Notes: generated by a model not told the origin, from the sequence alone. A DNA stretch of 64,000 nucleotides from Acidobacteriota bacterium (GCA_019347945.1 JAHWKK010000002.1:157316-221315); one strand, 5' to 3'; counted from the first letter of the stretch, positions 1 through 64,000 are shown. Numbers and translations are program-made.

Positions 1-1
1 C

Positions 2-709
2 ATCGACTCCACTGAGCTCGAAAAGGATGGCTATCACGGCGAGCTTCAGGGAGTGGACGGCATTCTCGTCGGTCCCGGGTTCGGAGAGCGCGGCGTAGAA
101 GGGATGCTCCAGGCGATCCGGTATGCACGCGAAAAGAAAGTCCCCTTCCTCGGGATCTGCATGGGGATGCAGTGCGCCGTCATCGAGGTCGCACGAAATC
201 TCGCCGGCCTCACGGGGGCGAACTCCACCGAATTCGACGAGGACGCTCCTTTCAAGGTGATCTACAAGCTCCGCGATCTGATCGGCGTCGACGCGCTCGG
301 AGGAACGATGCGCCTCGGCAAGTACCCCTGCGAGCTGGAGGAAGGATCGCTTGCGCGCCGCGCTTACGAGAGCGAGCTCGTCGAGGAACGGCACCGTCAC
401 CGTTTCGAGGTCAACCCGGAGTATGTGCAGCGTCTCGAAGAGCAGGGGCTCAAAATGACCGGGAAGTCGCCCGACGGCAAGTTCATCGAGATCGTCGAGC
501 TGGCGGATCACCCCTGGTTCCTCGGATGTCAGTTCCATCCCGAGTATCGCTCCCGCCCATCGCGCCCGCATCCGCTTTTCCGCGACTTCATTGAGGCAGC
601 GCGAAAGTTCAAGGGCTCGCGCGGCGCACAACCGGAGCCGGCCGCACAGAACACGCACTCCGAGGAAACCGTAGAGAGGGACGAACACGCTCTCGAGGAA
701 GTTCCTTGA
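2..709 (+). CDS. pyrG: CTP synthase, C-terminal glutamine amidotransferase part (5' end lies outside the window)
   Basis: The frame is open from base 2. Motifs VDGILVGPGFGERG, GICMGMQCAVIE, HRHRFEVNPEY and GCQFHPE are typical of the PyrG GATase domain. Confidence 0.95.
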   Translation: MDSTELEKDGYHGELQGVDGILVGPGFGERGVEGMLQAIRYAREKKVPFLGICMGMQCAVIEVARNLAGLTGANSTEFDEDAPFKVIYKLRDLIGVDALGGTMRLGKYPCELEEGSLARRAYESELVEERHRHRFEVNPEYVQRLEEQGLKMTGKSPDGKFIEIVELADHPWFLGCQFHPEYRSRPSRPHPLFRDFIEAARKFKGSRGAQPEPAAQNTHSEETVERDEHALEEVP

Positions 710-1524
710 CGCGTGCCATCCCGATCGGAAATGTGACGATCGGCGGACAGAGTCCACCAGTTTTCATCGCGGGACCATGCGTCATCGAGTCGCGCGACCA
801 CGTGATGAAGATGGCCGATGAGCTGGTCGCGCTGCGCGATGAGCTCGGCATCTCACTGATCTTCAAGTCGTCGTTCGACAAGGCGAACCGCAGCAGTATC
901 GACTCCTTCCGCGGCCCGGGACTCGACGAAGGACTGGCGATTCTCGCCGAGGTCGCGAGCGAGCACGGGTTGCCCGTTCTGTCGGACATCCACGACGTAT
1001 CGCAGGCCGGGCCGGCAGCCGAGGTCCTCGACGTTCTTCAGATTCCGGCGTTTCTCTGCCGCCAGACCGATCTGATCGTCGCCGCGGCGAAGACCGGCAA
1101 GGCGGTCAACGTCAAGAAGGGACAGTTCCTCTCGCCCGAGGAGACGAAGAACATCCTTCAGAAAGGTGACGAGGCCGGGAGCGACAAGGTCTTTCTGACA
1201 GAGCGGGGTTCGTCGTTCGGGTATCAGAACCTGGTCGTCGACATGCGATCGTTTCCGATCATGCGGAGCTACGGCGCGCCGGTCGTATACGACATCACGC
1301 ACTCGATGCAGCGGCCCGGTGGCGAGGGCACCTACACCGGTGGAACCCGGCAGTTCGCGCGGCCCCTCGCGCGCGCCGCAGCGGCGGTAGGGGTCGACGG
1401 CTTCTTCATGGAAGTCCATGACCGTCCTGATGAAGCGCTCTCGGACAAGACGACGCAGCTCGACATCGGAATCGCGCGCGGTGTCATCGAGGACATCCTC
1501 CGCATCCGCGAAGCGCTGGGCTAA
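706..1524 (+). CDS. kdsA: 2-dehydro-3-deoxyphosphooctonate aldolase (KDO8P synthase)
   Basis: 272 aa with FKSSFDKANRSS, LSDIHD and QIPAFLCRQTDL motifs. The TTG start overlaps the pyrG stop (TTGA). Confidence 0.92.
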   Translation: MTRAIPIGNVTIGGQSPPVFIAGPCVIESRDHVMKMADELVALRDELGISLIFKSSFDKANRSSIDSFRGPGLDEGLAILAEVASEHGLPVLSDIHDVSQAGPAAEVLDVLQIPAFLCRQTDLIVAAAKTGKAVNVKKGQFLSPEETKNILQKGDEAGSDKVFLTERGSSFGYQNLVVDMRSFPIMRSYGAPVVYDITHSMQRPGGEGTYTGGTRQFARPLARAAAAVGVDGFFMEVHDRPDEALSDKTTQLDIGIARGVIEDILRIREALG

Positions 1525-1537
1525 ACCAGCGCAGAGC

Positions 1538-1611
1538 CTTCACTCTTCTTTTCACTCTTCACTCTTCACTCTTCACTCTTCTCTTCCTCTTCACTCGTCT
1601 TCAGCAGTCTC
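1538..1611. repeat. One-armed CT-rich heptamer array (CACTCTT / TCTCTTC variants, about 9 units)
   Basis: Directly visible tandem 7-mers sit between the convergent kdsA and recD2 genes. The array encodes the recD2 C-terminal tail and its stop. Confidence 0.85.
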
Positions 1612-3752
1612 TGGAGACGTGTCCATCGCCTGTTCGAAACCCGTCTCGAGATCGCCCGCCGCAAAGCTTCCTTTTGTCCGACGAGAACGACGAGCCGCTT
1701 CCCGCGAGTCACCGCGGTATAGATCAGATTTCTCTGAAGCATCACGTAATGCTGCATGGACAGCGGGACGATCACGGCCGGGTACTCCGAGCCCTGGGAC
1801 TTGTGAATCGTCGAGGCGTAGGCGAGCACGAGCCGGTCGATCTCGTCGAAACCATAACGGACGCTCCGGCCCTCGAACTCGGCGACCAGTTCCTCCTCCT
1901 CCTCGTCGATCCGGCGGATCACGCCGATGTCTCCATTGAAGACTTCCTTGTCGTAATCGTTCTCGGTCTGCATGATCTTGTCGCCGGCGGTGTACCTCGA
2001 GCCATATCGCTCGATTCCTTCTTTTCGGGACCGCTCGTTGAGCGAGCGCTGCAGTACCGAATTGAGCGCCTCGACCCCCGAACCGCCCCGATTCATCGGA
2101 GTGAGCACCTGAATTTCGCGCAGCGGATCGAGACCGAATCTGCGTGGAATCCGATCGCTTACGAGGCGCCTGACCATATCGGCGATCGCCTCCGGCTCAG
2201 TCTCGACGAAAAAGAAGTCGCTGGCGTCTGAATCCGCCGTGTCGAATTGCGGCATGCGGCCCCGGTTGATCTCGTGAGCGCCGACGATGATGCTGCTCGT
2301 CTCCTTCTGCCGGAAGATCTCGGTGAGGCGCACAGCGGGAACTCTTCCCGATTCGATCACGTCTTCCAGAACTTTGCCGGGACCCACCGAGGGGAGCTGA
2401 TCGACGTCGCCGACCAGCAGCAGCGCGGCGTGAGACGGGAGCGCTCTCACGAGCGAGTCCATCAGCGGCACGTCGACCATCGAGACCTCGTCGACGACGA
2501 GCAGATCGGCTTCGATCGGCCGGGTCTCGTTGCGCGTGAACTTTCCGGTTCTCGGGTTGATCTCGAGCAGCCGATGAATCGTCCTTGCCGAGAATCCCGT
2601 GCTGTCGGCCAGACGCCGGGCGGCCCGACCGGTCGGCGCGGCAAGCGCCACGTCGACCGCCTTCGCCGTGAGAATCCGGAGGATCGAATTGACGAGAGTC
2701 GTCTTGCCGACCCCGGGCCCGCCCGTGATCACAGCAACGCGCGACGCGAGAACCAGCGTGATCGCCTGGCGCTGCGAGGGAGAGAGGACAATCGAATTCT
2801 GTCGTTCGACCCATCCCATTGCAGCCTCGGCGTCGATATCCGGCCACGGCCGGCTCGAAGCCCCGGCCAGAGACGTGAGTGTTCCCGCGATCCGCTCCTC
2901 CGCGCGGTAGAGCCACGGAAGATAGATCATCGTTCCGTCCTCCAACGCCTCCTGCGCGAGATGGTTCCCGCCGAGCTCCATCTCCAGAGCCTCGGTCACC
3001 CTCGTCGGCTCGATCTCGAGCAGACTCACCGTCTTTTCGACCAGATCCTCCCGGGGAAGACCGCAATGACCCTGCGACATCGCCTCGGACAGGACATGGG
3101 TCAGGCCCGCTCTGGCCCTGAAGATCGAGCTCCGCTCGAAACCGAGACTCAGTGCAATCGCGTCGGCGCTCCTGAATCCGATCCCTCGAACATCGTCCGC
3201 GAGGCGGTATGGGTTGTTCTTGATCTCGGCGACGGCGTTTGCACCGTACTGATTCCAGATCCTTCGGATTCTCGCGGGTCCGACGCCATGTTCCTGAAGG
3301 AAGAGCATCAGGTCGCGAAGTCCTCTCGCTTCCTTCCAGCTCTTTGCGATCAAGCCGGCGCGTTTCCGTCCGATCCCCACGACCTGGGTCAGGCGTGCCG
3401 GATCCTCGTCGATCACCTCGAGGGTCGATTCGCCGAACCGCTGGACGATGAGCTTCGCAGTCGATGGACCGACTCCCTTCAGCAGCCCCGAGGCGAGAAG
3501 GCGCTCGATTCCGGAGCGCGTGGTCGGAACCCGGATCGAGACCGATTCCGCCTGAAACTGGACGCCATGTTTCGAATCGGTCCGCCACTCACCGCTCGCT
3601 TCGACCGTCTCACCCGGTGAGATGGGGGGGAGGTTCCCGACGATGGTCACGCGACTCGAACGGGCTCCGAGCGATCTCGCCTGGAGAACGGAGAATCCGG
3701 AGTCCTCCCCGTAGAAGGTCACCCGTTCGATCACAGCCGAGAGCTTCTCCAT
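1566..3752 (-). CDS. recD2: SF1B RecD2-type ATP-dependent DNA helicase
   Basis: 728 aa with Walker A GGPGVGKTT, Walker B LLVVDEVSMVD, and HhH-like N-terminal and C-terminal SH3-like regions typical of RecD2. Confidence 0.9.
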   Translation of the reverse strand: MEKLSAVIERVTFYGEDSGFSVLQARSLGARSSRVTIVGNLPPISPGETVEASGEWRTDSKHGVQFQAESVSIRVPTTRSGIERLLASGLLKGVGPSTAKLIVQRFGESTLEVIDEDPARLTQVVGIGRKRAGLIAKSWKEARGLRDLMLFLQEHGVGPARIRRIWNQYGANAVAEIKNNPYRLADDVRGIGFRSADAIALSLGFERSSIFRARAGLTHVLSEAMSQGHCGLPREDLVEKTVSLLEIEPTRVTEALEMELGGNHLAQEALEDGTMIYLPWLYRAEERIAGTLTSLAGASSRPWPDIDAEAAMGWVERQNSIVLSPSQRQAITLVLASRVAVITGGPGVGKTTLVNSILRILTAKAVDVALAAPTGRAARRLADSTGFSARTIHRLLEINPRTGKFTRNETRPIEADLLVVDEVSMVDVPLMDSLVRALPSHAALLLVGDVDQLPSVGPGKVLEDVIESGRVPAVRLTEIFRQKETSSIIVGAHEINRGRMPQFDTADSDASDFFFVETEPEAIADMVRRLVSDRIPRRFGLDPLREIQVLTPMNRGGSGVEALNSVLQRSLNERSRKEGIERYGSRYTAGDKIMQTENDYDKEVFNGDIGVIRRIDEEEEELVAEFEGRSVRYGFDEIDRLVLAYASTIHKSQGSEYPAVIVPLSMQHYVMLQRNLIYTAVTRGKRLVVLVGQKEALRRAISRRVSNRRWTRLQRLLKTSEEEEKSEE

Positions 3753-3822
3753 TCGCGGCTCAGTGTAGGAAAACGTGGGGCAGAGGCGCCACTACGGCGC
3801 CTCTTTTGCAGCCGCGCCCCTC

Positions 3823-6027
3823 ATGCGAATGCCACGTCTGACTTCCTCGCTTGCGATCGTCGCTCTGGCCGTCTCGACTCTTTCATGCGCCTCGATGGCG
3901 CCGGCGCCCGACCCACCACCCGCCGATGCCCCTCCGCTCGTCGCGTGGTCCGCGACGCCGGATGCTCCGGCGATCCGGGTCGGAATCCAGACCGATGTCG
4001 CCAGTTTCGAGCTGCCCCGAATCCCGCGCGGATATGTTCTGACGCCGGACCCGGACGGCACCGCGGCGTGGAGCACTTATCGGGGTCTACAAGTAAGTGC
4101 TCCCGCGTCGGCAGGCGCCACCGTGCGCTGGGCAGTGCAGGTCTCGGCCACCCCCGCAGAGGAGGGAGCGAACGAGCTCGCCCGCGCGCTCGACGCCGGC
4201 GGCTACGGCCCCTCCACCGTTCTCTTCGACGCCGCCGCTGGACTGTACAAGGTTCTCGCGGGCGACTTTCCGACCGTAGAAGACGCCCAGCGGCTCAGCG
4301 CGCGACTCGGTAACGCGGGCTACCCGGATGAGGCGTTCGTCACTAAGCTCCCCGCGCGGGACCCTCTCGTCGAGCAGCTGCTCGTCACTGATGATGAAGG
4401 AAACGAGACGCTGATCGACGGCCGCACAATCTGGATCTCATCTTCGGCAGGCGATCCGATCGCGATCGGTGAGAGCAGATACAGAGGGGTGGTGATGGTC
4501 TACCTCAACGACCGCGCGCTTCTCAACGTCGTGAACGTTCTGAATCTCGAGGACTACGTCAAGGGCGTCGTTCCGAACGAAATGGGCCCGCGCGTCTACG
4601 ACCAGATCGAAGCGCTGAAGGCGCAGGCACTCGCCGCACGAACCTACGCGGTGAGCAGAATGGGTCAGTTCGATCGCGAAGGATTCGACATCTGCCCGAC
4701 CGCGGCCTGCCAGGTCTACGAGGGATTCTCGACCGAGCACGAATTGTCGAACCGCGCGGTGGAAGAAACCGCCGGGCTGATCATCACCTACGAAGGAAAG
4801 CCGATCGACGCACTCTACACCTCGACATGTGGCGGGGCGACCTCGGATGTCGATGTGATGTTCCCCGGACGAAGTGAGCCGTATCTGCGGGCGGCGGACT
4901 GTGTCGAGCTCGCGCTCGATTATGTTGCGGGACGGACCGAGTCTGCCATTCTCGACGACCGGCAGGTGCGTGGGCGCATTCTCCGATCGATCACCGGCTA
5001 TCCCGACGATTCCCGCTTCAACGCCGCAGTCGTCTCCGGAAGGGTGAAGGGTGCCGCGCAAAAAGCAGGTCTCAGCCCTGCCGTCGGCAATCCACCGTCT
5101 TCGGTCAGCAGACGCGACGTCCTTCGACATCTCGCCACGGCACTCGGGTGGGATCGGATTCAGTCAGTACTGCTCCTCCCTGAGGACCGCGTCTATTTTT
5201 TCCCGCACGCGGAACAAGGATCGATCGAGGCCGGCGCTGCCGCGTTCATCAACAAATATCTCCGCGATGCCGCGCAGCCGATCGAGCGGCTCGACCTCTC
5301 GGCCCCGATCTCGGCCGACGAGCTCGACTCGATTCTTCTCGCCTGGCTCGAGGCACAAGGGGCAATCCAGAGAGTCCAGGGAAAGATCCACAGTATCGAG
5401 TCCCGCACGATCACTCTCGAGTTCGAGAATGAGCGTAAAACGTTCGCCCTTCCCTCAGGGTTGCCAATCTTCCGTCAGAGCGAGACGAGCTACCGGGAAC
5501 ATCGCGAGGTGCCCTATCTGGTGGGCGATCGCGTCACCGTCATCCACGATCGCGCGGGAACCGTCGCGGGCCTGATCATCCAGGCGAACTACGATGGCGC
5601 CGCCTTCGATCGGACGTCCAGCTTCTCGAGCTGGATCCGATCGTTCCGGGCCAACGAGCTGGTCGACTCGATCAATCGACGCCATCCCATCACATCGCTT
5701 TCGGATCTGCGAATCCTTTCGGCTGACCAAATCGGCCGCATCTCCGCAATGGAGTTCGTCACGGGTGACGGCTCCACCTTTACGCTTCGGGGACTTCCCG
5801 TTCGCTGGGGTCTCAACGTACCGGACAATCTCTTCGCCTTCATGAAATCGAAGGACCCCGACGGCGTCGATCGTTACACCTTCTACGGAAAGGGATGGGG
5901 ACACGGCACCGGCATGTGTCAGGTCGGCGCGTACGGAATGGCGCTGCGAGGCCATACCGCGGAGCAAATCGTCGAGCACTACTACACCGGCGCGCAGGTT
6001 GCGGCGGTCGGAGTCAGCAGTCAGTAG
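3823..6027 (+). CDS. SpoIID/LytB-domain protein with an internal SPOR domain (secreted)
   Basis: Signal-like N-terminus, SPOR-like segment (WAVQVSAT...LYKVLAGDF), and SpoIID motifs ALKAQALAARTYAV, YTSTCGGATSDV and GHGTGMCQVGAYGMA. The start is uncertain (ORF open from 3775; Met at 3823/3829). Confidence 0.85.
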   Translation: MRMPRLTSSLAIVALAVSTLSCASMAPAPDPPPADAPPLVAWSATPDAPAIRVGIQTDVASFELPRIPRGYVLTPDPDGTAAWSTYRGLQVSAPASAGATVRWAVQVSATPAEEGANELARALDAGGYGPSTVLFDAAAGLYKVLAGDFPTVEDAQRLSARLGNAGYPDEAFVTKLPARDPLVEQLLVTDDEGNETLIDGRTIWISSSAGDPIAIGESRYRGVVMVYLNDRALLNVVNVLNLEDYVKGVVPNEMGPRVYDQIEALKAQALAARTYAVSRMGQFDREGFDICPTAACQVYEGFSTEHELSNRAVEETAGLIITYEGKPIDALYTSTCGGATSDVDVMFPGRSEPYLRAADCVELALDYVAGRTESAILDDRQVRGRILRSITGYPDDSRFNAAVVSGRVKGAAQKAGLSPAVGNPPSSVSRRDVLRHLATALGWDRIQSVLLLPEDRVYFFPHAEQGSIEAGAAAFINKYLRDAAQPIERLDLSAPISADELDSILLAWLEAQGAIQRVQGKIHSIESRTITLEFENERKTFALPSGLPIFRQSETSYREHREVPYLVGDRVTVIHDRAGTVAGLIIQANYDGAAFDRTSSFSSWIRSFRANELVDSINRRHPITSLSDLRILSADQIGRISAMEFVTGDGSTFTLRGLPVRWGLNVPDNLFAFMKSKDPDGVDRYTFYGKGWGHGTGMCQVGAYGMALRGHTAEQIVEHYYTGAQVAAVGVSSQ

Positions 6028-6085
6028 GCAGGATTTCAGGAATCAGGATTCAGGCGAACAAAAAAAACCGTGCTCTTGGCAACTC

Positions 6086-6150
6086 GGTGGCCGGTGGCCG
6101 GTTGCCGGTTGCCGGTTGCCGGTTGCCGGTTGCCGGTTGCCGGTTGCCGG
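6086..6150. repeat. Heptamer array, left arm: (GGTGGCC)2(GGTTGCC)7
   Basis: Nine perfect-period 7-mers counted directly, reverse-complementary to the array at 6413-6508. Confidence 0.95.
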
Positions 6151-6259
6151 CGAGGGATGGGTCTCGCATCCTCCAGGAAGTGTCGACCCCGCATCGCGGG
6201 CGAAGAACCAACGCCAAGCGCTATTCGTTGCAGGCTCGAGAAAACAAACATAGTCGATG

Positions 6260-6357
6260 AAGCCGCCGAAGGCGGCGACAGTTCTTAGCCCCCGGCTTCA
6301 GCCGGGGGGCAGAATCTTTCCCAAATTGAGTATCGAGCCCGCTTCAGCGGGCGACAG
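6260..6357. repeat. Three-hairpin GC-rich module (copy 1 of 2)
   Basis: GCCGCCGAAGGCGGCG, AGCCCCCGGCTTCAGCCGGGGGGC and GAGCCCGCTTCAGCGGGCGAC occur in the same order and spacing as at 16398-16494. Confidence 0.85.
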
Positions 6358-6412
6358 CGTGGTAACAATCAACCTATACAGATCTGGTCACAATCTACCT
6401 GGGTCGTACCCA

Positions 6413-6508
6413 GGCAACTGGCAACCGGCAACTGGCAACCGGAAACCGGAAACTGGCAACTGGCAACCGGCTACCGGCTACCGGCTACCCGGCTACCCGG
6501 CTACCGGT
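6413..6508. repeat. Heptamer array, right arm: GGCAACY / GGAAACY / GGCTACC units (about 13)
   Basis: Tandem 7-mers (two 8-mer slips) complementary to 6086-6150. The array ends 2 nt before the stop of the M24 peptidase gene. Confidence 0.95.
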
Positions 6509-6509
6509 T

Positions 6510-7895
6510 CTACTCGACGAGGTGCCAGCTCGTCTGGCGGCCTGCCAGATACCAGACGCGCTCTCCATCGAAGAGCGCCGTCTGCTCGAGCTTGATCTGC
6601 ACGAGCTGGCCGTCCCATTCGGGAACGGGAACTTTGACGTTCCCCTCGATCGCGTGAGCAGTATTCGCGTACAGCGGCCAGTCTCCTCGTACGGGCGTTT
6701 CTCCCTGGTTGTCCCACATCCCGATGGTTGGTCCCGGGCCATGACCAAAGAACCCGATCGGATGGGTATAGACGCTTCCGCGGATTCCCTCCTCGTCCAT
6801 CCGGGCGAGCGTCCTCGCGAGAATGTCGTTTCCTGGCCGGCCCGCGACGAACTCTTCGGTCAGCAGGTCCTGCCACCGGTTGCCCGTCTCGAGCGCTTTC
6901 TTCAGCCCCGCCGGAACGTCATCCTCCCCGAGCCGGAGCACGTAGCCCATCTCCTGGGTATCGGTGGCGAGCCGGAGATACGAGATTCCGACGTCGGTGT
7001 GCAGCACGTCACCTCGCTCGATCACGCCACCCCGTCCGAAAAACGGGGCGTCCGGTTCGTCCGATACTCCTCGGCGCTGAATGTTGACGTAAGGCATGAA
7101 CCAGACGGGAAGCCCGAGGTCGGTGTATCGCTGCCGGATGTACCAGGCAACGTCGTCCGTCGTCGTGATGCCCGGAGTGATCACCTTCGACGAGAAAGCC
7201 TCCGAGATGACCGACCGCGCCAGGGCAACGACGGTCGGATAGATCTCGATCTCACGATCGACTCGGGTCTCGAGCCAGCGTACGGCGAGCCGTTCCGCGC
7301 TGACGAGACGCCGGCTCCACTCCGGTCCCAGCTCCCTCAGCAACCGGTCGCGGTGCGAAGCCGAGAGCCCGTCGCCGAAAGCCCATTCAGGGCTTACGTT
7401 GATTCCGATCGTCTTCGGGCTCCGTTCACGAATGATCTCCGCGAGTCTGCGCCACTGCTCATCATCGGAGCCACCTTCCCATGCAGGCGCATAAACTCCC
7501 TGAAGCGGGTATCGGCTCACGGTGAGACGGTCGAGCTCCTCACGCGGCGAGCGGTCGTGAATCACGAGCATCGTCGTGCGACGCGCCGCGAATACGGGCT
7601 CGGGCACGAGCGTCAGATAGACCGGGTCCTCGTTGTACTCCCGATTGATGACGAGCCACATCTCGATCCCTTCTTCTCTCATCAGCCTGGGAAGAAGATT
7701 CTCGAGACGATCCTGGAGAATGAGGTTTATCGCGGCGGCGCGGGCGCGCTCCGGAAGGACACCGGGCGTGCTGGTGATGCTGCGCCCCTGTTCCGCGGAC
7801 GGCTGCGCAGCCGCCGGAAGGCCGGCCGCGAGCGTCAGAAGACACGTTGCGAACGCCTTGGCCGGCAGGTCGAGTCGAGACGCAACCCTGCCCAA
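6510..7895 (-). CDS. M24-family metallopeptidase (Xaa-Pro aminopeptidase / creatinase-like), probably secreted
   Basis: Pita-bread motifs (GDVLHTDVGISY, YTHPIGFFGHGPGP, IEGNVKV...LEQT) and a hydrophobic N-terminus ending AAAQ. The ORF is open to 8000 but would overlap metK; a TTG at 7895 is proposed, so the start is uncertain. Confidence 0.8.
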   Translation of the reverse strand: MGRVASRLDLPAKAFATCLLTLAAGLPAAAQPSAEQGRSITSTPGVLPERARAAAINLILQDRLENLLPRLMREEGIEMWLVINREYNEDPVYLTLVPEPVFAARRTTMLVIHDRSPREELDRLTVSRYPLQGVYAPAWEGGSDDEQWRRLAEIIRERSPKTIGINVSPEWAFGDGLSASHRDRLLRELGPEWSRRLVSAERLAVRWLETRVDREIEIYPTVVALARSVISEAFSSKVITPGITTTDDVAWYIRQRYTDLGLPVWFMPYVNIQRRGVSDEPDAPFFGRGGVIERGDVLHTDVGISYLRLATDTQEMGYVLRLGEDDVPAGLKKALETGNRWQDLLTEEFVAGRPGNDILARTLARMDEEGIRGSVYTHPIGFFGHGPGPTIGMWDNQGETPVRGDWPLYANTAHAIEGNVKVPVPEWDGQLVQIKLEQTALFDGERVWYLAGRQTSWHLVE

Positions 7896-7896
7896 G

Positions 7897-9063
7897 TCAG
7901 ACTCCAGCCGTCGCCTCGACACCAGCGTCGGAGGCGATCGCTTCGGCTTTGTCGGTACGCTCCCACGTGAACTCCGGCTCGTTGCGGCCGAAGTGCCCAT
8001 AGGCTGCGGTCTTCCGGAACACCGGTTTGCGAAGGTCGAGAGATTCGATGATCCCCTTCGGAGTGAGCTGGAAATGTGCGCGAATCAGATCTTCCATCTT
8101 CACCTCGTCGACCCTGCCGGTACCGAAGGTGTTCACATTGACCGAAACCGGTTCGGCAACACCGATCGCGTAGGCCAGCTGAACTTCGATCTCGTCCGCG
8201 AGCCCGGCGGCGACGAGATTCTTGGCGACGTGCCGAGCCATGTAGCAGGCGGATCGATCGACTTTCGTCGCGTCCTTGCCGGAGAACGCTCCTCCTCCGT
8301 GGCGGCCCATTCCACCGTACGTGTCGACGATGATCTTCCTGCCGGTGAGGCCTGCGTCGCCCATCGGTCCGCCCACGACGAAGCGGCCGGTCGGATTGAT
8401 GTGAAAGACCGTATCGTCGAGCAGCTCCGCCGGAATCACGGCGCGGACGACATGTTCGATGAGCGCGTCGCGGAGATCCGCCTGCGAAACTCGCGCGTCG
8501 TGCTGGGTGGAAACGACCACCGCGGATACGCGAACCGGCCGGCGACCCTCGTACTCCACCGTAACCTGCGACTTCCCGTCCGGCCTTACGAAATCGAGCT
8601 TTCCGGACTTTCGGACTTCCGCGAGCTTTTGTACGAGTTTGTGAGCGTAGGTGATCGGAGCGGGCATCAGTTCATCGGTCTCACGACTCGCGTAGCCGAA
8701 CATCAGGCCCTGATCTCCTGCACCACCCGTATCGACGCCCATCGCGATGTCGGGACTCTGCTCGTCGATGGTCGAAATGACCGCACAGGTCTCGCTGTCG
8801 AAGCCGTAACTGGCGTTGTTGTAGCCGATGTCGCGGATCGTCGCGCGAACGATCGATGGGAAATCCGCGTACGCCTTGGTGGTGATTTCACCCGCGATCA
8901 TCGCGAGACCCGTGGTCACGAGCGTCTCGCACGCAACACGGCTCATCGGATCTTCCGCCAGGACCGAGTCGAGGATGGCGTCCGAGATCTGGTCCGCAAC
9001 CTTGTCCGGATGGCCCTCGGTGACCGATTCGGAGGTGAAGAGATATTTTCGTTCGGAAGTCAT
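7897..9063 (-). CDS. metK: S-adenosylmethionine synthetase
   Basis: [34 protein letters not shown] and GGGAFSGKD motifs. The Met at 9063 gives the canonical N-terminus. Confidence 0.95.
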
Positions 9064-9244
9064 TGCGTGAAAGGCTCCTTTGCCGGCAGGATCGCGGGCG
9101 TTTTCCGGAAGTGTATCCCGCGGATAATCAGCTGGCGACAACCGGGGGATCGGACAGTCGATTCCGCACCCGTCAGGAGCCAGGAATCAGGGACCGGGAG
9201 CCAGCGGGAGACCTCTTCCCTTTCTTTTCACTGTTAAGCCTGCG

Positions 9245-9290
9245 TCACTCTTAACTCTTCACTCTTCTCTTCACTCTTCTCTTCACCCCT
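9245..9290. repeat. One-armed CT-rich heptamer array (CACTCTT family)
   Basis: TCACTCTTAACTCTTCACTCTTCTCTTCACTCTTCTCTTCAC, same unit family and orientation as 1538-1611 and 27431-27459. It overlaps the purK stop region. Confidence 0.8.
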
Positions 9291-10425
9291 GTCTGTTCAG
9301 AGCGCTTCTCGCGGTCAGAGCCCGCTCCAGAGCTTCGAAGACGTCACTTCCGGTGGCCGTGAGATGACCCATCTTTCTCCCGGGCCTTGCGACTCTTTTT
9401 CCGTAAAGGTGAAGCGCGACGCCGGGAATGGAAAGTCCCCGCTCCCAGTCCGGCCGCCCACCCTGCCACAGATCCCCGAGAAGATTTGCCATCGCGACGG
9501 GGGCGAGCCGGTCCGCCGATCCGAGAGGAAGATCGCAGACGGCCCGAACCTGCTGCTCGAACTGGCTGCAACGCGCCGCATCGATGGTCCAGTGCCCGGA
9601 ATTGTGAGGACGGGGAGCGAGCTCATTGACGATCACCTCGCCGTTCGATTCGACGAACATCTCAACACAGAGCACGCCCTCGAGCTCGAGCTCCCGTGCA
9701 ACGATCCGGGCGATTTCCTCGGCGCGCCGCTCGACCAGTCCGGGCAGACGGGCCGGACAACTCGAGACATCGAGAATCCCCTCCACGTGAACATTGCGAG
9801 TCACCGGATACGTGACGACTTCTCCGGATGGATTCCTGGCGACGAGAACCGACAATTCGGCCTCGAACTCGACCACTGCCTCCGCGATGATCTCCTGATC
9901 GGAGAAGAGAGCGTTGAGGGCGACGTCGTCGACCGGCTCACTGCCGACCCGGAGCTGACCTTTCCCGTCATAGCCGGAGGTCGTTGTTTTGAGGATGATC
10001 GAGCCACCGAGGCGGCCTCGAGCTTCTTCGACACTGTCCAGGGTGACCGGCTCGAATCTGGCGACCGGAACGCCGATCTTCCGCATCAGCCGTTTCTCAC
10101 GAAGCCTGTTCCGGGTGTCGTGCAGGATCTTCGCGGACGGTCGCACCGGAACGATCTCCTCGATTGCGGCGAGCGATTCGGACGGCACATTCTCGAACTC
10201 GAAGGTCACGACGTCGACCGAGCGGGCAAGCTCCCGGACCCGCTCGAGGTCGTCGTAAGAGGCGACAATCTCCTTTTCAGAGACGGCGCCCGCCGGCGAG
10301 TCCTCCTCCGGGGAGTAGACGTGCACGCGGTAGCCCATCGCCGCCGCACTCAGCGCGAGCATTCGCCCGAGCTGCCCGCTCCCGAGGACTCCGATGACGG
10401 ATCCGGGAAGAAGGGTCGATTTCAA
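9283..10425 (-). CDS. purK: N5-carboxyaminoimidazole ribonucleotide synthase
   Basis: 380 aa ATP-grasp protein with N-terminal [12 protein letters not shown]. It overlaps purE by 4 nt. Confidence 0.92.
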
Positions 10426-10910
10426 CCGAGGACGTCCCGGGCGACGGCGTCACGTCGCGAATTCCGATACGCCTCGAGCTTCGCCACGAGCTCGGGCCGG
10501 CTCGTTGCGAGAATCGACACGGCGAGAAGCCCGGCGTTGGTCGCACCCGATTTTCCGATCGCAACCGTCGCCACCGGAACGCCGGCCGGCATCTGGACGA
10601 TCGAGAGAAGCGAATCGAGGCCGTTGAGAGCGTGGCTCTGAACCGGAACACCGATCACAGGGAGAGTGGTCCAGCTGGCGACCATCCCCGGGAGATGCGC
10701 TGCCCCTCCGGCACCCGCGATGATCACCTCGATTCCACGATCTCTCGCGCCCGACGCGAACTCGCGCATCAGTTCCGGGGTGCGGTGGGCGGAAACGATC
10801 TTCTTCTCGTGCGGAACGCCGATCTCGTCGAGCACGGCGGTTGACGCCTGCATCGTCTCCCAGTCGGAGCGGCTTCCCATGATCACGGCGACCAGTGGAG
10901 CGGTGCTCAT
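10422..10910 (-). CDS. purE: N5-carboxyaminoimidazole ribonucleotide mutase
   Basis: 162 aa with [17 protein letters not shown] and GGAAHLPGM motifs. Confidence 0.95.
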
Positions 10911-11935
10911 GAACGGTCGCCGCCCGCGAGATCGCCGATCAGCCCGAGAATCGATCCCTCACCACGATCCTTCCCTCCTCCGCGGGTCTTCGAACGCGGT
11001 GCTGCCGCGAACACCCGGCTCGCGAAACGGCTGAACGGGAGTGACTGCATCCATATCTTCCCCGGACCGCGAAGTGTCGCGTGAAAAAGACCCTCCCCGC
11101 CGAACAGCGCGGTCTTGATGCCGCTCACGAACTGGATGTCGTAGTCGACCCGAGGCTCGAAGGCGACCAGACAGCCGGTATCGAGTCGAAGCACCTCACC
11201 CGGTCCGAGATGGCGCTCGACGATCATCCCGCCGGCGTGCACGAAGGCGAGACCATCGCCCTCCAGCTTCTGCAGAATGAAGCCCTCACCGCCGAAAAAG
11301 CCGGCGCCGAGCCTCTTCTGGAACGCGATTCCGACCGAAATCCCCTTCGCCGCAACGAGGAACGAATCCTTCTGACAGATCATCGAACCTCCGAGCTGCG
11401 CGAGGTCGAGAGGAATGATCCGGCCGGGATAGGGCGACGCGAATGCCACCTTCTGCCTCCCCCCGGAGTGGTTCGAAAAGACCGTCATGAAGAGAGACTC
11501 CCCAGTCAGAACCCGCTTGCCCGCCTGGGCCAGCATTCCGAGCATGCTCGCCGACTGCGGTGAGCCGTCGCCGAAAATCGTCTCCATGTGCATGCCGGGG
11601 TCCATGTACATGAACGAGCCTGCCTCGGCGACGCAGGCCTCGTTCGGGTCGAGCGTGAGCTCGACGAACTGCATCTCTTCCCCGAAGATCTCATAGTCGA
11701 TCTCGTCCGCGATGCTCGCTCGCGTCGGCATCGGCGGTGGAGATTCCTTCATCCTCTTCGACCGGATCGCGGCGGCGAACTCGTGCCGCCCCCCGATCGG
11801 CTCCCATCCCGCCATCCCAGGGAGATAGACATGAGCGGTCCGGTCGAGCTCGCCCGACCGGATCTTCTGGAGGATCTCCTCCGCGGACCATGGCCCCATC
11901 TGTTTACCGCTGACCGCGACGTACCACTGTTCCAT
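10907..11935 (-). CDS. GYF_2 (DUF4339) domain fused to an AIM24/TIGR00266-family (DUF124) domain
   Basis: N-terminus [18 protein letters not shown]...GWEPIG (GYF_2), then [20 protein letters not shown]...GSFMYMD typical of AIM24. The Met at 11935 avoids overlap with the upstream gene. Its stop overlaps the purE start. Confidence 0.75.
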
Positions 11936-11949
11936 TCGAGCCTCTCCTC

Positions 11950-12414
11950 TCAGGGCGCGAGACCCATCTGTTCCCTCACGCGCATTTTCGCGTCGATCAT
12001 CTCTGCATGCTCCAGCCCGAGGAGATCCGAAAGCTTGCGGACGATGTATCCCTCGTACTGATGAAACTTCCCATCGGCGTACACGATGCGCCACATCGCC
12101 TCTACGATCTGCATCCGCTCGTCCCGTTCCGTGGCGCGTCTCACCTGATTCGTCAGATGAAAGTGGTCGATCGTGTCGCTCCTCAGATCGTCGGCCGCAG
12201 CCAGCAGCTCGGCAGATGAAGCGTCATCGAGCGAGAACGCATTCCGAAGGTGACCGACGACTTCCTGCCGTTCCGCTTCACCCATCTCGGAGCCGGCATT
12301 CGCCACTTCGAGCAGAACCGCAGCAGTCGCGAGCCGGATCGCTTCGTCGCGCCCCTCCTCCGTTTCTTCGTCACGCTGACGGTTGAAGAGCTCCAGAATC
12401 CGGGAGATTGGCAT
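11950..12414 (-). CDS. TerB-family (tellurite-resistance TerB-like, COG4103) protein
   Basis: 154 aa. The pattern [12 protein letters not shown]-like...[32 protein letters not shown] matches the TerB-like fold signature. Confidence 0.7.
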
Positions 12415-12436
12415 CGCCAGGCGAACGATATCAGAC

Positions 12437-12527
12437 GATTAGGGATTAGGGATTAGGGATCAGGGATCAGGGATCAGGGATCAGGGATCAGGGATCAGGG
12501 ATCAGGGATCAGGGATCAGGGATCAGG
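12437..12527. repeat. Heptamer array, left arm: (GATTAGG)3(GATCAGG)10
   Basis: 13 exact 7-mers counted directly, complementary to 12881-12945 with the same outer-to-inner order of unit variants. Confidence 0.95.
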
Positions 12528-12590
12528 GCGATCGCCTGAACCCGACGTAGGGGCATGTAGACAACGACGTGGGCAGTCCGGAATCCCTTC

Positions 12591-12862
12591 CCGCGATTCA
12601 CGAGCCCCCGCCCAGATCCTTCGCCCGTGCTTCGCCGGTCTCCCATGAAACGACCACGAAATTGTTGGACTTCGACCCTCTTGCAGTGCTTCGCTTGGGC
12701 TGATGTCCCAACCTGCGAGGTCCTTCGCCTGCCCGCCCGACCGCCCGCTCAGGATGACGTTGGTTTGAGTACGCGAGTTCGGTTGTTTCCGCACTCACGG
12801 GTGTCATTTCCGATCACCGTCGCAAGGCGCCGATCACTTGCTCAGGATGACGAGTGTTCGAT
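12591..12862 (-). repeat. Conserved ~270-nt intergenic core element, copy A (inverted relative to copies B and C)
   Basis: The reverse complement aligns with 15859-16115 at roughly 85-90% identity. It contains two CGTCATCCTGAGC boxes and GGGTCGAAGTCCAAC. Confidence 0.9.
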
Positions 12863-12880
12863 ATCGCGAAATCTCTCTAC

Positions 12881-12945
12881 CCTGATCCCTGATCCCTGAT
12901 CCCTGCTTTTCTCCCTGATCCCTAATCCCTAATCCCTAATCCCTG
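12881..12945. repeat. Heptamer array, right arm: (CCTGATC)3 ... CCTGATC (CCTAATC)3
   Basis: Reverse complement of the left arm. It overlaps the last codons and the TAG stop of the M14 peptidase gene. Confidence 0.95.
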
Positions 12946-15772
12946 CATCCCAGTTCAGCAGCGCGTTGTAGACGAACCGGAAATCGGAGTGATTGAGATA
13001 GCGATGCAGCGGGTTGAAGTTGAAGAGCACCACTCTCCCCTTTCCGACGGGCATGTCGATGATCGCGGGCTTGCCGTCGAGCGCATCCCCCTCGAGGCCT
13101 CCCGACAGCACGAGCGGCTTCTTCTCTTCCTCGTCTTCTTCCTCCTCCGTTTCCGCCTCCTCCGCCTCGGAGTCCTCCTCGGCCGGTTCCATTCCGAAGT
13201 CGGACTCTTCGGTGGTTCCGAGGGAGGCCGAAATCTCGAAATAGTCGGTCGCCGGCTCGACCTCCTTCGTGCCGAACTGCATGACCACCAGATCCCGGTC
13301 CCTGTCGGCCACGTCGAATACGGGTCCGTTCCCACGGAAGACGGACGGAAACTCCTCGTAGCCATAGACGATCGGGCTGGGGGCAAGCACCTTCGCCTGG
13401 ATCTCCGACCCGGGCGTCCTTCCGATATCACCGGTACGTTCGGCCCGCCTGGCGATCCCGCTGTCGACGACCAGCGTTCCACCGTTGGAGAGCGCGACGA
13501 CGACTCCTCCTCCGTCGACGAACGACTGGAGGTTCGCGAGGCCGCTGAATGCCATCCCACGCGAAATGTCCTGCGATGGGTCCGGAATCCCGTGAGAGGG
13601 ATACTCGGGGGTTCTCGTGTACGCGAGCGGAGCGAGCTTCGTGTCGATTCCGTGGATCATCCGCGACAGATCCCCGCCGAGGTCCGGCACCAGAATCACG
13701 TCGAACCGTCGCCCGAGATTTCCGGCGCGAACGTGATCGGGATTGATCAGCGTGTACGGGATCCGCTCTCGATCGAAGAGATACCGCACCCAGCCCGTGT
13801 CCTGAGTCGACCAGTTGTGGAGCACCGCGATGCGAGGAAGCGAGATTCGATGCGACGCGACATCCGGCTTCGAGTCGACACCGACGAAGGTGAGTCCGAG
13901 CTTTTCGGCAGCCGCCGAAGCTTTCGCGGCGCTCGTCCAGATCATCAGACTCCCCGCGGGGTAGTCCGTTTCGTCGAGATCGAATCCCTCCTCCGCCACT
14001 TCGATTCGCTCGTCTTTCAGTTCGAGCGCGAGATTCATGATCGCGTTCTGTCCGCTGTCCCTCACGAGGTAAATGCGACCACTTCCGATCACTTCGCCCC
14101 GCGGCACGACGTCCTGCTCGACCGGGGACATCGCCGCCGAAAGAATCGAGTCGTCGTCGATCCGGGTGGCATCGACACCGTAGAGCAGCGGCCAGGTCCA
14201 TGCGATGTCGTCGTAAGGAGGGTTCGGCTCGTCAGCCGGGAACTCCTGCTTCTGAAGAAAATTCACTGCTGCGTTGCGATGGGGCTGATCGAGCCGGACG
14301 ACCCAGTCACCCGCTTCGAACGTCTCGTCTCCCGATTCGGTCTCGGCGTCGAGCGTGTGAACTTCGATCCGATGGACGCGAAGCTGGTTGATCAGATACG
14401 CGGCCCGGCCGGAATCTCTCTGCTCGCGAGGGATGATCCAGGCATGAGGCGCCTCGCTTTTTCCTCGAGAGATCGCCCGATCCGCCTTGACCCAGTAGTT
14501 CCTGAGGAGCTCGTCGCTCCGGGTCGCCGCCTGATCGAGCGCGGCCAGAACTCCCGCCTGCATGTAATTCGTATTGTTTCTCAGCGACCACCGAACCTTC
14601 TCGTCGGGTGGCCAGGGACGGTACCACTGTCGCTCAGTCACACTCTTGCCAACGAACTTCACGTCCTCGAGCTCTCTTTCGAACGTCCCGGCGAGCGAAT
14701 TGCCGAACGTCTCGTAGAAGCGGCCGATCGCATTGTGATTGTTCGCGACCGAGAAGAGATATCCCGGCCACCATCCGTCCCAGAATCCCCAGACCCAGAC
14801 GCCGGGCAGCCCCATCGCCTGCAGCTCCGAGGTTTCGTTGTATGCGAACTGAGTCCACTCGTTGACCGTGAGCGGATCGATCGCCTCACTGTACGGCCCG
14901 TGACCGGTCGAGATGTAGAGCAGCGGCAGCGATTCGTGAAGATCGTGGAACACCTGCGGGTGATGGCGCCACCACGCAGCGTTGATCGCGCGCGTCAGGG
15001 CGAGCGTGAGCTGCATCCCGTCGCGGTTGTTGTCGTGAAACACGTAGTGACCCCAGTAGGGAGGCGAACCGACTCGGCGCAGATCATCGAAAGGAAGATT
15101 CTTCCCTCGCAGGTGTCGGTAGTACCAGTCGACGATTCGGTCCCGCCCGTCCGGTTCGGCCACCGGCGTGATCATGACGACGACGTTGTCCCGGATGTTG
15201 CGGATGTTTTCCTTTTCGCTGACGGCAAGGCGGTAGGCGAGCTCCATCAGCATCTCTGGGCTGCCAGTCTCGGTCGAATGGAGACCGCCGGTCAGGTAGT
15301 AGAACGGTTTGCCCTCCCGAATCAGCGCCTCGGCTTCCGCACGCGAAGTCGTGCGCGGATCGGCCAGAGCAGCCGTGATCCCGCTCAGCCGGTCGAGCCG
15401 AGCCAGGTTTTCCTCCGAGGAGATGATGGCGAGGATCAGGTCACGACCCTCCTCGGTGCGTCCGATCGTCTCGACTCGAACGCGGGGGCTCTCCGATCCG
15501 AGCCGGTTGAAATAACCGTGAATCTCCGCCACGCGGGTCAGCTCGTTCGGCGTTCCCGAGAGCCGGCCCAGAGCGTCCATTGGAGACGCCACGGTGGCCG
15601 ATTCCGGAACGTAGGCAACGGTCTCCGGGAGGTACTTCGGATCTGTCGTGTAACGGGCGATCGCCTCGATACTCCCCGGCTCCGCGGTGTCGGGGGCCGG
15701 ATCGACACCCAGAAGAGGGGTGGACAGCAGCATCGCGGCCAGAGCGAGCGCGGCAGATCTCGTGGTTGTCAT
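12929..15772 (-). CDS. M14-family zinc carboxypeptidase-like protein, secreted, with a large C-terminal extension
   Basis: The Met at 15772 is preceded by GGAGG and followed by a signal peptide. LHSTETGSPE (HxxE zinc site) is present, plus an acidic EEDSEAEEAETEEEEDEEEKK insert. Confidence 0.8.
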   Translation of the reverse strand: MTTTRSAALALAAMLLSTPLLGVDPAPDTAEPGSIEAIARYTTDPKYLPETVAYVPESATVASPMDALGRLSGTPNELTRVAEIHGYFNRLGSESPRVRVETIGRTEEGRDLILAIISSEENLARLDRLSGITAALADPRTTSRAEAEALIREGKPFYYLTGGLHSTETGSPEMLMELAYRLAVSEKENIRNIRDNVVVMITPVAEPDGRDRIVDWYYRHLRGKNLPFDDLRRVGSPPYWGHYVFHDNNRDGMQLTLALTRAINAAWWRHHPQVFHDLHESLPLLYISTGHGPYSEAIDPLTVNEWTQFAYNETSELQAMGLPGVWVWGFWDGWWPGYLFSVANNHNAIGRFYETFGNSLAGTFERELEDVKFVGKSVTERQWYRPWPPDEKVRWSLRNNTNYMQAGVLAALDQAATRSDELLRNYWVKADRAISRGKSEAPHAWIIPREQRDSGRAAYLINQLRVHRIEVHTLDAETESGDETFEAGDWVVRLDQPHRNAAVNFLQKQEFPADEPNPPYDDIAWTWPLLYGVDATRIDDDSILSAAMSPVEQDVVPRGEVIGSGRIYLVRDSGQNAIMNLALELKDERIEVAEEGFDLDETDYPAGSLMIWTSAAKASAAAEKLGLTFVGVDSKPDVASHRISLPRIAVLHNWSTQDTGWVRYLFDRERIPYTLINPDHVRAGNLGRRFDVILVPDLGGDLSRMIHGIDTKLAPLAYTRTPEYPSHGIPDPSQDISRGMAFSGLANLQSFVDGGGVVVALSNGGTLVVDSGIARRAERTGDIGRTPGSEIQAKVLAPSPIVYGYEEFPSVFRGNGPVFDVADRDRDLVVMQFGTKEVEPATDYFEISASLGTTEESDFGMEPAEEDSEAEEAETEEEEDEEEKKPLVLSGGLEGDALDGKPAIIDMPVGKGRVVLFNFNPLHRYLNHSDFRFVYNALLNWDAGIRD

Positions 15773-15810
15773 CGGTTCGAATCCTCCGGCCGGGAAGTAT
15801 ATCGAGAGAC

Positions 15811-15840
15811 AGTTGCCGGTGGCCGGTGGCCAGTTGCCAG
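15811..15840. repeat. Heptamer array, left arm (AGTTGCC GGTGGCC GGTGGCC AGTTGCC)
   Basis: Four 7-mers of the same GGTKGCC family as at 6086 and 31627. The partner arm is at 16521-16548. Confidence 0.85.
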
Positions 15841-15858
15841 ATTGATCTCGCCACATCC

Positions 15859-16115
15859 AAACACTCGTCATCCTGAGCAAGTCACGGGCGCCGTGCGCCG
15901 GTGAAACGGAAATGACACCCGTGAGTGCAGAAACAACCGCACTCGCATACTCAAACCGACGTCATCCTGAGCGGACGGTCGGGCGGGCAGGCGAAGGACC
16001 TCGCAGGTTGGGACATCAGACCAAGCGAAGCGGCAAAGGGTCGAAGTCCAACAAATTTCATGTTGGTTTCATTAGGAGCCGCCGAAGGACGGCGAAGGAT
16101 CTTCGCGGAGGATCC
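15859..16115 (+). repeat. Conserved ~270-nt intergenic core element, copy B
   Basis: Aligns with the reverse complement of 12591-12862 and with 31830-32044. Confidence 0.9.
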
Positions 16116-16130
16116 GAGCCTTCGGCATTC

Positions 16131-16300
16131 TGTCGCCCGCTAAAGCGGGCTCCACACGATTTTGGGGAGAGCTTCTATCCCCCGGCTTGAAGCCGGGGGC
16201 TAAGACCTTTCGCCCGCTTGCGCGGGCTGACCGATGATGATGTTCTCATCGACATCAACACTCCAGGACGGTCAGCGTTCTTTCGCCCGCTGAAGCGGGC
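16131..16300. repeat. Cluster of four GC-rich hairpins (GCCCGC-loop-GCGGGC and CCCCCGGC-loop-GCCGGGGG types)
   Basis: TGTCGCCCGCTAAAGCGGGCTCC, CCCCCGGCTTGAAGCCGGGGGC, TCGCCCGCTTGCGCGGGCTGA and TTCGCCCGCTGAAGCGGGCTGA are read directly. Confidence 0.8.
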
Positions 16301-16397
16301 TGATCGGAAATGCACGTTTTCGAGCCCGCGGAGCGAGCGACAGAACGACACGCGAGGGGCAGATCGTCTCCAACTCGCTGAATAGACGAAGCCGGCC

Positions 16398-16494
16398 AAG
16401 CCGCCGAAAGGCGGCGGCAGATCTTAGCCCCCGGCTTCAGCCGGGGGATAGAGGCGACCCCTCTGAACTTCGAGCCCGCTTCAGCGGGCGACAG
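16398..16494. repeat. Three-hairpin GC-rich module (copy 2 of 2)
   Basis: The same three hairpins in the same order as 6260-6357. Confidence 0.85.
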
Positions 16495-16520
16495 AGCGAT
16501 CACGATTCCAACCATCATGT

Positions 16521-16548
16521 GAAACCGACAACCGGCAACTGGCAACCG
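16521..16548. repeat. Heptamer array, right arm (GAAACCG ACAACCG GCAACTG GCAACCG)
   Basis: Imperfect reverse complement of 15811-15840. Confidence 0.8.
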
Positions 16549-16611
16549 TCCTCCCTCCTCTTTTCAATAAAGGAATGAATTCTCAGCTCGAGGAATCTAA
16601 ACTACTCGCCG

Positions 16612-18093
16612 ATGCAGTCGACCCTGCACGACCTGAAGGCTCTCGCGCTTTCCTACCATCCGCTCATCGTCTTCGAGACGGTCGAGGAACGCCGTGTGAG
16701 CTCGCTCGTCCGAGCGCTCGCGCACGAGCTGAACCTGCCGCAGCTCGACTGGTCCGTCACCCAGGGAGTCTGCCGGCCCGGTACCGATCCGATCGACGGG
16801 ACGGATGATCCGGAAAAACTGATGGACTACCTTCTCTCGATGCAGCTCGAGGTGATCGCCCACCTCAAGGACTTCGCGGTTCATCTCGAGAAGCCTCGTG
16901 TGGCGAGGGGATTCCGGGAGGTCGTCAGCCACTACGCGAGAAATCACTCGACGATCGTCCTCTCGGGCGGAAGCGTGACGCTTCCGGACGACGTCGACCA
17001 TCAGGCAGTGCACGTCCACCTCCGCATGCCGAATCGTGACGAGCTGCTGCAGCTCATCAAGGTCGTCACGACGTCGATGAAGGAGAAACACAGAATCGAC
17101 GTTTCACTCTCCGCCGACGATTCTTCGGCTCTGGTCGAAGCGCTCGCAGGGCTGACGATCGATCAGGCGAGACAGATTCTCGCCTGGGTGATCGTCGAGG
17201 ATCTGCGGCTCGGCGGCGATGACATCGCCAGGGTTCTCGAGCGGAAGGCGAAACTGGTTCAGGAGAGCAGTGTGCTCGAGTATTACCCGGCCGGCACGAA
17301 CCGCCACGAGATCGGCGGATTCGGACGTCTCAAGAAGTGGCTGGAGCGGGCGCGGCTCGGTTTCTCTCCTGCCGCGGCCAGAATGAACCTCGATCCTCCG
17401 AAAGGCATTCTGATGGTCGGCGTCCAGGGTTGCGGAAAATCGCTCGCCGCGAAAGTGATCGCCAGAGAGTGGGGAATCCCTCTGCTGCGACTCGATGCCG
17501 GACGGTTGTACGACAAGTACATCGGAGAGTCCGAACGGAACTTCCGGGAAGCGACCAGGATGGCCGAATCGATGGCGCCCGTGGTCCTCTGGATCGACGA
17601 GATCGAGAAAGCCTTCGGGTCCGGCGCGGCGAGCACCGAGGACGGCGGACTATCGGCCAGGCTCTTCGGGATGCTTCTCACATGGCTACAGGAGAAGAAG
17701 CCCGGAGTGTTCATGGTCGGAACGGCGAACAATCTGGAGCGGCTTCCTCCCGAGCTGCTTCGGAAGGGACGATTCGACGAGATCTTCTTCGTCGATCTCC
17801 CCGTCGAGGGGGAGCGTGCCGAGATCTTCAGGATTCATCTTCGAGCGCGGAATCAGGACCCGGACGGCTTCGATATCGCGCGGCTCGCGTCGGCGACCGA
17901 CGGATGGAGCGGCGCGGAGATCGAGCAGGCGGTGATCTCGAGTCTCTACGAATCGCTGCACCGGGGCGAAACGCTCGGCACTTCCATCATCCTTCACGAG
18001 ATCGGCCAGACGACGCCGCTCTCTCACTCCCGTGCCGAAGCGATCCAGCGCGTCAGAAGCGAGGCGGCGGGACGATTCGTTCCGGTGCGCTGA
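16612..18093 (+). CDS. AAA+ ATPase, Ycf46-like
   Basis: 493 aa with Walker A GVQGCGKSLAAK, Walker B VLWIDEIEKAF and GRFDEIFFVDLP. The N-terminal YHPLIVFETVEERRV region resembles cyanobacterial/plastid Ycf46. Confidence 0.8.
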   Translation: MQSTLHDLKALALSYHPLIVFETVEERRVSSLVRALAHELNLPQLDWSVTQGVCRPGTDPIDGTDDPEKLMDYLLSMQLEVIAHLKDFAVHLEKPRVARGFREVVSHYARNHSTIVLSGGSVTLPDDVDHQAVHVHLRMPNRDELLQLIKVVTTSMKEKHRIDVSLSADDSSALVEALAGLTIDQARQILAWVIVEDLRLGGDDIARVLERKAKLVQESSVLEYYPAGTNRHEIGGFGRLKKWLERARLGFSPAAARMNLDPPKGILMVGVQGCGKSLAAKVIAREWGIPLLRLDAGRLYDKYIGESERNFREATRMAESMAPVVLWIDEIEKAFGSGAASTEDGGLSARLFGMLLTWLQEKKPGVFMVGTANNLERLPPELLRKGRFDEIFFVDLPVEGERAEIFRIHLRARNQDPDGFDIARLASATDGWSGAEIEQAVISSLYESLHRGETLGTSIILHEIGQTTPLSHSRAEAIQRVRSEAAGRFVPVR

Positions 18094-18121
18094 CGTAGAA
18101 TTCCGGAAGAGGAGGATCGAT

Positions 18122-19144
18122 ATGCGAAATCTTGCAAATGCCGTGGTGACTCTGGTCGCCCTCACCCTTCCAGTCCAGGCGGATGAGCCCATCGCAATCG
18201 TCATTCATGGCGGAGCCGGCACCATCACCAGGGAAAACATGACCCCCGAGCTCGAAAAAGAGTATCGGGAAATTCTGTCGGAAGTTCTCGACGCCGGTTA
18301 CGCGATCCTCCGCGATGGCGGTTCTTCGCTCGATGCCGTCGAGACCGCGATCAGGATCATGGAAGACTCGCCTCTGTTCAACGCCGGAAAAGGTGCGGTC
18401 TTCACCGCCGATGGCCGGAACGAGCTCGACGCGTCGATCATGGACGGGTCGAATCTCGACGCGGGCGCCGTCGCGGCCGTGACGATGATCCGGAATCCGA
18501 TCTCGGCCGCGAGAGCGGTGATGGAAAAATCCCCGCACGTCATCCTCGCGGGACGCGGCGCGGACCTCTTCGCGACGGGCGTCGGTCTGGAGGTCGTCGC
18601 TCCCGAATACTTCTGGACGGAGCGGCGGTGGAAATCGCTCCAGAACCACCTCCGCAAATCCGACGAGTTCGGAAGCGATTTCCTCAGAAAGAAGACATCG
18701 GACAGGCTGGCTCCGGCCGACGACTACTTCGGAACCGTGGGAGCGGTCGCGATCGACCAGAACGGCAACATCGCTGCAGGAACGTCCACCGGAGGACTGA
18801 CGGGCAAGCGGTTCGGCCGGGTGGGCGATTCCCCGATCGTCGGCGCAGGTACCTGGGCGGACAATCGCACCTGCGGGGTGTCCGGCACGGGCCAGGGCGA
18901 GTACTTCATCCGGCTCACGATCGCTCGAACCATCTCCGCCATGATGGAGTTCGGCTCGGTACCGCTCGAGGACGCCGCAGCCGAAGCCATCCGCCGGCTC
19001 GGCGAGGCAGGCGCAACAGGAGGCGTAATCGCGCTCTCGAAGGACGGCACGATCACCGCACCATTCAACACGTCCGGAATGTATCGGGGATGGATCGATT
19101 ACTCCGGCGAAAAGACGGTCGCGATTTACGGCGGACTCGACTGA
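18122..19144 (+). CDS. iaaA: Isoaspartyl peptidase / L-asparaginase (Ntn hydrolase), secreted
   Basis: Signal peptide MRNLANAVVTLVALTLPVQA, IVIHGGAG, and autoprocessing site GTVGAVAID. Confidence 0.88.
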   Translation: MRNLANAVVTLVALTLPVQADEPIAIVIHGGAGTITRENMTPELEKEYREILSEVLDAGYAILRDGGSSLDAVETAIRIMEDSPLFNAGKGAVFTADGRNELDASIMDGSNLDAGAVAAVTMIRNPISAARAVMEKSPHVILAGRGADLFATGVGLEVVAPEYFWTERRWKSLQNHLRKSDEFGSDFLRKKTSDRLAPADDYFGTVGAVAIDQNGNIAAGTSTGGLTGKRFGRVGDSPIVGAGTWADNRTCGVSGTGQGEYFIRLTIARTISAMMEFGSVPLEDAAAEAIRRLGEAGATGGVIALSKDGTITAPFNTSGMYRGWIDYSGEKTVAIYGGLD

Positions 19145-19216
19145 CGGCGATTCACCGGCGTTGAAACCAAATTCCCCCGGGCTCCGGGATATGATTGGCC
19201 CTCTTGGGAGAAACTG

Positions 19217-19747
19217 ATGCCGCTGCATGGTGATCTGAGAACCATGCCTCTGCCGGAGCTGCTGATGTGGATCAGCCAGTTCCGGAAGACCGGGACGGTC
19301 CGCGTGGTCGAAAACGACGACGACACGCACATTCTCGCGTTTCTCGAAGGCGCTCTCGTCTACTCATCCTCACCAGACCCGGACAAGCGGCTGGGAGCGC
19401 TGCTCGTTTCGCGCGGCGTCGTGACCCGGGAGATGTACGAGCGCGCGAGGAAGCTCCGCGACGAAGACGGACTCGGAATCGCCAAGGCGCTCTCGAAGCT
19501 CAAGCTCGTCGCTCCCGACGACATGACACGGTTTCTCAGAAAGAAGGCGGAACGGGAGGTTTTCGGGCTTTTCGAGGTCAGAGAGGCCGAGTTCTCGTTC
19601 AACGATCGCGAAATGCCGACGCTCGAGCTCCTCCCACTCCGCGTCGACCTTTCGCACATGCTCCTCCGGATCACCCAGAACATGGACGAGCGCGGCGAGT
19701 ACGACTTCGACGCCTCCGGCATCAATCTCGATCTTCCGGAGCTCTGA
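19217..19747 (+). CDS. DUF4388 (PATAN-type) domain protein
   Basis: N-terminus LHGDLRTMPLPELLMWISQFRKTGTVRV is characteristic of DUF4388. Confidence 0.7.
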   Translation: MPLHGDLRTMPLPELLMWISQFRKTGTVRVVENDDDTHILAFLEGALVYSSSPDPDKRLGALLVSRGVVTREMYERARKLRDEDGLGIAKALSKLKLVAPDDMTRFLRKKAEREVFGLFEVREAEFSFNDREMPTLELLPLRVDLSHMLLRITQNMDERGEYDFDASGINLDLPEL

Positions 19748-19823
19748 CGATCTCGAACGCCTTCTCGAAGCGAGAGGTCTTCCGGGCTGTTGCCGAAAAC
19801 CGGCGAAAGATCTCGCGGGGATC

Positions 19824-19913
19824 GGGGTCGGGTCTGAACTTGGAACTTAACACGTTGAGATCCCGCGTAGTCCGATGATCAGTGAGTTAAGTTCCAAGTT
19901 CAGACCCGACCCC
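19824..19913. repeat. Perfect 28-bp inverted repeat with a 34-nt loop between convergent genes (candidate bidirectional terminator)
   Basis: GGGGTCGGGTCTGAACTTGGAACTTAAC at 19824-19851 and its exact reverse complement at 19886-19913. The arms include two GAACTTR heptamers. Confidence 0.9.
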
Positions 19914-19919
19914 GCCTCC

Positions 19920-22241
19920 TCAGTAGAGCAGATGTCTCCGGCGCCTCTCGAGGAACTCCCGAAGCTCCGGCTGCCATCGCTCGATGATCGCGTCCGGATC
20001 GGCCGAAGCCTCGACGAGCTCGACCGTGTCCTGATCCTGCAGAAGGATATTGAAGCTTTCGGGCCGGAATTCGCCGGGGTACATGTCGTGAAGAACGGTA
20101 GCGATCCGAATGCCGATCGCCGGGAAGTCGCACTCCGGGTCGACGAGATCGAAAGCCGCGCCACCGACCCGCTCACCTGCGAATTTGCTTGCATCGGCGA
20201 CGAACTCCACCGGCTCGATCGTGATGCAACCCGGTGGAATTACATCGTTCAGCTCGGATGCGAACGCGTTTTTATCGATGTAAGGAGCACCGATGAGCTC
20301 GAACGGCGTCGCCGTTCCTCGACCGACGGAGAGATCGAGATACTCGAGCAGCCCGATCCCCGAATAGAGGATCGCCTCCTCGAGACTGCGGATATTCGGT
20401 GACGTGTCGAACCACGGCAGCGTCGTGTCGTTCTGATACAACCCCCTCTTCCACCCCGAGAGTGGGACGACGGTGAGCTCGACCTCGATGCCTCGCTCGT
20501 CGCGGAACATCCGAGCGAGCTCACCGATCGTCATTCCGTGCCGCACCGCCACCGGATGAAACGCGACGAATGCTTCCCGGTCGATCTCGACAGGCCCCTG
20601 CACGGCCACGCCTCCGATCGGATTGATCCGGTCGAGCACCACGAACGGCACGCCGGACTCCGCGGCCGCCTCCATCGCAAGAGCCATCGTCGAGATGTAG
20701 GTGTAATAGCGCGATCCGATGTCCTGGAGGTCGAAAACGAGAACATCGAGACCGTCGAGACTCGCCGCGGCCGGTTCCCTTCGCTCACCGTAGAGACTGA
20801 AAATGGGGAGGCCGCTCGCTTCGTCGCGCCCGTCCGGCACATTCTCATCCAGCGTCCCCCGCAACCCATGTTCGGGACTGAAGATGGAGACGAGCTCGAG
20901 CGGGCCGCTCCTCAGCACATCGCGGGTCAGATTGCCGTACTTGTCCCGCCCCGTGTGGTTCGTGATCAGCCCGACCCTCTTCCCGACCAGAGGCTCGAAT
21001 CGTCGGTCCTGCAGAACGTCGACGCCGTTGGAGACCGCGTGCGGTCCCCTCCAGGGAAGGATTTCGATTGACGGGTCCCAGCTCGCGTATCCCGCCATCG
21101 GCGAGATCGCCTTCCCGAGACGCTCCTGAAGAATGGTCGCCGTGCCGGTACCATCCGGATGAACCCGGTTCGACAAGGCGATGTAGAACGCTTCGGACGC
21201 CGGGTCGATCCAGATGAATGTTCCCGTCCAGCCGGTGTGACCGTACGATCCCATCGGGAACCACCCTCTCGGCCGCGAGTAGATCGAGTCGAGATCCCAC
21301 CCGAGCCCGCGGCGCACGGCCATCGCTTCCGGCGTTGCGATCGAGGTCATCAGCCGGACCGTGGAAGGCTCGAAGATTCGCACGCCATCGATCGTGCCGC
21401 CGTTGAGCAGCATTCGCGCAAAACGGGTCAGGTCGGCGACCGTACTGAACAGACCCGCATGACCGGCCACGCCCCCCATCCGGCGCGAGGTGGGATCGTG
21501 GACCACTCCGTGGAGAATCTCCCCGGCGACGCGCTCGGTCGGCGCGACGCGGTGCAGGTTCCCCCGTGCCACTCCGAAGTCCGTATCGACCATTCCCGCA
21601 GGCTCGAAAATCTCCTCGCGGACGAAGTCGTCGAGCGACCTGCCTGAAACCCGCTCGACGATGACGCCGAGAAGAATGAAGTTCACGTCGCTGTAGCGGA
21701 AGAGGAAGCCCGGCTTCGTCCGCGGCCTCCGGGTCGCCGCCCTGATCAGACCTTCCTCCGCTCCCTCCCAGTCGTCCCTCAGATCAACGCCCGGATCGAG
21801 ACCGGACGAGTGCGTCATCAGATGCCGAATCGTGACGTCGTTCTTCCACTCTCCCGCGAATTCCGGGATCAGGTCCACGACGCGATCCTCGAGAGCGAGA
21901 TCGCCTCGCTCGATCAGTTTCATCACCGCCGAAGTCGTCGCGACGACCTTGGTCAGCGACGCCATGTCGAAAATCGTATCCTCCTTCATCGGTGTCACTG
22001 CGGGCTCGAGAGACCTCTTTCCTATGGCACCCCGATAGACCTCCCCGGAAGCTTCGATGTGAACGACGGCTCCCGGAAGGTGGCCCTTGCTGATCTCGTC
22101 CTCGATGATCTCGACAATTGCGACCGGAAGCGGCCTGATCGCTTCGTCAGTGCGGATCGCACCGGTACAGGAAACCAGGAGAAGGAAGAGCGCGGCCACC
22201 GGAAGATTCGAGGTCCGGCGGATGTCTGAATCACGGCTCAA
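19920..22241 (-). CDS. Lipoprotein fusion: serine beta-lactamase/PBP4*-like hydrolase (N-terminal) plus DUF1343 / NamZ-like exo-muramidase domain (C-terminal)
   Basis: Lipobox LLLVSCTG. The SLTKVV (SxxK) beta-lactamase-family domain is followed by VGLITNHTGRD... typical of DUF1343. Confidence 0.8.
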   Translation of the reverse strand: MSRDSDIRRTSNLPVAALFLLLVSCTGAIRTDEAIRPLPVAIVEIIEDEISKGHLPGAVVHIEASGEVYRGAIGKRSLEPAVTPMKEDTIFDMASLTKVVATTSAVMKLIERGDLALEDRVVDLIPEFAGEWKNDVTIRHLMTHSSGLDPGVDLRDDWEGAEEGLIRAATRRPRTKPGFLFRYSDVNFILLGVIVERVSGRSLDDFVREEIFEPAGMVDTDFGVARGNLHRVAPTERVAGEILHGVVHDPTSRRMGGVAGHAGLFSTVADLTRFARMLLNGGTIDGVRIFEPSTVRLMTSIATPEAMAVRRGLGWDLDSIYSRPRGWFPMGSYGHTGWTGTFIWIDPASEAFYIALSNRVHPDGTGTATILQERLGKAISPMAGYASWDPSIEILPWRGPHAVSNGVDVLQDRRFEPLVGKRVGLITNHTGRDKYGNLTRDVLRSGPLELVSIFSPEHGLRGTLDENVPDGRDEASGLPIFSLYGERREPAAASLDGLDVLVFDLQDIGSRYYTYISTMALAMEAAAESGVPFVVLDRINPIGGVAVQGPVEIDREAFVAFHPVAVRHGMTIGELARMFRDERGIEVELTVVPLSGWKRGLYQNDTTLPWFDTSPNIRSLEEAILYSGIGLLEYLDLSVGRGTATPFELIGAPYIDKNAFASELNDVIPPGCITIEPVEFVADASKFAGERVGGAAFDLVDPECDFPAIGIRIATVLHDMYPGEFRPESFNILLQDQDTVELVEASADPDAIIERWQPELREFLERRRRHLLY

Positions 22242-22242
22242 A

Positions 22243-22608
22243 TCAATCGAGCTCCTTTTTGATCTTTTCGATCAGATCCGCGGTATCGAAGGGTTTGAGG
22301 ATCGCGACATCGATACCCGTTTCCGACCTCCGGGCTTCATCGACCGGATCACCACTGAGAATGATCATCGGAAGCTCGCTCCGCCTGCTCGCCCTGCGCA
22401 TTGACTCAACCAGCTCGGCCGGCGACACATCCGGCATATTGAGATCGACGATCGCCAGATCGGGATTCTCACTCCGGACCAGTTCGATGGCCTGTTTGCC
22501 GGACGAAGCAGTCACTGGAATCATCCGGTACGTCCGGAGCAAGGCCTCCATGAGTTTCAACAGGGGCTCATCGTCGTCGACAACGAGTATCGTCGGCTGG
22601 CCAGTCAT
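22243..22608 (-). CDS. Stand-alone CheY-like response-regulator receiver
   Basis: 121 aa with ILVVDDD, DLAIVDLNMPD and a conserved K region. It starts 12 nt after the ArsA-like stop. Confidence 0.88.
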   Translation of the reverse strand: MTGQPTILVVDDDEPLLKLMEALLRTYRMIPVTASSGKQAIELVRSENPDLAIVDLNMPDVSPAELVESMRRASRRSELPMIILSGDPVDEARRSETGIDVAILKPFDTADLIEKIKKELD

Positions 22609-22620
22609 CGAGTCGCTATT

Positions 22621-24471
22621 CTAATGACCGGCGGGCCCGGCCGGGAGAGGGACGAGCGATTCGAGCACCTCGATGGTTCCCGGCTCGGGATCGATTCTTT
22701 CGACCATCGTCACGTCCGGGAAGTCCTCCAGCAGCCGGATCTCGGCCGCCCGTCGAGCCCGATCGCAGGGGCATTCGTTCTGAGGAGTCAGGTAGTTGGC
22801 GACAATCCCGATCAGACCGATCTTTCGCTTTGCGAGCTCGTCGGCCAGGCGCTTCGTCTCTGCGATCACCATCGGCTCGGGTCTGGTGACGATCACGACT
22901 CCGCATTGCTCGCTGACGAGCACTTCCTCCAGCTCGCGCAGGCCCTTCGACATCTCGAGCAGCGTCGAACCGAGCGAGCCGGCCGGCATGATCTGCCAGT
23001 ACTCGAGAAGGATCTTCATCAACTGGCGAACCCAGGAAGTCGCCAGCTCCGGGAGATCGATCAGGCGGAGGAAATGACCGGTCGGGGCGGTATCGACGAC
23101 GATCCGCTCCGCACCGCTTCGAAGGAGCTCCACGATTCTCATCAGCGCAAAGATCTCATCGGCGCCGGGTGGGGCGATGTCGAGAAGGCTTCGTGCAATC
23201 CGCTCGTCGTGTACGGCCCGAAAGCGCCCATCCGGTGCGCCGAACAGCTCGTCGAGAGTCTTTTCCATCTCATCCTCGAGATCCTTCCATGCTCGCGACG
23301 GGTCGACCTGCTCGACGTGAAGGTTGTCCGGAAGATCGAGCCCGTCGGTCAGATCCGTGAGCGATCTCGCCGGATCCACCGACAGAAGGTGGATTTCTCC
23401 ATCGTTCCTCACGGCAAGCTGAAGGCCGATGCTCGTGGCCGTCGAGGTCTTGCCGGTGCCGCCTTTTCCCGCAACGAAGACCAGCCGCCGGCCCTCCGGA
23501 TCGAGCGCCTTCGATCCGCGCATACTCTTTGCGGGTTTCTCCGGCTCCACTCCCCGCCTCGCGGCCAGCAGCTCTTCCAGATCGGCCAGCCGGGCCACGG
23601 GCCGGCAGAGCCTCTCGACCGTCACGATGCGGGCCTTCGCCTCGAGCTTTCCACGGGCGGCGTCCTCACCGGCTCTCGCTTCGCGGCAGGACTGACAATC
23701 GCAGTCGCCGGTCACGCGGTTCAGGACGACGAACGGAACATCGAGGCCGAGAGATTCGACCGAATCCACCAGCCGGAGTGTCTGATCAACCACGAGATCC
23801 TCTCCGAGCGTGACGGGAAGAAACGTCGTCAGAGACGGATCGCTCAGGATCGAAGCCTCTTCTTCGATCGAGCTGCGGAGCTCGTCGAGCCAGGTTTCCG
23901 CGGAATCATCGACGTCAGCGCCGGCAAGCTGGAAGACGATCTCGCGGTGCTTCTCCGACATCGCTTCCAGCGCCGACGTGAATGCATCGTAATGAGAACG
24001 GGCGTCGAGAAGTCTCAGCGTGTGTCCCGTCGGGGCCGTATCGATCACCAGCGCCCCGTCCGAACCGAGATTTCGATACAAGGTGAAGATCTTCCGCCAG
24101 CCCATGATCTCGTCGATGCCGGGGATCGAGCGCGTGATCAGTTGTCGGATCTCTTCTTCGTCGAAGATCGTACCTCGCTCGATCAGGGTGACGATCGGCT
24201 CGAGACTCGTATCGAGGAATCCGTTCCATTCGCTCTCGGCATCGAGGCTCTCGATTCGAAACGGGCTGTCTGCGGGGTCGAGAAGATCGGGAAGGCTCGT
24301 CGCGGGATCCGTCGAAAAAAGTACGACATCACGATCGGAGGAGATCCGGAGCGCGGTTGCGGCGGCGATCGTCGTCTTTCCGACGCCTCCCTTGCCCCCG
24401 ACGATGATGATGGAACGGTCCGAGAGCTGGTCCACGGCGCGAGCCAGCGAACCGGCTCTTCGCGAGCTCAC
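22621..24471 (-). CDS. Tandem two-domain ArsA/Get3-family ATPase
   Basis: Two P-loops (GGKGGVGKTT; GKGGTGKTS) and two DTAPTGH signatures. Cys motifs CDCQSC and CPC follow each half. No arsB/C/D/R genes are nearby. Confidence 0.85.
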   Translation of the reverse strand: MSSRRAGSLARAVDQLSDRSIIIVGGKGGVGKTTIAAATALRISSDRDVVLFSTDPATSLPDLLDPADSPFRIESLDAESEWNGFLDTSLEPIVTLIERGTIFDEEEIRQLITRSIPGIDEIMGWRKIFTLYRNLGSDGALVIDTAPTGHTLRLLDARSHYDAFTSALEAMSEKHREIVFQLAGADVDDSAETWLDELRSSIEEEASILSDPSLTTFLPVTLGEDLVVDQTLRLVDSVESLGLDVPFVVLNRVTGDCDCQSCREARAGEDAARGKLEAKARIVTVERLCRPVARLADLEELLAARRGVEPEKPAKSMRGSKALDPEGRRLVFVAGKGGTGKTSTATSIGLQLAVRNDGEIHLLSVDPARSLTDLTDGLDLPDNLHVEQVDPSRAWKDLEDEMEKTLDELFGAPDGRFRAVHDERIARSLLDIAPPGADEIFALMRIVELLRSGAERIVVDTAPTGHFLRLIDLPELATSWVRQLMKILLEYWQIMPAGSLGSTLLEMSKGLRELEEVLVSEQCGVVIVTRPEPMVIAETKRLADELAKRKIGLIGIVANYLTPQNECPCDRARRAAEIRLLEDFPDVTMVERIDPEPGTIEVLESLVPLPAGPAGH

Positions 24472-24797
24472 TCCCCGTACCCGGTATGAATGACCACGTC
24501 CGCCGCGTCATCGTCGTCGCGGCCACGCTGCCTGTCGAGAAACTCCTCTGCCTGGGCCTGCTGACGCATCCGGATCTCGCGCAACTTATCGAAGACGATT
24601 GCTTCCTCAGCCGCGTAATCTTCCTCGCTGATCTCGCCGAGCTCGAGCTGCATCTGGAGCTCGAGCAACCGGGTTTTCCACACCTCGTCATTCATCATCT
24701 CCCGGTCGACCATGGTGCGCACCTGTTCGAGCGCCCACTTCACGCCGGCAACAGGCGCCTTGAACGGAAGCGCCAGGAGATCGTCGATGAGAAACAT
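24468..24797 (-). CDS. gvpG: GvpG-like gas-vesicle accessory protein
   Basis: MFLIDDLLALPF...LLELQMQLELGEISEEDY closely follows the GvpG family pattern (MFLLDDLL...L.ELG.ISEEEY). It overlaps the ArsA-like start by 4 nt. Confidence 0.8.
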   Translation of the reverse strand: MFLIDDLLALPFKAPVAGVKWALEQVRTMVDREMMNDEVWKTRLLELQMQLELGEISEEDYAAEEAIVFDKLREIRMRQQAQAEEFLDRQRGRDDDDAADVVIHTGYGE

Positions 24798-24798
24798 T

Positions 24799-25581
24799 TC
24801 AGGTGTCTGCCCGCTCGAGCTTGAGCCGGATATTCACGAAATTGTATGGCGGCCAGGGACCTGTGTACAGGAACGAGAGCGCATCCTCGTACTTTTTCGC
24901 GATCTCCGAGACCCGCTGGTCGAACAGCTCGGTCTTCTCGCGCTCGACGAGAAAGGCGGCGTTCATGATCATCCGGTCCCCGATCGGTTTGTTCGATCTC
25001 GAGGCGACCGCCGAATCCCGCAGGTGGCTGTAGATCTCCTGAACATATTTTTCCGATTTCTCCTGCAGCGCGGACTCGACGATCTTTCCGAGCTGCATCT
25101 TGAGAAAATACGCCGAGCCGCTCGTTCCGGCCTCGATCTGTTGCTTCAGATTCCCGACGTCATCGTTCTCCGCTTCGATCTGCCTCAGAACCGCCTCTCG
25201 ATCCCAGTTGACCTTCAGACCGAACTCGATCTTTCCTTCCATCTTGTCCAGGACGTCGACCAGAGCCGGATACGTCCCCTGCATGAAGGTTCTGATGTCG
25301 GCTTCCGTTCGGAACACGGTCCCGAAGCTCATCGGAAGAACCGTGTACTGCTTCATCACGACTTCATTCACATGCTCGTGAGCCAGCGCGTTCTCACGCG
25401 TCGGGTCGTAAATCTGAAGGGGGCACTTCGAGACGACGGCTGCGAAATCCTTGTAGTGGACCGTATACACTTCGTCGTTCCGACCCCCGATCCCGATCGG
25501 CCCGAAGCTCTGATTCTCGGCTGCCTTGATGATTCCGTAAACGTATCGACCCTCTTCCTGAGGGGTAGCGCTCTGTTCCAT
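24799..25581 (-). CDS. gvpF: GvpL/GvpF-family gas-vesicle accessory protein
   Basis: GRYVYGII...EVYTVHYKDFAAVVS...YTVLPMSFGTVF...KIEFGLKV is the hallmark N-terminal pattern of GvpF/L. 260 aa. Confidence 0.82.
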   Translation of the reverse strand: MEQSATPQEEGRYVYGIIKAAENQSFGPIGIGGRNDEVYTVHYKDFAAVVSKCPLQIYDPTRENALAHEHVNEVVMKQYTVLPMSFGTVFRTEADIRTFMQGTYPALVDVLDKMEGKIEFGLKVNWDREAVLRQIEAENDDVGNLKQQIEAGTSGSAYFLKMQLGKIVESALQEKSEKYVQEIYSHLRDSAVASRSNKPIGDRMIMNAAFLVEREKTELFDQRVSEIAKKYEDALSFLYTGPWPPYNFVNIRLKLERADT

Positions 25582-25660
25582 CGCTCCGCACGGATGCAGT
25601 CACGATGCCGGGCTCGGTGCCGGGCCCCTGCTCCGGACCCTCCCGGGTTAGACTCCTTCA

Positions 25661-26725
25661 TTGAAAATGCGACGAAATGCAGTGATCGCGTCGAGCGCCG
25701 AACGGTGGTTCCAGGCAAGCCAGCGGCCGCTCCCATGGCGCGTCAACTACGAGCCATGGCACGTCTGGGTCGCTGAAGTGATGGCCCAGCAGACTCGGAT
25801 CGAGGTCGTCGCTTCCCGCTTTCCCCAGTTCATTGAACGATTCCCCTCCCCCGAATCCCTCGCCCTTGCCGATGACGACGATGTTCTCACCGCATGGTCG
25901 GGCCTCGGTTATTACCGGCGCGCCAGAATGCTCAGGGCCGGTGCGATCCGCGTGGTCGAGCAATTCGGCGGAGAGCTCCCCCGGCGACTCGAGGATCTCC
26001 GTTCGATTCCGGGCATCGGCGAATACACCGCCGGGGCGATCGCGTCGACGGCCTTCGACCAGTCCGTTCCCGCTGTCGACGGGAATGTCATGCGACTCCT
26101 CGCACGAATCGAGGCACTCGAGCCGCCCTGGCGCAGCGCGAGGCTCGGCCGGGAAGCCACGGATGCCGCTCGCGAGATCGTAGAAGCCGCGAGCTCTCCA
26201 CGGATGCTGAACCAGGCGCTCATGGAGCTTGGTGCGACCATCTGCAAACCAAGAGAGCCGTCGTGTGTCATCTGCCCGCTGCAAACCGAGTGTCGGGCCT
26301 TCGAGCTCGGCCGCGCCGCCGACTACCCCCGGCCAGCTCCGCGCAAAAGCCGGAAAAGTCTCGAGATCCCGCTGCTCGTCGTCACGGACGATGCGGGCAG
26401 GGTACTGATGCTCCGCTCCGAACAGGGCTCGCTCATGACCGGACTCTGGCACCTTCCCCACGGTGTCCCCGATCTGATTCCGGAGACCGCCATCGCCAGC
26501 TGGACCTCGAGGGAGGTTCTCGGGACGTTCCGCCATTCGGTGACCGACCGCCGCATCACCTTCGTGATCCATCGTGCCGATCTCGACTGCCGGCTCGGCG
26601 AGGGATTCGCGGAGGCGGCCTGGCAGGATCCCGAAGAAGATCTCGCCACGCCATCCTACGTCGCAAAAGCGTTTCGCCACGCCCGCCTTCGCGACGGGCT
26701 TGCCGCTCGCACCCTCAGTCGGTAA
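25661..26725 (+). CDS. mutY: A/G-specific adenine DNA glycosylase
   Basis: WVAEVMAQQTRIEVV, HhH-GPD region, 4Fe-4S cluster CKPREPSCVICPLQTEC, and a C-terminal NUDIX-like domain. Confidence 0.92.
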   Translation: MKMRRNAVIASSAERWFQASQRPLPWRVNYEPWHVWVAEVMAQQTRIEVVASRFPQFIERFPSPESLALADDDDVLTAWSGLGYYRRARMLRAGAIRVVEQFGGELPRRLEDLRSIPGIGEYTAGAIASTAFDQSVPAVDGNVMRLLARIEALEPPWRSARLGREATDAAREIVEAASSPRMLNQALMELGATICKPREPSCVICPLQTECRAFELGRAADYPRPAPRKSRKSLEIPLLVVTDDAGRVLMLRSEQGSLMTGLWHLPHGVPDLIPETAIASWTSREVLGTFRHSVTDRRITFVIHRADLDCRLGEGFAEAAWQDPEEDLATPSYVAKAFRHARLRDGLAARTLSR

Positions 26726-26879
26726 TTCACGCGGTCCGGAAGTTCCCGGGAAGAACCGGGCGGGGACCATGCTCCTGGCTGCACAATCTCCGGAATCAGA
26801 GGGATTCCGTCGAGAATGTCCCGGCACAATTGGCACCGGAGAGGGGTCCAAGAACGACTTTTGCTTGCCGGGTACGTCC

Positions 26880-27389
26880 ATGTCCGAGATCGTCATCCGC
26901 ACCGCCACCCGCTCCGACAAAAAATCCTTCATCGAACTGGTCGAGGCTCATATCGCCTTCGAGAAGATGGAACCGATGACTCCGGAGGCGAAAGAACGCC
27001 TGCTGCAGGACGGATTCGGCGACCACCGCAGGTTCTCCGCTTTTCTCGCCTCGCTCGACGATCGCGACGTCGGCTACGCAATCACCTACGAGGCCTACTC
27101 CTCGTTTCTCGCCCGGCCGGTCTTCTACCTCGAGGACATCTTCGTCTACGAGGACGTTCGCGGGGAGGGCTTCGGCGGAAAGATGTTCCAGTATCTCGTC
27201 GAAGAGGCCGTCGACCGCAACTGCGCCAGGATGGAATGGATGGTCATCGACTGGAACGAGAACGCGATCGGATTCTACGAGAGACGCGGCGCCATTCAGC
27301 TCAGCGAATGGCATTCCTACCGGCTCGATGAAAGCCAGTTGAAGTCGCTTGCTGCACGCGGAGAATCACGATCGCTGCAGACCGAATGA
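26880..27389 (+). CDS. GNAT-family N-acetyltransferase
   Basis: IRTATRSD...LEDIFVYEDVRGEGFGGKMFQYL...FYERRGA. The Met at 26880 is chosen; the ORF is open further upstream across the mutY 3' end. Confidence 0.8.
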   Translation: MSEIVIRTATRSDKKSFIELVEAHIAFEKMEPMTPEAKERLLQDGFGDHRRFSAFLASLDDRDVGYAITYEAYSSFLARPVFYLEDIFVYEDVRGEGFGGKMFQYLVEEAVDRNCARMEWMVIDWNENAIGFYERRGAIQLSEWHSYRLDESQLKSLAARGESRSLQTE

Positions 27390-27430
27390 AAAAAGGCCAG
27401 GGCAGGTCAATGACCCGGCGGGGTCTGAAG

Positions 27431-27459
27431 TCCTTCTTCACTCCTCACTCTTCTCTTCG
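27431..27459. repeat. Short one-armed CT-rich heptamer array (CACTCTT family)
   Basis: TCCTTCTTCACTCCTCACTCTTCTCTTCG, the same family and orientation as 1538 and 9245. Confidence 0.6.
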
Positions 27460-27475
27460 TTAGACTCGAAATACC

Positions 27476-29317
27476 TTGAGTCCTGATACGAGTAGCGTCA
27501 ACGTGCGCCGGTCGTCATTTCTCTTCCTCCTGGGAGCGACGATCGTTGCCGCGATCGGCTGCGATCGTCAGGTCCCCGCCAGCTCCTCCGAAGAAGCACA
27601 CCTCAAACCGACGGAGGCACGGCAGCAGCTTCTCGGGCGGCTGGATCAGATCGAGGCTCACGGCAAATCCTCGTTACACGCCACGACCGTGAAGACTCTC
27701 TGGAGCCGGGGTACGACAGTCGATCGACTCACGCTCGAAGCACCCCCTCGAGGCATTCTCGAAACCGCCATCGCCATCGATCCATCGGCCTCGCTGCTCG
27801 TAAATGGCCATTTCGAGCTCAGAATCGGATTGACGGACGAAAACGATGAATACACTGAAATTTTCGAACGCTCCTACCCGGCTGACGATTCAGGAGGATG
27901 GATATCTCTGAGCATCGATCTCAAAGACCGGAGCGGTCCGGTGGATCTTTCCTTTCACAAGCGACATCTCGGCGAGGCAAGCGAGTTGCTCGCCGACTTC
28001 GAGATCGCCGCCACGGACCTCGTCGTCTGGAGATTTCCTCGAATCGTTCCGCAGAGCCTCGATCGTCCGAACGTGATTCTGATCTCGCTCGACACGCTCC
28101 GACCCGATCATCTCGGGCTCGAGGGATACCGCCGCAATACTTCACCCAATATCGACGCGCTGGCCCGCAACGGAACGTACTTCGGAGCATGCTTCAGCCA
28201 GGCGCCATGGACCATGCCGGCTCATTATTCGATCCTCAGCGGGACACTCCCCTCGACCAGCGGCTCGGTCAGCCCGGTTCAGTCGATCGTCGTTCCGATG
28301 CCGAGTGTGCCGATGCTGGCTGAACTGATGCGCGATGCCGGCTACCTGACGGCGGCATTCACCGGAGGCGGGGCGGTCTCAGCGGATCTCGGCTTCGACA
28401 GAGGCTTCGATGCGTACGACGAAACCGATCTGGTCGACGGAAGTGACGTCACCACGATCGTATCCAAAGCTTCCGAGTGGCTGAGACGCCGCAGGAACCG
28501 CAGCTTCTTCCTCTTCATTCACTCTTATGAACCTCACGAGCCGTTCACGGATCATCGCTTCATCGATGGCGAGTCTCCTTCCCGGGACTTCGAAGCGAAC
28601 CTCGTCGCGAAGTACGACGGGGACATCAGCCGCGCCGACGAAGCTCTCGGAGAGCTCTTTCAGTTGCTTCGGAGCCAGGGCCTCGACTCGAATACGATCG
28701 TGCTCGTCACCTCCGACCACGGCAAGGAGTTCTTTGAACGTAGAGTTCCACCCTGGGAGTCCTTTGCCGAGCATGGTCACACTCTCTACGACGAAATTCT
28801 CCGGGTTCCGCTCGTCATGAGTGGACCGGACGTTCCGAAAGGGATGATCGTCACGGCCCAGATTCGCTCGATCGACATCGCACCGACCATCCTCGCACTC
28901 ATCGGTCTGGACGGCGCCCTCGGGATGGAAGGAAAGGACCTCACACCGTGGATGAATGGACAGCGGCGGGATGACCTTCCGGCTTTCGCCGAGGCGACGA
29001 CTTACGGCCCGGCGAGGGAGAGTCTCCGCACCGGTGGGTACAAGCTGATCCGTCGGACCGGTTATGGACAGCTGAGCCATCCCTGTTGTTCATCCTTTCC
29101 GATGACTCCGCGTGAAGAGCTTTACGATCTTTCCACCGATCCCAGCGAAGCGAACAACCTCGCTGGATCCGCTCCGGCCGTGCTCGGGCGGCTCCGCTCC
29201 GAGATCTCCCTCATCGGCGTCGAAGCTGCCACGCAAGCACCCGGCGGAACGCGGGACTCTTCTTCCCCCAGCTCCGATACGATCAACTCACTGCGTAGCC
29301 TCGGCTATCTTCAGTGA
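27476..29317 (+). CDS. Sulfatase-like hydrolase/transferase (alkaline-phosphatase superfamily) lipoprotein
   Basis: TTG start and lipobox AAIGC. ILISLDTLRPDHLG, SQAPWTMPAHYSILSG and LVTSDHGKEF motifs are present. Confidence 0.8.
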   Translation: MSPDTSSVNVRRSSFLFLLGATIVAAIGCDRQVPASSSEEAHLKPTEARQQLLGRLDQIEAHGKSSLHATTVKTLWSRGTTVDRLTLEAPPRGILETAIAIDPSASLLVNGHFELRIGLTDENDEYTEIFERSYPADDSGGWISLSIDLKDRSGPVDLSFHKRHLGEASELLADFEIAATDLVVWRFPRIVPQSLDRPNVILISLDTLRPDHLGLEGYRRNTSPNIDALARNGTYFGACFSQAPWTMPAHYSILSGTLPSTSGSVSPVQSIVVPMPSVPMLAELMRDAGYLTAAFTGGGAVSADLGFDRGFDAYDETDLVDGSDVTTIVSKASEWLRRRRNRSFFLFIHSYEPHEPFTDHRFIDGESPSRDFEANLVAKYDGDISRADEALGELFQLLRSQGLDSNTIVLVTSDHGKEFFERRVPPWESFAEHGHTLYDEILRVPLVMSGPDVPKGMIVTAQIRSIDIAPTILALIGLDGALGMEGKDLTPWMNGQRRDDLPAFAEATTYGPARESLRTGGYKLIRRTGYGQLSHPCCSSFPMTPREELYDLSTDPSEANNLAGSAPAVLGRLRSEISLIGVEAATQAPGGTRDSSSPSSDTINSLRSLGYLQ

Positions 29318-29372
29318 CGTCGCCTCGACGCAAACGTACCCGCGACATTCCGGACTCGAATCCTTTACCGAT

Positions 29373-30893
29373 ATGATTTGCCGTATGAAAACGCGATTCC
29401 CGATGGCAGGACTGATCGCTCTCATCCTCTCTCTCCCTCTTCTCGCTCAGGAAGCCCCGACGGCGACCGACGAAGAGAAGCGAGTCCCCGAGGAGCGCGC
29501 GGTCGCGACGGAGCACCAGGTCACGATCGACGGGAAGCCGATCCGTTATCGGGCAACGGCCGGAACCTATATTCTCGAGGAAGAGGACGGGACCCCGAAA
29601 GCGGAGATTTTCTATATTGCCTACCAGAGACTCGGCCTCAACGATATGGCCGCGCGACCGCTCACTTTCTCTTACAACGGAGGACCCGGCTCATCCTCGG
29701 TCTGGCTCCACCTCGGGCTCCTCGGGCCGCGGAGGATCGATATGGGAGAGGAAGGGCACGCTCCCGCCCCTCCATACCAGGTGAGCCCCAACCCCTGGTC
29801 GCTCCTCGACGTCACCGACCTCGTCTTCATCGACCCGGTCATGACGGGCTACAGCCGTCCGGTTCCGGGCGAGGACAAATCGCAGTTCACCGGTCTGCGG
29901 GAGGATGTCGAGGCCGTCGGGAAGTTCATCCACATGTACGTCAACCGGAACGAGCGATGGGCATCACCGAAGTATCTGATCGGCGAGAGCTATGGAACGA
30001 CACGCACCGCGGCTCTTTCGAACTGGCTTCAGGAGCGGCATGGGATGTATCTGAATGGAGTGATGCTGATCTCCTCGATTCTGAACTTCCAGACCGCACG
30101 CTTCGACGTCGGCAACGACCTCCCCTATATCCTGTTCCTTCCGACCTACGCCGCCACCGCATGGTTCCATCGCCAGCTCGAGCCGGCACTGCAGCAGACG
30201 AGCCTTCGTGACTTTCTCGATGAAGTCGAGGAGTTCGCGCTCGGCGACTACACGCTCGCACTGATGCGTGGGAACGACCTTCCGGAAGAAAGCAAAAGGG
30301 AGATTGCCGGCCGCCTCGCCCGCTACACCGGTCTCGATCCACAGTACGTTCTCGACACGAATCTCCGCATCCGGATCTGGCGGTTCACCAAGGAGCTCCG
30401 GCGCGACGAACGGACCACGGTCGGCCGTCTCGACAGCCGGTTCACCGGTACCGATTACGACGCGGCGGGAGAATCGTACGAGTACGATCCCAGCTACGCC
30501 GAGATCCTCGGGCCATTTGCCGGTGCGCTCAACCACTACATCACGAGCGAGCTCGATTTCCAGGCGGAGGTTCCGTACGAGATCCTGACCGGCCGGGTCA
30601 GGCCGTGGAGTTACGACGAGTTCGAAGGGCGGTACGTCAACGTCGCCGACGAGCTTCGCCAGGCGATGACCCGCAATCCGGATCTCCGCGTCTTCGTCGC
30701 GAACGGCTACTACGATCTCGCCACTCCGTATTTCGCAACCGAGTACACTTTCGACCATCTCGCATTCGATCCCGGCTTCGAAGACCGGATCCGGATGGAG
30801 TACTACGAGGCGGGGCACATGATGTACATCCAGCGCCGCTCGCTCGAGGCGCAGCGGGCCCAGCTCGCAGCCTTCATCCGCGACTCGATGTAG
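29373..30893 (+). CDS. S10-family serine carboxypeptidase, secreted
   Basis: Signal peptide after Met 29373/29385. NGGPGSSS, catalytic GESYGTT, and C-terminal YEAGHMMY are present. Confidence 0.85.
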   Translation: MICRMKTRFPMAGLIALILSLPLLAQEAPTATDEEKRVPEERAVATEHQVTIDGKPIRYRATAGTYILEEEDGTPKAEIFYIAYQRLGLNDMAARPLTFSYNGGPGSSSVWLHLGLLGPRRIDMGEEGHAPAPPYQVSPNPWSLLDVTDLVFIDPVMTGYSRPVPGEDKSQFTGLREDVEAVGKFIHMYVNRNERWASPKYLIGESYGTTRTAALSNWLQERHGMYLNGVMLISSILNFQTARFDVGNDLPYILFLPTYAATAWFHRQLEPALQQTSLRDFLDEVEEFALGDYTLALMRGNDLPEESKREIAGRLARYTGLDPQYVLDTNLRIRIWRFTKELRRDERTTVGRLDSRFTGTDYDAAGESYEYDPSYAEILGPFAGALNHYITSELDFQAEVPYEILTGRVRPWSYDEFEGRYVNVADELRQAMTRNPDLRVFVANGYYDLATPYFATEYTFDHLAFDPGFEDRIRMEYYEAGHMMYIQRRSLEAQRAQLAAFIRDSM

Positions 30894-30904
30894 ACCCGCC
30901 CGGG

Positions 30905-31624
30905 ATGCCGGCCGTCGTGGCGCCCCCGCGATACACTTTCGCGATGACTCTTCGAGCCCTGGCGGCACTCGGGATCGCGGCCGCCGCGGTTTTCCCAGGC
31001 TGCCGCGCCGAGGGGAATCTCGAATCGTTCCCCGAGCGAAATCCCGCGCCGGTAATGGCATTCGAAGGCGCGGAATGGCTCGAGCGCCCCACCCGCGCGA
31101 TCGAGGAGCGACCCGACATCGTGCTCGATGCAATGGATCTCCGCAATGGCGACATGGTCGCCGAGATCGGAAGCGGGACCGGCTACTATGCCCGCCGCCT
31201 CGCGAAGGAAGTCTCACCGGATGGCGAAGTGTGGGCCGTCGACATCCAGCCGGAAATGCTCGAGCTGATGGAGGATCTCGCAGCCGACGAAGGGATTGAG
31301 AACATCGTTCCGATCCTCGGCACCGAGACAGATCCGAACCTGCCGACAGCAACCTTCGACTGGATCCTCATCGCCGACGTCTATCACGAGATGCAGGAAC
31401 CGCAGGCGATGCTGCGCGCAATCCGGGCAGCTGTCACCGACGAGGGCCGTATCGCGCTCGTCGAATATCGACTCGAGGGCGCTACCGCCGAGCACATCCG
31501 GCTCGAGCATCGGATGTCAGTGACTCAGATCCTTGCCGAATGGCTTCCCGCCGGGTTCGATCTGGTCGACCGGATCGAGACTCTTCCGTCGCAACACCTG
31601 CTGATCTTCGAGAAATCAGAATGA
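30905..31624 (+). CDS. Class I SAM-dependent methyltransferase, probable lipoprotein
   Basis: Motif I VAEIGSGTGYYARRLA and lipobox VFPGC. The start is at 30905 or 30944. Confidence 0.8.
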   Translation: MPAVVAPPRYTFAMTLRALAALGIAAAAVFPGCRAEGNLESFPERNPAPVMAFEGAEWLERPTRAIEERPDIVLDAMDLRNGDMVAEIGSGTGYYARRLAKEVSPDGEVWAVDIQPEMLELMEDLAADEGIENIVPILGTETDPNLPTATFDWILIADVYHEMQEPQAMLRAIRAAVTDEGRIALVEYRLEGATAEHIRLEHRMSVTQILAEWLPAGFDLVDRIETLPSQHLLIFEKSE

Positions 31625-31626
31625 AT

Positions 31627-31679
31627 CCGGTGGCCGGTGGCCGGTGGCCGGTGGCCGGTAACCGGTGGCCGGTAGCCGG
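31627..31679. repeat. Heptamer array, left arm: (CCGGTGG)4 CCGGTAA CCGGTGG CCGGTAG
   Basis: Seven 7-mers begin 3 nt after the methyltransferase stop. The partner arm is at 32073-32100. Confidence 0.92.
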
Positions 31680-31829
31680 ATTGACGAAAGTCGCAGTACG
31701 AGTACATGGAGCGGCGACTCACGATCCCGCGCCCAGATTCTTCGCCCGCGCTTCGCCGGGCTCAGAATGACGACTGTTGTGTTTGCGCGAAGCGCCGATC
31801 ATGGACGAATGTTTGCTCTCGCGCTACCC

Positions 31830-32044
31830 AAACATTCGTCATCTTGAGTAATTGACCGGCGCGTTGCGCCGGTGAAGCTGGAATGAAAACCGGAGCCCGC
31901 AAAACTCCGCACCCATACTCAAACCGACGTCGTCCCGAGCGGGCGGTCGGGGTGGGCAAGGGTCGAAGTCCACGCAATTTCGTCGTCGTTTCATTAGGAG
32001 GAGCAAAGCGACGAAGGACTGGGGCACGCTCGTGAATTGACGGT
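31830..32044 (+). repeat. Conserved intergenic core element, copy C (about 45-nt internal deletion)
   Basis: Aligns with 15859-16115. It lacks the segment GGCGAAGGACCTCGCAGGTTGGGACATCAG...GCGGCA. Both CGTCATCYTGAG boxes are present but diverged. Confidence 0.85.
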
Positions 32045-32072
32045 GCAAATTCATGCAGTGGAGCAACCCTCC

Positions 32073-32100
32073 GGCAACCGGCAACTGGCAACCGGCAACC
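32073..32100. repeat. Heptamer array, right arm: GGCAACC GGCAACT GGCAACC GGCAACC
   Basis: Four 7-mers ending 4 nt before the rimO stop. Confidence 0.9.
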
Positions 32101-32104
32101 CTCT

Positions 32105-33454
32105 TCAAACGACGGCCGCAACGAGGTCGTACGGATGCGCGTCGCTCACCTCGACCCGTGCGAATGACGGGAGCGCACCCAGCCGGTCGATTCCGTCATT
32201 GATCAGGAGCCGTCCGTCGATCTCGGGTGCCTGCGAAACGAGCCGCCCTTCGAGAAGGTGCTCGGTCTCGGAGCAGACCCCGGTCACGATTGCATCGAAT
32301 CTGCGCCCGACGCGGGCCCGGTTCAGCTCGAGCGAGATCTCCTGCTGCATCTCCATCAGGGCGTCGCGCCGGCGATCGGCCGTCTGCCGCGCCGATGTTT
32401 TCATCCGTCCTGCAGGCGTTCCCTCTTCGGACGAGTAACTGAAGACGCCGACCTGTTCCATTCTCGCCCACTCCACGAAGCTCTCGAGCTCGCGAAAGGC
32501 ACGGGTGGTCTCGCCCGGGTGCCCCGTGATGAAGGTCGTCCGCAGCGACAGATCGGGAACGAGCTCGCGCATCCGGTCGATCATCTTCCGGTATTCGTCT
32601 GCTGAGCCAGGCCGGCGCATCACCCGAAGAACCTCTTCCGAAACGTGCTGCAGCGGAATGTCGCAATACGAGGCGAACCGTTTCTCTTTTCCCATCAGCT
32701 CGAAAAGGCTCCAATCGAGACTTCCCGGGTATGCGTAGAGGAATCGGATCCACTCGAAACCAGTCTCGGCGAGAAGCCTTTCGACGAGGCGAGTCAGTCC
32801 GCTCCCGAGGCCAATGTCCTCCCCGTACCGGGTCGTATCCTGAGCGACGAGACAGAGCTCCATCGCACCGGCCTCCTCGAGCTGGCGCGCCTCACGAACG
32901 AGCGAGTCGATGCCGCGGCTGCGGAACTTTCCTCTCATCTGCGGGATCGCGCAGAACGTGCAGGCGTTCGAGCAGCCTTCCGAGACCTTCAGATACGCGT
33001 GGGGAGCCCCCTGGGCGAGAACGCGCGGGAGATCTTCGTAGAGCCGCTTCGACATTCGTCGCTTCACCGGAGCCGCGTCGACGTCACCGGTGACCGCTTC
33101 GGAGATCTTCTCGAGATGGTCGAGTCCGACGAATGCGTCGATCTCGGGGATCGACTCCTGCAGCTCCGCACGGTACTTCTGCACCATGCAGCCGGTGACG
33201 ACGAGCCTTTTAGCAGCTCCCGACTTGAGTTGTGCCGCCTCGAGAATCGTGTCGACCGATTCCTGCCGCGCGGCGTCGATGAACCCGCAGGTGTTGACGA
33301 TCACGACATCGGCGCTGCCGGGGTCGTTGGTGATCTCGACCTCGGAGGCCGCGCGGAGCTGTCCCAGCATGATCTCGGCATCCACGAGATTCTTGGGGCA
33401 CCCGAGCGAGATCATCGAGACCTTTCTCGGAGCCCTTTCCACCGTCTCTTCCAT
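32105..33454 (-). CDS. rimO: Ribosomal protein S12 methylthiotransferase (radical SAM, MiaB family)
   Basis: VSMISLGCPKNLVDAE N-terminus, radical-SAM CSNACTFCAIP, and a C-terminal TRAM domain. The Met at 33454 is chosen. Confidence 0.9.
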   Translation of the reverse strand: MEETVERAPRKVSMISLGCPKNLVDAEIMLGQLRAASEVEITNDPGSADVVIVNTCGFIDAARQESVDTILEAAQLKSGAAKRLVVTGCMVQKYRAELQESIPEIDAFVGLDHLEKISEAVTGDVDAAPVKRRMSKRLYEDLPRVLAQGAPHAYLKVSEGCSNACTFCAIPQMRGKFRSRGIDSLVREARQLEEAGAMELCLVAQDTTRYGEDIGLGSGLTRLVERLLAETGFEWIRFLYAYPGSLDWSLFELMGKEKRFASYCDIPLQHVSEEVLRVMRRPGSADEYRKMIDRMRELVPDLSLRTTFITGHPGETTRAFRELESFVEWARMEQVGVFSYSSEEGTPAGRMKTSARQTADRRRDALMEMQQEISLELNRARVGRRFDAIVTGVCSETEHLLEGRLVSQAPEIDGRLLINDGIDRLGALPSFARVEVSDAHPYDLVAAVV

Positions 33455-33494
33455 CGCCGCGAGGAACGAGGGAACCGGATGGGTTATTCGCGGA

Positions 33495-33522
33495 GGAGAG
33501 CGGCGAGCGGGCGAGCGACGCG
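33495..33522. repeat. Heptamer-type arm (GAGCGGC / GAGCGGG / GAGCGAC units)
   Basis: Complementary to 33712-33744 across a spacer of about 190 nt. Confidence 0.75.
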
Positions 33523-33711
33523 GGCCCGGGCTTGCGCGAGGTCCCGCCATACCGGGAGGGCGAGCCTCTGGTGAGCCGCGAGCTAGCGGGATTTGGCCAG
33601 CTGACACGCCAAGCCCCCGCCCGGATGGTCGCGGGTTTCAGGCTCGATCTCGAGGATCGCGGCTCGCTAGAATTGCATCGCCCAAGGTCACCATCGGTTA
33701 GAGCCTGCAAG

Positions 33712-33744
33712 CGCGCTCGTCGCTCACCGCTCGCCGCTCGTCAC
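33712..33744. repeat. Heptamer-type arm (CGCTCGT / CGCTCAC / CGCTCGC units)
   Basis: Its reverse complement GTGACGAGCGGCGAGCGGTGAGCGACGAGCGCG matches 33495-33522 with few mismatches. It lies about 10 nt past the E1 gene stop. Confidence 0.75.
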
Positions 33745-33755
33745 TAATTTTTCGC

Positions 33756-36260
33756 CTAATACTCGAGCACCTTTCGTGCGGCGGCGGTCATGAGCTCGAG
33801 CGAAGGGAGATAGGCGCGCTCGAGCGGCGGCGAATAGGGCACGGGGGTATCGAGCGAGCCGACGACCCTCACCGGCGCGTCGAGCCAGTCGAAAGCCTGC
33901 TCCTGGATCATCGACGCGATCGACTCCCCGACACTCCCCCGCTTCGAATCCTCCTGAAGAATCAGCACACGACTGCAGTGCCTCGTCATCGTCAGAACGC
34001 TGTCGACGTCGAGCGGCGCGAGAGTCCGCAGGTCGAGCACGGCTGCTTCGACCCCGTCCCCCTCGAGTTTCGCGGCCACCGCCAGCGCGCGATGGACGAA
34101 CGCACCCCACGAAATGATCAGAAGATCCGAGCCGGCGCGGCGCAGCGCCGCCCGCCCGATCCCGACCGGCTCCGGATCGTCGATCGACTGGCGAATCCGA
34201 GGATCGCGGTAGAGGCCGATGTGCTCGTAATAGAGCACCGGATCGCGATCGGCGACGGCCGCCGCCATCAATGCCCGGGCGTCGCGCGGGGTCGAGGGTA
34301 CGACGATCCGCAGCCCGGCGGTCCGGTAGAACCACGGCTCGGTGTTCTGGCTGTGGTAAGGACCTGCATGCCGCAGCCCGCCCCACGGCATCCGTACGAC
34401 CATCGGAACCTCGCCTCCCCACCGGTATCGGGTCTTCGCGGCGTTGTTGACGAGCTGATTGAACCCTGTTGCAACGAAGTCGTTGAACTGAATCTCGCCG
34501 ATCGGCCGGAGCCCGCCGAGCGCCGCGCCCACGCAGACTCCCAGAATCCCCCCCTCGGACAGCGGCGAGTTGACGATCCGTTCGCCGAACTCCTCGAGCA
34601 ACGGTCTCAGCAGCAGGAATGCATTTCCGTACTTCCCGCCGACGTCTTCTCCGTAAACGAAAACCCGATCGTCGGCCACGAGAGCATCGCGAACCCCGAG
34701 CATCACGGCATCGAGAAAGGTCGCTCCCGACGGATCGGTCTCGATCGGCTCCAGAGCGGGTGTGGAAGCCTTCGCGGGCGTCCCCTGCAGGCGGTCGAGA
34801 ACCTCGAAGTGTCTCTGAGGCTCGTCGTCGAAGGTCACACCGCGCCCTGCCTCCGACTCGTCGGGCCAGTCCGCGTCGATTACCCTCTGTGCTTCCGACT
34901 GGACGAGCTCGGTCGCCTCCCGCATCCATTCCTCGGTTTGGGATTCGTCGATGACGCCGTCACCGATCAGAAGCGCGGCGTACCGGTCGATCGGATCTCG
35001 CCTGCTCCAGTAGTCCCATGCGTCGCGATCGGCATAGCCCTGATCGGTCAGCTCGGGATAGCTCCAGCCGGGAAGCTGCTCCCGACCGTGATAGAGCATG
35101 TCGTCGTGATGAGCGTGACCACACATCCGCATGGCGACGAGCTCGATGAGCGCCGGACCTTTTCCGTCACGAGCGCGACCGGCAGCCCAGGCGAAGGTAG
35201 CGGCGATTCCGTCCGGGTCGGTTCCATCGACCGTTACGCCCGGGAGCCCGTAACCAAGGGCCTTGTCGGCGAAGCAGCGGACGGCGGTCTGGTCTTCGAG
35301 GGGAGTCGAGAGGGCCGTCTGATTGTTCTGCACACAGAAGATCGCCGGTAGTTTTCGTGCGGCACAGACGTTGATTGCCTCGTGCCATTCTCCGAGGGAG
35401 GTCCCTCCTTCTCCGATGAAGGACACCGCGACCCGGCCGGTCCCCTGCCGCGCAAACGCCATCGCGACCCCCGCGATCGTGGCGGACGAGATCGCGAGCG
35501 GTGCCGACGCCGGAAGGATTCCGCGGTCCCATCGGCCGATGTGCAGATCCTTCCCGTTCATCGGCGGGCCGGCTTTGCCCATCTGAGCGTTGAGAACCAT
35601 CCGGACGGTATCGCCGTCGGGAGACATGGCGAGCGCCGCTCCGAGGTCACGGATGAGGGGAGCGATCACATCTCCGGTCCATTCTCCGCCGATCTCGAGC
35701 GCTGCCCCGCGACGCAGCCTCAGCGGTGCCGCATAAATCGCCTCCTGGCCGAGCGAGCGGAAGCCCTTGCCCTGAAACGGAGCCCCCTCGAACTTGACCT
35801 CGCCGCTCGAGAAGAACTGTTTGAGACGGTTGTCGGTGGCTCGCGTCAGAAGCATCCCGCGAAGGATCTCGATCCGTTCCTCCGGGCGGAGCGACGCGCG
35901 GATCGCCTCTCTCTCGATGAACGATCCCGCCTCGTCAATGAGCTGGTCGAGCGCGATCTCGAGTCGCTTGCCTGTAGTGACGCGCGGGGTCACTTCGGCG
36001 TCGATCGAGGTCCCCTCGAGATTGCGCGCATTCGAGCGCTCGAACAGATGGGACAGCGCGTGACGAAGGTGATTGCCGAACGAGCGAATCGCCTCGGGGT
36101 TCCGTTCGGGATTGCCCGAGGAGGCGTCCATCGCGTTCTCGAAGGCGACCTGCGCGAGCCCGAGAGCGAACGGAAACCGCTCGATGACGAGAGCACGGAA
36201 ACGGGAGCGGAGGTCGGTCTTCGGAAGCGGTTCGAATTCGCCGCCGGCGCTCTGGCTCAT
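33756..36260 (-). CDS. 2-oxoacid dehydrogenase E1 component, fused alpha-beta subunits (TPP-dependent)
   Basis: The alpha part has GEGGTSLGEWHEAINVCAARKLPAIFCVQNNQTA. The beta/transketolase-like part has VFVYGEDVGGKYG... The start at 36260 overlaps the queF stop (TGATG). Confidence 0.85.
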   Translation of the reverse strand: MSQSAGGEFEPLPKTDLRSRFRALVIERFPFALGLAQVAFENAMDASSGNPERNPEAIRSFGNHLRHALSHLFERSNARNLEGTSIDAEVTPRVTTGKRLEIALDQLIDEAGSFIEREAIRASLRPEERIEILRGMLLTRATDNRLKQFFSSGEVKFEGAPFQGKGFRSLGQEAIYAAPLRLRRGAALEIGGEWTGDVIAPLIRDLGAALAMSPDGDTVRMVLNAQMGKAGPPMNGKDLHIGRWDRGILPASAPLAISSATIAGVAMAFARQGTGRVAVSFIGEGGTSLGEWHEAINVCAARKLPAIFCVQNNQTALSTPLEDQTAVRCFADKALGYGLPGVTVDGTDPDGIAATFAWAAGRARDGKGPALIELVAMRMCGHAHHDDMLYHGREQLPGWSYPELTDQGYADRDAWDYWSRRDPIDRYAALLIGDGVIDESQTEEWMREATELVQSEAQRVIDADWPDESEAGRGVTFDDEPQRHFEVLDRLQGTPAKASTPALEPIETDPSGATFLDAVMLGVRDALVADDRVFVYGEDVGGKYGNAFLLLRPLLEEFGERIVNSPLSEGGILGVCVGAALGGLRPIGEIQFNDFVATGFNQLVNNAAKTRYRWGGEVPMVVRMPWGGLRHAGPYHSQNTEPWFYRTAGLRIVVPSTPRDARALMAAAVADRDPVLYYEHIGLYRDPRIRQSIDDPEPVGIGRAALRRAGSDLLIISWGAFVHRALAVAAKLEGDGVEAAVLDLRTLAPLDVDSVLTMTRHCSRVLILQEDSKRGSVGESIASMIQEQAFDWLDAPVRVVGSLDTPVPYSPPLERAYLPSLELMTAAARKVLEY

Positions 36261-36631
36261 CAGCCGGCCGCCTCCGGTCTCGATCCGTGACGAGCCGTGA
36301 CCACAGTCCGGATCCCACCGCGAATCTGGAAGTCTCCTCTCACTTCCATCCATCGGGGGGAAACGGCACCGACCAGATCGTCGAGGATCCGGTTGGTCAC
36401 CGCCTCGTGGAAGGCTCCCTCGTCACGATACGACCAGAGATAGAGCTTGAGCGACTTCAGCTCGACACACAACTCGTCGGGAACGTATCGGATGCTGATC
36501 CGTGCGAAATCCGGCTGCCCGGTCATCGGACATACGCAGGTGAATTCGCTGGTGTCGAACGCAATCTCGTAATCGCGCCCGGGTCTCGGATTGGGAAAAG
36601 TTTCGAGGTCTCTGGAGGGGGCGGTCGGCAA
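36260..36631 (-). CDS. queF: NADPH-dependent 7-cyano-7-deazaguanine (preQ0) reductase
   Basis: 123 aa with [15 protein letters not shown] and the [11 protein letters not shown] motif. Confidence 0.93.
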
Positions 36632-36638
36632 TCCTTCC

Positions 36639-38084
36639 TCACTTCGCCATCAGTTTCTGATTGAGCTCGCGGATCCGCTCCTGAAGCTGTTGAATCTTGG
36701 CCTGACCCTCGGAACGAAGCCTCTCGTTCTCCGCGCGAAGTTTCTGGAGCTCTTCGCCATCCCCGCTCGGTGTCTCGAGCCGCTCTTTGAGCGCGTTGAT
36801 CTGATATTCGAAATCCTGACGGAGATTGGAGATCTCCTCGTCCTTTTCGAGCATCCGGAGCTTGAACTTCTCCTCCTGTTCCTCGAAGCGTTCCTTGATG
36901 TCCATCAGCTCGGCGATCTGTGAGAAATCGGCTTTGCTCGGCACGTCTCCACCTCCCGTTCGTACTCGCTCTTCGATCTGGGGAAACATCTTTCGCAGTT
37001 TCAGCGACAAGTCTTCCGGCTCGCTCGTCAGCTCCATCGCATCTTCGTACGAGATTCGCTGGTGGACGAGAAGCGCCATCAGCGACTGGTTCATCGACTG
37101 CATCCTGAAGAAGGAAACCGAGCCTTCGAGCTCCTCCATGATCTCGTTGGTGGCACCCGTTTCGATGAGCTTGGCGATTTTCGGAGTGTTCCGGAGGATC
37201 TCGACGGCGGCCGTCATCTTCCCGTCGATCGTTTTGACGAGCTTGAGCGAAATGATTCCGCGCAGGACGAGAGCGAGCTGTCCCCTCACCTGCTGCTGCT
37301 GGTCGGCCGGAAAGGAGTCGACGATCCGGTCGATCGTCTGGGCCGCGTTGTTCGTATGGAGAGTCGAATAGACGAGGTGGCCGGTCTCGGCAGCTGTAAG
37401 GACCGTCTCGATCGTTTCGGGATCGCGCATCTCGCCGACCATGATGACGTCCGGGTCCTGCCGCATCGAGTTGCGGAGCGCTTCCCGGAAGCTCGGCGTA
37501 TCAGTACCGACTTCACGCTGAGAGATCGCCGCGACGGCATCCTGCATGAGAAATTCGATCGGGTCTTCGATGGTCACGATGTGAAGCGGCTCGCGGTCGG
37601 CGATCCGGCGCATCATCGCCGCCAGCGTGGTCGATTTACCGCTCCCGGTCGGTCCGGTCACCAGCACGAGGCCGTCGGGAATCTCGGTGTAGTAATCGAG
37701 CGAATCAGGAAGCTCGAGGTCCTCCATCGACTGGACATTGATCGGAATGCGTCGGAACACCGCTCCCACAGTTCCACGCTGGCGGTAGAGGTTTCCGCGG
37801 AACCTCGCGACTCCCGGGACACCGTATCCGACGTCGACCGAATTCTTCTCGTCGAAGACGTTCCGCTGCCGGGGCGTGAGAATCGGCAGGAGCATTCGCT
37901 CGAGATCCGCGGGCTTCAACGGTTCCATCTTCACGGGCACCAGTTGCCCCCGCATCCGGAGAAGAGGGGGTCTCATCGGTTTCAGATGAAGATCCGAGGC
38001 CTGATGCTGGGCCATGAACGTCAGGAGGTCGTTGAGGCCGAGAGCCTCGTTGCCTGCCGCTTTCGCAGTCGTTGCCGCCGTCAC
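36639..38084 (-). CDS. PilT-family secretion/twitching ATPase with a C-terminal coiled-coil extension of about 110 aa
   Basis: Walker [27 protein letters not shown] and STLHTNNA. The last ~110 aa are E/K/L/Q-rich heptad-like sequence. Confidence 0.85.
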
Positions 38085-38158
38085 GCTTTCACCTTTCTCT
38101 CCGTCGCCTGGAGCGTTGCCTTCTCCCGACTATTCCATCACAACGCGCGCGCGGGCAG

Positions 38159-38617
38159 CTACTTTCTCATTACGGAATCGAGAATCATCATGAAGGCTTC
38201 CTGCTGCTTCGGCTCGGTCTTGTTGATCACCGCAATGGCTTCTCCGATGCGGAACCGGCGGTGCAGCTCGTCCGCGTGATGAGACGAGGTCACGATGATC
38301 CTTCGGGGTGGGACGTTCCTCTGGCGCGCGTATGCGACGAACTTCTGCCCGTCCATCCCGGGCATCTCGAGGTCGACGATCAGCAGATCGATCGACTCAT
38401 CGATCGCTGGAAGCGCATCATAAGGATGCCGATACGTTTCGACTTCGGCGATGTCTCCATAGCGCTCGCACAGCGTGTTCTCCCACAGGTCACAGAATGC
38501 CGGAGAGTCGTCGACGATGACGATCCTCTTCCGGCGGCCTGCGCCTTCACCGCCTGGCGCGCTTCCGGCCGGAACCTGCCGGGGCTTTTCGTCCGGTTCT
38601 CGATTTCTCTTCATCAA
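38159..38617 (-). CDS. CheY-like response-regulator receiver with a basic N-terminal tail
   Basis: IVIVDDSP, LLIVDLEMPGMDG and a K region. The N-terminal ~23 codons overlap the 3' end of pyrC in another frame. Confidence 0.8.
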   Translation of the reverse strand: MMKRNREPDEKPRQVPAGSAPGGEGAGRRKRIVIVDDSPAFCDLWENTLCERYGDIAEVETYRHPYDALPAIDESIDLLIVDLEMPGMDGQKFVAYARQRNVPPRRIIVTSSHHADELHRRFRIGEAIAVINKTEPKQQEAFMMILDSVMRK

Positions 38618-39884
38618 TTGCGTACCGCACCTCTCCTCCGACGATGGTCGCCTCCACCCTGCCTCGGAACGACTTTCCGCGGAAGGGCGAATTCACCGCC
38701 TTCGATTGGAACTTCTCGAAGCTCGTCTCGGCTTCCGGGTCGACGATGGTCACATCGCCGGCCTCTCCTTCATCGAATCGGCCGCCGGGCAATGAGAACG
38801 CCGCAGCCGGCCCGCTCGTCAGGAGCTCGATGAGCCGCTCGATACCGATTCGTTTTCCATGCACCAGCGCCTCACATGACACCGCGAACGCCGTCTCCAG
38901 ACCGATGATGCCGAACGGCGCGAGGTCGAACTCCACGTCTTTTTCGTCCGGATGATGCGGCGCGTGGTCGGTGGCGATTGCATCGATCGTTCCGTCTTCG
39001 ATCGCGTTGATCAACGCATCCACATGCTCACGGGAGCGAAGAGGCGGCTTCATCTTGAGCGAGGTCGAATAGCTGACCAGCTCGGCGTCGGTCAATGCGA
39101 GGTGATGTGGCGTCGCCTCACACGTCACCTTCGCGCCGTGCGCGCGGCCGTAACGAACCGCTTCGATCGCTCCCGCGGTCGACAGATGGGCAATGTGGAG
39201 CCGCCCCCCCGTCATCGCCGCCAGCACCACGTCCCGCCATGCCATCATTTCCTCGGATGCCGCCGGCATCCCGACCATCCCGAGCAGCGTCGAATAATAG
39301 CCTTCGTGCATCACTCCCGACTCGCCCAGGACGAGGTCTTCGAGATGCACCGAGATCGGCAGGCCGAGCATGCTGCTGTACTCCAGAGCCCGGCGCATCA
39401 GCAGCGGGCTCATCACCGGGCGGCCGTCATCGCTGAACGCAACACACCCGGCTTTTGCAAGATCGGCCATCTCCGCGATCTCTTCGCCGGCCAGGCGCTT
39501 GCTCACCGCCCCGACCGGATAGACGCGGCAAAGTCCGTTGCGATTCGCCTCGGCGAGAATCATCTCGGTCACCGCACGCTCGTCGTTCGGAGGGAGCGTG
39601 TTCGCCATCGCACAAACGGCGGTGAATCCCCCCCGGATCGCTGCCGCCGTTCCGGTCCGGATCGTCTCCTTGTGCTCGAATCCTGGCTCGCGGAGGTGAG
39701 TGTGAAGATCGATGAAGCCCGGCGCGACGATCTTTCCCTTCGCATCGATCGTCTGGATCCCCGAGGGATTCGCCTTCGACCCGACCTTCTCGATCCGCCC
39801 CTTGCGGATCAGCAGGTTCGCTTCCGTGTCGGTTCCGTTCGCGGTATCGATGATCCTGCCGTTTCTGATCAGAAGATCCTTCAT
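38547..39884 (-). CDS. pyrC: Dihydroorotase
   Basis: [15 protein letters not shown] and other amidohydrolase motifs. The Met at 39884 overlaps the pyrB stop (ATGA). Confidence 0.92.
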
Positions 39885-40831
39885 TCGCCGAGCTCCAGCC
39901 TGGCGCCCGACAGCAGATAGAGCACGGCCATCCGGACCGCGATACCGTTGGTCACCTGGTCGAGGATCACCGACCACGGGCCGTCGGCAACGTCGGAGGC
40001 GATCTCGACGCCGCGGTTCATCGGTCCCGGATGCATCACGATGGCGTCGGGACGCGCCCGCTTGAGCCGCTCAGGGGTGAGGCCGAACGTGTTGAAGTAC
40101 TCGCGAAGCGACGGGAATCGGAGCGAGCCCTGCCTCTCGAGCTGCATCCGGAGCATCATCACGGCATCGGCCCCTTCGAGCGCCTCGTCCAGCGAGTGGA
40201 CCACGCGGACACCGAACTTCTCGATCTCTGCCGGCATCAGCGTCGGCGGTGCCGAGAGCGTCACCTTCGCTCCCATTTTCGTCAGCAGGTGGATATTGGA
40301 GCGGACCACTCGGGAATGGGCGATGTCGCCGACGATCGAGATTGCGACATCTTTCAGCCGGCCGAGGCGTTCGCGGATCGTGAAAGCGTCGAGCAGTGCC
40401 TGGGTGGGATGCTCGTGAGGACCATCGCCGGCATTGATGATCGAAGCGGGAAGCCGCGCGGCGAGGATATGGGGCGCGCCGGCATGTTTGTGCCTGATGA
40501 CGATCATATTGGGACTCATCGCCATCAGGTTCATCGCCGTGTCGAGAAGCGTCTCTCCCTTCTCGACCGAGGAGCCGGATGCGCTGAAGTTGAGAGTGTC
40601 GGCGGAGAGCCGTTTCTCGGCGATCTCGAAGGAGACCCTTGTTCGGGTCGAAGCCTCCATGAAGAAGTTGATGACCAGCTGACCTCTCAGCGCCGGGACT
40701 TTCTTCACAGGCCGTTCGCTGACTTCCTTGAAACCTTCCGCCGTGTCGAGAATCAGTTCGATCTCATCGGCGGTGAGGGGCTCGATACCGAGAAGATCCT
40801 TCGATCGGAGCGCCTTCGCTGCTGTCCTCAA
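39881..40831 (-). CDS. pyrB: Aspartate carbamoyltransferase catalytic subunit
   Basis: STRTR, HPTQ and HPGP motifs. 316 aa. Confidence 0.95.
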
Positions 40832-41364
40832 ACTTTCTCCATGATGAGCACCTCGTCATCGCCGTCGATCTCTTTGACCTTCACTTTGATGACTTCGGAC
40901 CTGTCGGTCGGCACGAGTTTTCCGATCACGTCCGCGTGGACGGGAAGCTCGCGGTGGCCTCGATCGACGAGGACGGCGAGCCGCACGACTTTCGGCCGTC
41001 CGAAATCGACGAGCGCGTCGAGCGCCGCCCGAACGGTCCGTCCGGTGTAGAGCACGTCGTCGACCAGGATGACATTCTTCCCTTCGATCATCGGAAGCGA
41101 GGTCGGCTTCACGACCGGTTGTGGAGCCACGGTCGTGAGGTCATCCCTGTACAGGGTGATGTCGAGAATCCCGAGCGGGACGACCTCCCCTTCGGTCTCC
41201 TCGATCTTTTCCACGATTCGCTCCGCCAGGGGAACGCCTCGGCTTCGAATGCCCACGATCACGAGGTCTTCGATTCCTCGGTTTCCCTCGACGATCTCGA
41301 TCGCCATCCGGCTGATTGCGCGGTTCATGCGTGCGGCGTCGAGGATGCTCTTCTTCTCTTTCAT
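40828..41364 (-). CDS. pyrR: Bifunctional pyrimidine operon regulator / uracil phosphoribosyltransferase
   Basis: 178 aa with PRPP motif [13 protein letters not shown]. It is the first gene of pyrR-pyrB-pyrC. Confidence 0.93.
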
Positions 41365-41399
41365 CGGGTCTCCGTGGGAGCGAGGGCGGGCCGCAGCGC

Positions 41400-41428
41400 A
41401 GAATAAGCAGATGCCCTCGTGGTGTCAA
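41400..41428 (-). promoter_or_regulatory. Candidate sigma70 promoter for pyrR (TTGACA-17 nt-TATTCT)
   Basis: Read on the minus strand: TTGACA ccacgagggcatctgct TATTCT, about 35 nt upstream of the pyrR ATG, which has a GGAG RBS. Confidence 0.45.
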
Positions 41429-41571
41429 CGGGGGCGGAAGGGCGCAGGGGCGAATGCCATAAAATTGTGCTGAAGCATATTTTGTCCAAAAAATGCTGAA
41501 TTCATGCGACTGCATCGGCTCTTCAATAAACCGAAGCACCACTTAAGTCTTTGCGTCAGGCAGAATTACGG

Positions 41572-41599
41572 TTGACAATGGTCTTCGACGACGTAGAAT
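41572..41599 (+). promoter_or_regulatory. Candidate sigma70 promoter for the M23 peptidase gene (TTGACA-16 nt-TAGAAT)
   Basis: TTGACA atggtcttcgacgacg TAGAAT lies in an unusually AT-rich spacer, about 60 nt upstream of the ATG at 41662. Confidence 0.45.
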
Positions 41600-41661
41600 A
41601 ACGGTCCACCTCACGGCGTTCAGCGCGGCAACAACGCACGGAACGCCAACTCGGGGAGTCA

Positions 41662-42537
41662 ATGAACAAACGATTTTCAACCATCGTCTTCGTTCCACAT
41701 GCGCGCGCGAAATTCCGGAAAATCCGGGTCTCGCACCGCGTTCTCGCAACCGCTGCGACCGTCGTGACCGTCTCGCTGATTCTTTCGGGATGGTTCTCCT
41801 TCCAGTACTTCAACACCCTGTCGCGGACCTCCGAGCTGAACCGGATCCGTCAGGAAAACCGGGAGCTTCAGACCTCCAACGACCAGTTCGGACGCTCGAT
41901 CGAGTCGCTGCGGGCCGAGCTGAATGCGGTCGAAGAGAGAACACGTCGCCTGGCGATCGTTGCGGGAATCACGCCCGAAGACCTCCGGCAGCAGGGTGGC
42001 GTCGGCGGTCTCTCGATGGATGGCGAAGCGACCGGCAAGTGGATGGATGAAGTCGACCAGATGAGCTTCCGCTCGCGAAGCCTCCACACCGACCTCTCGA
42101 TTCTCGAGAACGAGCTTCTCAGCCAGCACCGGCTCCTTTCCAGCACACCATCGATCGCGCCGGTTCGCGGCATCCTCACCGACAGCTACGGCATGCGCCG
42201 GGATCCGTTCAACCGGAAGATGACGAGCCACAGCGGGGTGGACATCTCGACCAATAGCGGCGTTCCGATCACCTCGCCCGCCGATGGCATCATCGTCAAG
42301 GCGAACTGGGCATCCGGTTACGGGCAGGTCATCTACATCTCGCACGGCTACGGCTATTCGACTCGATACGGCCATCTCTCGAAGATCGCTGTCAAGGCTG
42401 GACAGAAGGTCAAACGGGGCGACACCATCGGCTACGTCGGATCGACCGGACGTTCCACCGGACCCCATCTCCACTACGAGGTTCGTGTCAACGGACAGCC
42501 GGTCAATCCGCTCGAGTACATCCTCGACGCGTTCTGA
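41662..42537 (+). CDS. M23-family (LytM-type) metallopeptidase with N-terminal TM and coiled coil
   Basis: HSGVDIS...GYVGSTGRSTGPHLHYEV motifs and an EnvC-like coiled-coil N-terminal half. Confidence 0.88.
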   Translation: MNKRFSTIVFVPHARAKFRKIRVSHRVLATAATVVTVSLILSGWFSFQYFNTLSRTSELNRIRQENRELQTSNDQFGRSIESLRAELNAVEERTRRLAIVAGITPEDLRQQGGVGGLSMDGEATGKWMDEVDQMSFRSRSLHTDLSILENELLSQHRLLSSTPSIAPVRGILTDSYGMRRDPFNRKMTSHSGVDISTNSGVPITSPADGIIVKANWASGYGQVIYISHGYGYSTRYGHLSKIAVKAGQKVKRGDTIGYVGSTGRSTGPHLHYEVRVNGQPVNPLEYILDAF

Positions 42538-42544
42538 GAACCAG

Positions 42545-42583
42545 GTTCGAGGATCGGGGTGTGAGGTTTGAGGTGCGTTGGGC
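42545..42583. repeat. GAGGTTT/GAGGTGN-type short-repeat arm
   Basis: GTTCGAGGATCGGGGTGTGAGGTTTGAGGTGCGTTGGG is roughly complementary to the CCAACCT arrays at 42727 and 43064. Confidence 0.6.
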
Positions 42584-42629
42584 AGCCTTCCAACTAAGCT
42601 CCACCCCTCCGTTATCGTCTGCGTCCTTC

Positions 42630-42730
42630 GTGATCTTGCAGTGCCGCGGCTGCGGCCAGTCGTGAAGGACGGGAATGATCGCAACCGTCGCGAGCGCGGC
42701 AAGCGGGCGAATTCGATTCCGTCTCTCCAA
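42630..42730 (-). pseudogene. Duplicated 5' fragment of yidD (N-terminal TM segment only)
   Basis: About 100 nt are ~87% identical to 42970-43076. It encodes MERRNRIRPLAALATVAIIPVLHDWPQPRH and then unrelated sequence. The YidD CRFxPTCS core is missing. Confidence 0.55.
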
Positions 42731-42754
42731 CCTCTAACCTCCAACCTCCAACTT
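42727..42754. repeat. Heptamer array CCAACCT CTAACCT CCAACCT CCAACTT
   Basis: Four 7-mers, direct-repeat partner of 43064-43106. Confidence 0.85.
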
Positions 42755-42755
42755 T

Positions 42756-43076
42756 TTACGGCTGATCGACGGTGCCGGCCGGCGTCCAGGGACCGCAGCG
42801 CGCAATCCGTCCGGCGGTCCGCAGCCCGCCGACGAGCGCTCCATTCCTCCGAATCGTCTTCAGGCCGTAGAGCGAGCACGTCGGTTCGAAGCGGCAGTTG
42901 ACGCGGCCTCTGAGGCGGGGGGAGACGGCGGAGCGATATCCTTCGATGACCGTGATGGCTGCGGCCGTTGTGATCTCGCGATGCCGCGGCTGCGGCCAGT
43001 CGTGAAGGACGAGAATGAAGGCAATCGTCGCGAGCACGACCAGCGGGCGAAATCGATTCCGACCCTTAACCCCCAA
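42756..43076 (-). CDS. yidD: Membrane protein insertion efficiency factor YidD with an N-terminal TM extension
   Basis: YRSAVSPRLRGRVNCRFEPTCSLYG...RIARCGPW matches the YidD signature. The TTG start lies inside the heptamer array, so it is uncertain. Confidence 0.8.
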   Translation of the reverse strand: MGVKGRNRFRPLVVLATIAFILVLHDWPQPRHREITTAAAITVIEGYRSAVSPRLRGRVNCRFEPTCSLYGLKTIRRNGALVGGLRTAGRIARCGPWTPAGTVDQP

Positions 43077-43106
43077 CCTCGAACCTCAAGCCTCCAACCT
43101 CCAACC
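43064..43106. repeat. Heptamer array (CCTTAAC CCCCAAC CTCGAAC CTCAAGC CTCCAAC CTCCAAC)
   Basis: Six 7-mers span the yidD start and end at the stop of the upstream eRF1-like gene. Confidence 0.85.
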
Positions 43107-44231
43107 CTAAAACCGCAGCAGCGCTGCAACCCCATCGTGCCGGTCGAGCACCTCGTGCGAGTCGGAGAACGACACGCGGGCATTGTCGGCATGCACGCTG
43201 GAGATGAGCTGTTCGACCAGATCGACCGTGACCACACCCTCGCCGCATGAGGGACAGCCGAGAGGAATCTTCTCGCCGATCATCGAGCAGTTCGGGCACT
43301 TCCAGCCGAGGCCACCCGCTTGTCCCGCAACGAGCAGACGGTCGATTCGACGCTCGTTGGCCGCACGCAGCACATTCGTGAACCCGACCGCCGCCCGTCC
43401 ATCGGCCGAAGCGAGCGCCTCGAGCTGTTCGATCTGGCTCGAAAGCTCGTCGGATCGGCGCTCCGCAACCCGCTTTTCCGCCGCTTCGATGATCTCTTCA
43501 CTCGAGGCCCGCATGTCGAGATGGAGCGGGTCGAGCAGCCGCTCGGATACCCGCGCCGGCAGAAACGACTCCACGTTCGCGACGTTGCGGTCCTGGCCCG
43601 CGAGCAGAACCGCTTCCGGTGCCCTCTGTTCGACCATGCGGGCGAGCCGTTCAGCCGCGCTCTTGTGGTGATGATCGATGTGGTCCTGAACGTGACGCTG
43701 GATGTTGGCCTGCGACCAGCCCCCCTGATCCGTTCGGCTGGGAACCGTGTCGTCCTCGAGCGTCACCGATTCGATGATCTCCCCCATCTCGATCCGGTGG
43801 ATCCTCGCCGATCGTGCATCCGCCAGGAAAACGATCACGTGAGGATGCTTTTCGCGGATCGCGATCAGCTGCCTGAGATGAGGTCTGCTGTCGATCCTAA
43901 GGCTCGTCTCGACCGGTACGCGCAACTGGATCGCTTCGAACAGATCCTCCCCCGGAGCGGCGAAAATCGCCACGCCGCGCGTTGCCGGTTCGAGCTCCTC
44001 GTCGATGTACTCGAGAATCCGGTCGCTGACTCCGGTCATCGCCGCCTCTGCATCCTGTCCGGACCCGTTGCCGAGAGCGTCGCGCAACTGCTGCACCTCC
44101 TGTTTGACCAGGATTCTGAATTTCTCCTTTCTCGCACCATCACCGCCGGTAGTGTCGAGATAGAGAGAGACGAAGATGCCCTTGCGATCTTCGCGTGCGG
44201 CAAGTCGGTTGACGAGCTCATGGATCATCAT
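43107..44231 (-). CDS. Bacterial eRF1-like (baeRF1 / Vms1-Ankzf1-type) putative peptidyl-tRNA hydrolase with a CxxC...CxxC zinc ribbon
   Basis: 374 aa from MMIHELV, preceded by GAAGGAGG. A DQGGWSQANIQRH loop (GGQ-like) and WKCPNCS...GCPSCG are present. Confidence 0.65.
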   Translation of the reverse strand: MMIHELVNRLAAREDRKGIFVSLYLDTTGGDGARKEKFRILVKQEVQQLRDALGNGSGQDAEAAMTGVSDRILEYIDEELEPATRGVAIFAAPGEDLFEAIQLRVPVETSLRIDSRPHLRQLIAIREKHPHVIVFLADARSARIHRIEMGEIIESVTLEDDTVPSRTDQGGWSQANIQRHVQDHIDHHHKSAAERLARMVEQRAPEAVLLAGQDRNVANVESFLPARVSERLLDPLHLDMRASSEEIIEAAEKRVAERRSDELSSQIEQLEALASADGRAAVGFTNVLRAANERRIDRLLVAGQAGGLGWKCPNCSMIGEKIPLGCPSCGEGVVTVDLVEQLISSVHADNARVSFSDSHEVLDRHDGVAALLRF

Positions 44232-44247
44232 CGTGTGAGAACCTCCT

Positions 44248-44406
44248 TCAGGTGCCGTGACTGAGGAACAGGATTTCGTCAGCACCGGCGACGACGATGA
44301 GGTCACCGTCCGATGCGACTTTGTGTTCATAAAGGGCCCGGCCAAAGGCGAGAACCACCACGATCAGGACTGCCAGACCCAGGAGCGCCAGGATGCGCTT
44401 CACCAT
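44248..44406 (-). CDS. Possible 52-aa single-pass membrane peptide, translationally coupled to the eRF1-like gene
   Basis: MVKRILALLGLAVLIVVVLAFGRALYEHK... has an AGGA 5 nt upstream. Its stop lies in the RBS of the next gene. It is below the ORF-track length cutoff and was found by hand translation. Confidence 0.4.
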   Translation of the reverse strand: MVKRILALLGLAVLIVVVLAFGRALYEHKVASDGDLIVVAGADEILFLSHGT

Positions 44407-44529
44407 CGGTTCCTACTCTATCGCAGCCGACCGATGTCTACAATGGTTGGAACCCATCGGCATTCTGAGACAATACAGTCGTAGATTTTCGGAATTTTCA
44501 CCCCTGCCGAGAGTTGGCCTCAGACGGAC

Positions 44530-46317
44530 ATGCCGGTCTCCGGAAACCTCAACGAAACGAGCCGTATCAGCGTTCTTCCTCGCGAGCTCGTCAACCAGAT
44601 CGCGGCGGGGGAAGTCGTCGAAAGACCTGCATCCGTGGTCAAGGAGCTGGTCGAGAATTCGCTCGATGCCGAGGCTTCCACGATCGAGATCGTGCTTCTC
44701 GACGGCGGACGACGACTGATCGAGGTATCGGACGACGGAATCGGAATGAGCGAGCAGGATGCCGTGCTCGCCTTACGTCGTCATGCGACCTCGAAGATCC
44801 AGACCTTCGAGGACCTGCTCTCCGTCTCCACGCTCGGATTCCGAGGGGAAGCGCTTCCGTCGATCGCCTCGGTCTCCCGGTTCCGGATGATCACAGGTGA
44901 CGGATCCGGCCCCGGAGGTCACGAGCTCACCCAGCTGCAGCCTGACGAGCCCGCCGATGTCCGCCCGGCGGCTCGCGATCGCGGAACCACGGTCGTCGTC
45001 GAAGATCTCTTCGTCCACGTCCCCGCCCGCCGCAAATTTCTCAAGACCGCCTCCGCGGAGCTACGACGAATCACCTCCGTCGTCTCCTCATATGCGATCC
45101 CGAACTTTGCCGTGTCGTTCCGCCTCACACACAACGAGAGACTCGTGCTCGATCTCCCTGCGATGCACTCGGAGAGGGAGCGCGCGATCCAGATCCTCGG
45201 AGCGCGCTGCGAGCCCCACCTCCGCGAGATCGATTTCGGAACCGAGGCTTGCCACGTACACGGTTTCGTGGCCCGAGGGTCGAACATCGGAGGCCGCAAA
45301 CATCAGTTCACCTTCGTCAACGGCCGGATGGTCCGGGATCGCGTGATCACCCAGGCCGTGAGAAAAGCCACCGATGCGTTCGACGATTCGAGACAGCCCG
45401 CTCTGATTCTCGACGTCCGCGTCCGCAGCGATGAAGTCGACGTCAACGTTCATCCCGCGAAAACGGAGGTCCGATTTCGCGACTCCGGTCGGATTTTCGT
45501 CACCGTCGAAAAGGGCGTCCGGACCGCTCTCGGGGCTCCCGAATCGGGCGCCGGCCTCATGACGGGCGACCGGTCTCGGTCACACCATGACTCCTCGACC
45601 ATCCGCGAGCGAGACAATCCGCTGTTCGATCCACGACGATGGGATGTTCCCGAGCCGGAGTACCGGGCGACGCCGCTGTTCCGCCAGGGATCGATCGTCC
45701 AACCACCACGGCCCGAGCCCACGACGGAGGTGCCCGGAATCGGACGGCTCGGCGACCTCGAAGGTCGGGTCATCGGCCAGTACCGGCACAGCTACATCGT
45801 CGTCGACATCCCGGCCGGTCTCCGGTTGATCGATCAGCACGCCGCGCATGAAAGGGTGCTCTACGATCGCATCGAGGCGTCGAGGGATCGGGGTCTCGAG
45901 TCGCAGCGAATGCTCAGTCCCGTCGTCTACGACTGCGGGGCCGCCGAGGCGGCGCTGCTCGATTCGAGACTCGACGAGCTGAGAAAGGTCGGGTTCGAGA
46001 TCGAGAGATTCTCAGCCGGCGCCTTCGGAATCGCCGCGGTGCCGGTCATCCTCAGCGAGAAGCGGATCCTCGCCTTTCTCGGCGACGTCGCCTCCGACGA
46101 AGAGTCCGGAGCTTTCGAAAGCGTGCGCCATCGGATCGTCGCATCGCTCGCCTGCCAGGCGGCAATCAAGGTTCACCGCCCTCTGTCGGGGGCCGAGATG
46201 TCGGATCTCGCTGCATCCCTGCTTCGCTCGAGCAACCCCTTCGCCTGCCCGCACGGCCGACCGATCATCGTCGACATCGCACACGTCGACGTCGAAAAAC
46301 ACTTCCATCGCAGGTGA
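44530..46317 (+). CDS. mutL: DNA mismatch repair protein MutL
   Basis: LVNQIAAGEVVERPASVVKELVENSLDA, the GFRGEAL motif, and the C-terminal endonuclease-type motif ACPHGRP. Confidence 0.93.
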   Translation: MPVSGNLNETSRISVLPRELVNQIAAGEVVERPASVVKELVENSLDAEASTIEIVLLDGGRRLIEVSDDGIGMSEQDAVLALRRHATSKIQTFEDLLSVSTLGFRGEALPSIASVSRFRMITGDGSGPGGHELTQLQPDEPADVRPAARDRGTTVVVEDLFVHVPARRKFLKTASAELRRITSVVSSYAIPNFAVSFRLTHNERLVLDLPAMHSERERAIQILGARCEPHLREIDFGTEACHVHGFVARGSNIGGRKHQFTFVNGRMVRDRVITQAVRKATDAFDDSRQPALILDVRVRSDEVDVNVHPAKTEVRFRDSGRIFVTVEKGVRTALGAPESGAGLMTGDRSRSHHDSSTIRERDNPLFDPRRWDVPEPEYRATPLFRQGSIVQPPRPEPTTEVPGIGRLGDLEGRVIGQYRHSYIVVDIPAGLRLIDQHAAHERVLYDRIEASRDRGLESQRMLSPVVYDCGAAEAALLDSRLDELRKVGFEIERFSAGAFGIAAVPVILSEKRILAFLGDVASDEESGAFESVRHRIVASLACQAAIKVHRPLSGAEMSDLAASLLRSSNPFACPHGRPIIVDIAHVDVEKHFHRR

Positions 46318-46321
46318 AGCC

Positions 46322-46777
46322 GTGGAGACCATGCAAAGGATCTGGATTCGCCTTGCGGAGAGTCTCGTATCGTTCGGCGGGCAGCCGGCGGATCACTCGG
46401 GACTGGGGCGGGCGGGCGAGCGACGCGCGGCCTGGTACTTCCGTCTTCTCGGTTTTCGGATTCTGGCGATCAACTTGCGGAACGAGCAGGGGGAGATCGA
46501 TCTGATCGTCCGCCGCTTCGGCCTCGTTGCGTTCGTCGAGGTCAAAACGCGGGGACCCGAACGGCTCGGCGCCGGCTGGACTGCGGTCGATCGCACCAAA
46601 CAGCTCCGTATCATCCGCGCTGCTTCGCTCGAGCTCGCACGGATGAGCCCGGCACCCACAGCGGTCCGGTTCGATGTGGTATCGATCGACTGGGATCGAC
46701 ACCACATCTCGCTGCGGCACTTTCCGGACGCCTTCCGCCCGCTCGCCGATCCCCGTTACCCCTGGAAGCTGAAGTGA
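46322..46777 (+). CDS. yraN: YraN-family (UPF0102) endonuclease-like protein
   Basis: GERRAAWYFRLLGFRILAINLRNEQGEIDLIVRR...AFVEVKTR. The exact start is uncertain. Confidence 0.8.
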   Translation: METMQRIWIRLAESLVSFGGQPADHSGLGRAGERRAAWYFRLLGFRILAINLRNEQGEIDLIVRRFGLVAFVEVKTRGPERLGAGWTAVDRTKQLRIIRAASLELARMSPAPTAVRFDVVSIDWDRHHISLRHFPDAFRPLADPRYPWKLK

Positions 46778-46808
46778 AGGTCCGCCGGAAGCGACATACC
46801 CGCGAGCT

Positions 46809-49517
46809 TCATCTCCGGCGCGCTCCCGGACGCCGCAGCGGCGGAGGAGGCTCGCCGGCGAAGAGCACCTCAACCGAATGCGTCGTCAGAACGAAAATGC
46901 GATCGCCATCGACGACGAGATCGATCGGGGACGCCGGAAACTCTGTCGACGAGTAGGCCATCCAGTCGAGCGGAGAATCGATTCTGAAAACCTCGAGACG
47001 ACCCGTCCGGCCGATGACGAAGGCACACTCCCCCGAGATCGCGAGCGTCTGTTCGTTGAGTGATCCACCGGAAGTCGGAAGCGGAACCGCGCCGATCTGC
47101 AGGAGGCTCGCATCATTCATCGCAATGGCACCTTCGGAGGTCAGCACGTAGAGCGTGCCCGACTCATGGTGAGCGATCGCGGTTGCTGACGGGTTCACTG
47201 GTGTCGACGCCATGACGACGGGTCCGGACGGATTCGAAATATCGAGCGCGAGAATGCTCCGCGGGGCGCTGGCCAGAATCCATCCTCGTTCACCCGAAAC
47301 GACTGAATCCCGAATACCACCGCCGATCTCGCCAACCTTCATCAGCTGATCGTTGAGAAGAACCGAAGCAGTGACACAGCCGGTCGAAAGACATCCCTTC
47401 GAAACCGTGACCCAGAAGAGATCACCGATCCGTCGAATGCCGAGGAAGGAACTGTCGGGCCCCTCATCGAGCTTTCGCTCCATGAACGTCGCCCCCGATG
47501 CTCCGCGGCAGGCAATCGTGCCGTCCCCGAGAAGCTCGCACCATCCATCGCGCCAGGGAGTGAGCGCGACCGCATCCCCTGCCGATGCGTGTACCCGGCC
47601 CGATGGAGCGAGCCGCTCACCGATGAAGTTGATCCTCTCGACGGTCTCCGGCTCACCGAGCAGAATGAAATCTCCCCCCGAGGCCAGCCGGTCGTAAAAG
47701 AGATTCGAACTGTCGATGATTACTTCGCCGGGCGAGCCGGCCGAAGCTGATCCGCTGATGATCGTCACCGCCTGGCTCGATATCGCTCCCGCGAAGGCGC
47801 CGGACTCCGAAGCAGAGAGGCTTTGTCCACCTCCGGAAACCTCGATCGTGCGCCGGACCTCCCCTCCGGGACCGCGGATCTCGAACCCGGAACCGTCCGC
47901 GATGACTATCTCGTCGCCGAGCCAGACGAGACTCGTCGCGAATCCCCTGCCGCGCGGAGTGACGACTTCCGAGCCCGCAACGACGTCGAGAACGCTCAGG
48001 CCTCGAAACGTCACGAGGGCGACTCTTCCGGCATCGTCGACCGCAACCCCGGACGTCGCTGCGCCTTCGATCGTGATCGACGCGGGTTGCTCGCCGTCCC
48101 GAACGAGGAAAACAACGGTAGATCCAGCCTCATTCAGGCCGGCAGCCGCGAGCACTCCGTCTCGAGCGTCGATCCAGGAGATCGGAACGCCGGCCAGATC
48201 GACCGGCGAGACGGCACCCGACTCGAACACGGCGCGAAAAACTGTTCCGTCGGAGGCGAGAATCCACGCCCCGGAATCCGCGAGCTCCGCGTCGGCCGCG
48301 CCAAACCCGATTGCGACCGAGGCGGTTTTCTCTCCGGTTTTCGCATCGATCACGAATGCTTCACTGCTTGCGGTGAGGAGCAGTGATCCCTCACGGTAGT
48401 CGCGAATCACCGGAGAGCCCGTGACGACGGTTCTCTGCACCGCGAGGCTCCCGGTCGAAGAGAGCTGCCACGCCTGGACTCCCGCGCCGGGAAAGCCGAC
48501 ATAGATTTCGTCGCTGCCGAGAGCGATCGAGCTCGGCCCGGCCGCCGGGACCGACCTGAGGAGGTAGGGCGGATGAAACGACTCGACCTCGACCGTCACG
48601 ATTCCGAGGTCCCCCGCCGCGACGTAGAGATGACGCGAATCAGCCGCGAGGCTCCCGATCCGATTCAGCGATCCCCCGCTCGCCGGAAGCCTCGTCTCCC
48701 ATGTCTTCACCGGGCGCGATGCCGACGAGACATCGTATGCCCGGAGGGTCGTATCGAGACCGGACGAGATGGCGACTCCCGGATTGAGCCTGACCCACGA
48801 GATCGAACCTTTTTCGAGCACCCCGATTCGATTCATCTGCGCCCCCGACCCGCTGAAGATCTCGGTCTGGCGCCCGTTGGAGGCAATGAGCCGCTCTCCG
48901 TCGAAATGGATTCGGCTGGTCTGCGGAAAGCTCGGAATCGAGCCGATCTTCTGGGGAAGCGACGGGATCGTCAGCGAGAACGCCTCGATGGTCGAATCGC
49001 CGTCGGCGGCATAAAGCGTTCCGTTCCGGAATGCCACCGAACTGGCGGAACCGGTCGAAGTCTCCATCAGCCGGGGAAGCAGGCCGGGCTGGGCGGCGAT
49101 CAGCTGCAGCACGCTCCGACCCGTGGTCGCAATGTAGAGGTACTCCCCCTGTTGAAGGATGTCGTTGATCTCGGCGTCGAGAAAGACGCTGTGAATCAGG
49201 TTCATGTCGGGATCGAAGAAGAAGAGCGTGGAAGAGGAGCCTACCCAGGCCCCTCCCTCGACCGCGTCGACGACACCGGTCATGCCGGCAACCGCGCGCG
49301 TGCCGACCGGGATCAGTCCCCCTCCGGTCGTCGAATACGCAGTGACTCGATAAGTCTCGGCGGCCCACAGCCGGTCGACGTGAAGATCGAGGTCGCGCAC
49401 CGTGGAGCGGAACTCGCGAGTCTCGGCGGGCGTGAGGTCGCACGCGGCTCCCGAGCTGCTGGCCGGGAAAAGAAGAACAAGAAGGAAGAGAAACGCTGCA
49501 GCCGGACGGCGGGTCAT
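46809..49517 (-). CDS. Secreted repeat protein (LVIVD / beta-propeller-like repeats)
   Basis: The Met at 49517 gives the signal peptide MTRRPAAAFLFLLVLLFPASSSGAAC. Segments such as LYVAAGDLGIVTVEV, LYAADGDSTIEAFSL and YLYIATTGRSVLQL recur. The upstream 546 codons of the 1448-aa ORF are antisense to the HD-GYP gene and were rejected. Confidence 0.6.
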   Translation of the reverse strand: MTRRPAAAFLFLLVLLFPASSSGAACDLTPAETREFRSTVRDLDLHVDRLWAAETYRVTAYSTTGGGLIPVGTRAVAGMTGVVDAVEGGAWVGSSSTLFFFDPDMNLIHSVFLDAEINDILQQGEYLYIATTGRSVLQLIAAQPGLLPRLMETSTGSASSVAFRNGTLYAADGDSTIEAFSLTIPSLPQKIGSIPSFPQTSRIHFDGERLIASNGRQTEIFSGSGAQMNRIGVLEKGSISWVRLNPGVAISSGLDTTLRAYDVSSASRPVKTWETRLPASGGSLNRIGSLAADSRHLYVAAGDLGIVTVEVESFHPPYLLRSVPAAGPSSIALGSDEIYVGFPGAGVQAWQLSSTGSLAVQRTVVTGSPVIRDYREGSLLLTASSEAFVIDAKTGEKTASVAIGFGAADAELADSGAWILASDGTVFRAVFESGAVSPVDLAGVPISWIDARDGVLAAAGLNEAGSTVVFLVRDGEQPASITIEGAATSGVAVDDAGRVALVTFRGLSVLDVVAGSEVVTPRGRGFATSLVWLGDEIVIADGSGFEIRGPGGEVRRTIEVSGGGQSLSASESGAFAGAISSQAVTIISGSASAGSPGEVIIDSSNLFYDRLASGGDFILLGEPETVERINFIGERLAPSGRVHASAGDAVALTPWRDGWCELLGDGTIACRGASGATFMERKLDEGPDSSFLGIRRIGDLFWVTVSKGCLSTGCVTASVLLNDQLMKVGEIGGGIRDSVVSGERGWILASAPRSILALDISNPSGPVVMASTPVNPSATAIAHHESGTLYVLTSEGAIAMNDASLLQIGAVPLPTSGGSLNEQTLAISGECAFVIGRTGRLEVFRIDSPLDWMAYSSTEFPASPIDLVVDGDRIFVLTTHSVEVLFAGEPPPPLRRPGARRR

Positions 49518-49604
49518 GATCGAAATTGTAAAGTATGGAGGGGGAAACGGGGTGACAGGGCCCGACCTCACGTTCGCGCGACACTTCTTATATTCTGGAA
49601 AGCG

Positions 49605-51161
49605 ATGACATCGAAGATCAGCGAGTTGAGCTCGCATCTCAAGGGTCTGCTTTACCGCTGCATGGAGTCGTTGCAGGCGACCAAAGCAGCGTTTTACATG
49701 ACCGAGGGAGGAAGTCCGTATCGGGTGGCGGCGAGCTACGGTTTCAACGCCAAGCTGGCCGAGGAACTCCCGCCGCGTCATCCGGTCGTCGAGCGCCTCC
49801 TCCTCTCGCAAAAGGCGTTTTTCGTAAATGGGGTTGCAGCCGATCCCCGGATCGCGCCGGTTCTCTTCGACGTCAACACCGATCGCATCCTCGTGGCGCC
49901 GATCTTTTTTCACGGGCAACTGCTCGGCTTTCTGGATCTCCGCGACAAGAGCGGGGGAAAGCCGTTCACGAATGCCGATCTCCAGAGCGTCATGCCGATT
50001 CTCCGCGACATCTTCGATTTTCTGTCCTCCCGCGGAGCTTTTGGCGTCAAGGTGAGCGAGACGCGGCAGCAGGTCAGCCCGGAAGCGAAGCTCATCGAGA
50101 TGGCAAAGCAGGTGGTGAGCCGCCGCATCACGAACCGCCCCGTGACGGGCGAGATGCTCAGCGAGTCGCAGATCAACACCGTCACGGTGGCACTGCAGAC
50201 GATCTTTGCGGTACCCGGGGTCATTCTCGCCGCCTTCTCCGCATTCGGTCATCTCGGCAATGTGCAGCCGGTCGTCGTCGATGGCGAACCGACCCCGGAC
50301 GCGCTCGCGAAGCTCGATCAGAAGCTCCGCGCGTGGCTGGAGAAACAGGGAGAGTCCGTTTCCGAGGCGGGTAGTCCCGCGCGGGTCACCCTGGCGCCGA
50401 CCGGCTCGGGCCGCCCGATCAACGGCGCGCGACTCGCTTCCATCCTGAGCGCGCCGGTGAAGATCGGATCGATGAAGGGCTTGGTGCTCAGCGTCGGATT
50501 CGAGCAGCCGCCCGACCGGGAGACCCAGAAGCTTCTGACGCCCTATCTCGATCAGGTCCAGGAGACGATTCGGAGCTCGATCTCGACTGACTCGGTCCGC
50601 GCGATGCGCCAGCGGGTGGCGGAAAAGCTCCTCGAACCGGACTTCGAGACCTATCCGGAGCTCGTCGAACACTCGCGTCGGGTCAGTGCGCTCGCCGAAC
50701 AGCTCGCCCATCATCACGAGCTGCCTCCCGATGAGATCGAAATGATCCGCCTCGCCGGGCTGGTCCACGACGTCGGGATGAGAAAACTCGAATATGACGA
50801 GATCTACACGAAACCGGAGTTGAGTGAAGCCGAAAAAGAGCTCGTGACGAGCCATCCTGTCGTCAGTGCCGCGCTGACGGCCGACTCGCCTCTCGGGGCC
50901 GAGATCGGCAGACTGGTTCTCTACCACCACGAGCGCGTCGACGGAACCGGCTATCCGGAAGGCCTTCGGGGAGAACAGATTCCGCGCGGGGCTCGTATCC
51001 TCGCGATCTGCGAAGCTTTCATCGCGATGACGACCTCCACGTATCAACCTGCAATGCCCGAGAGTGCCGCCCTGATTCAGCTCGAACGAAATGCCGGCTC
51101 CCAGTTCGATGCCGCGTACGCGCGCGGGCTCGCCGAAATGCTCGCCTCGCAACATCGCTGA
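49605..51161 (+). CDS. GAF-domain / HD-GYP-domain protein (putative c-di-GMP phosphodiesterase)
   Basis: N-terminal GAF-like region, C-terminal LAGLVHDVGM and HHERVDGTGYPEGL. Confidence 0.82.
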   Translation: MTSKISELSSHLKGLLYRCMESLQATKAAFYMTEGGSPYRVAASYGFNAKLAEELPPRHPVVERLLLSQKAFFVNGVAADPRIAPVLFDVNTDRILVAPIFFHGQLLGFLDLRDKSGGKPFTNADLQSVMPILRDIFDFLSSRGAFGVKVSETRQQVSPEAKLIEMAKQVVSRRITNRPVTGEMLSESQINTVTVALQTIFAVPGVILAAFSAFGHLGNVQPVVVDGEPTPDALAKLDQKLRAWLEKQGESVSEAGSPARVTLAPTGSGRPINGARLASILSAPVKIGSMKGLVLSVGFEQPPDRETQKLLTPYLDQVQETIRSSISTDSVRAMRQRVAEKLLEPDFETYPELVEHSRRVSALAEQLAHHHELPPDEIEMIRLAGLVHDVGMRKLEYDEIYTKPELSEAEKELVTSHPVVSAALTADSPLGAEIGRLVLYHHERVDGTGYPEGLRGEQIPRGARILAICEAFIAMTTSTYQPAMPESAALIQLERNAGSQFDAAYARGLAEMLASQHR

Positions 51162-51268
51162 TACGACGGGGCCAACCGAGACTCATTCCCGGCAAAGAAC
51201 CGCGTTTTCTGCAGTGAAACGAAAAAGGAGCTCCGGTGAGCCCCCTTCGAATCGGCGTCTGAGCAACG

Positions 51269-52666
51269 TCAGGAACCGTTGCTGAGAGCCCGTTCCATCG
51301 CGAGCGCCATCGCGCTCTTGCCAGGTGCGGTCTCGGCGATCTGGTCGGAAACCTCACCCTCTTCCTCACCGCCGGCGATGGTCAGCGACATGCGGCGGCG
51401 TTCGGTATCGACGCTCAGCACGCGGACTGGAAGCTTCGCTCCCGGCTCGAAAAGACCCTCCGGCGACTGATCGGGCGCGAGATCGAGCTCGGATACGGGT
51501 ACGAGACCGGTGAGACCCGGCTCGACCTCGACGAAAATCCCGAAGTCGACCGCCTTCTCTACGGTTCCCTCCAGCGTCCTTCCCATCGGATATTTCGTCA
51601 GGACGTGCTCCCATGGATCTCCGTCGGAGATTTCGCGAAGCGCCAGGGAGATTCGTCGCCTGTTCGCGTCGACCTCCTTGACCCATCCTTCGATCTGGCT
51701 GCCGATCTGGAACTCCGGATCGGACGGCGACGTGCCGTGCGGCAGCATCGACTGATGGACGAGCCCGTCGACTCCCGGCTCGAGCTCGACGAACAGGCCG
51801 AAGTCGGTCTTCCGGGCAATCGTTCCGGTGAACTTGTCTCCCGGGTTGAACCGGCTGGGAACGCTGATCCACGGATCCGGTTCGAGATCCTTGCGGGAGA
51901 GCGAGATGCGCTTGCCGTTCTCTTCGATCTTCGTCACGACGACGTCGATGTTCTGGCCCGGCGAGAGCACCGTTTTGGGATCTTCGATGCGATGATGGCT
52001 GATCTCCGAGACGTGAAGAAGGCCTTCGATCCCACCGATGTCTACGAATGCGCCGAATGGAACTACGTTGCGGACGACGCCGCTGACCGTCATGCCGATC
52101 TGCAGATTCTCGAGCGTCTCCTTCCCCTTCTCGGCAGCCTCTTCCTTCAGGACGGCCGCGCGGGAGATGACCAGCTTCCTCCCATCGTCCGAGATTTCCA
52201 GAACCTTGAAATCGTAAGTGTTGCCGACGTACTGATCGGGATCGACGATTTTGCCGAGATCGATCTGGGAGAGAGGGCAGAAGGCTCTGACAGAGCCCAT
52301 CTTCACGTCGAAGCCGCCCTTGTTGCGGCCGGTCACTTTTCCTTCGACGACGAGGCCTTCCTCGTAAGCATCCTTCAGTGCCTGGATGGAGGCCTGTTTC
52401 GCGAGCAGTTTTCTCGAGACGCGAATCTGGTCTCCTGAGATGGAAACGACCGAGGCCTCGATCTCTTCGCCGAGCGTATAACCTTCATCGAGCTCATCAG
52501 CGTGGATCAGTGCTTCGGTCGGGCCGCCGTAAGCGATGTAGGCGTCGTCTCCGGAAACCGTGATGATTGTTCCCCGCAGCAGGTCACCCTTTTGCGGTGT
52601 TTTGAAATCGAGCGTCTCTTCGAGCGCCGCCTCGAATGATTCGGCGCTCTCGTTGGGAAAAGTCAT
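51269..52666 (-). CDS. rpsA: 30S ribosomal protein S1
   Basis: Six S1-domain repeats (GxV...V..FGAFV.. pattern). The Met at 52666 is chosen. Confidence 0.9.
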   Translation of the reverse strand: MTFPNESAESFEAALEETLDFKTPQKGDLLRGTIITVSGDDAYIAYGGPTEALIHADELDEGYTLGEEIEASVVSISGDQIRVSRKLLAKQASIQALKDAYEEGLVVEGKVTGRNKGGFDVKMGSVRAFCPLSQIDLGKIVDPDQYVGNTYDFKVLEISDDGRKLVISRAAVLKEEAAEKGKETLENLQIGMTVSGVVRNVVPFGAFVDIGGIEGLLHVSEISHHRIEDPKTVLSPGQNIDVVVTKIEENGKRISLSRKDLEPDPWISVPSRFNPGDKFTGTIARKTDFGLFVELEPGVDGLVHQSMLPHGTSPSDPEFQIGSQIEGWVKEVDANRRRISLALREISDGDPWEHVLTKYPMGRTLEGTVEKAVDFGIFVEVEPGLTGLVPVSELDLAPDQSPEGLFEPGAKLPVRVLSVDTERRRMSLTIAGGEEEGEVSDQIAETAPGKSAMALAMERALSNGS

Positions 52667-52790
52667 TAACTGCCTCTTTCGTGGGTTTGTGTTCGCCCCG
52701 GAGAGCTCCGGGGTCATTCGCATAACTCGGCGCGCGGTGGGTCGAATTCCTTGACCGGCTCGCTGCAGCCCGGTGTTCGTAGTCTCTCGA

Positions 52791-53813
52791 TCAGTCGCGC
52801 GTGTAATCCCGTCGCAATGGCCACGAGGTCGACATCGAATGGAGGAGCGAGCTCTCGCCCTGATCGATCCACTCGCGGAGAGTCTCGCCGACGACGCCTT
52901 CGAGAAGGTCGACGATTTCCAGTGAGTCGCCTCGGGCAAGCTCTCGGACCGAGTGGCCGAGACCGGCGACAACTTTCGATGCTCTCAGAAAGAGCCAGCC
53001 GAGCTCTGCGTTTTCCTCGAGCCGTACCATGAGCGTTCCGATTCGCGCGAGGTGGCTCGCCGCTGCCCAGTTTGTCCCGTCGTCGGTCGGTTCGGGAAGC
53101 CGCCAGTCCAGGCCTGCCTCGAGCGCCAGAGCCGCAACGTGCCGCTCGCTGGCCAGTTGGAGCAGCTCGATGTCATCGTCGAACAGCACCATCCACGATT
53201 CTTCGCTCCTCGACATCTCCGCGAGCCGGCGGCGCGCCGGCGTATCGAGATCGACCGAGACGGCAACCACCGAGCGCGCTCCCCGCTGCTCTGCAGTTCG
53301 GACGAGCTTCTCGAGCATCGAAAGGTCCGTCGTCAGCGGCGGAGCGAGCGGAATCATCAGGTGCCAGCGCATCTCCTCGAGCCGCTCCGCGAGCTCCTCC
53401 ACTTCACCGGGCCAGGGAGGCCAGGCCGAAACAATCACCTCCCCCGCCGAACGGTACGACGATGGAAGTCCCGATTCCGGATTGATCAACAGACTGACCC
53501 CGGTTCCGTTCCGTCCCGCTGCCGCCGCCACCAGTTCGCGTCCCGTCGAGTACACCCGTTCCTGCGGACCACTCACGTCACAGACGACGGGTCGCGCCAA
53601 AGCCCCGGCTCCGGCCCGGTCGAAACCCGAAGCGACTTCGACGTTGGTTCGCGATGGAGCGACTCCCTCGAGCCGGTAGAGATCGATCGCCGGATGCCAC
53701 GATGACCGCGCGGACAGGCTGTATGGCGAGATCCACGTTCTCGTGTGGAATGGCTCCGCAGGCGTCGCGAACTCCTTCACGAATGGAGCGGTCGATTTGC
53801 TGTGGATGATCAC
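52791..53813 (-). CDS. Hypothetical protein (340 aa), translationally coupled to ribE
   Basis: Its start overlaps the ribE stop by 4 nt. I recognise no family. Confidence 0.5.
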   Translation of the reverse strand: MIIHSKSTAPFVKEFATPAEPFHTRTWISPYSLSARSSWHPAIDLYRLEGVAPSRTNVEVASGFDRAGAGALARPVVCDVSGPQERVYSTGRELVAAAAGRNGTGVSLLINPESGLPSSYRSAGEVIVSAWPPWPGEVEELAERLEEMRWHLMIPLAPPLTTDLSMLEKLVRTAEQRGARSVVAVSVDLDTPARRRLAEMSRSEESWMVLFDDDIELLQLASERHVAALALEAGLDWRLPEPTDDGTNWAAASHLARIGTLMVRLEENAELGWLFLRASKVVAGLGHSVRELARGDSLEIVDLLEGVVGETLREWIDQGESSLLHSMSTSWPLRRDYTRD

Positions 53814-54400
53814 GTTTTCAGATACGGCCGAATCAGCCGTTCGACATACTTTGCAATCAGGTCGAGCTCGACGTTGACTCTGTCACCGACCCTTGCATTC
53901 TTCAGGTTCGTTCGCTCGATCGTCTCCGGAATCAGCGCGGCGGAAAATTGCGACTCCGAGGGTTCCACTACGGTCAGCGAGATGCCGTCGATCGCGACCG
54001 ATCCCTTGTCGACGAGCAGTCTCGCATACGCCTCTCCGATACTCCATCGGTAAACGGCAAACTCCCCCGCGCGGGAGATCGATTCGAGCCGGCCGGTCGT
54101 GTCAACGTGGCCCTGCACGAGGTGGCCGCCAAAGCGCGAGCCGGCCTCGAGCGCCCTTTCGAGATTGACCACCTCACCCGGCTGCAGATCCCCGATCGTG
54201 GTGCGCTCGATCGTTTCCGTCGAAACGTCCGCACGGAGCAGACCGTCTTTCGGGAAAATGGTGAGGCAGATGCCGTTGACCGCGATGCTCTCGCCGGCGA
54301 TCACTCCGGCGAGCTCGGAACGGATCGAGATCCGGGCGCCTCCGTCGACGTCGACGAGCTCCTCGACGACTCCCGTTGCTTCGATCAGTCCGGTGAACAT
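53810..54400 (-). CDS. ribE: Riboflavin synthase alpha subunit
   Basis: MFTGLIEATG N-terminus and duplicated lumazine-binding halves. 196 aa. Confidence 0.93.
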   Translation of the reverse strand: MFTGLIEATGVVEELVDVDGGARISIRSELAGVIAGESIAVNGICLTIFPKDGLLRADVSTETIERTTIGDLQPGEVVNLERALEAGSRFGGHLVQGHVDTTGRLESISRAGEFAVYRWSIGEAYARLLVDKGSVAIDGISLTVVEPSESQFSAALIPETIERTNLKNARVGDRVNVELDLIAKYVERLIRPYLKT

Positions 54401-54447
54401 CTCTCAGGAATGCCGGCGGTCGAACGGCACGACCGCACGATCCGCCA

Positions 54448-56190
54448 TCAATGTCTGCGCTGCCTTTTCTCCTCGGCGATCCTCTTGTGTACCTCTGCGT
54501 TCTCGATCCACGGCTTCCTCTCGAAGTAGCTCTTCGTCAGCCTCACGACCACTCCCGAAAGCAGGACCAGCGCGATGAGATTGGGGAACGTGACGAATCC
54601 GAGCGCGATGTCTCCGAGCGTCCATACCGTCGCCAGCGTCACGGTTGCACCGATGAAGTGCATGCCGACGAAAACGAACTTGAACGGCAGAATCGCGACC
54701 TTGCCGAAGACGTAGTTCGCGCATCTGTCCCCGTAATAACTCCAGGAGATCGCCGTGGAGATCGCAAAGAGAAGCACCGAGATGACGACGATCATCCCAC
54801 CCCAGTTCCCGAGCGGTGCCAGACCACGCTCGAATGCGAGCTTTGTCAGCGGAGCACCGCTCTCGACCGCGTCTCCGTAGAGGCGGTCGAGCTCTTCACC
54901 TCTGGGTGTCACTGCCACGCCGCGCTGATAATCGATCGTTCCGGTGAACGGAACCGAGCGCGCTTCGTCGGCCCACAGCTGCTCGATTCCCACTTCGTGC
55001 CACGCGAGGACGGGACCTCCCGCCGGCTGCCCGTTCTCGTAGCGAATCTCTCCGCTCGGCGTCGTCGATCTGAACGAACCATCGTCGAACTGTTCGACGT
55101 AGGAGAGATCTCCGCCCCGAAGCTCGATCGTCGTCGGAATCGTATCGTTCCAGACTCCCGTCACGATGATCACCAGCCCCGTCATGGAGCAGATCAGGAT
55201 GGTGTCGATGAACGGCTCGAGCAGCGCCACCACACCTTCTGAAACCGGCTCGTCGGTCTTGGCAGCGGAGTGCGCGATCGGCGCCGATCCCTGTCCCGCC
55301 TCGTTGGAAAACAGACCTCGCCTCACTCCCCACATCATCGTGACCAGAAAAGCTCCCACCCCGGTCCCCGCAACTCCTGCAGTCGGATTGAACGCCTCGG
55401 AGAAAATCGTCCCGAACGCCGGAAGAATCTGACCGGGGTTCATCGCGAGAATCGTCAGCGCCCCGATCACGTAGATACCCGCCATCACCGGGGCAAGGAC
55501 TCCGGTGACCGCACCGATCCGCGAAATTCCTCCGATGATCACGGCCGCAACGATCGCGGCGGTGATCGCCCCCGTGATCCACGTTGCCAGCCCGAACTCG
55601 GTCTGCACGGTGTCGGCAACCGTGTTGGCCTGAACCGCATTGCCAGTAAGGAACGAGGTCGCCATCAGAGCGAGCGCGAAAAACACCGCCATCGGTTTCC
55701 ACTTCGGCCCCAGTCCCCGCTCGATGTAGTACATCGGCCCACCGGAAACCGACCCTTCCCACTTCTTCGGATCGAGATCTGTCTTCTCCACCACGCGATA
55801 TTCCTGCGCGAGTACGACCTCGGAGTACTTCACCGCCATCCCGAGCAGCGCCGTGATCCACATCCAGAACAGCGCCCCCGGACCCCCGAAGTGGATCGCG
55901 ATCGCCACTCCCGCGATATTTCCGATCCCGACCGTCGCCGACAGCGCCGTGGTCAGCGCCTGGAAGTGGGAAACGTCGCCCGGTTCGGCCGGATCGTCAT
56001 ACTTGCCGCTCGTGACGCCGAAGCCGTGCGCGAGTCTTCGCAGCTGGATGAACCCGAGACGGAGCGTCAGAAATACGCCGGTTCCGAGCAGCGCAATGAC
56101 GATGATCGGGATCATCTCTCCGGCGACGGGTATCCCGAAGTTCCAGACGTAGTACTCCAGGCGCCCCACGATCCACTCGAACCAGCTCAT
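54448..56190 (-). CDS. Alanine/glycine:cation symporter (AGCS family) with an extra loop domain of about 95 aa
   Basis: SHFQALTTALSATVGIGNIAGVA and SNEAGQGSAPIAHSAAKT motifs. 580 aa versus the ~450-480 aa I recall as typical. Confidence 0.85.
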   Translation of the reverse strand: MSWFEWIVGRLEYYVWNFGIPVAGEMIPIIVIALLGTGVFLTLRLGFIQLRRLAHGFGVTSGKYDDPAEPGDVSHFQALTTALSATVGIGNIAGVAIAIHFGGPGALFWMWITALLGMAVKYSEVVLAQEYRVVEKTDLDPKKWEGSVSGGPMYYIERGLGPKWKPMAVFFALALMATSFLTGNAVQANTVADTVQTEFGLATWITGAITAAIVAAVIIGGISRIGAVTGVLAPVMAGIYVIGALTILAMNPGQILPAFGTIFSEAFNPTAGVAGTGVGAFLVTMMWGVRRGLFSNEAGQGSAPIAHSAAKTDEPVSEGVVALLEPFIDTILICSMTGLVIIVTGVWNDTIPTTIELRGGDLSYVEQFDDGSFRSTTPSGEIRYENGQPAGGPVLAWHEVGIEQLWADEARSVPFTGTIDYQRGVAVTPRGEELDRLYGDAVESGAPLTKLAFERGLAPLGNWGGMIVVISVLLFAISTAISWSYYGDRCANYVFGKVAILPFKFVFVGMHFIGATVTLATVWTLGDIALGFVTFPNLIALVLLSGVVVRLTKSYFERKPWIENAEVHKRIAEEKRQRRH

Positions 56191-56273
56191 TCAGTCTCCC
56201 TCCTTGCTCGGGCCTGCGGATACGAAAGGCGCATTATTGCAGTCCGGGCGACGCGCGCCAAACATCCTCGCGC

Positions 56274-57275
56274 TCAGTTCGGACCGCTCGCGGTGCGGCC
56301 GACGAGCTCTTCGATGAGCATGACCGCGTTGAGAACACTGCTTCTGCGAAGGTTGTCGCTCGCCGCCTGGATCCAGAGACTTCGAGAGTCCTCTCGGTCG
56401 AGACCGACCCGTAAGATCAGCACCGTATCCAGTCCTCCGGCATCGGTCAGCCCCGGAAGTGTCTCGGGATCCGCCGCGACGAGGGAGAGGCTTCCCTCGA
56501 GCGCCTCCTGGATCTCGGCAAGTCCCACCGCTTCCGCCAGTCTGACGTGAAGGGCGAGAGAGTGACTGTGAAAGGTCGAGCCCTGCTGGACGAGAACGGA
56601 ACCGCGAAGCTCCGAACCGATGATCTGACGGATTTGCCCGACGATGTAGTTCTCGAGCTCGAAAGCGTCCCGCGGCGTGTAGATATTGAACGCAGCCTGC
56701 TGCTCGAAGACCTGTCGGGGCGGGCCCTCGGCGTTCAGGACAGCGAGCGTCTGCTGAAAGAGCTCGTCGATTCCCTCCTGTCCCAGCTCCGAGGCGGGAA
56801 GAATGACGCTTGCAGTAAAGAACTCGATCGTCGCGTGTCGGAGCAGGGGTTCGAGGATCAAACAGATCATCGCGGCGACCGGATGCGCGGAGACGACGAG
56901 ATCCCCGGTCGGCGGTTCGTCCGAGCCGATCCCGGCGACTCTCGCCTCCACGTCTTTCGAGAAGGCGGAAGGTTGCGTCAGATCGATTGCCGTGAAAGAG
57001 AGCTCGTCGCGCAGCGGAATCCATCGTGCCGCCGTTTCGGGATCCCCGCAGAAAAAAATCATGTCGAGTCCTTCCAGTACCTCGCGACTCGCCATCCTCA
57101 GAAACGCCGGCTCCAGCACGCCCTCGGCAAGCGTTCCCGCTTCCTCTTCGTCATCGGTCAGAAGTGCGAGCCTGGCAACGGGAAAAATCCGATCCCGAAG
57201 TATCCCGACGAGCTCCTTTCCATGCAGCGTGAGTGCACCGAAAACTCCGACGCGATACCCGTCAGAGCCCGTCAT
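56274..57275 (-). CDS. Aspartate-semialdehyde dehydrogenase-like protein lacking recognisable catalytic residues
   Basis: Asd-like architecture and length (333 aa). The NADP loop is degenerate (GALTLHG), AHPVAA replaces the NCST active-site Cys motif, and ILPASELG replaces QAVSGAG. Confidence 0.55.
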   Translation of the reverse strand: MTGSDGYRVGVFGALTLHGKELVGILRDRIFPVARLALLTDDEEEAGTLAEGVLEPAFLRMASREVLEGLDMIFFCGDPETAARWIPLRDELSFTAIDLTQPSAFSKDVEARVAGIGSDEPPTGDLVVSAHPVAAMICLILEPLLRHATIEFFTASVILPASELGQEGIDELFQQTLAVLNAEGPPRQVFEQQAAFNIYTPRDAFELENYIVGQIRQIIGSELRGSVLVQQGSTFHSHSLALHVRLAEAVGLAEIQEALEGSLSLVAADPETLPGLTDAGGLDTVLILRVGLDREDSRSLWIQAASDNLRRSSVLNAVMLIEELVGRTASGPN

Positions 57276-58140
57276 CGGCGTCCTCGCGCTCGATGGCTGA
57301 CTCGAACGGTTCGTCCTCTCCGATCTCCTCGAAGCCCGGGACCGTGTCGTCGTCCTCCAGCGGATCCTCTGCGGGCTGCCGGGCGCCGGGAAACGCCCGC
57401 CGCCACAACATCAGAGCCGGCCCCGATACGACGTAGCCGACGAACCATGCGCAGAGAAACTCCTCGGGCCGGAAATAGAGAAGCGCGAGAAGAGCCGAGA
57501 ACCCCAACAGAAACAACGGAGCCCGCTTCCGCTCGATGCGCAGGGACTTCTGGGATCGGTACTTCACCGTCGAGACCATCGCGACCGCAAGCCCGAGCGT
57601 CACCACCAGCATGATCCTGGCGAACGTCACGTCGTAGACGGGGGCCGGCGCATAATTGATGATCGCTGCCAGCGTGAGCGCGGCAGCCGGAATCGGGAGA
57701 CCGATGAAGTGACGAGGGTCCGTGGTCGCAGCCTGAACATTGAATCGTGCGAGACGGAGTGACCCGCCGACGAGAAACAGAAACGCGATCCCTCCCCCGA
57801 GCCGGCCGAGCGTCTGCAATGCCCAGGCATAGACCAGGACGGCGGGGGCAGCCCCGAATGTCACGACGTCCGCGATGGAGTCGTACTCCTTGCCGAACTC
57901 GCTCGTCGCATTCATCTTGCGCGCGACGAGCCCGTCGAATGTATCGCAGAGAGCAGCGAAGGCTATTGCCCAGCACGCCAGCTGAAAGAGCCGGCTCGCC
58001 TCCTCCACGTTCCCTATCGTCGACGCCCGCATCCCTCCCATGCTGTAGAGGATTGCCGCGAAGCCGAAAAAGATATTCAGCACGGTCAGTGACGTCGGAA
58101 CGACGTAAACGCCCCGGCCGAACCGGTTCGGCTTGTTCAC
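57262..58140 (-). CDS. pssA: CDP-diacylglycerol--serine O-phosphatidyltransferase
   Basis: CDP-alcohol transferase motif DTFDGLVARK...G...D...D, multi-TM. It overlaps psd by 4 nt. Confidence 0.88.
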   Translation of the reverse strand: MNKPNRFGRGVYVVPTSLTVLNIFFGFAAILYSMGGMRASTIGNVEEASRLFQLACWAIAFAALCDTFDGLVARKMNATSEFGKEYDSIADVVTFGAAPAVLVYAWALQTLGRLGGGIAFLFLVGGSLRLARFNVQAATTDPRHFIGLPIPAAALTLAAIINYAPAPVYDVTFARIMLVVTLGLAVAMVSTVKYRSQKSLRIERKRAPLFLLGFSALLALLYFRPEEFLCAWFVGYVVSGPALMLWRRAFPGARQPAEDPLEDDDTVPGFEEIGEDEPFESAIEREDADDGL

Positions 58141-58787
58141 TCGGCCTCCCCCTTCGCGCTCAGCGTCGCGAGCACCGTTCGCCCGACTTTCACCTTCTGC
58201 CGCATCTCGACTTCGATCCGGGCATCGGGTGGGAGGTAAACATCCACACGAGAGCCGAACCTGATCATCCCGATCCGCGTTCCCCTCTCGGCGCGGTCCC
58301 CCTCGGACAAGTCGAAAACGATCCGGCGCGCCAGCAGGCCTGCGATCTGCCGGAACGCAACGTGACGCCCATTCGCGTCCCGCATCACGATGAGATTCTG
58401 CTCGTTCTCGGCCGACGACTTGTCGGACATCGCGTTTCCCTTCGCACCCGGCTTGTAGCTGTAGTGGACGACTTCTCCCGAGATCGGTGCGCGGTTGACG
58501 TGAACGTCGAAGACCGACATGAAGATGCTGATCTGCTGAGTCAGACCCTCCCAGGGAGAGCTCTCCAGCGGAGCGATCCGCACGACCGTCCCGTCCGCGG
58601 GTGAAAGGACCTCGTCTGCCGCTTCGCCGGCGGAAAGCACCGGATCACGAAAGAAGCTGAGCAGAAAGATGGCGAGCACTCCGAGGACGATCGCCACCAG
58701 CCAGAAACCCGCGGCCAGCGCGGCGATCGCCAGGAGCGCTGCCGGAATGATGAATACCCAGCCTTCAGGCGCAATGCCGTATCTCAA
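58137..58787 (-). CDS. psd: Phosphatidylserine decarboxylase (short, archaetidylserine-decarboxylase-like type)
   Basis: 216 aa with two N-terminal TM helices and the self-cleavage-type motif RFGSRVDVYLP. Confidence 0.85.
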   Translation of the reverse strand: MRYGIAPEGWVFIIPAALLAIAALAAGFWLVAIVLGVLAIFLLSFFRDPVLSAGEAADEVLSPADGTVVRIAPLESSPWEGLTQQISIFMSVFDVHVNRAPISGEVVHYSYKPGAKGNAMSDKSSAENEQNLIVMRDANGRHVAFRQIAGLLARRIVFDLSEGDRAERGTRIGMIRFGSRVDVYLPPDARIEVEMRQKVKVGRTVLATLSAKGEAE

Positions 58788-58808
58788 GTCTGAAATCCTC
58801 CCGGTTCT

Positions 58809-59042
58809 TCAGACCGTGCGGTTTTCCTTCCAGCTTCGCACCCGGCTCTCCATACGGTCCTTCAGATGGAGCTTCTGCTTCTTGATCTCGCGGGCCTCCC
58901 GCTCTTCGTCGGGAGAGAGGGGCTCGTTGCCAGCCAGCTCCTCGAGTCGGAGCTCGTGGCGCCGATGTTCCTCCATCAGCGCGCGGAATTCCTTGTCCTG
59001 CCGACTCAATGTTTTTCGGATGCTGTCGTCGCCTTTGCGCAT
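58809..59042 (-). CDS. DUF465 (YdcH-like) small coiled-coil protein
   Basis: LMEEHRRHELRLEEL...IKKQKLHLKDRM. The Met at 59042 is preceded by AGGAGG. Confidence 0.7.
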   Translation of the reverse strand: MRKGDDSIRKTLSRQDKEFRALMEEHRRHELRLEELAGNEPLSPDEEREAREIKKQKLHLKDRMESRVRSWKENRTV

Positions 59043-59100
59043 TCGTCCTCCTGAGATATGACCGATTGTATCGCGCCCGGTTCCTGGTGTTCGGCTCCGT

Positions 59101-59793
59101 TCAATCCGCGCTTTCCAATGTCGAGTCGGGTGGCGGCAGCGAGTCGGAAGGAACCGTTCTGCCCCTTCGAAGCAGCACCGGATATGGATTGATGGGCTCA
59201 CCCTTCCACCACTCTCCTCCGGGGGGCATCCGCTCGATCGCGAAGTGGAGATGGGGAGACTGTTTCGGTGAGTTTCCGGTCGTCCCGACGTAACCGATCA
59301 CCTCTCCGCGCGGAACGGTCATCTTCTCGCCGAGTCCCAGCCGGTAGCGGTCGAGATGGGCGTAGTAATAGATCCACCGCTCGTCGGCGCTCGACTGATA
59401 GATCGTTATGCCGCCTCCAGTCGACCGATAGAGCTTCATGATCGACCCGTCGTCCACGGCGAGAACGGGCGTTCCCCGCGGCGCCACGATGTCGATCGCT
59501 TCGTGCTTTCTCGCCGCGCCGCGCGCCGCTCCCCACGTGTCCTGCAGCGCTGATCTCGTCACGTCTGCAACCGGAATCGCCAGCCAGTCTCCCCGGCCCG
59601 GAGGCGCAGCGCCTTCATCGAAGGTCTGATCGAGAGGATCCGTCGCGGTGGCGACGGCTTGCGGGGTCACATCGGTGGTTCCTGTTCGTGTCGGAGCTGA
59701 GAGTTGCCCCGTCCACTGCAGATAGACCACGGTCGTGAATGCCCCGAACACCACGCCGTAGACGAAGAACATCGCTCGACTGAGCAGCTTCAC
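59101..59793 (-). CDS. M23-family metallopeptidase with an N-terminal TM anchor
   Basis: HEAIDIVAPRGTPV and GTTGNSPKQSPHLHFAI motifs. Confidence 0.85.
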   Translation of the reverse strand: MKLLSRAMFFVYGVVFGAFTTVVYLQWTGQLSAPTRTGTTDVTPQAVATATDPLDQTFDEGAAPPGRGDWLAIPVADVTRSALQDTWGAARGAARKHEAIDIVAPRGTPVLAVDDGSIMKLYRSTGGGITIYQSSADERWIYYYAHLDRYRLGLGEKMTVPRGEVIGYVGTTGNSPKQSPHLHFAIERMPPGGEWWKGEPINPYPVLLRRGRTVPSDSLPPPDSTLESAD

Positions 59794-59909
59794 AAGGCGA
59801 TTCTAACCCCGGGCTGAATTCTCTTTTCAGTCCCAATTTCCATTTCAATCACAAGGAGCGTGTCGACAGAAGGGTGGTGAGGTTGCCATGAAAAGCGCGA
59901 GAAGAAGGC

Positions 59910-60269
59910 TCAGTTCTGGTCTGAATTGAGCTCGTCCATGAATCTTTGAACTTCGGCGATCAAGACCGGTAGGTCGTTCTCGGCCACCGCCCAGACGATC
60001 TCGTTCCGAACAATCATGTAACCGTGAATCAACTGATTTCTGAAGTCGATGACCCGCCGAAAACCCGTAATCCTCTCACTGATTGATCGATCCACTTCTG
60101 AAGCCTGCCGGAGAGCTTCACCGATAATCTCGAACTGCCGTTCGACGCCTGAACGAAGCAGGGAGTCGTTCAGGTAATCGTCGAGAGTCTTGCCAGAAAG
60201 GAACTTCTGGATCAACTCGGCAGCGGCGATGAGATCGTACAGGTATTTCCGGAGATCACGCTGCTTCAT
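59910..60269 (-). CDS. hepT: HepT-like (DUF86) RNase toxin of a type VII toxin-antitoxin pair
   Basis: Rx4HxY motif RNQLIHGY. 119 aa from the Met at 60269. It overlaps the antitoxin gene by 14 nt. Confidence 0.82.
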   Translation of the reverse strand: MKQRDLRKYLYDLIAAAELIQKFLSGKTLDDYLNDSLLRSGVERQFEIIGEALRQASEVDRSISERITGFRRVIDFRNQLIHGYMIVRNEIVWAVAENDLPVLIAEVQRFMDELNSDQN

Positions 60270-60576
60270 AGACGAGTTGTCTCGACGCCGTGATCGAGCG
60301 GAGTAGATAGGGGTTCCGAATGGCCTCTTCCTCGACCAGATCAATCTGCCGCCCGAAAAGATCTCGCAGCGCCTCGAGCAGCCCGAAGTACTGATCAGCG
60401 TGATCTCGAGGTGCGGCCGGGGCGAACCGAACGAGGAAATCAAGATCACTCCTCGCATGATCAAAATCACTCGTCACGGCAGATCCGAATATGTACAGAC
60501 TCTCCACGCGAAACCGTTGACAGAGCTCGTGGACTGCCTGAGCGTGTTCCGCCGGTAGTAAGGTCATGAATTCCAC
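60256..60576 (-). CDS. mntA: MntA-like minimal nucleotidyltransferase antitoxin
   Basis: GSAVTSDFDHARSDLDFLV (GSx10DxD). The start is GTG at 60576 or ATG at 60567. Confidence 0.82.
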   Translation of the reverse strand: MEFMTLLPAEHAQAVHELCQRFRVESLYIFGSAVTSDFDHARSDLDFLVRFAPAAPRDHADQYFGLLEALRDLFGRQIDLVEEEAIRNPYLLRSITASRQLVYEAA

Positions 60577-60687
60577 GGTAAACGATTATATCGACAGCGG
60601 TCGTCGATCGATGGAGAAAGGGTCTTGTTCTCGATGATCCAAACCGGCAATCTGCAACTGTTTTCACAACTGGCTAAACTAGCCCGG

Positions 60688-61233
60688 ATGGTTCGTCGAC
60701 TCGTTCTGGTGGCGATCGTGGCGGCAGCCGCCGCCCAGGCTTCTGCCGACAGGATTCGAAATCTCAGCGCATCCGCCGATCAGAAGGCAATCTCGGTGTC
60801 GTTCGAGTACGAAGGGCCGTTCGAGAACGATGAAATCAGCGAGGCGGTCCGTAGCGGTCTGCCGACGATCTTCACATTCGACATCGAGCTGACTCTCAAG
60901 CGAGAAAACTGGTTCGACAAGACTCTCGATTCGGCCCGACTCGAGGTGATCGCCACATTCAACTCCAGAACCCGAGAGTACCTCGTCAACTATCGCCGGA
61001 ACCGTCGGCTCGTTCGATCCGAAAACGTGGCCGGCTTCGACACTCTCGTGGAGCGAATGACCAAAATGGTCATGGAGGACGTATTCACTCAACCCGATGA
61101 TCGCTATCTCTCCAGGCTCCGGGTGCGCGTCAGAGGGTGGAACAGCCACGATTCGCGACCGTGGTTCTACGCAGTCAGGAGAGGGGGGACTCCGTGGGAG
61201 ATCGTCCCGATCACCCGGGAGGCGGAGCAGTGA
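60688..61233 (+). CDS. DUF4390-domain periplasmic protein
   Basis: Signal peptide MVRRLVLVAIVAAAAAQASA. The fold-typical F.F.IEL region lies immediately upstream of, and overlaps, the NtrY-like kinase gene (GTGA). Confidence 0.65.
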   Translation: MVRRLVLVAIVAAAAAQASADRIRNLSASADQKAISVSFEYEGPFENDEISEAVRSGLPTIFTFDIELTLKRENWFDKTLDSARLEVIATFNSRTREYLVNYRRNRRLVRSENVAGFDTLVERMTKMVMEDVFTQPDDRYLSRLRVRVRGWNSHDSRPWFYAVRRGGTPWEIVPITREAEQ

Positions 61234-63362
61234 ACCTGCCGAGACTGCTCGAATACCGGCGCGACCCGCGCTTCGTCATCGGAATCGCCATTCTGATTCT
61301 CGCGGCTGCCTCCTCAATCTACTACCTCATCCAGAGAGCCAACGAGCTCTCCCCCGAGGCGCTCGGCAGCCGGATGCTGCTGTTCGTACTCTGGAACATC
61401 AATCTGATTCTCATTCTCGGGATCCTCATCGTCCTCTCGCGCGTGCTGATCAAGCTGATCCTCGAGCGACAGCGGGGCATCCTCGGTTCGCGGTTCCGAA
61501 CAAAGCTCGTCGTGACGTGGGTCGCGACCACACTCGTTCCGATCGTTCTTCTCTTCGTGGTCGCCAACGATCTGTTGAGACTCTCGATCGATCGCTGGTT
61601 CTCGGTCCCGGTGGAAACGCTCGTGAGCAACAGCGCCGAGATCGCAGAAGCGTACGAGGGCGAAAGATTCAGTCACGCGACGCGCGCCGCGGAGGCGATC
61701 GCCACGCAATGGCGGGGAGACGACCCCCCTCCGCTCGACGTTCTGAGGGAAGAGAGCGACGTCGACGTCGCCGGACTCTACCAGTCGGGCCGGACGATCC
61801 GACTGATCGCCGATCCCCGGAGTCCCGTCCACGAGCTTCGGGACCCGCCGGCCAGATTCTTCGCTCAGATCGACGAAGAGGGCGTCGCCACCAAGATCGA
61901 CGTCGCACCGAGCGGAAAGTGGCTGCGCTCGGGCGTCGGCGCCGGGCCCAACCGGTACGTCGTCACCGGTGTGTTCATCCCCGCCTCGTTCGCCCGCCTC
62001 GTCGACGAGAACCTCATCGCGTACGACGAGTATCGGCAGACGGTCGCACAGAGACCGGAGCTGAAGACTTCTCAAACCTCTCTTTTTCTGACGGCCACGC
62101 TCTACATTCTCTTCGGGGCGCTATGGGCGGCGATCTACGTTTCTCGCAGAATCACGGGACCCGTTCAGGCTCTGGCGGAAGGAACCCGGACGCTCGCTCA
62201 CGGCGACTACGACCACCGGATCGAAGCGACGGCGACGGATGAGCTCGGAACGCTGGTCGACTCGTTCAACGCGATGGCCGAGCAGCTCTCGGAGCAGCGA
62301 TCGGCACTGACGCGATCCAACGAAGAGCTCCAGCTCGTCAACCGCAGACTCGACGACGAGCGCGCCTTCCTCTCGGCCGTCCAGGAGTCTCTGTCGACCG
62401 GCATCATCGCCGTCGACGACAGTCTCTCCATTCTCGGATTGAATCCCGCTGCCCTTCGCCTGCTCGCAATCGACGAGCCGTCGCCCGGAACGCACGTCTC
62501 GGATTTTCTCGACGGCGACCTCGCGCCCCTGGCCGGCTACATCACGGGACTCGACACCGAGTCGCGGCTGAAGCCGCGCGATCTCAGCCTCGTCAGAAAA
62601 GGTGAGCTCCACTATTTCGAGTTGCACGCCGCAAGGCTCGGCTCGGCCGACACGGTCAACGGATGGGTCATCGCGATCGAGGACACGACCGAGCTCGTTC
62701 AGGCGCAGAAACTGGCAGCCTGGAGCGAGGCGGCTCGTCGCATCGCGCACGAGATCAAGAATCCACTCACTCCGATCCAGCTGTCGGCCGAGCGAATCGC
62801 CCGTCATGCCGCGGACAGTCCACCCGGGCTCCAGGACGTGACCAGAGAGGGGACGCGGATCATCATCGAAGAGGTTGCGCAGCTCAAACGCCTGGTCGAC
62901 GAGTTCTCCCGCTTCGCGAGAATGCCCGCCGTCCATCTGCGGCGGTGCTCGATCCGCGACATTCTGGAGCAGGCGGCATCTCTCTACCGCGACACGCGCG
63001 ACGACATCGTCGTCCGAGTGGAAGCTCCCGAAGATCTCGAAGCGATCGTCGACCCGGAGCAGATCAAGCGCGCTGCCGTCAATCTCCTCGACAACGCGGT
63101 CGCGGCCACGGCCGAGGGGGAGATCGTCGTTCGCGCCGAAAGAAGAGATCGCGCCATCGCGATCTCGGTCGCCGATCCCGGGATCGGCGTCCCCGACGCG
63201 GACAAGGAGAAACTCTTCCTTCCGTGGTTCTCCACCAAGAAGGAAGGCACCGGACTCGGTCTCGCGATCGTCCACCGGATCGTCCACGATCACGACGGCA
63301 GGATCTCGGTGATGGACAATTCGCCGACCGGCACGATCTTCGAGATCGAGATCCCGGCGTGA
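61230..63362 (+). CDS. ntrY: NtrY-like sensor histidine kinase (TM-HAMP-PAS-HisKA-HATPase)
   Basis: ITGPVQALAEGTRTLAHGDY (HAMP), HEIKNPLTPIQLSAERI (H box), and N, G1 and G2 boxes. A GTG start at 61230 is proposed. Confidence 0.85.
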   Translation: MNLPRLLEYRRDPRFVIGIAILILAAASSIYYLIQRANELSPEALGSRMLLFVLWNINLILILGILIVLSRVLIKLILERQRGILGSRFRTKLVVTWVATTLVPIVLLFVVANDLLRLSIDRWFSVPVETLVSNSAEIAEAYEGERFSHATRAAEAIATQWRGDDPPPLDVLREESDVDVAGLYQSGRTIRLIADPRSPVHELRDPPARFFAQIDEEGVATKIDVAPSGKWLRSGVGAGPNRYVVTGVFIPASFARLVDENLIAYDEYRQTVAQRPELKTSQTSLFLTATLYILFGALWAAIYVSRRITGPVQALAEGTRTLAHGDYDHRIEATATDELGTLVDSFNAMAEQLSEQRSALTRSNEELQLVNRRLDDERAFLSAVQESLSTGIIAVDDSLSILGLNPAALRLLAIDEPSPGTHVSDFLDGDLAPLAGYITGLDTESRLKPRDLSLVRKGELHYFELHAARLGSADTVNGWVIAIEDTTELVQAQKLAAWSEAARRIAHEIKNPLTPIQLSAERIARHAADSPPGLQDVTREGTRIIIEEVAQLKRLVDEFSRFARMPAVHLRRCSIRDILEQAASLYRDTRDDIVVRVEAPEDLEAIVDPEQIKRAAVNLLDNAVAATAEGEIVVRAERRDRAIAISVADPGIGVPDADKEKLFLPWFSTKKEGTGLGLAIVHRIVHDHDGRISVMDNSPTGTIFEIEIPA

Positions 63363-63397
63363 GGTGAGGTGGAGGTTTGAGGTTTGAGGTTGGACGA
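63361..63397. repeat. GAGGTGA/GAGGTTT/GAGGTTG heptamer arm
   Basis: Starts within the ntrY stop codon. Its partner is at 63541-63572. Confidence 0.8.
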
Positions 63398-63467
63398 GGT
63401 GCAGCTCGTCACCTCGAATTGAGCCTCTGAATCATCGCGCCGCCGTCGGGCTTAAGGCTCGATGAAA

Positions 63468-63540
63468 TGGACGTCGTGGACGAAATGGACTGAATGGACA
63501 AAGTGGACGGACCTCCTCCACAACGTCCACTTCGTCCACC
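63468..63540. repeat. Nested 9-mer arrays: (TGGACNNNN)5 followed by inverted (GTCCANNNN)2
   Basis: TGGAC recurs with exact period 9 five times from 63468. GTCCAC recurs twice with period 9 at 63525-63540. Confidence 0.8.
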
Positions 63541-63572
63541 TTCCAGCCTCGACCTCGAACCTCCAGCCTCCA
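63541..63572. repeat. CCTCGAA/CCTCCAG-type heptamer arm
   Basis: TTCCAGCCTCGACCTCGAACCTCCAGCCTCC is approximately complementary to 63361-63397. Confidence 0.75.
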
Positions 63573-63611
63573 TTTGCATTCCACTCGTTCCTGATGCATT
63601 GTGACGCCCCC

Positions 63612-64000
63612 ATGAAGAGCGTCGCGGTTTTTTGCGGTTCGCGGCCCGGCAACGACGAGCGCTTCATCGAAGCAGCGAGGCGGATGGGTCGCGAGATAGC
63701 CGAGCAGGGGCTGACACTGGTCTACGGCGGCGGAAGGCTCGGCCTGATGGGGGAAGCCGCGAACGCCGCGCTCGACGCCGGTGGACGCGTGATCGGCGTC
63801 ATCCCGCAGGCACTCGTGGAGCGCGAGCATGCGCACGGGGGCCTCGACGAGCTCCACATCGTGGAGTCGATGCACCAGCGGAAGGCGAAGATGGCGGAGC
63901 TCGCCGAAGGCTTCGTCTCGCTGCCGGGCGGGCTGGGAACGCTCGAGGAGACCTTCGAGGTCTGGACCTGGGCGCAGCTCGGTCTTCATCGCAACCCGGT
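63612..64000 (+). CDS. LOG-family (TIGR00730) nucleotide 5'-monophosphate nucleosidase (3' end outside the window)
   Basis: [19 protein letters not shown] and PGGLGTLEE motifs. Confidence 0.88.

Follow-up and report, generated by a model that had tools for sequence, protein, structure and literature searches.

The closest described counterpart of the repeats considered here is found in Xanthomonas campestris and X. axonopodis, which carry arrays of the heptamer GGGAATC, about 90% of them intergenic and most of about four units (Rehm et al. 2015, PMC4692102). In each genome 70-75 cases are inverted, in convergent orientation with the G-rich array first, and arrays lie near the upstream ORF, at a mean distance of 28 nt (PMC4692102). 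Species differ in the length of an array but keep its type, single or inverted; the unit is a single one genome-wide (consensus GGGANTN) and has been read as G-quadruplex-forming (PMC4692102). In Geobacter metallireducens, the heptamers GGACCGG and MTYCTGA form tandem sites of four or five units, families of fixed consensus that are read as regulator binding sites (Aklujkar et al. 2009, PMC2700814). The STRR sequences of heterocystous cyanobacteria are summarized in two later papers as intergenic, direct arrays of a few fixed heptamer units (Mazel 1990, cited in PMC4692102 and PMC4679880); these papers also cite heptamer repeats as generally over-represented in prokaryotes (Mrazek 2007) and relate a proposal that heptamer slippage is tied to the polymerase footprint (PMC4692102, PMC4679880), and PMC4692102 gives only a few inverted pairs for Nostoc.

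The window analysed here is a 64-kb stretch of DNA whose host, a soil bacterium, is judged from gene relatives to be a Thermoanaerobaculia acidobacterium. The preliminary description of this DNA knew of no earlier account of paired inverted heptamer arrays serving as brackets in a GC-rich genome; such pairs are already published for Xanthomonas, and what differs here is that the units vary by site and the two arms change together. As in Xanthomonas, intergenic arrays of 7-nt period occur in a GC-rich genome, and paired arrays are convergent, each strand carrying the G-rich arm first. Unlike the Xanthomonas arrays, those of the window's clade have no genome-wide unit (50 independent pairs carry 34 distinct units, most without G-tracts), their units change at orthologous sites with a matching change in both arms, and their loops nest other repeats. 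Period and intergenic position are shared with STRR, but the host is an acidobacterium and the units are diverse; paired tandem-heptanucleotide sites are shared with G. metallireducens, but the locus-specific units seen here are not described there.

REP, BIME, and REPIN sequences of Proteobacteria are extragenic hairpins present in hundreds of copies, often past stop codons, and serve as targets for insertions; a REP has a fixed family sequence of 20-40 nt and is moved by a RAYT transposase. The hairpins described here are likewise extragenic, often at stop codons, and host other insertions, but their stems are tandem arrays with no conserved palindrome, and a Pfam scan of the 49 window genes found neither a transposase nor a RAYT gene. 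In Drosophila, the foldback (FB) transposons have short tandem repeats as long, inverted terminal arms around variable loops that can carry other DNA; unlike the present hairpins they are eukaryotic, much larger, and equipped with a transposase and target-site duplications, and there is no homology. The reading that we favour, giving it close to an even chance, is that the window's elements are palindromic heptamer microsatellites, hairpin-capable DNA repeats that would arise and be kept up as DNA, by slippage and template switching, and that carry no conserved RNA signal.

Fourteen of the 20 window arrays of at least three copies have period 7 in TRF, and period-7 calls fall on every heptamer array of the preliminary description. 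The 5' arm of locus A (6085..6150) consists of two GGTGGCC units followed by seven of GGTTGCC (TRF period 7, 9.4 copies, 98% matches) and is complementary, at 89% over 64 nt of the arm alignment, to a 3' arm (6413..6507) of about 13 copies of GGCAACY, GGAAACY, or GGCTACC, which ends 2 nt short of the stop codon of a minus-strand M24 peptidase gene. At locus B three GATTAGG and ten GATCAGG units (12437..12531; TRF 13.1 copies, 98% matches) lie upstream of minus-strand terB, 22 nt from its start codon, and the 3' arm (12871..12951; three CCCTGAT, an interruption, CCCTGAT, three CCCTAAT) overlaps the stop codon of an M14 peptidase gene. The order of variants is mirrored, with TTA variants as outer and TCA variants as inner units in both arms, and GGG tracts occur at this locus only among those of the window. 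Locus C, in a divergent spacer, pairs about 4.4 copies of AGTTGCC/GGTGGCC (15806..15842) with about 3.7 copies of GACAACC/GGCAACT/GGCAACC (16519..16552). Locus D, presented earlier as a GAACTTG array at 19824-19913, does have a perfect stem of 29 bp within 36-nt arms (19823-19858 and 19879-19914) around a 20-nt loop between convergent genes, but with only two GAACTTR units per arm it is a hairpin and not an array.

Locus E has a 5' arm of about 7.6 copies of CCGGTGG, read on the plus strand (31624..31682), and a 3' arm of 4.3 copies of CCGGCAA (32068..32102), which on the minus-strand reading begins 4 nt past the stop codon of a miaB-like gene. The first arm of locus F (33495..33520; GAGCGGC/GAGCGGGC) is intergenic after correction of the miaB start to 33454, and the second (33712..33745; GCTCGTC/GCTCACC/GCTCGCC) lies 11 nt away from an E1 dehydrogenase stop codon. 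Locus G, previously taken for a spacer, pairs weakly and holds a real gene, yidD (42756-43037, minus strand), plus a segmental duplication: a weak, degenerate GAGG-rich arm (42545..42575) lies directly past an M23 peptidase stop codon, four CTCCAAC units (42725..42752) directly follow yidD in its minus-strand direction, and 5.6 copies of AACCTCC (43068..43106), between the stop codon of a baeRF-family gene and the yidD start, are a same-strand duplicate of the array at 42725-42752, made by the segmental duplication at an offset of 341 nt. At locus H the 5' arm (63362..63398; GAGGTGA/GAGGTTT) begins at the stop codon of a histidine kinase gene, the 3' arm (63535..63575) reads CCAGCCT/CGAACCT, and between them is nested a pair of 9-mer arrays (63464-63509 and about 63510-63540), the preliminary description having mentioned 9-mers in one spacer. 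Two arrays are unpaired: nine copies of CACTCTT (1538..1596) overlapping the stop codon of minus-strand recD2, for which a search found no inverted partner, and a CACTCTT-family array (9245..9286) overlapping the stop codon of a minus-strand purK-like gene.

The original observation is partly confirmed: it is real, yet overstated. Paired arms do not bracket most long spacers but eight of the 16 of at least 90 nt, seven being without a heptamer array, and the statement is true solely for spacers of more than 450 nt, of which there are five; the distance between arms, given as 34 to about 700 nt, is 20 to about 680 nt. Nor are units strictly tied to a locus, GGTTGCC being common to loci A, C, and E, GAGGTT to G and H, and CACTCTT to the arrays at 1538 and 9245, with at least six units in the window alone.

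That the arms form inverted pairs is borne out to differing degrees. Arm-arm scores are strong at loci A (46.5), B (47), and D (29), the best shuffle reaching 12.5 for both A and B. They are moderate at C (13), E (17.5, with arms 83% complementary), F (15.5), and H (13.5), where 0 of 1000 shuffles reach the score and 7-60 of 1000 column-permuted arrays match it, the control in which the seven unit positions are reordered identically in all units of the 3' arm. At locus G the scores are weak (10.5 with the partner at 42725, 13.5 with that at 43068), being reached by 8 and 1 of 1000 shuffles and by 103 and 67 of 1000 column-permuted arrays. In minimum-free-energy folds each window arm pairs with its partner on either strand, the two strands folding equally well; z-scores are -6 to -19 (-11 and -13 at D, about -7.5 at H) except at F (about -3 to -4) and at G, the weakest (about -1.4).

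The arrays might be collapsed or chimeric repeats produced by assembly, an explanation that we consider barely credible. Short-read contigs do break at the arrays and at the hairpin module of loop C: breaks in the Logan contigs (SRR15827330) fall in arm B (12470), in the Acido-Lenti-1 hairpin of loop C (16423), and in arm D (19913). These independent contigs are nevertheless 100% identical to the window, which disposes of the worry about artefacts raised at the outset; one spans the whole of locus G and another reproduces the outer units of arm B. The Logan assembly, the sole further one for this organism, is apparently from the window's own sample, so the comparison holds no strain-level polymorphism. 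The same architecture also recurs in dozens of MAGs from different projects and in a complete chromosome.

This recurrence is seen in a comparison set of 80 loci (1.14 Mb) from related Thermoanaerobaculia MAGs, including the complete chromosome (L013, OY970284.1). The commonest tandem period by TRF is again 7, with 158 arrays of at least three copies, and neighbouring arrays are inverted in 51 cases, direct in 5, and unrelated in 19, an arrangement far from random that speaks for an origin at the DNA level. The basic element of the window's clade consists of about 3-13 tandem 7-mers as 5' arm, followed by a loop and a reverse-complement 3' arm (median stem about 30 nt, median loop about 26 nt in the relatives' pairs); the unit differs between sites and between species at one site, while both arms share it, with variants mirrored. 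A unit that differs between sites, with both arms changing together, points to DNA that copies itself and away from a conserved RNA signal. One orthologous spacer supplies 13 of the 50 pairs; some statistics are therefore non-independent and were recomputed without that series.

The G-rich arm is 5' on either strand, with G>C in 44 of 50 pairs (p = 3e-8) and in 28 of 34 without the orthologous series. This preference holds 10:1 in divergent spacers and 19:5 in units without a stop codon, and is therefore a property of the hairpin itself and not of the transcript. The 5' arm units average 48% G+C and have an information content of 3.75 bits against 3.26 +/- 0.16 when shuffled, which amounts to a weak pattern, RRTKNWG. 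This shared pattern and, as regards its mutational cause, the G-first rule count against the DNA-level reading. They are also compatible with DNA-level sites, either iterated sites where dimers of a nucleoid or regulatory protein bind to convergent arrays or G-quadruplex tracts as proposed for Xanthomonas: three heptamers make two helical turns, the strict G-first geometry agrees with that of Xanthomonas, and (GGGATCA)n at locus B has GGG tracts of the G-quadruplex type and resembles GGGAATC. Such sites are nonetheless very improbable, since the 34 units have no common recognition sequence, G-tracts are absent from most of them, and orthologous sites vary in presence or absence.

Several units stand at more than one non-orthologous site in a genome, among them GGTTGCC, GAGGTT, and CACTCTT in the window, GAATGTT (twice in L015), and AGTTGTT (twice in L035), as might be expected of mobile elements, that is, foldback-type MITE or REPIN-like families with a heptamer signature, a transposase encoded elsewhere, and a preference for insertion at gene ends. 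More than 120 metagenome contigs also contain (GGTTGCC)x4, in most cases paired and inverted (30 versus 2 direct), and adjacency to stop codons could reflect target preference. Mobility is improbable on other grounds: hairpins that share a unit but not a site are unrelated in their loops and, apart from the degenerate units, lack conserved termini, target-site duplications flanking the arms are not visible, no transposase lies within the 64 kb, units incorporate the stop or start codon of the gene beside them, and units at orthologous sites form a graded series. The GGTTGCC contigs range in GC from 0.34 to 0.75 and have nothing else in common with the window, so recurrent origin fits better than transfer. 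Assignment to the MITE class was rejected because of the missing flanking duplication and the unrelated loops of same-unit copies.

The spacer between one orthologous gene pair, here geneA/geneB, allows the history of an element to be followed. In about 10 species the two genes are separated by about 0-25 nt or overlap (e.g., TGATG), while in about 19 others a hairpin spans the gap exactly from the geneA stop to the geneB ATG; one species has direct 8-mers in its place. The units at this position (GAGTGCT, GAGTGCC, GAGTCCT, GAGTTCC, GAGCGCA, CGATGAA, GAGATGA, GGCATGA, and others) form the graded series, and within them lies the TGA stop or the ATG context of a flanking gene; GGCATGA, for example, joins the last codon to the TGA stop and has the geneB ATG on its complement, and array-free species have TGAGTCG at the hairpin position. 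The presence of array-free and hairpin-bearing species at one site, along with units that contain the flanking stop or start, argues for a probable origin in place. In 15 of 21 orthologous stem pairs the changes are two-sided (26 cells changed on both sides versus 4 on one side), and pairing in these stems is 88.6%, against 73.3% when shuffled (reached in 0 of 500) and 30-42% in slid controls. The earlier proposals that arms are co-generated, with complementarity kept as the unit changes, and that slippage acts on them are upheld by these changes and by the differences in copy number visible between arms and between species.

Compensatory change of this kind, in a spacer that keeps its hairpin in many species, is also what functional RNA elements of the REP/BIME kind would display, whether they protect against 3' exonucleases, form RNase III sites, terminate without a U-tract, or couple stop to start. 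This explanation, which we regard as rather unlikely, accords with the pairing of arms in folds of strongly negative z-score and with gene context: in co-directional spacers about two-thirds of the 5' arms begin no more than about 11 nt from the stop codon, the hairpin often occupies the entire stop-to-start gap, and at geneA/geneB the 3' arm ends about 0-15 nt (mostly 3-6 nt) before the ATG or includes it, so that the stem opposes the TGA stop codon to the TCA of TCATG. Against it, mismatches on the sense strand comprise 12 G:U, 18 A:C, and 43 of transversion type, with no wobble excess, where the preliminary description had called some mismatches, though not all, wobble-compatible; one-sided changes are rare; and presence or absence differs among close species. 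The separation of window arms by 260-680 nt also fits such elements poorly. Three relatives (L031, L063, L066) have unit GAGTGCT and loop GTTAGAAGCGGAGC in common, although the flanking gene retains only 71-82% protein identity and its third codon positions are near saturation (0.59-0.70); this argues for sequence constraint, not expected of a purely neutral element, and counts in favour of the RNA explanation and against the DNA-level reading.

A role at transcript 3' ends or as insulators, also proposed earlier, is not supported. Hairpins are present in co-directional, divergent, and convergent spacers alike, divergent promoter spacers carrying them as readily as gene-downstream ones. T is mildly enriched past the 3' arm (3.2 versus 2.2 expected per 12 nt), in favour of an RNA element, but a T-run of at least 6 T in 12 nt follows in only 8 of 49 cases, and a consensus scan finds 7 terminators against 8.9 expected, with no enrichment and none at the arms. 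In L047 a canonical terminator, with GC stem and T-run, lies within the loop, and therefore each convergent mRNA would end before the partner arm; L028 and L035 have this GC stem too, but their T tail is weaker. The class of intrinsic (Rho-independent) terminators was rejected on the few T-runs, the 48% G+C of the 5' arm units, the divergent spacers, the gene pairs that overlap or come close to abutting in other species, and the separate terminator in the loop. Some hairpins have A-rich and T-rich flanks and resemble bidirectional terminators; this subset and the unit families that recur within one genome are points against the DNA-level reading.

Quasipalindrome correction, reportedly the work of Ripley in 1982 and of Lovett and colleagues, is a known bacterial mutation mechanism in which intrastrand template switching perfects imperfect inverted repeats without selection; it is known as a mechanism of point mutation in short hairpins and is not known to build or maintain arrays. 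Two-sided changes without G:U intermediates, such as those at geneA/geneB, are what it would produce, and its action is proposed here by inference. With the equal folding of both strands and a loop-less perfect palindrome (L005 17318-17392), these changes argue for arms that are templated on each other and probably not selected as RNA. Under the favoured DNA-level reading, replication slippage would first duplicate a local 7-mer at a gene boundary; intrastrand template switching would then make an inverted copy and keep the arms identical, so that a new unit variant could spread within and between arms in concerted evolution. The element may persist because a compact stop-to-start hairpin hardly disturbs expression, and its loop would be the sole place where extra DNA could lodge unerased. 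Where loops have been filled, as here, the arms would come to lie 260-680 nt apart and decay slowly; arm complementarity drops as the loop lengthens (rho -0.27, p = 0.046), from 0.92-0.93 at loops under 50 nt to 0.87 at 150 nt or more.

As a long shot, the hairpins may come from an unrecognised, sequence-blind generator that works in 7-base steps and places the G-rich arm 5', or may be selected devices in which the stop TGA base-pairs with the TCA of the next gene's TCATG. The former would imply an enzyme system or a special replication or repair property of the clade; with the latter, the downstream gene would be translated only by ribosomes finishing the upstream gene, and slippage would tune the coupling.

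The 'giant' versions in the window are the relatives' hairpins with their loops filled, by a repeat of about 250 nt, Acido-Lenti-1-type hairpins, and, at one locus, yidD; it is these insertions, with nested arrays, that would have set the arms 260-680 nt apart. Loops in the relatives are occupied by a GTCATCCTGAG element, by nested arrays, or by a terminator. In loop A a module of about 100 nt (6260..6357, minus strand) comprises an Acido-Lenti-1 double hairpin (6261-6308, minus; 40.5 bits with Rfam RF01687, whose gathering score is 37) and a GCCCGCTTCAGCGGGC hairpin, and it is repeated at 16398-16494 and 16130-16214. Loop B holds module X, of about 250 nt (12602..12858, minus strand), with two CGTCATCCTGAGC boxes; it aligns in opposite orientation with 15860-16102 at 89% identity over 248 positions and, in a second alignment (12602-12858), with 15860-16114 at 88%, and it has partial matches at 31714-31994. 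Loop C (15857..16494) combines module X (15857-16114) with two inverted copies of the ~100-nt module and an Acido-Lenti-1 hairpin (16399-16447, minus; 41.1 bits against the threshold of 37); only the small hairpins of loops A and C belong to RF01687. The landing pads proposed in the preliminary description are in a weak sense supported, for every window copy of the repeated modules sits between arms.

The heptamer arrays that the preliminary description named in this window are all recovered as period-7 arrays by Tandem Repeats Finder (TRF), and 14 of the 20 window arrays of at least three copies have this period. Sites with heptamer arms in inverted orientation (loci A to H) were scored by aligning the left arm to the reverse complement of the right arm and comparing the score with shuffles. 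Loci A to F and H stand above the shuffles, and locus G is weak. Locus A (6085-6150 / 6413-6507) scores 46.5 and locus B (12437-12531 / 12871-12951) scores 47, each against a top shuffle of 12.5; loci C, E, F, and H score 13-17.5, which 0 of 1000 shuffles reach; at locus G the score is reached by 8 of 1000 shuffles for the array at 42725 and by 1 of 1000 for the array at 43068. Locus D (19823 / 19879) is a perfect 29-bp stem with only two heptamer units. A previous spacer-wide inverted-repeat test, which used fixed 130-nt ends, missed C, E, F, and H and is superseded by these direct arm tests. Variant units are mirrored at locus B, TTA-type outside and TCA-type inside in both arms, and at locus A GGCTACC units lie opposite the outer GGTGGCC units; minimum-free-energy folds give arm-to-arm pairing on both strands. 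Of the 16 spacers that reach 90 nt, 8 are bracketed in this way and 7 have no heptamer array; the proposal that most long spacers are bracketed holds for the five above 450 nt, all of which are. Units are not strictly locus-specific, as had been thought, since several are common to more than one window locus: GGTTGCC to A, C, and E, GAGGTT to G and H, and CACTCTT to the unpaired arrays at 1538 and 9245.

Independently assembled contigs of SRR15827330 match the window at 100% identity, and two of them (L081 and L082) break off within arm B (12470), within the Acido-Lenti-1 element of the locus C loop (16423), and within arm D (19913). Identical contigs that nevertheless end inside repeats indicate that the arrays are real and hard for short reads, not assembler-made; the assembly artefact that had been feared is thus extremely improbable. 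Exact-protein look-ups gave no strain-level copy-number variation, returning solely SRR15827330 contigs identical to the window at 100%. In abundant soil Acidobacteriota, repeats of this kind fragment assemblies made from short reads.

The miaB-like gene (32105-33454) has relatives exclusively in MAGs of Thermoanaerobaculia (Acidobacteriota), with protein identity of at most 77%. The 80 related loci (1.14 Mb) were all fetched around one gene, so that 13 of 50 independent pairs come from one orthologous spacer and 3 from another; key statistics were recomputed without these two series, and genes in the relatives were called with a crude GC3-based caller. In these loci, no other tandem period is nearly as frequent as seven. 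Neighbouring period-7 arrays at most 1.5 kb apart are inverted (unit equal to the reverse complement, with at most one mismatch) in 51 cases, direct in 5, and unrelated in 19, and the paired arrangement thus extends to related genomes. The basic element is a compact hairpin; the 50 independent pairs use 34 distinct units, with a median loop of ~26 nt, a median stem of ~30 nt, and copy numbers that differ between the two arms by at most one unit in 30 pairs. Hairpins are nested in L019, L064, L065, and L066, and in L005 (17318-17392) the heptamers GGACCYT / ARGGTCC form a perfect palindrome that is essentially free of a loop. Three of the four longest loops of the whole set belong to the window's three clearest loci; the giant hairpins of the preliminary description therefore exist in the window but are an unusual form of the element, not the typical one. 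Extrapolated to whole genomes, the hairpins of this clade would number a few hundred in each.

Many relatives have a pair of genes ~1 kb upstream of miaB: geneA, which ends in ...AA-stop, and after it geneB, which starts MPFPxHIE.... The pair overlaps or is separated by ~0-25 nt (e.g. TGATG) in ~10 species, and in ~19 other species a heptamer hairpin spans the interval from the geneA stop codon to the geneB ATG. Units at this site include GAGTGCT, GAGTGCC, GAGTCCT, GAGTTCC, GAGCGCA, CGATGAA, GAGATGA, GGCATGA, GAGGACT, GTTCTTA, and AGTGGTC. In L069 (~130-235) the same spacer holds direct 8-mer arrays (TTTGAGAC x5, TCGTAGAC x3) and no inverted heptamer hairpin; species without arrays read TGAGTCG at the hairpin position. 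Signals of the flanking genes lie inside the units, GGCATGA being the last codon plus TGA and the complement CTCATGC carrying the geneB ATG. An alignment of eight spacers gives a consensus stem of 21 pairs (three units), of which 15 show two-sided changes; stem pairing is 88.6%, whereas shuffles give 73.3% (0/500) and sliding the partners by one to three columns gives 30-42%, and cells changed on both sides number 26 against 4 changed on one side. Complementarity is thus kept while the unit changes, as first proposed, and the compensatory unit changes that this proposal called for are present. A loop inversion was considered for L046 versus L067 but is not convincing, a contig end lying at the start of L067.

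The reading tentatively favoured here, from sequence comparison, is that the hairpins originate and are maintained at the DNA level. Slippage would duplicate a 7-mer already present at the edge of a gene; an inverted copy would arise and would then be kept matched by intrastrand template switching, for which quasipalindrome correction is an established mechanism, so that unit variants would sweep both arms. The compact hairpin may be tolerated because it brings stop and start codons together, and its loop could become a safe site for later insertions.

A function in RNA of the REP kind, as a stabilizer, RNase III site, or coupling device, is possible though rather unlikely; it draws on the exact stop-to-start placement and on conservation of the loop in one clade. 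L031, L063, and L066 agree with one another in both unit and loop sequence, although the flanking gene is near saturation at third codon positions, which speaks against a purely neutral view. Several tests appear to point away from a conventional structured RNA. Arm mismatches have no excess of the wobble-compatible kind noted at first: in co-directional spacers, which have a known sense strand, sense G:U (12) does not exceed A:C (18), and transversion-type mismatches are commoner still (43); one-sided, wobble-type changes are nearly absent in orthologues; and fold quality is equal on both strands.

A role at transcript 3' ends, also put forward at first, fits poorly with hairpins that occur in all gene contexts (co-directional 18, divergent 9, and convergent 5, the two orthologous series set aside), with few T-runs and no enrichment of terminators. 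The terminator reading was rejected after a consensus scan without a match at arms; T-runs after the 3' arm are uncommon and weakly raised. AGTTGTT / CTAACAA arms surround a GC-rich hairpin, GGCGGCTC...GAGCCGCC, in L028 (11340-11540), L035 (11412-11660), and L047 (10342-10550); the tail after it is TT in L028, TTTT in L035, and TTTTT in L047, where it makes a canonical intrinsic terminator. In L047, whose spacer is convergent and downstream of miaB, this ordinary GC-stem and T-run terminator lies within the loop, so that each mRNA would end before the partner arm. GTTAGAC ... GTCTAAC in the same three loci fits core-site patterns of integron attC; this identification was dismissed, the order being wrong and the sites lying between housekeeping genes.

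Stop codons of any type within the units (26 vs 22 +/- 3) are not significantly in excess; TGA alone is enriched (21 vs 9.4), largely through one orthologous series, and stands at 11 vs 6.1 without it; and Shine-Dalgarno cores are not enriched in 5' arms (7 vs 4.9). Unpaired arrays, many of which have degenerate partners, have no significant strand bias relative to transcription (19 vs 12). A striking asymmetry is that, on either strand, 44 of the 50 pairs (p = 3e-8) have the G-rich arm 5', as do 28 of the 34 left once the orthologous series is removed; the preference extends to divergent spacers (10:1) and stop-codon-free units (19:5). That the arms are protein-binding or G-quadruplex sites is judged very improbable. 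Putative regulator-site classes in Geobacter metallireducens are mostly paired, and one consists of five tandem heptamers (PMC2700814).

Loops in the window hold other repeats. Module X (~250 nt, with two CGTCATCCTGAGC boxes) occurs at 12602-12858 in loop B, 15857-16114 in loop C, and 31714-31994 in loop E; identity between the copies in B and C, which have opposite orientations, is 88-89% depending on the alignment span, the third copy is rearranged, and BLAST of the 80 related loci gave no match. A ~100-nt module is present at 6260-6357 in loop A and at 16398-16494 and 16130-16214 in loop C. Its core is Acido-Lenti-1 (RF01687), matched in Rfam above the gathering score at 6261-6308 and 16399-16447, both on the minus strand; each match is part of a composite with a GCCCGCTTCAGCGGGC hairpin, which behaves as a small dispersed repeat and has similar copies in L003 and L034. 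All window copies of these modules lie between arms and none between arm and gene, in keeping, in a weak sense, with the initial suggestion that the hairpins are landing pads for inserts. Loops of relatives have similar filling on a smaller scale, such as a GTCATCCTGAG element within the loop of L018 10531-10674. Short GTCATCCTGAGCG...GCGAAGGATC elements are common in spacers of the relatives (L003, L012, L079, L080, and the L018 loop). The repeats mark places where other small mobile repeats gather. Longer loops go with slightly lower arm complementarity (rho -0.27, p = 0.046), which fits arms that may drift once far apart.

The GGTTGCC unit recurs in apparently unrelated bacteria, four perfect units being present in more than 120 metagenome contigs (L084-L203) with GC content of 0.34-0.75 that have nothing else in common with the window; no contig from this (GGTTGCC)x4 scan is closely related to the window. 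Adjacent GGTTGCC arrays in these contigs are inverted in 30 cases and direct in 2, and the longest reach 41-71 copies (L111 and L151). Recurrence of units would suit mobile families of foldback-type hairpins, but the loops are unrelated and the units are made of local codons, and such an origin is unlikely. The window's housekeeping genes include no transposase or RAYT gene.

Paired inverted heptamer arrays in a GC-rich genome, thought at first to be undescribed, have been published for Xanthomonas campestris, which has 186 GGGAATC-type arrays, with 70 cases of two convergent arrays, mostly of four units and ~90% intergenic, their mean distance to the upstream ORF being 28 nt (Rehm et al., 2015, PMC4692102). 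The G-rich-5'-arm geometry corresponds to the convergent geometry of those arrays. Two papers refer to an overall heptamer excess in bacteria and to the proposal that a length of 7 nt reflects the footprint of the polymerase (PMC4692102; MacGregor, 2015, PMC4679880). A multiplicity of units whose two arms match, replacement of units at orthologous sites, and loops as nests distinguish the present clade and are unreported in PMC4692102, PMC4679880, and PMC2700814; a literature search gave no publication on repeats of this kind from Thermoanaerobaculia and none on a literal GGTTGCC array. Heptamer repeats are abundant in bacteria for reasons yet to be explained, and this clade offers a natural experiment, with many units and with hairpins that, at orthologous sites, are born, are lost, and change in both arms together. 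The idea that slippage and template switching can make long palindromes and preserve them is testable here, and the clade may show why the G-rich arm is 5' and whether the stop-to-start hairpin is neutral or enforces translational coupling.

The repeats also cause miscalled gene starts and ends, including ORFs that run into arrays. The longest ORF of the miaB-like gene starts at 33607 and conservation among relatives starts at MEETVE... (ATG at 33454), so that the first 51 codons, which pass through a heptamer arm, are probably spurious. The presumed spacer of locus G contains the small gene yidD (42756-43037, minus strand; PF01809), whose 5' end is duplicated together with the upstream heptamer array (42609-42748, 83% identical to 42950-43087, offset 341 nt). 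Elsewhere on the minus strand, an ORF at 46809-51155 encodes 1448 aa with coding-like GC3 and no Pfam match (E <= 1e-5); at 22243-25581 the gas-vesicle genes gvpG and gvpL/F adjoin an ArsA-type ATPase and a response regulator; and 59910-60470 encodes a HepT-like ribonuclease domain, the toxin of HepT/MNT pairs.
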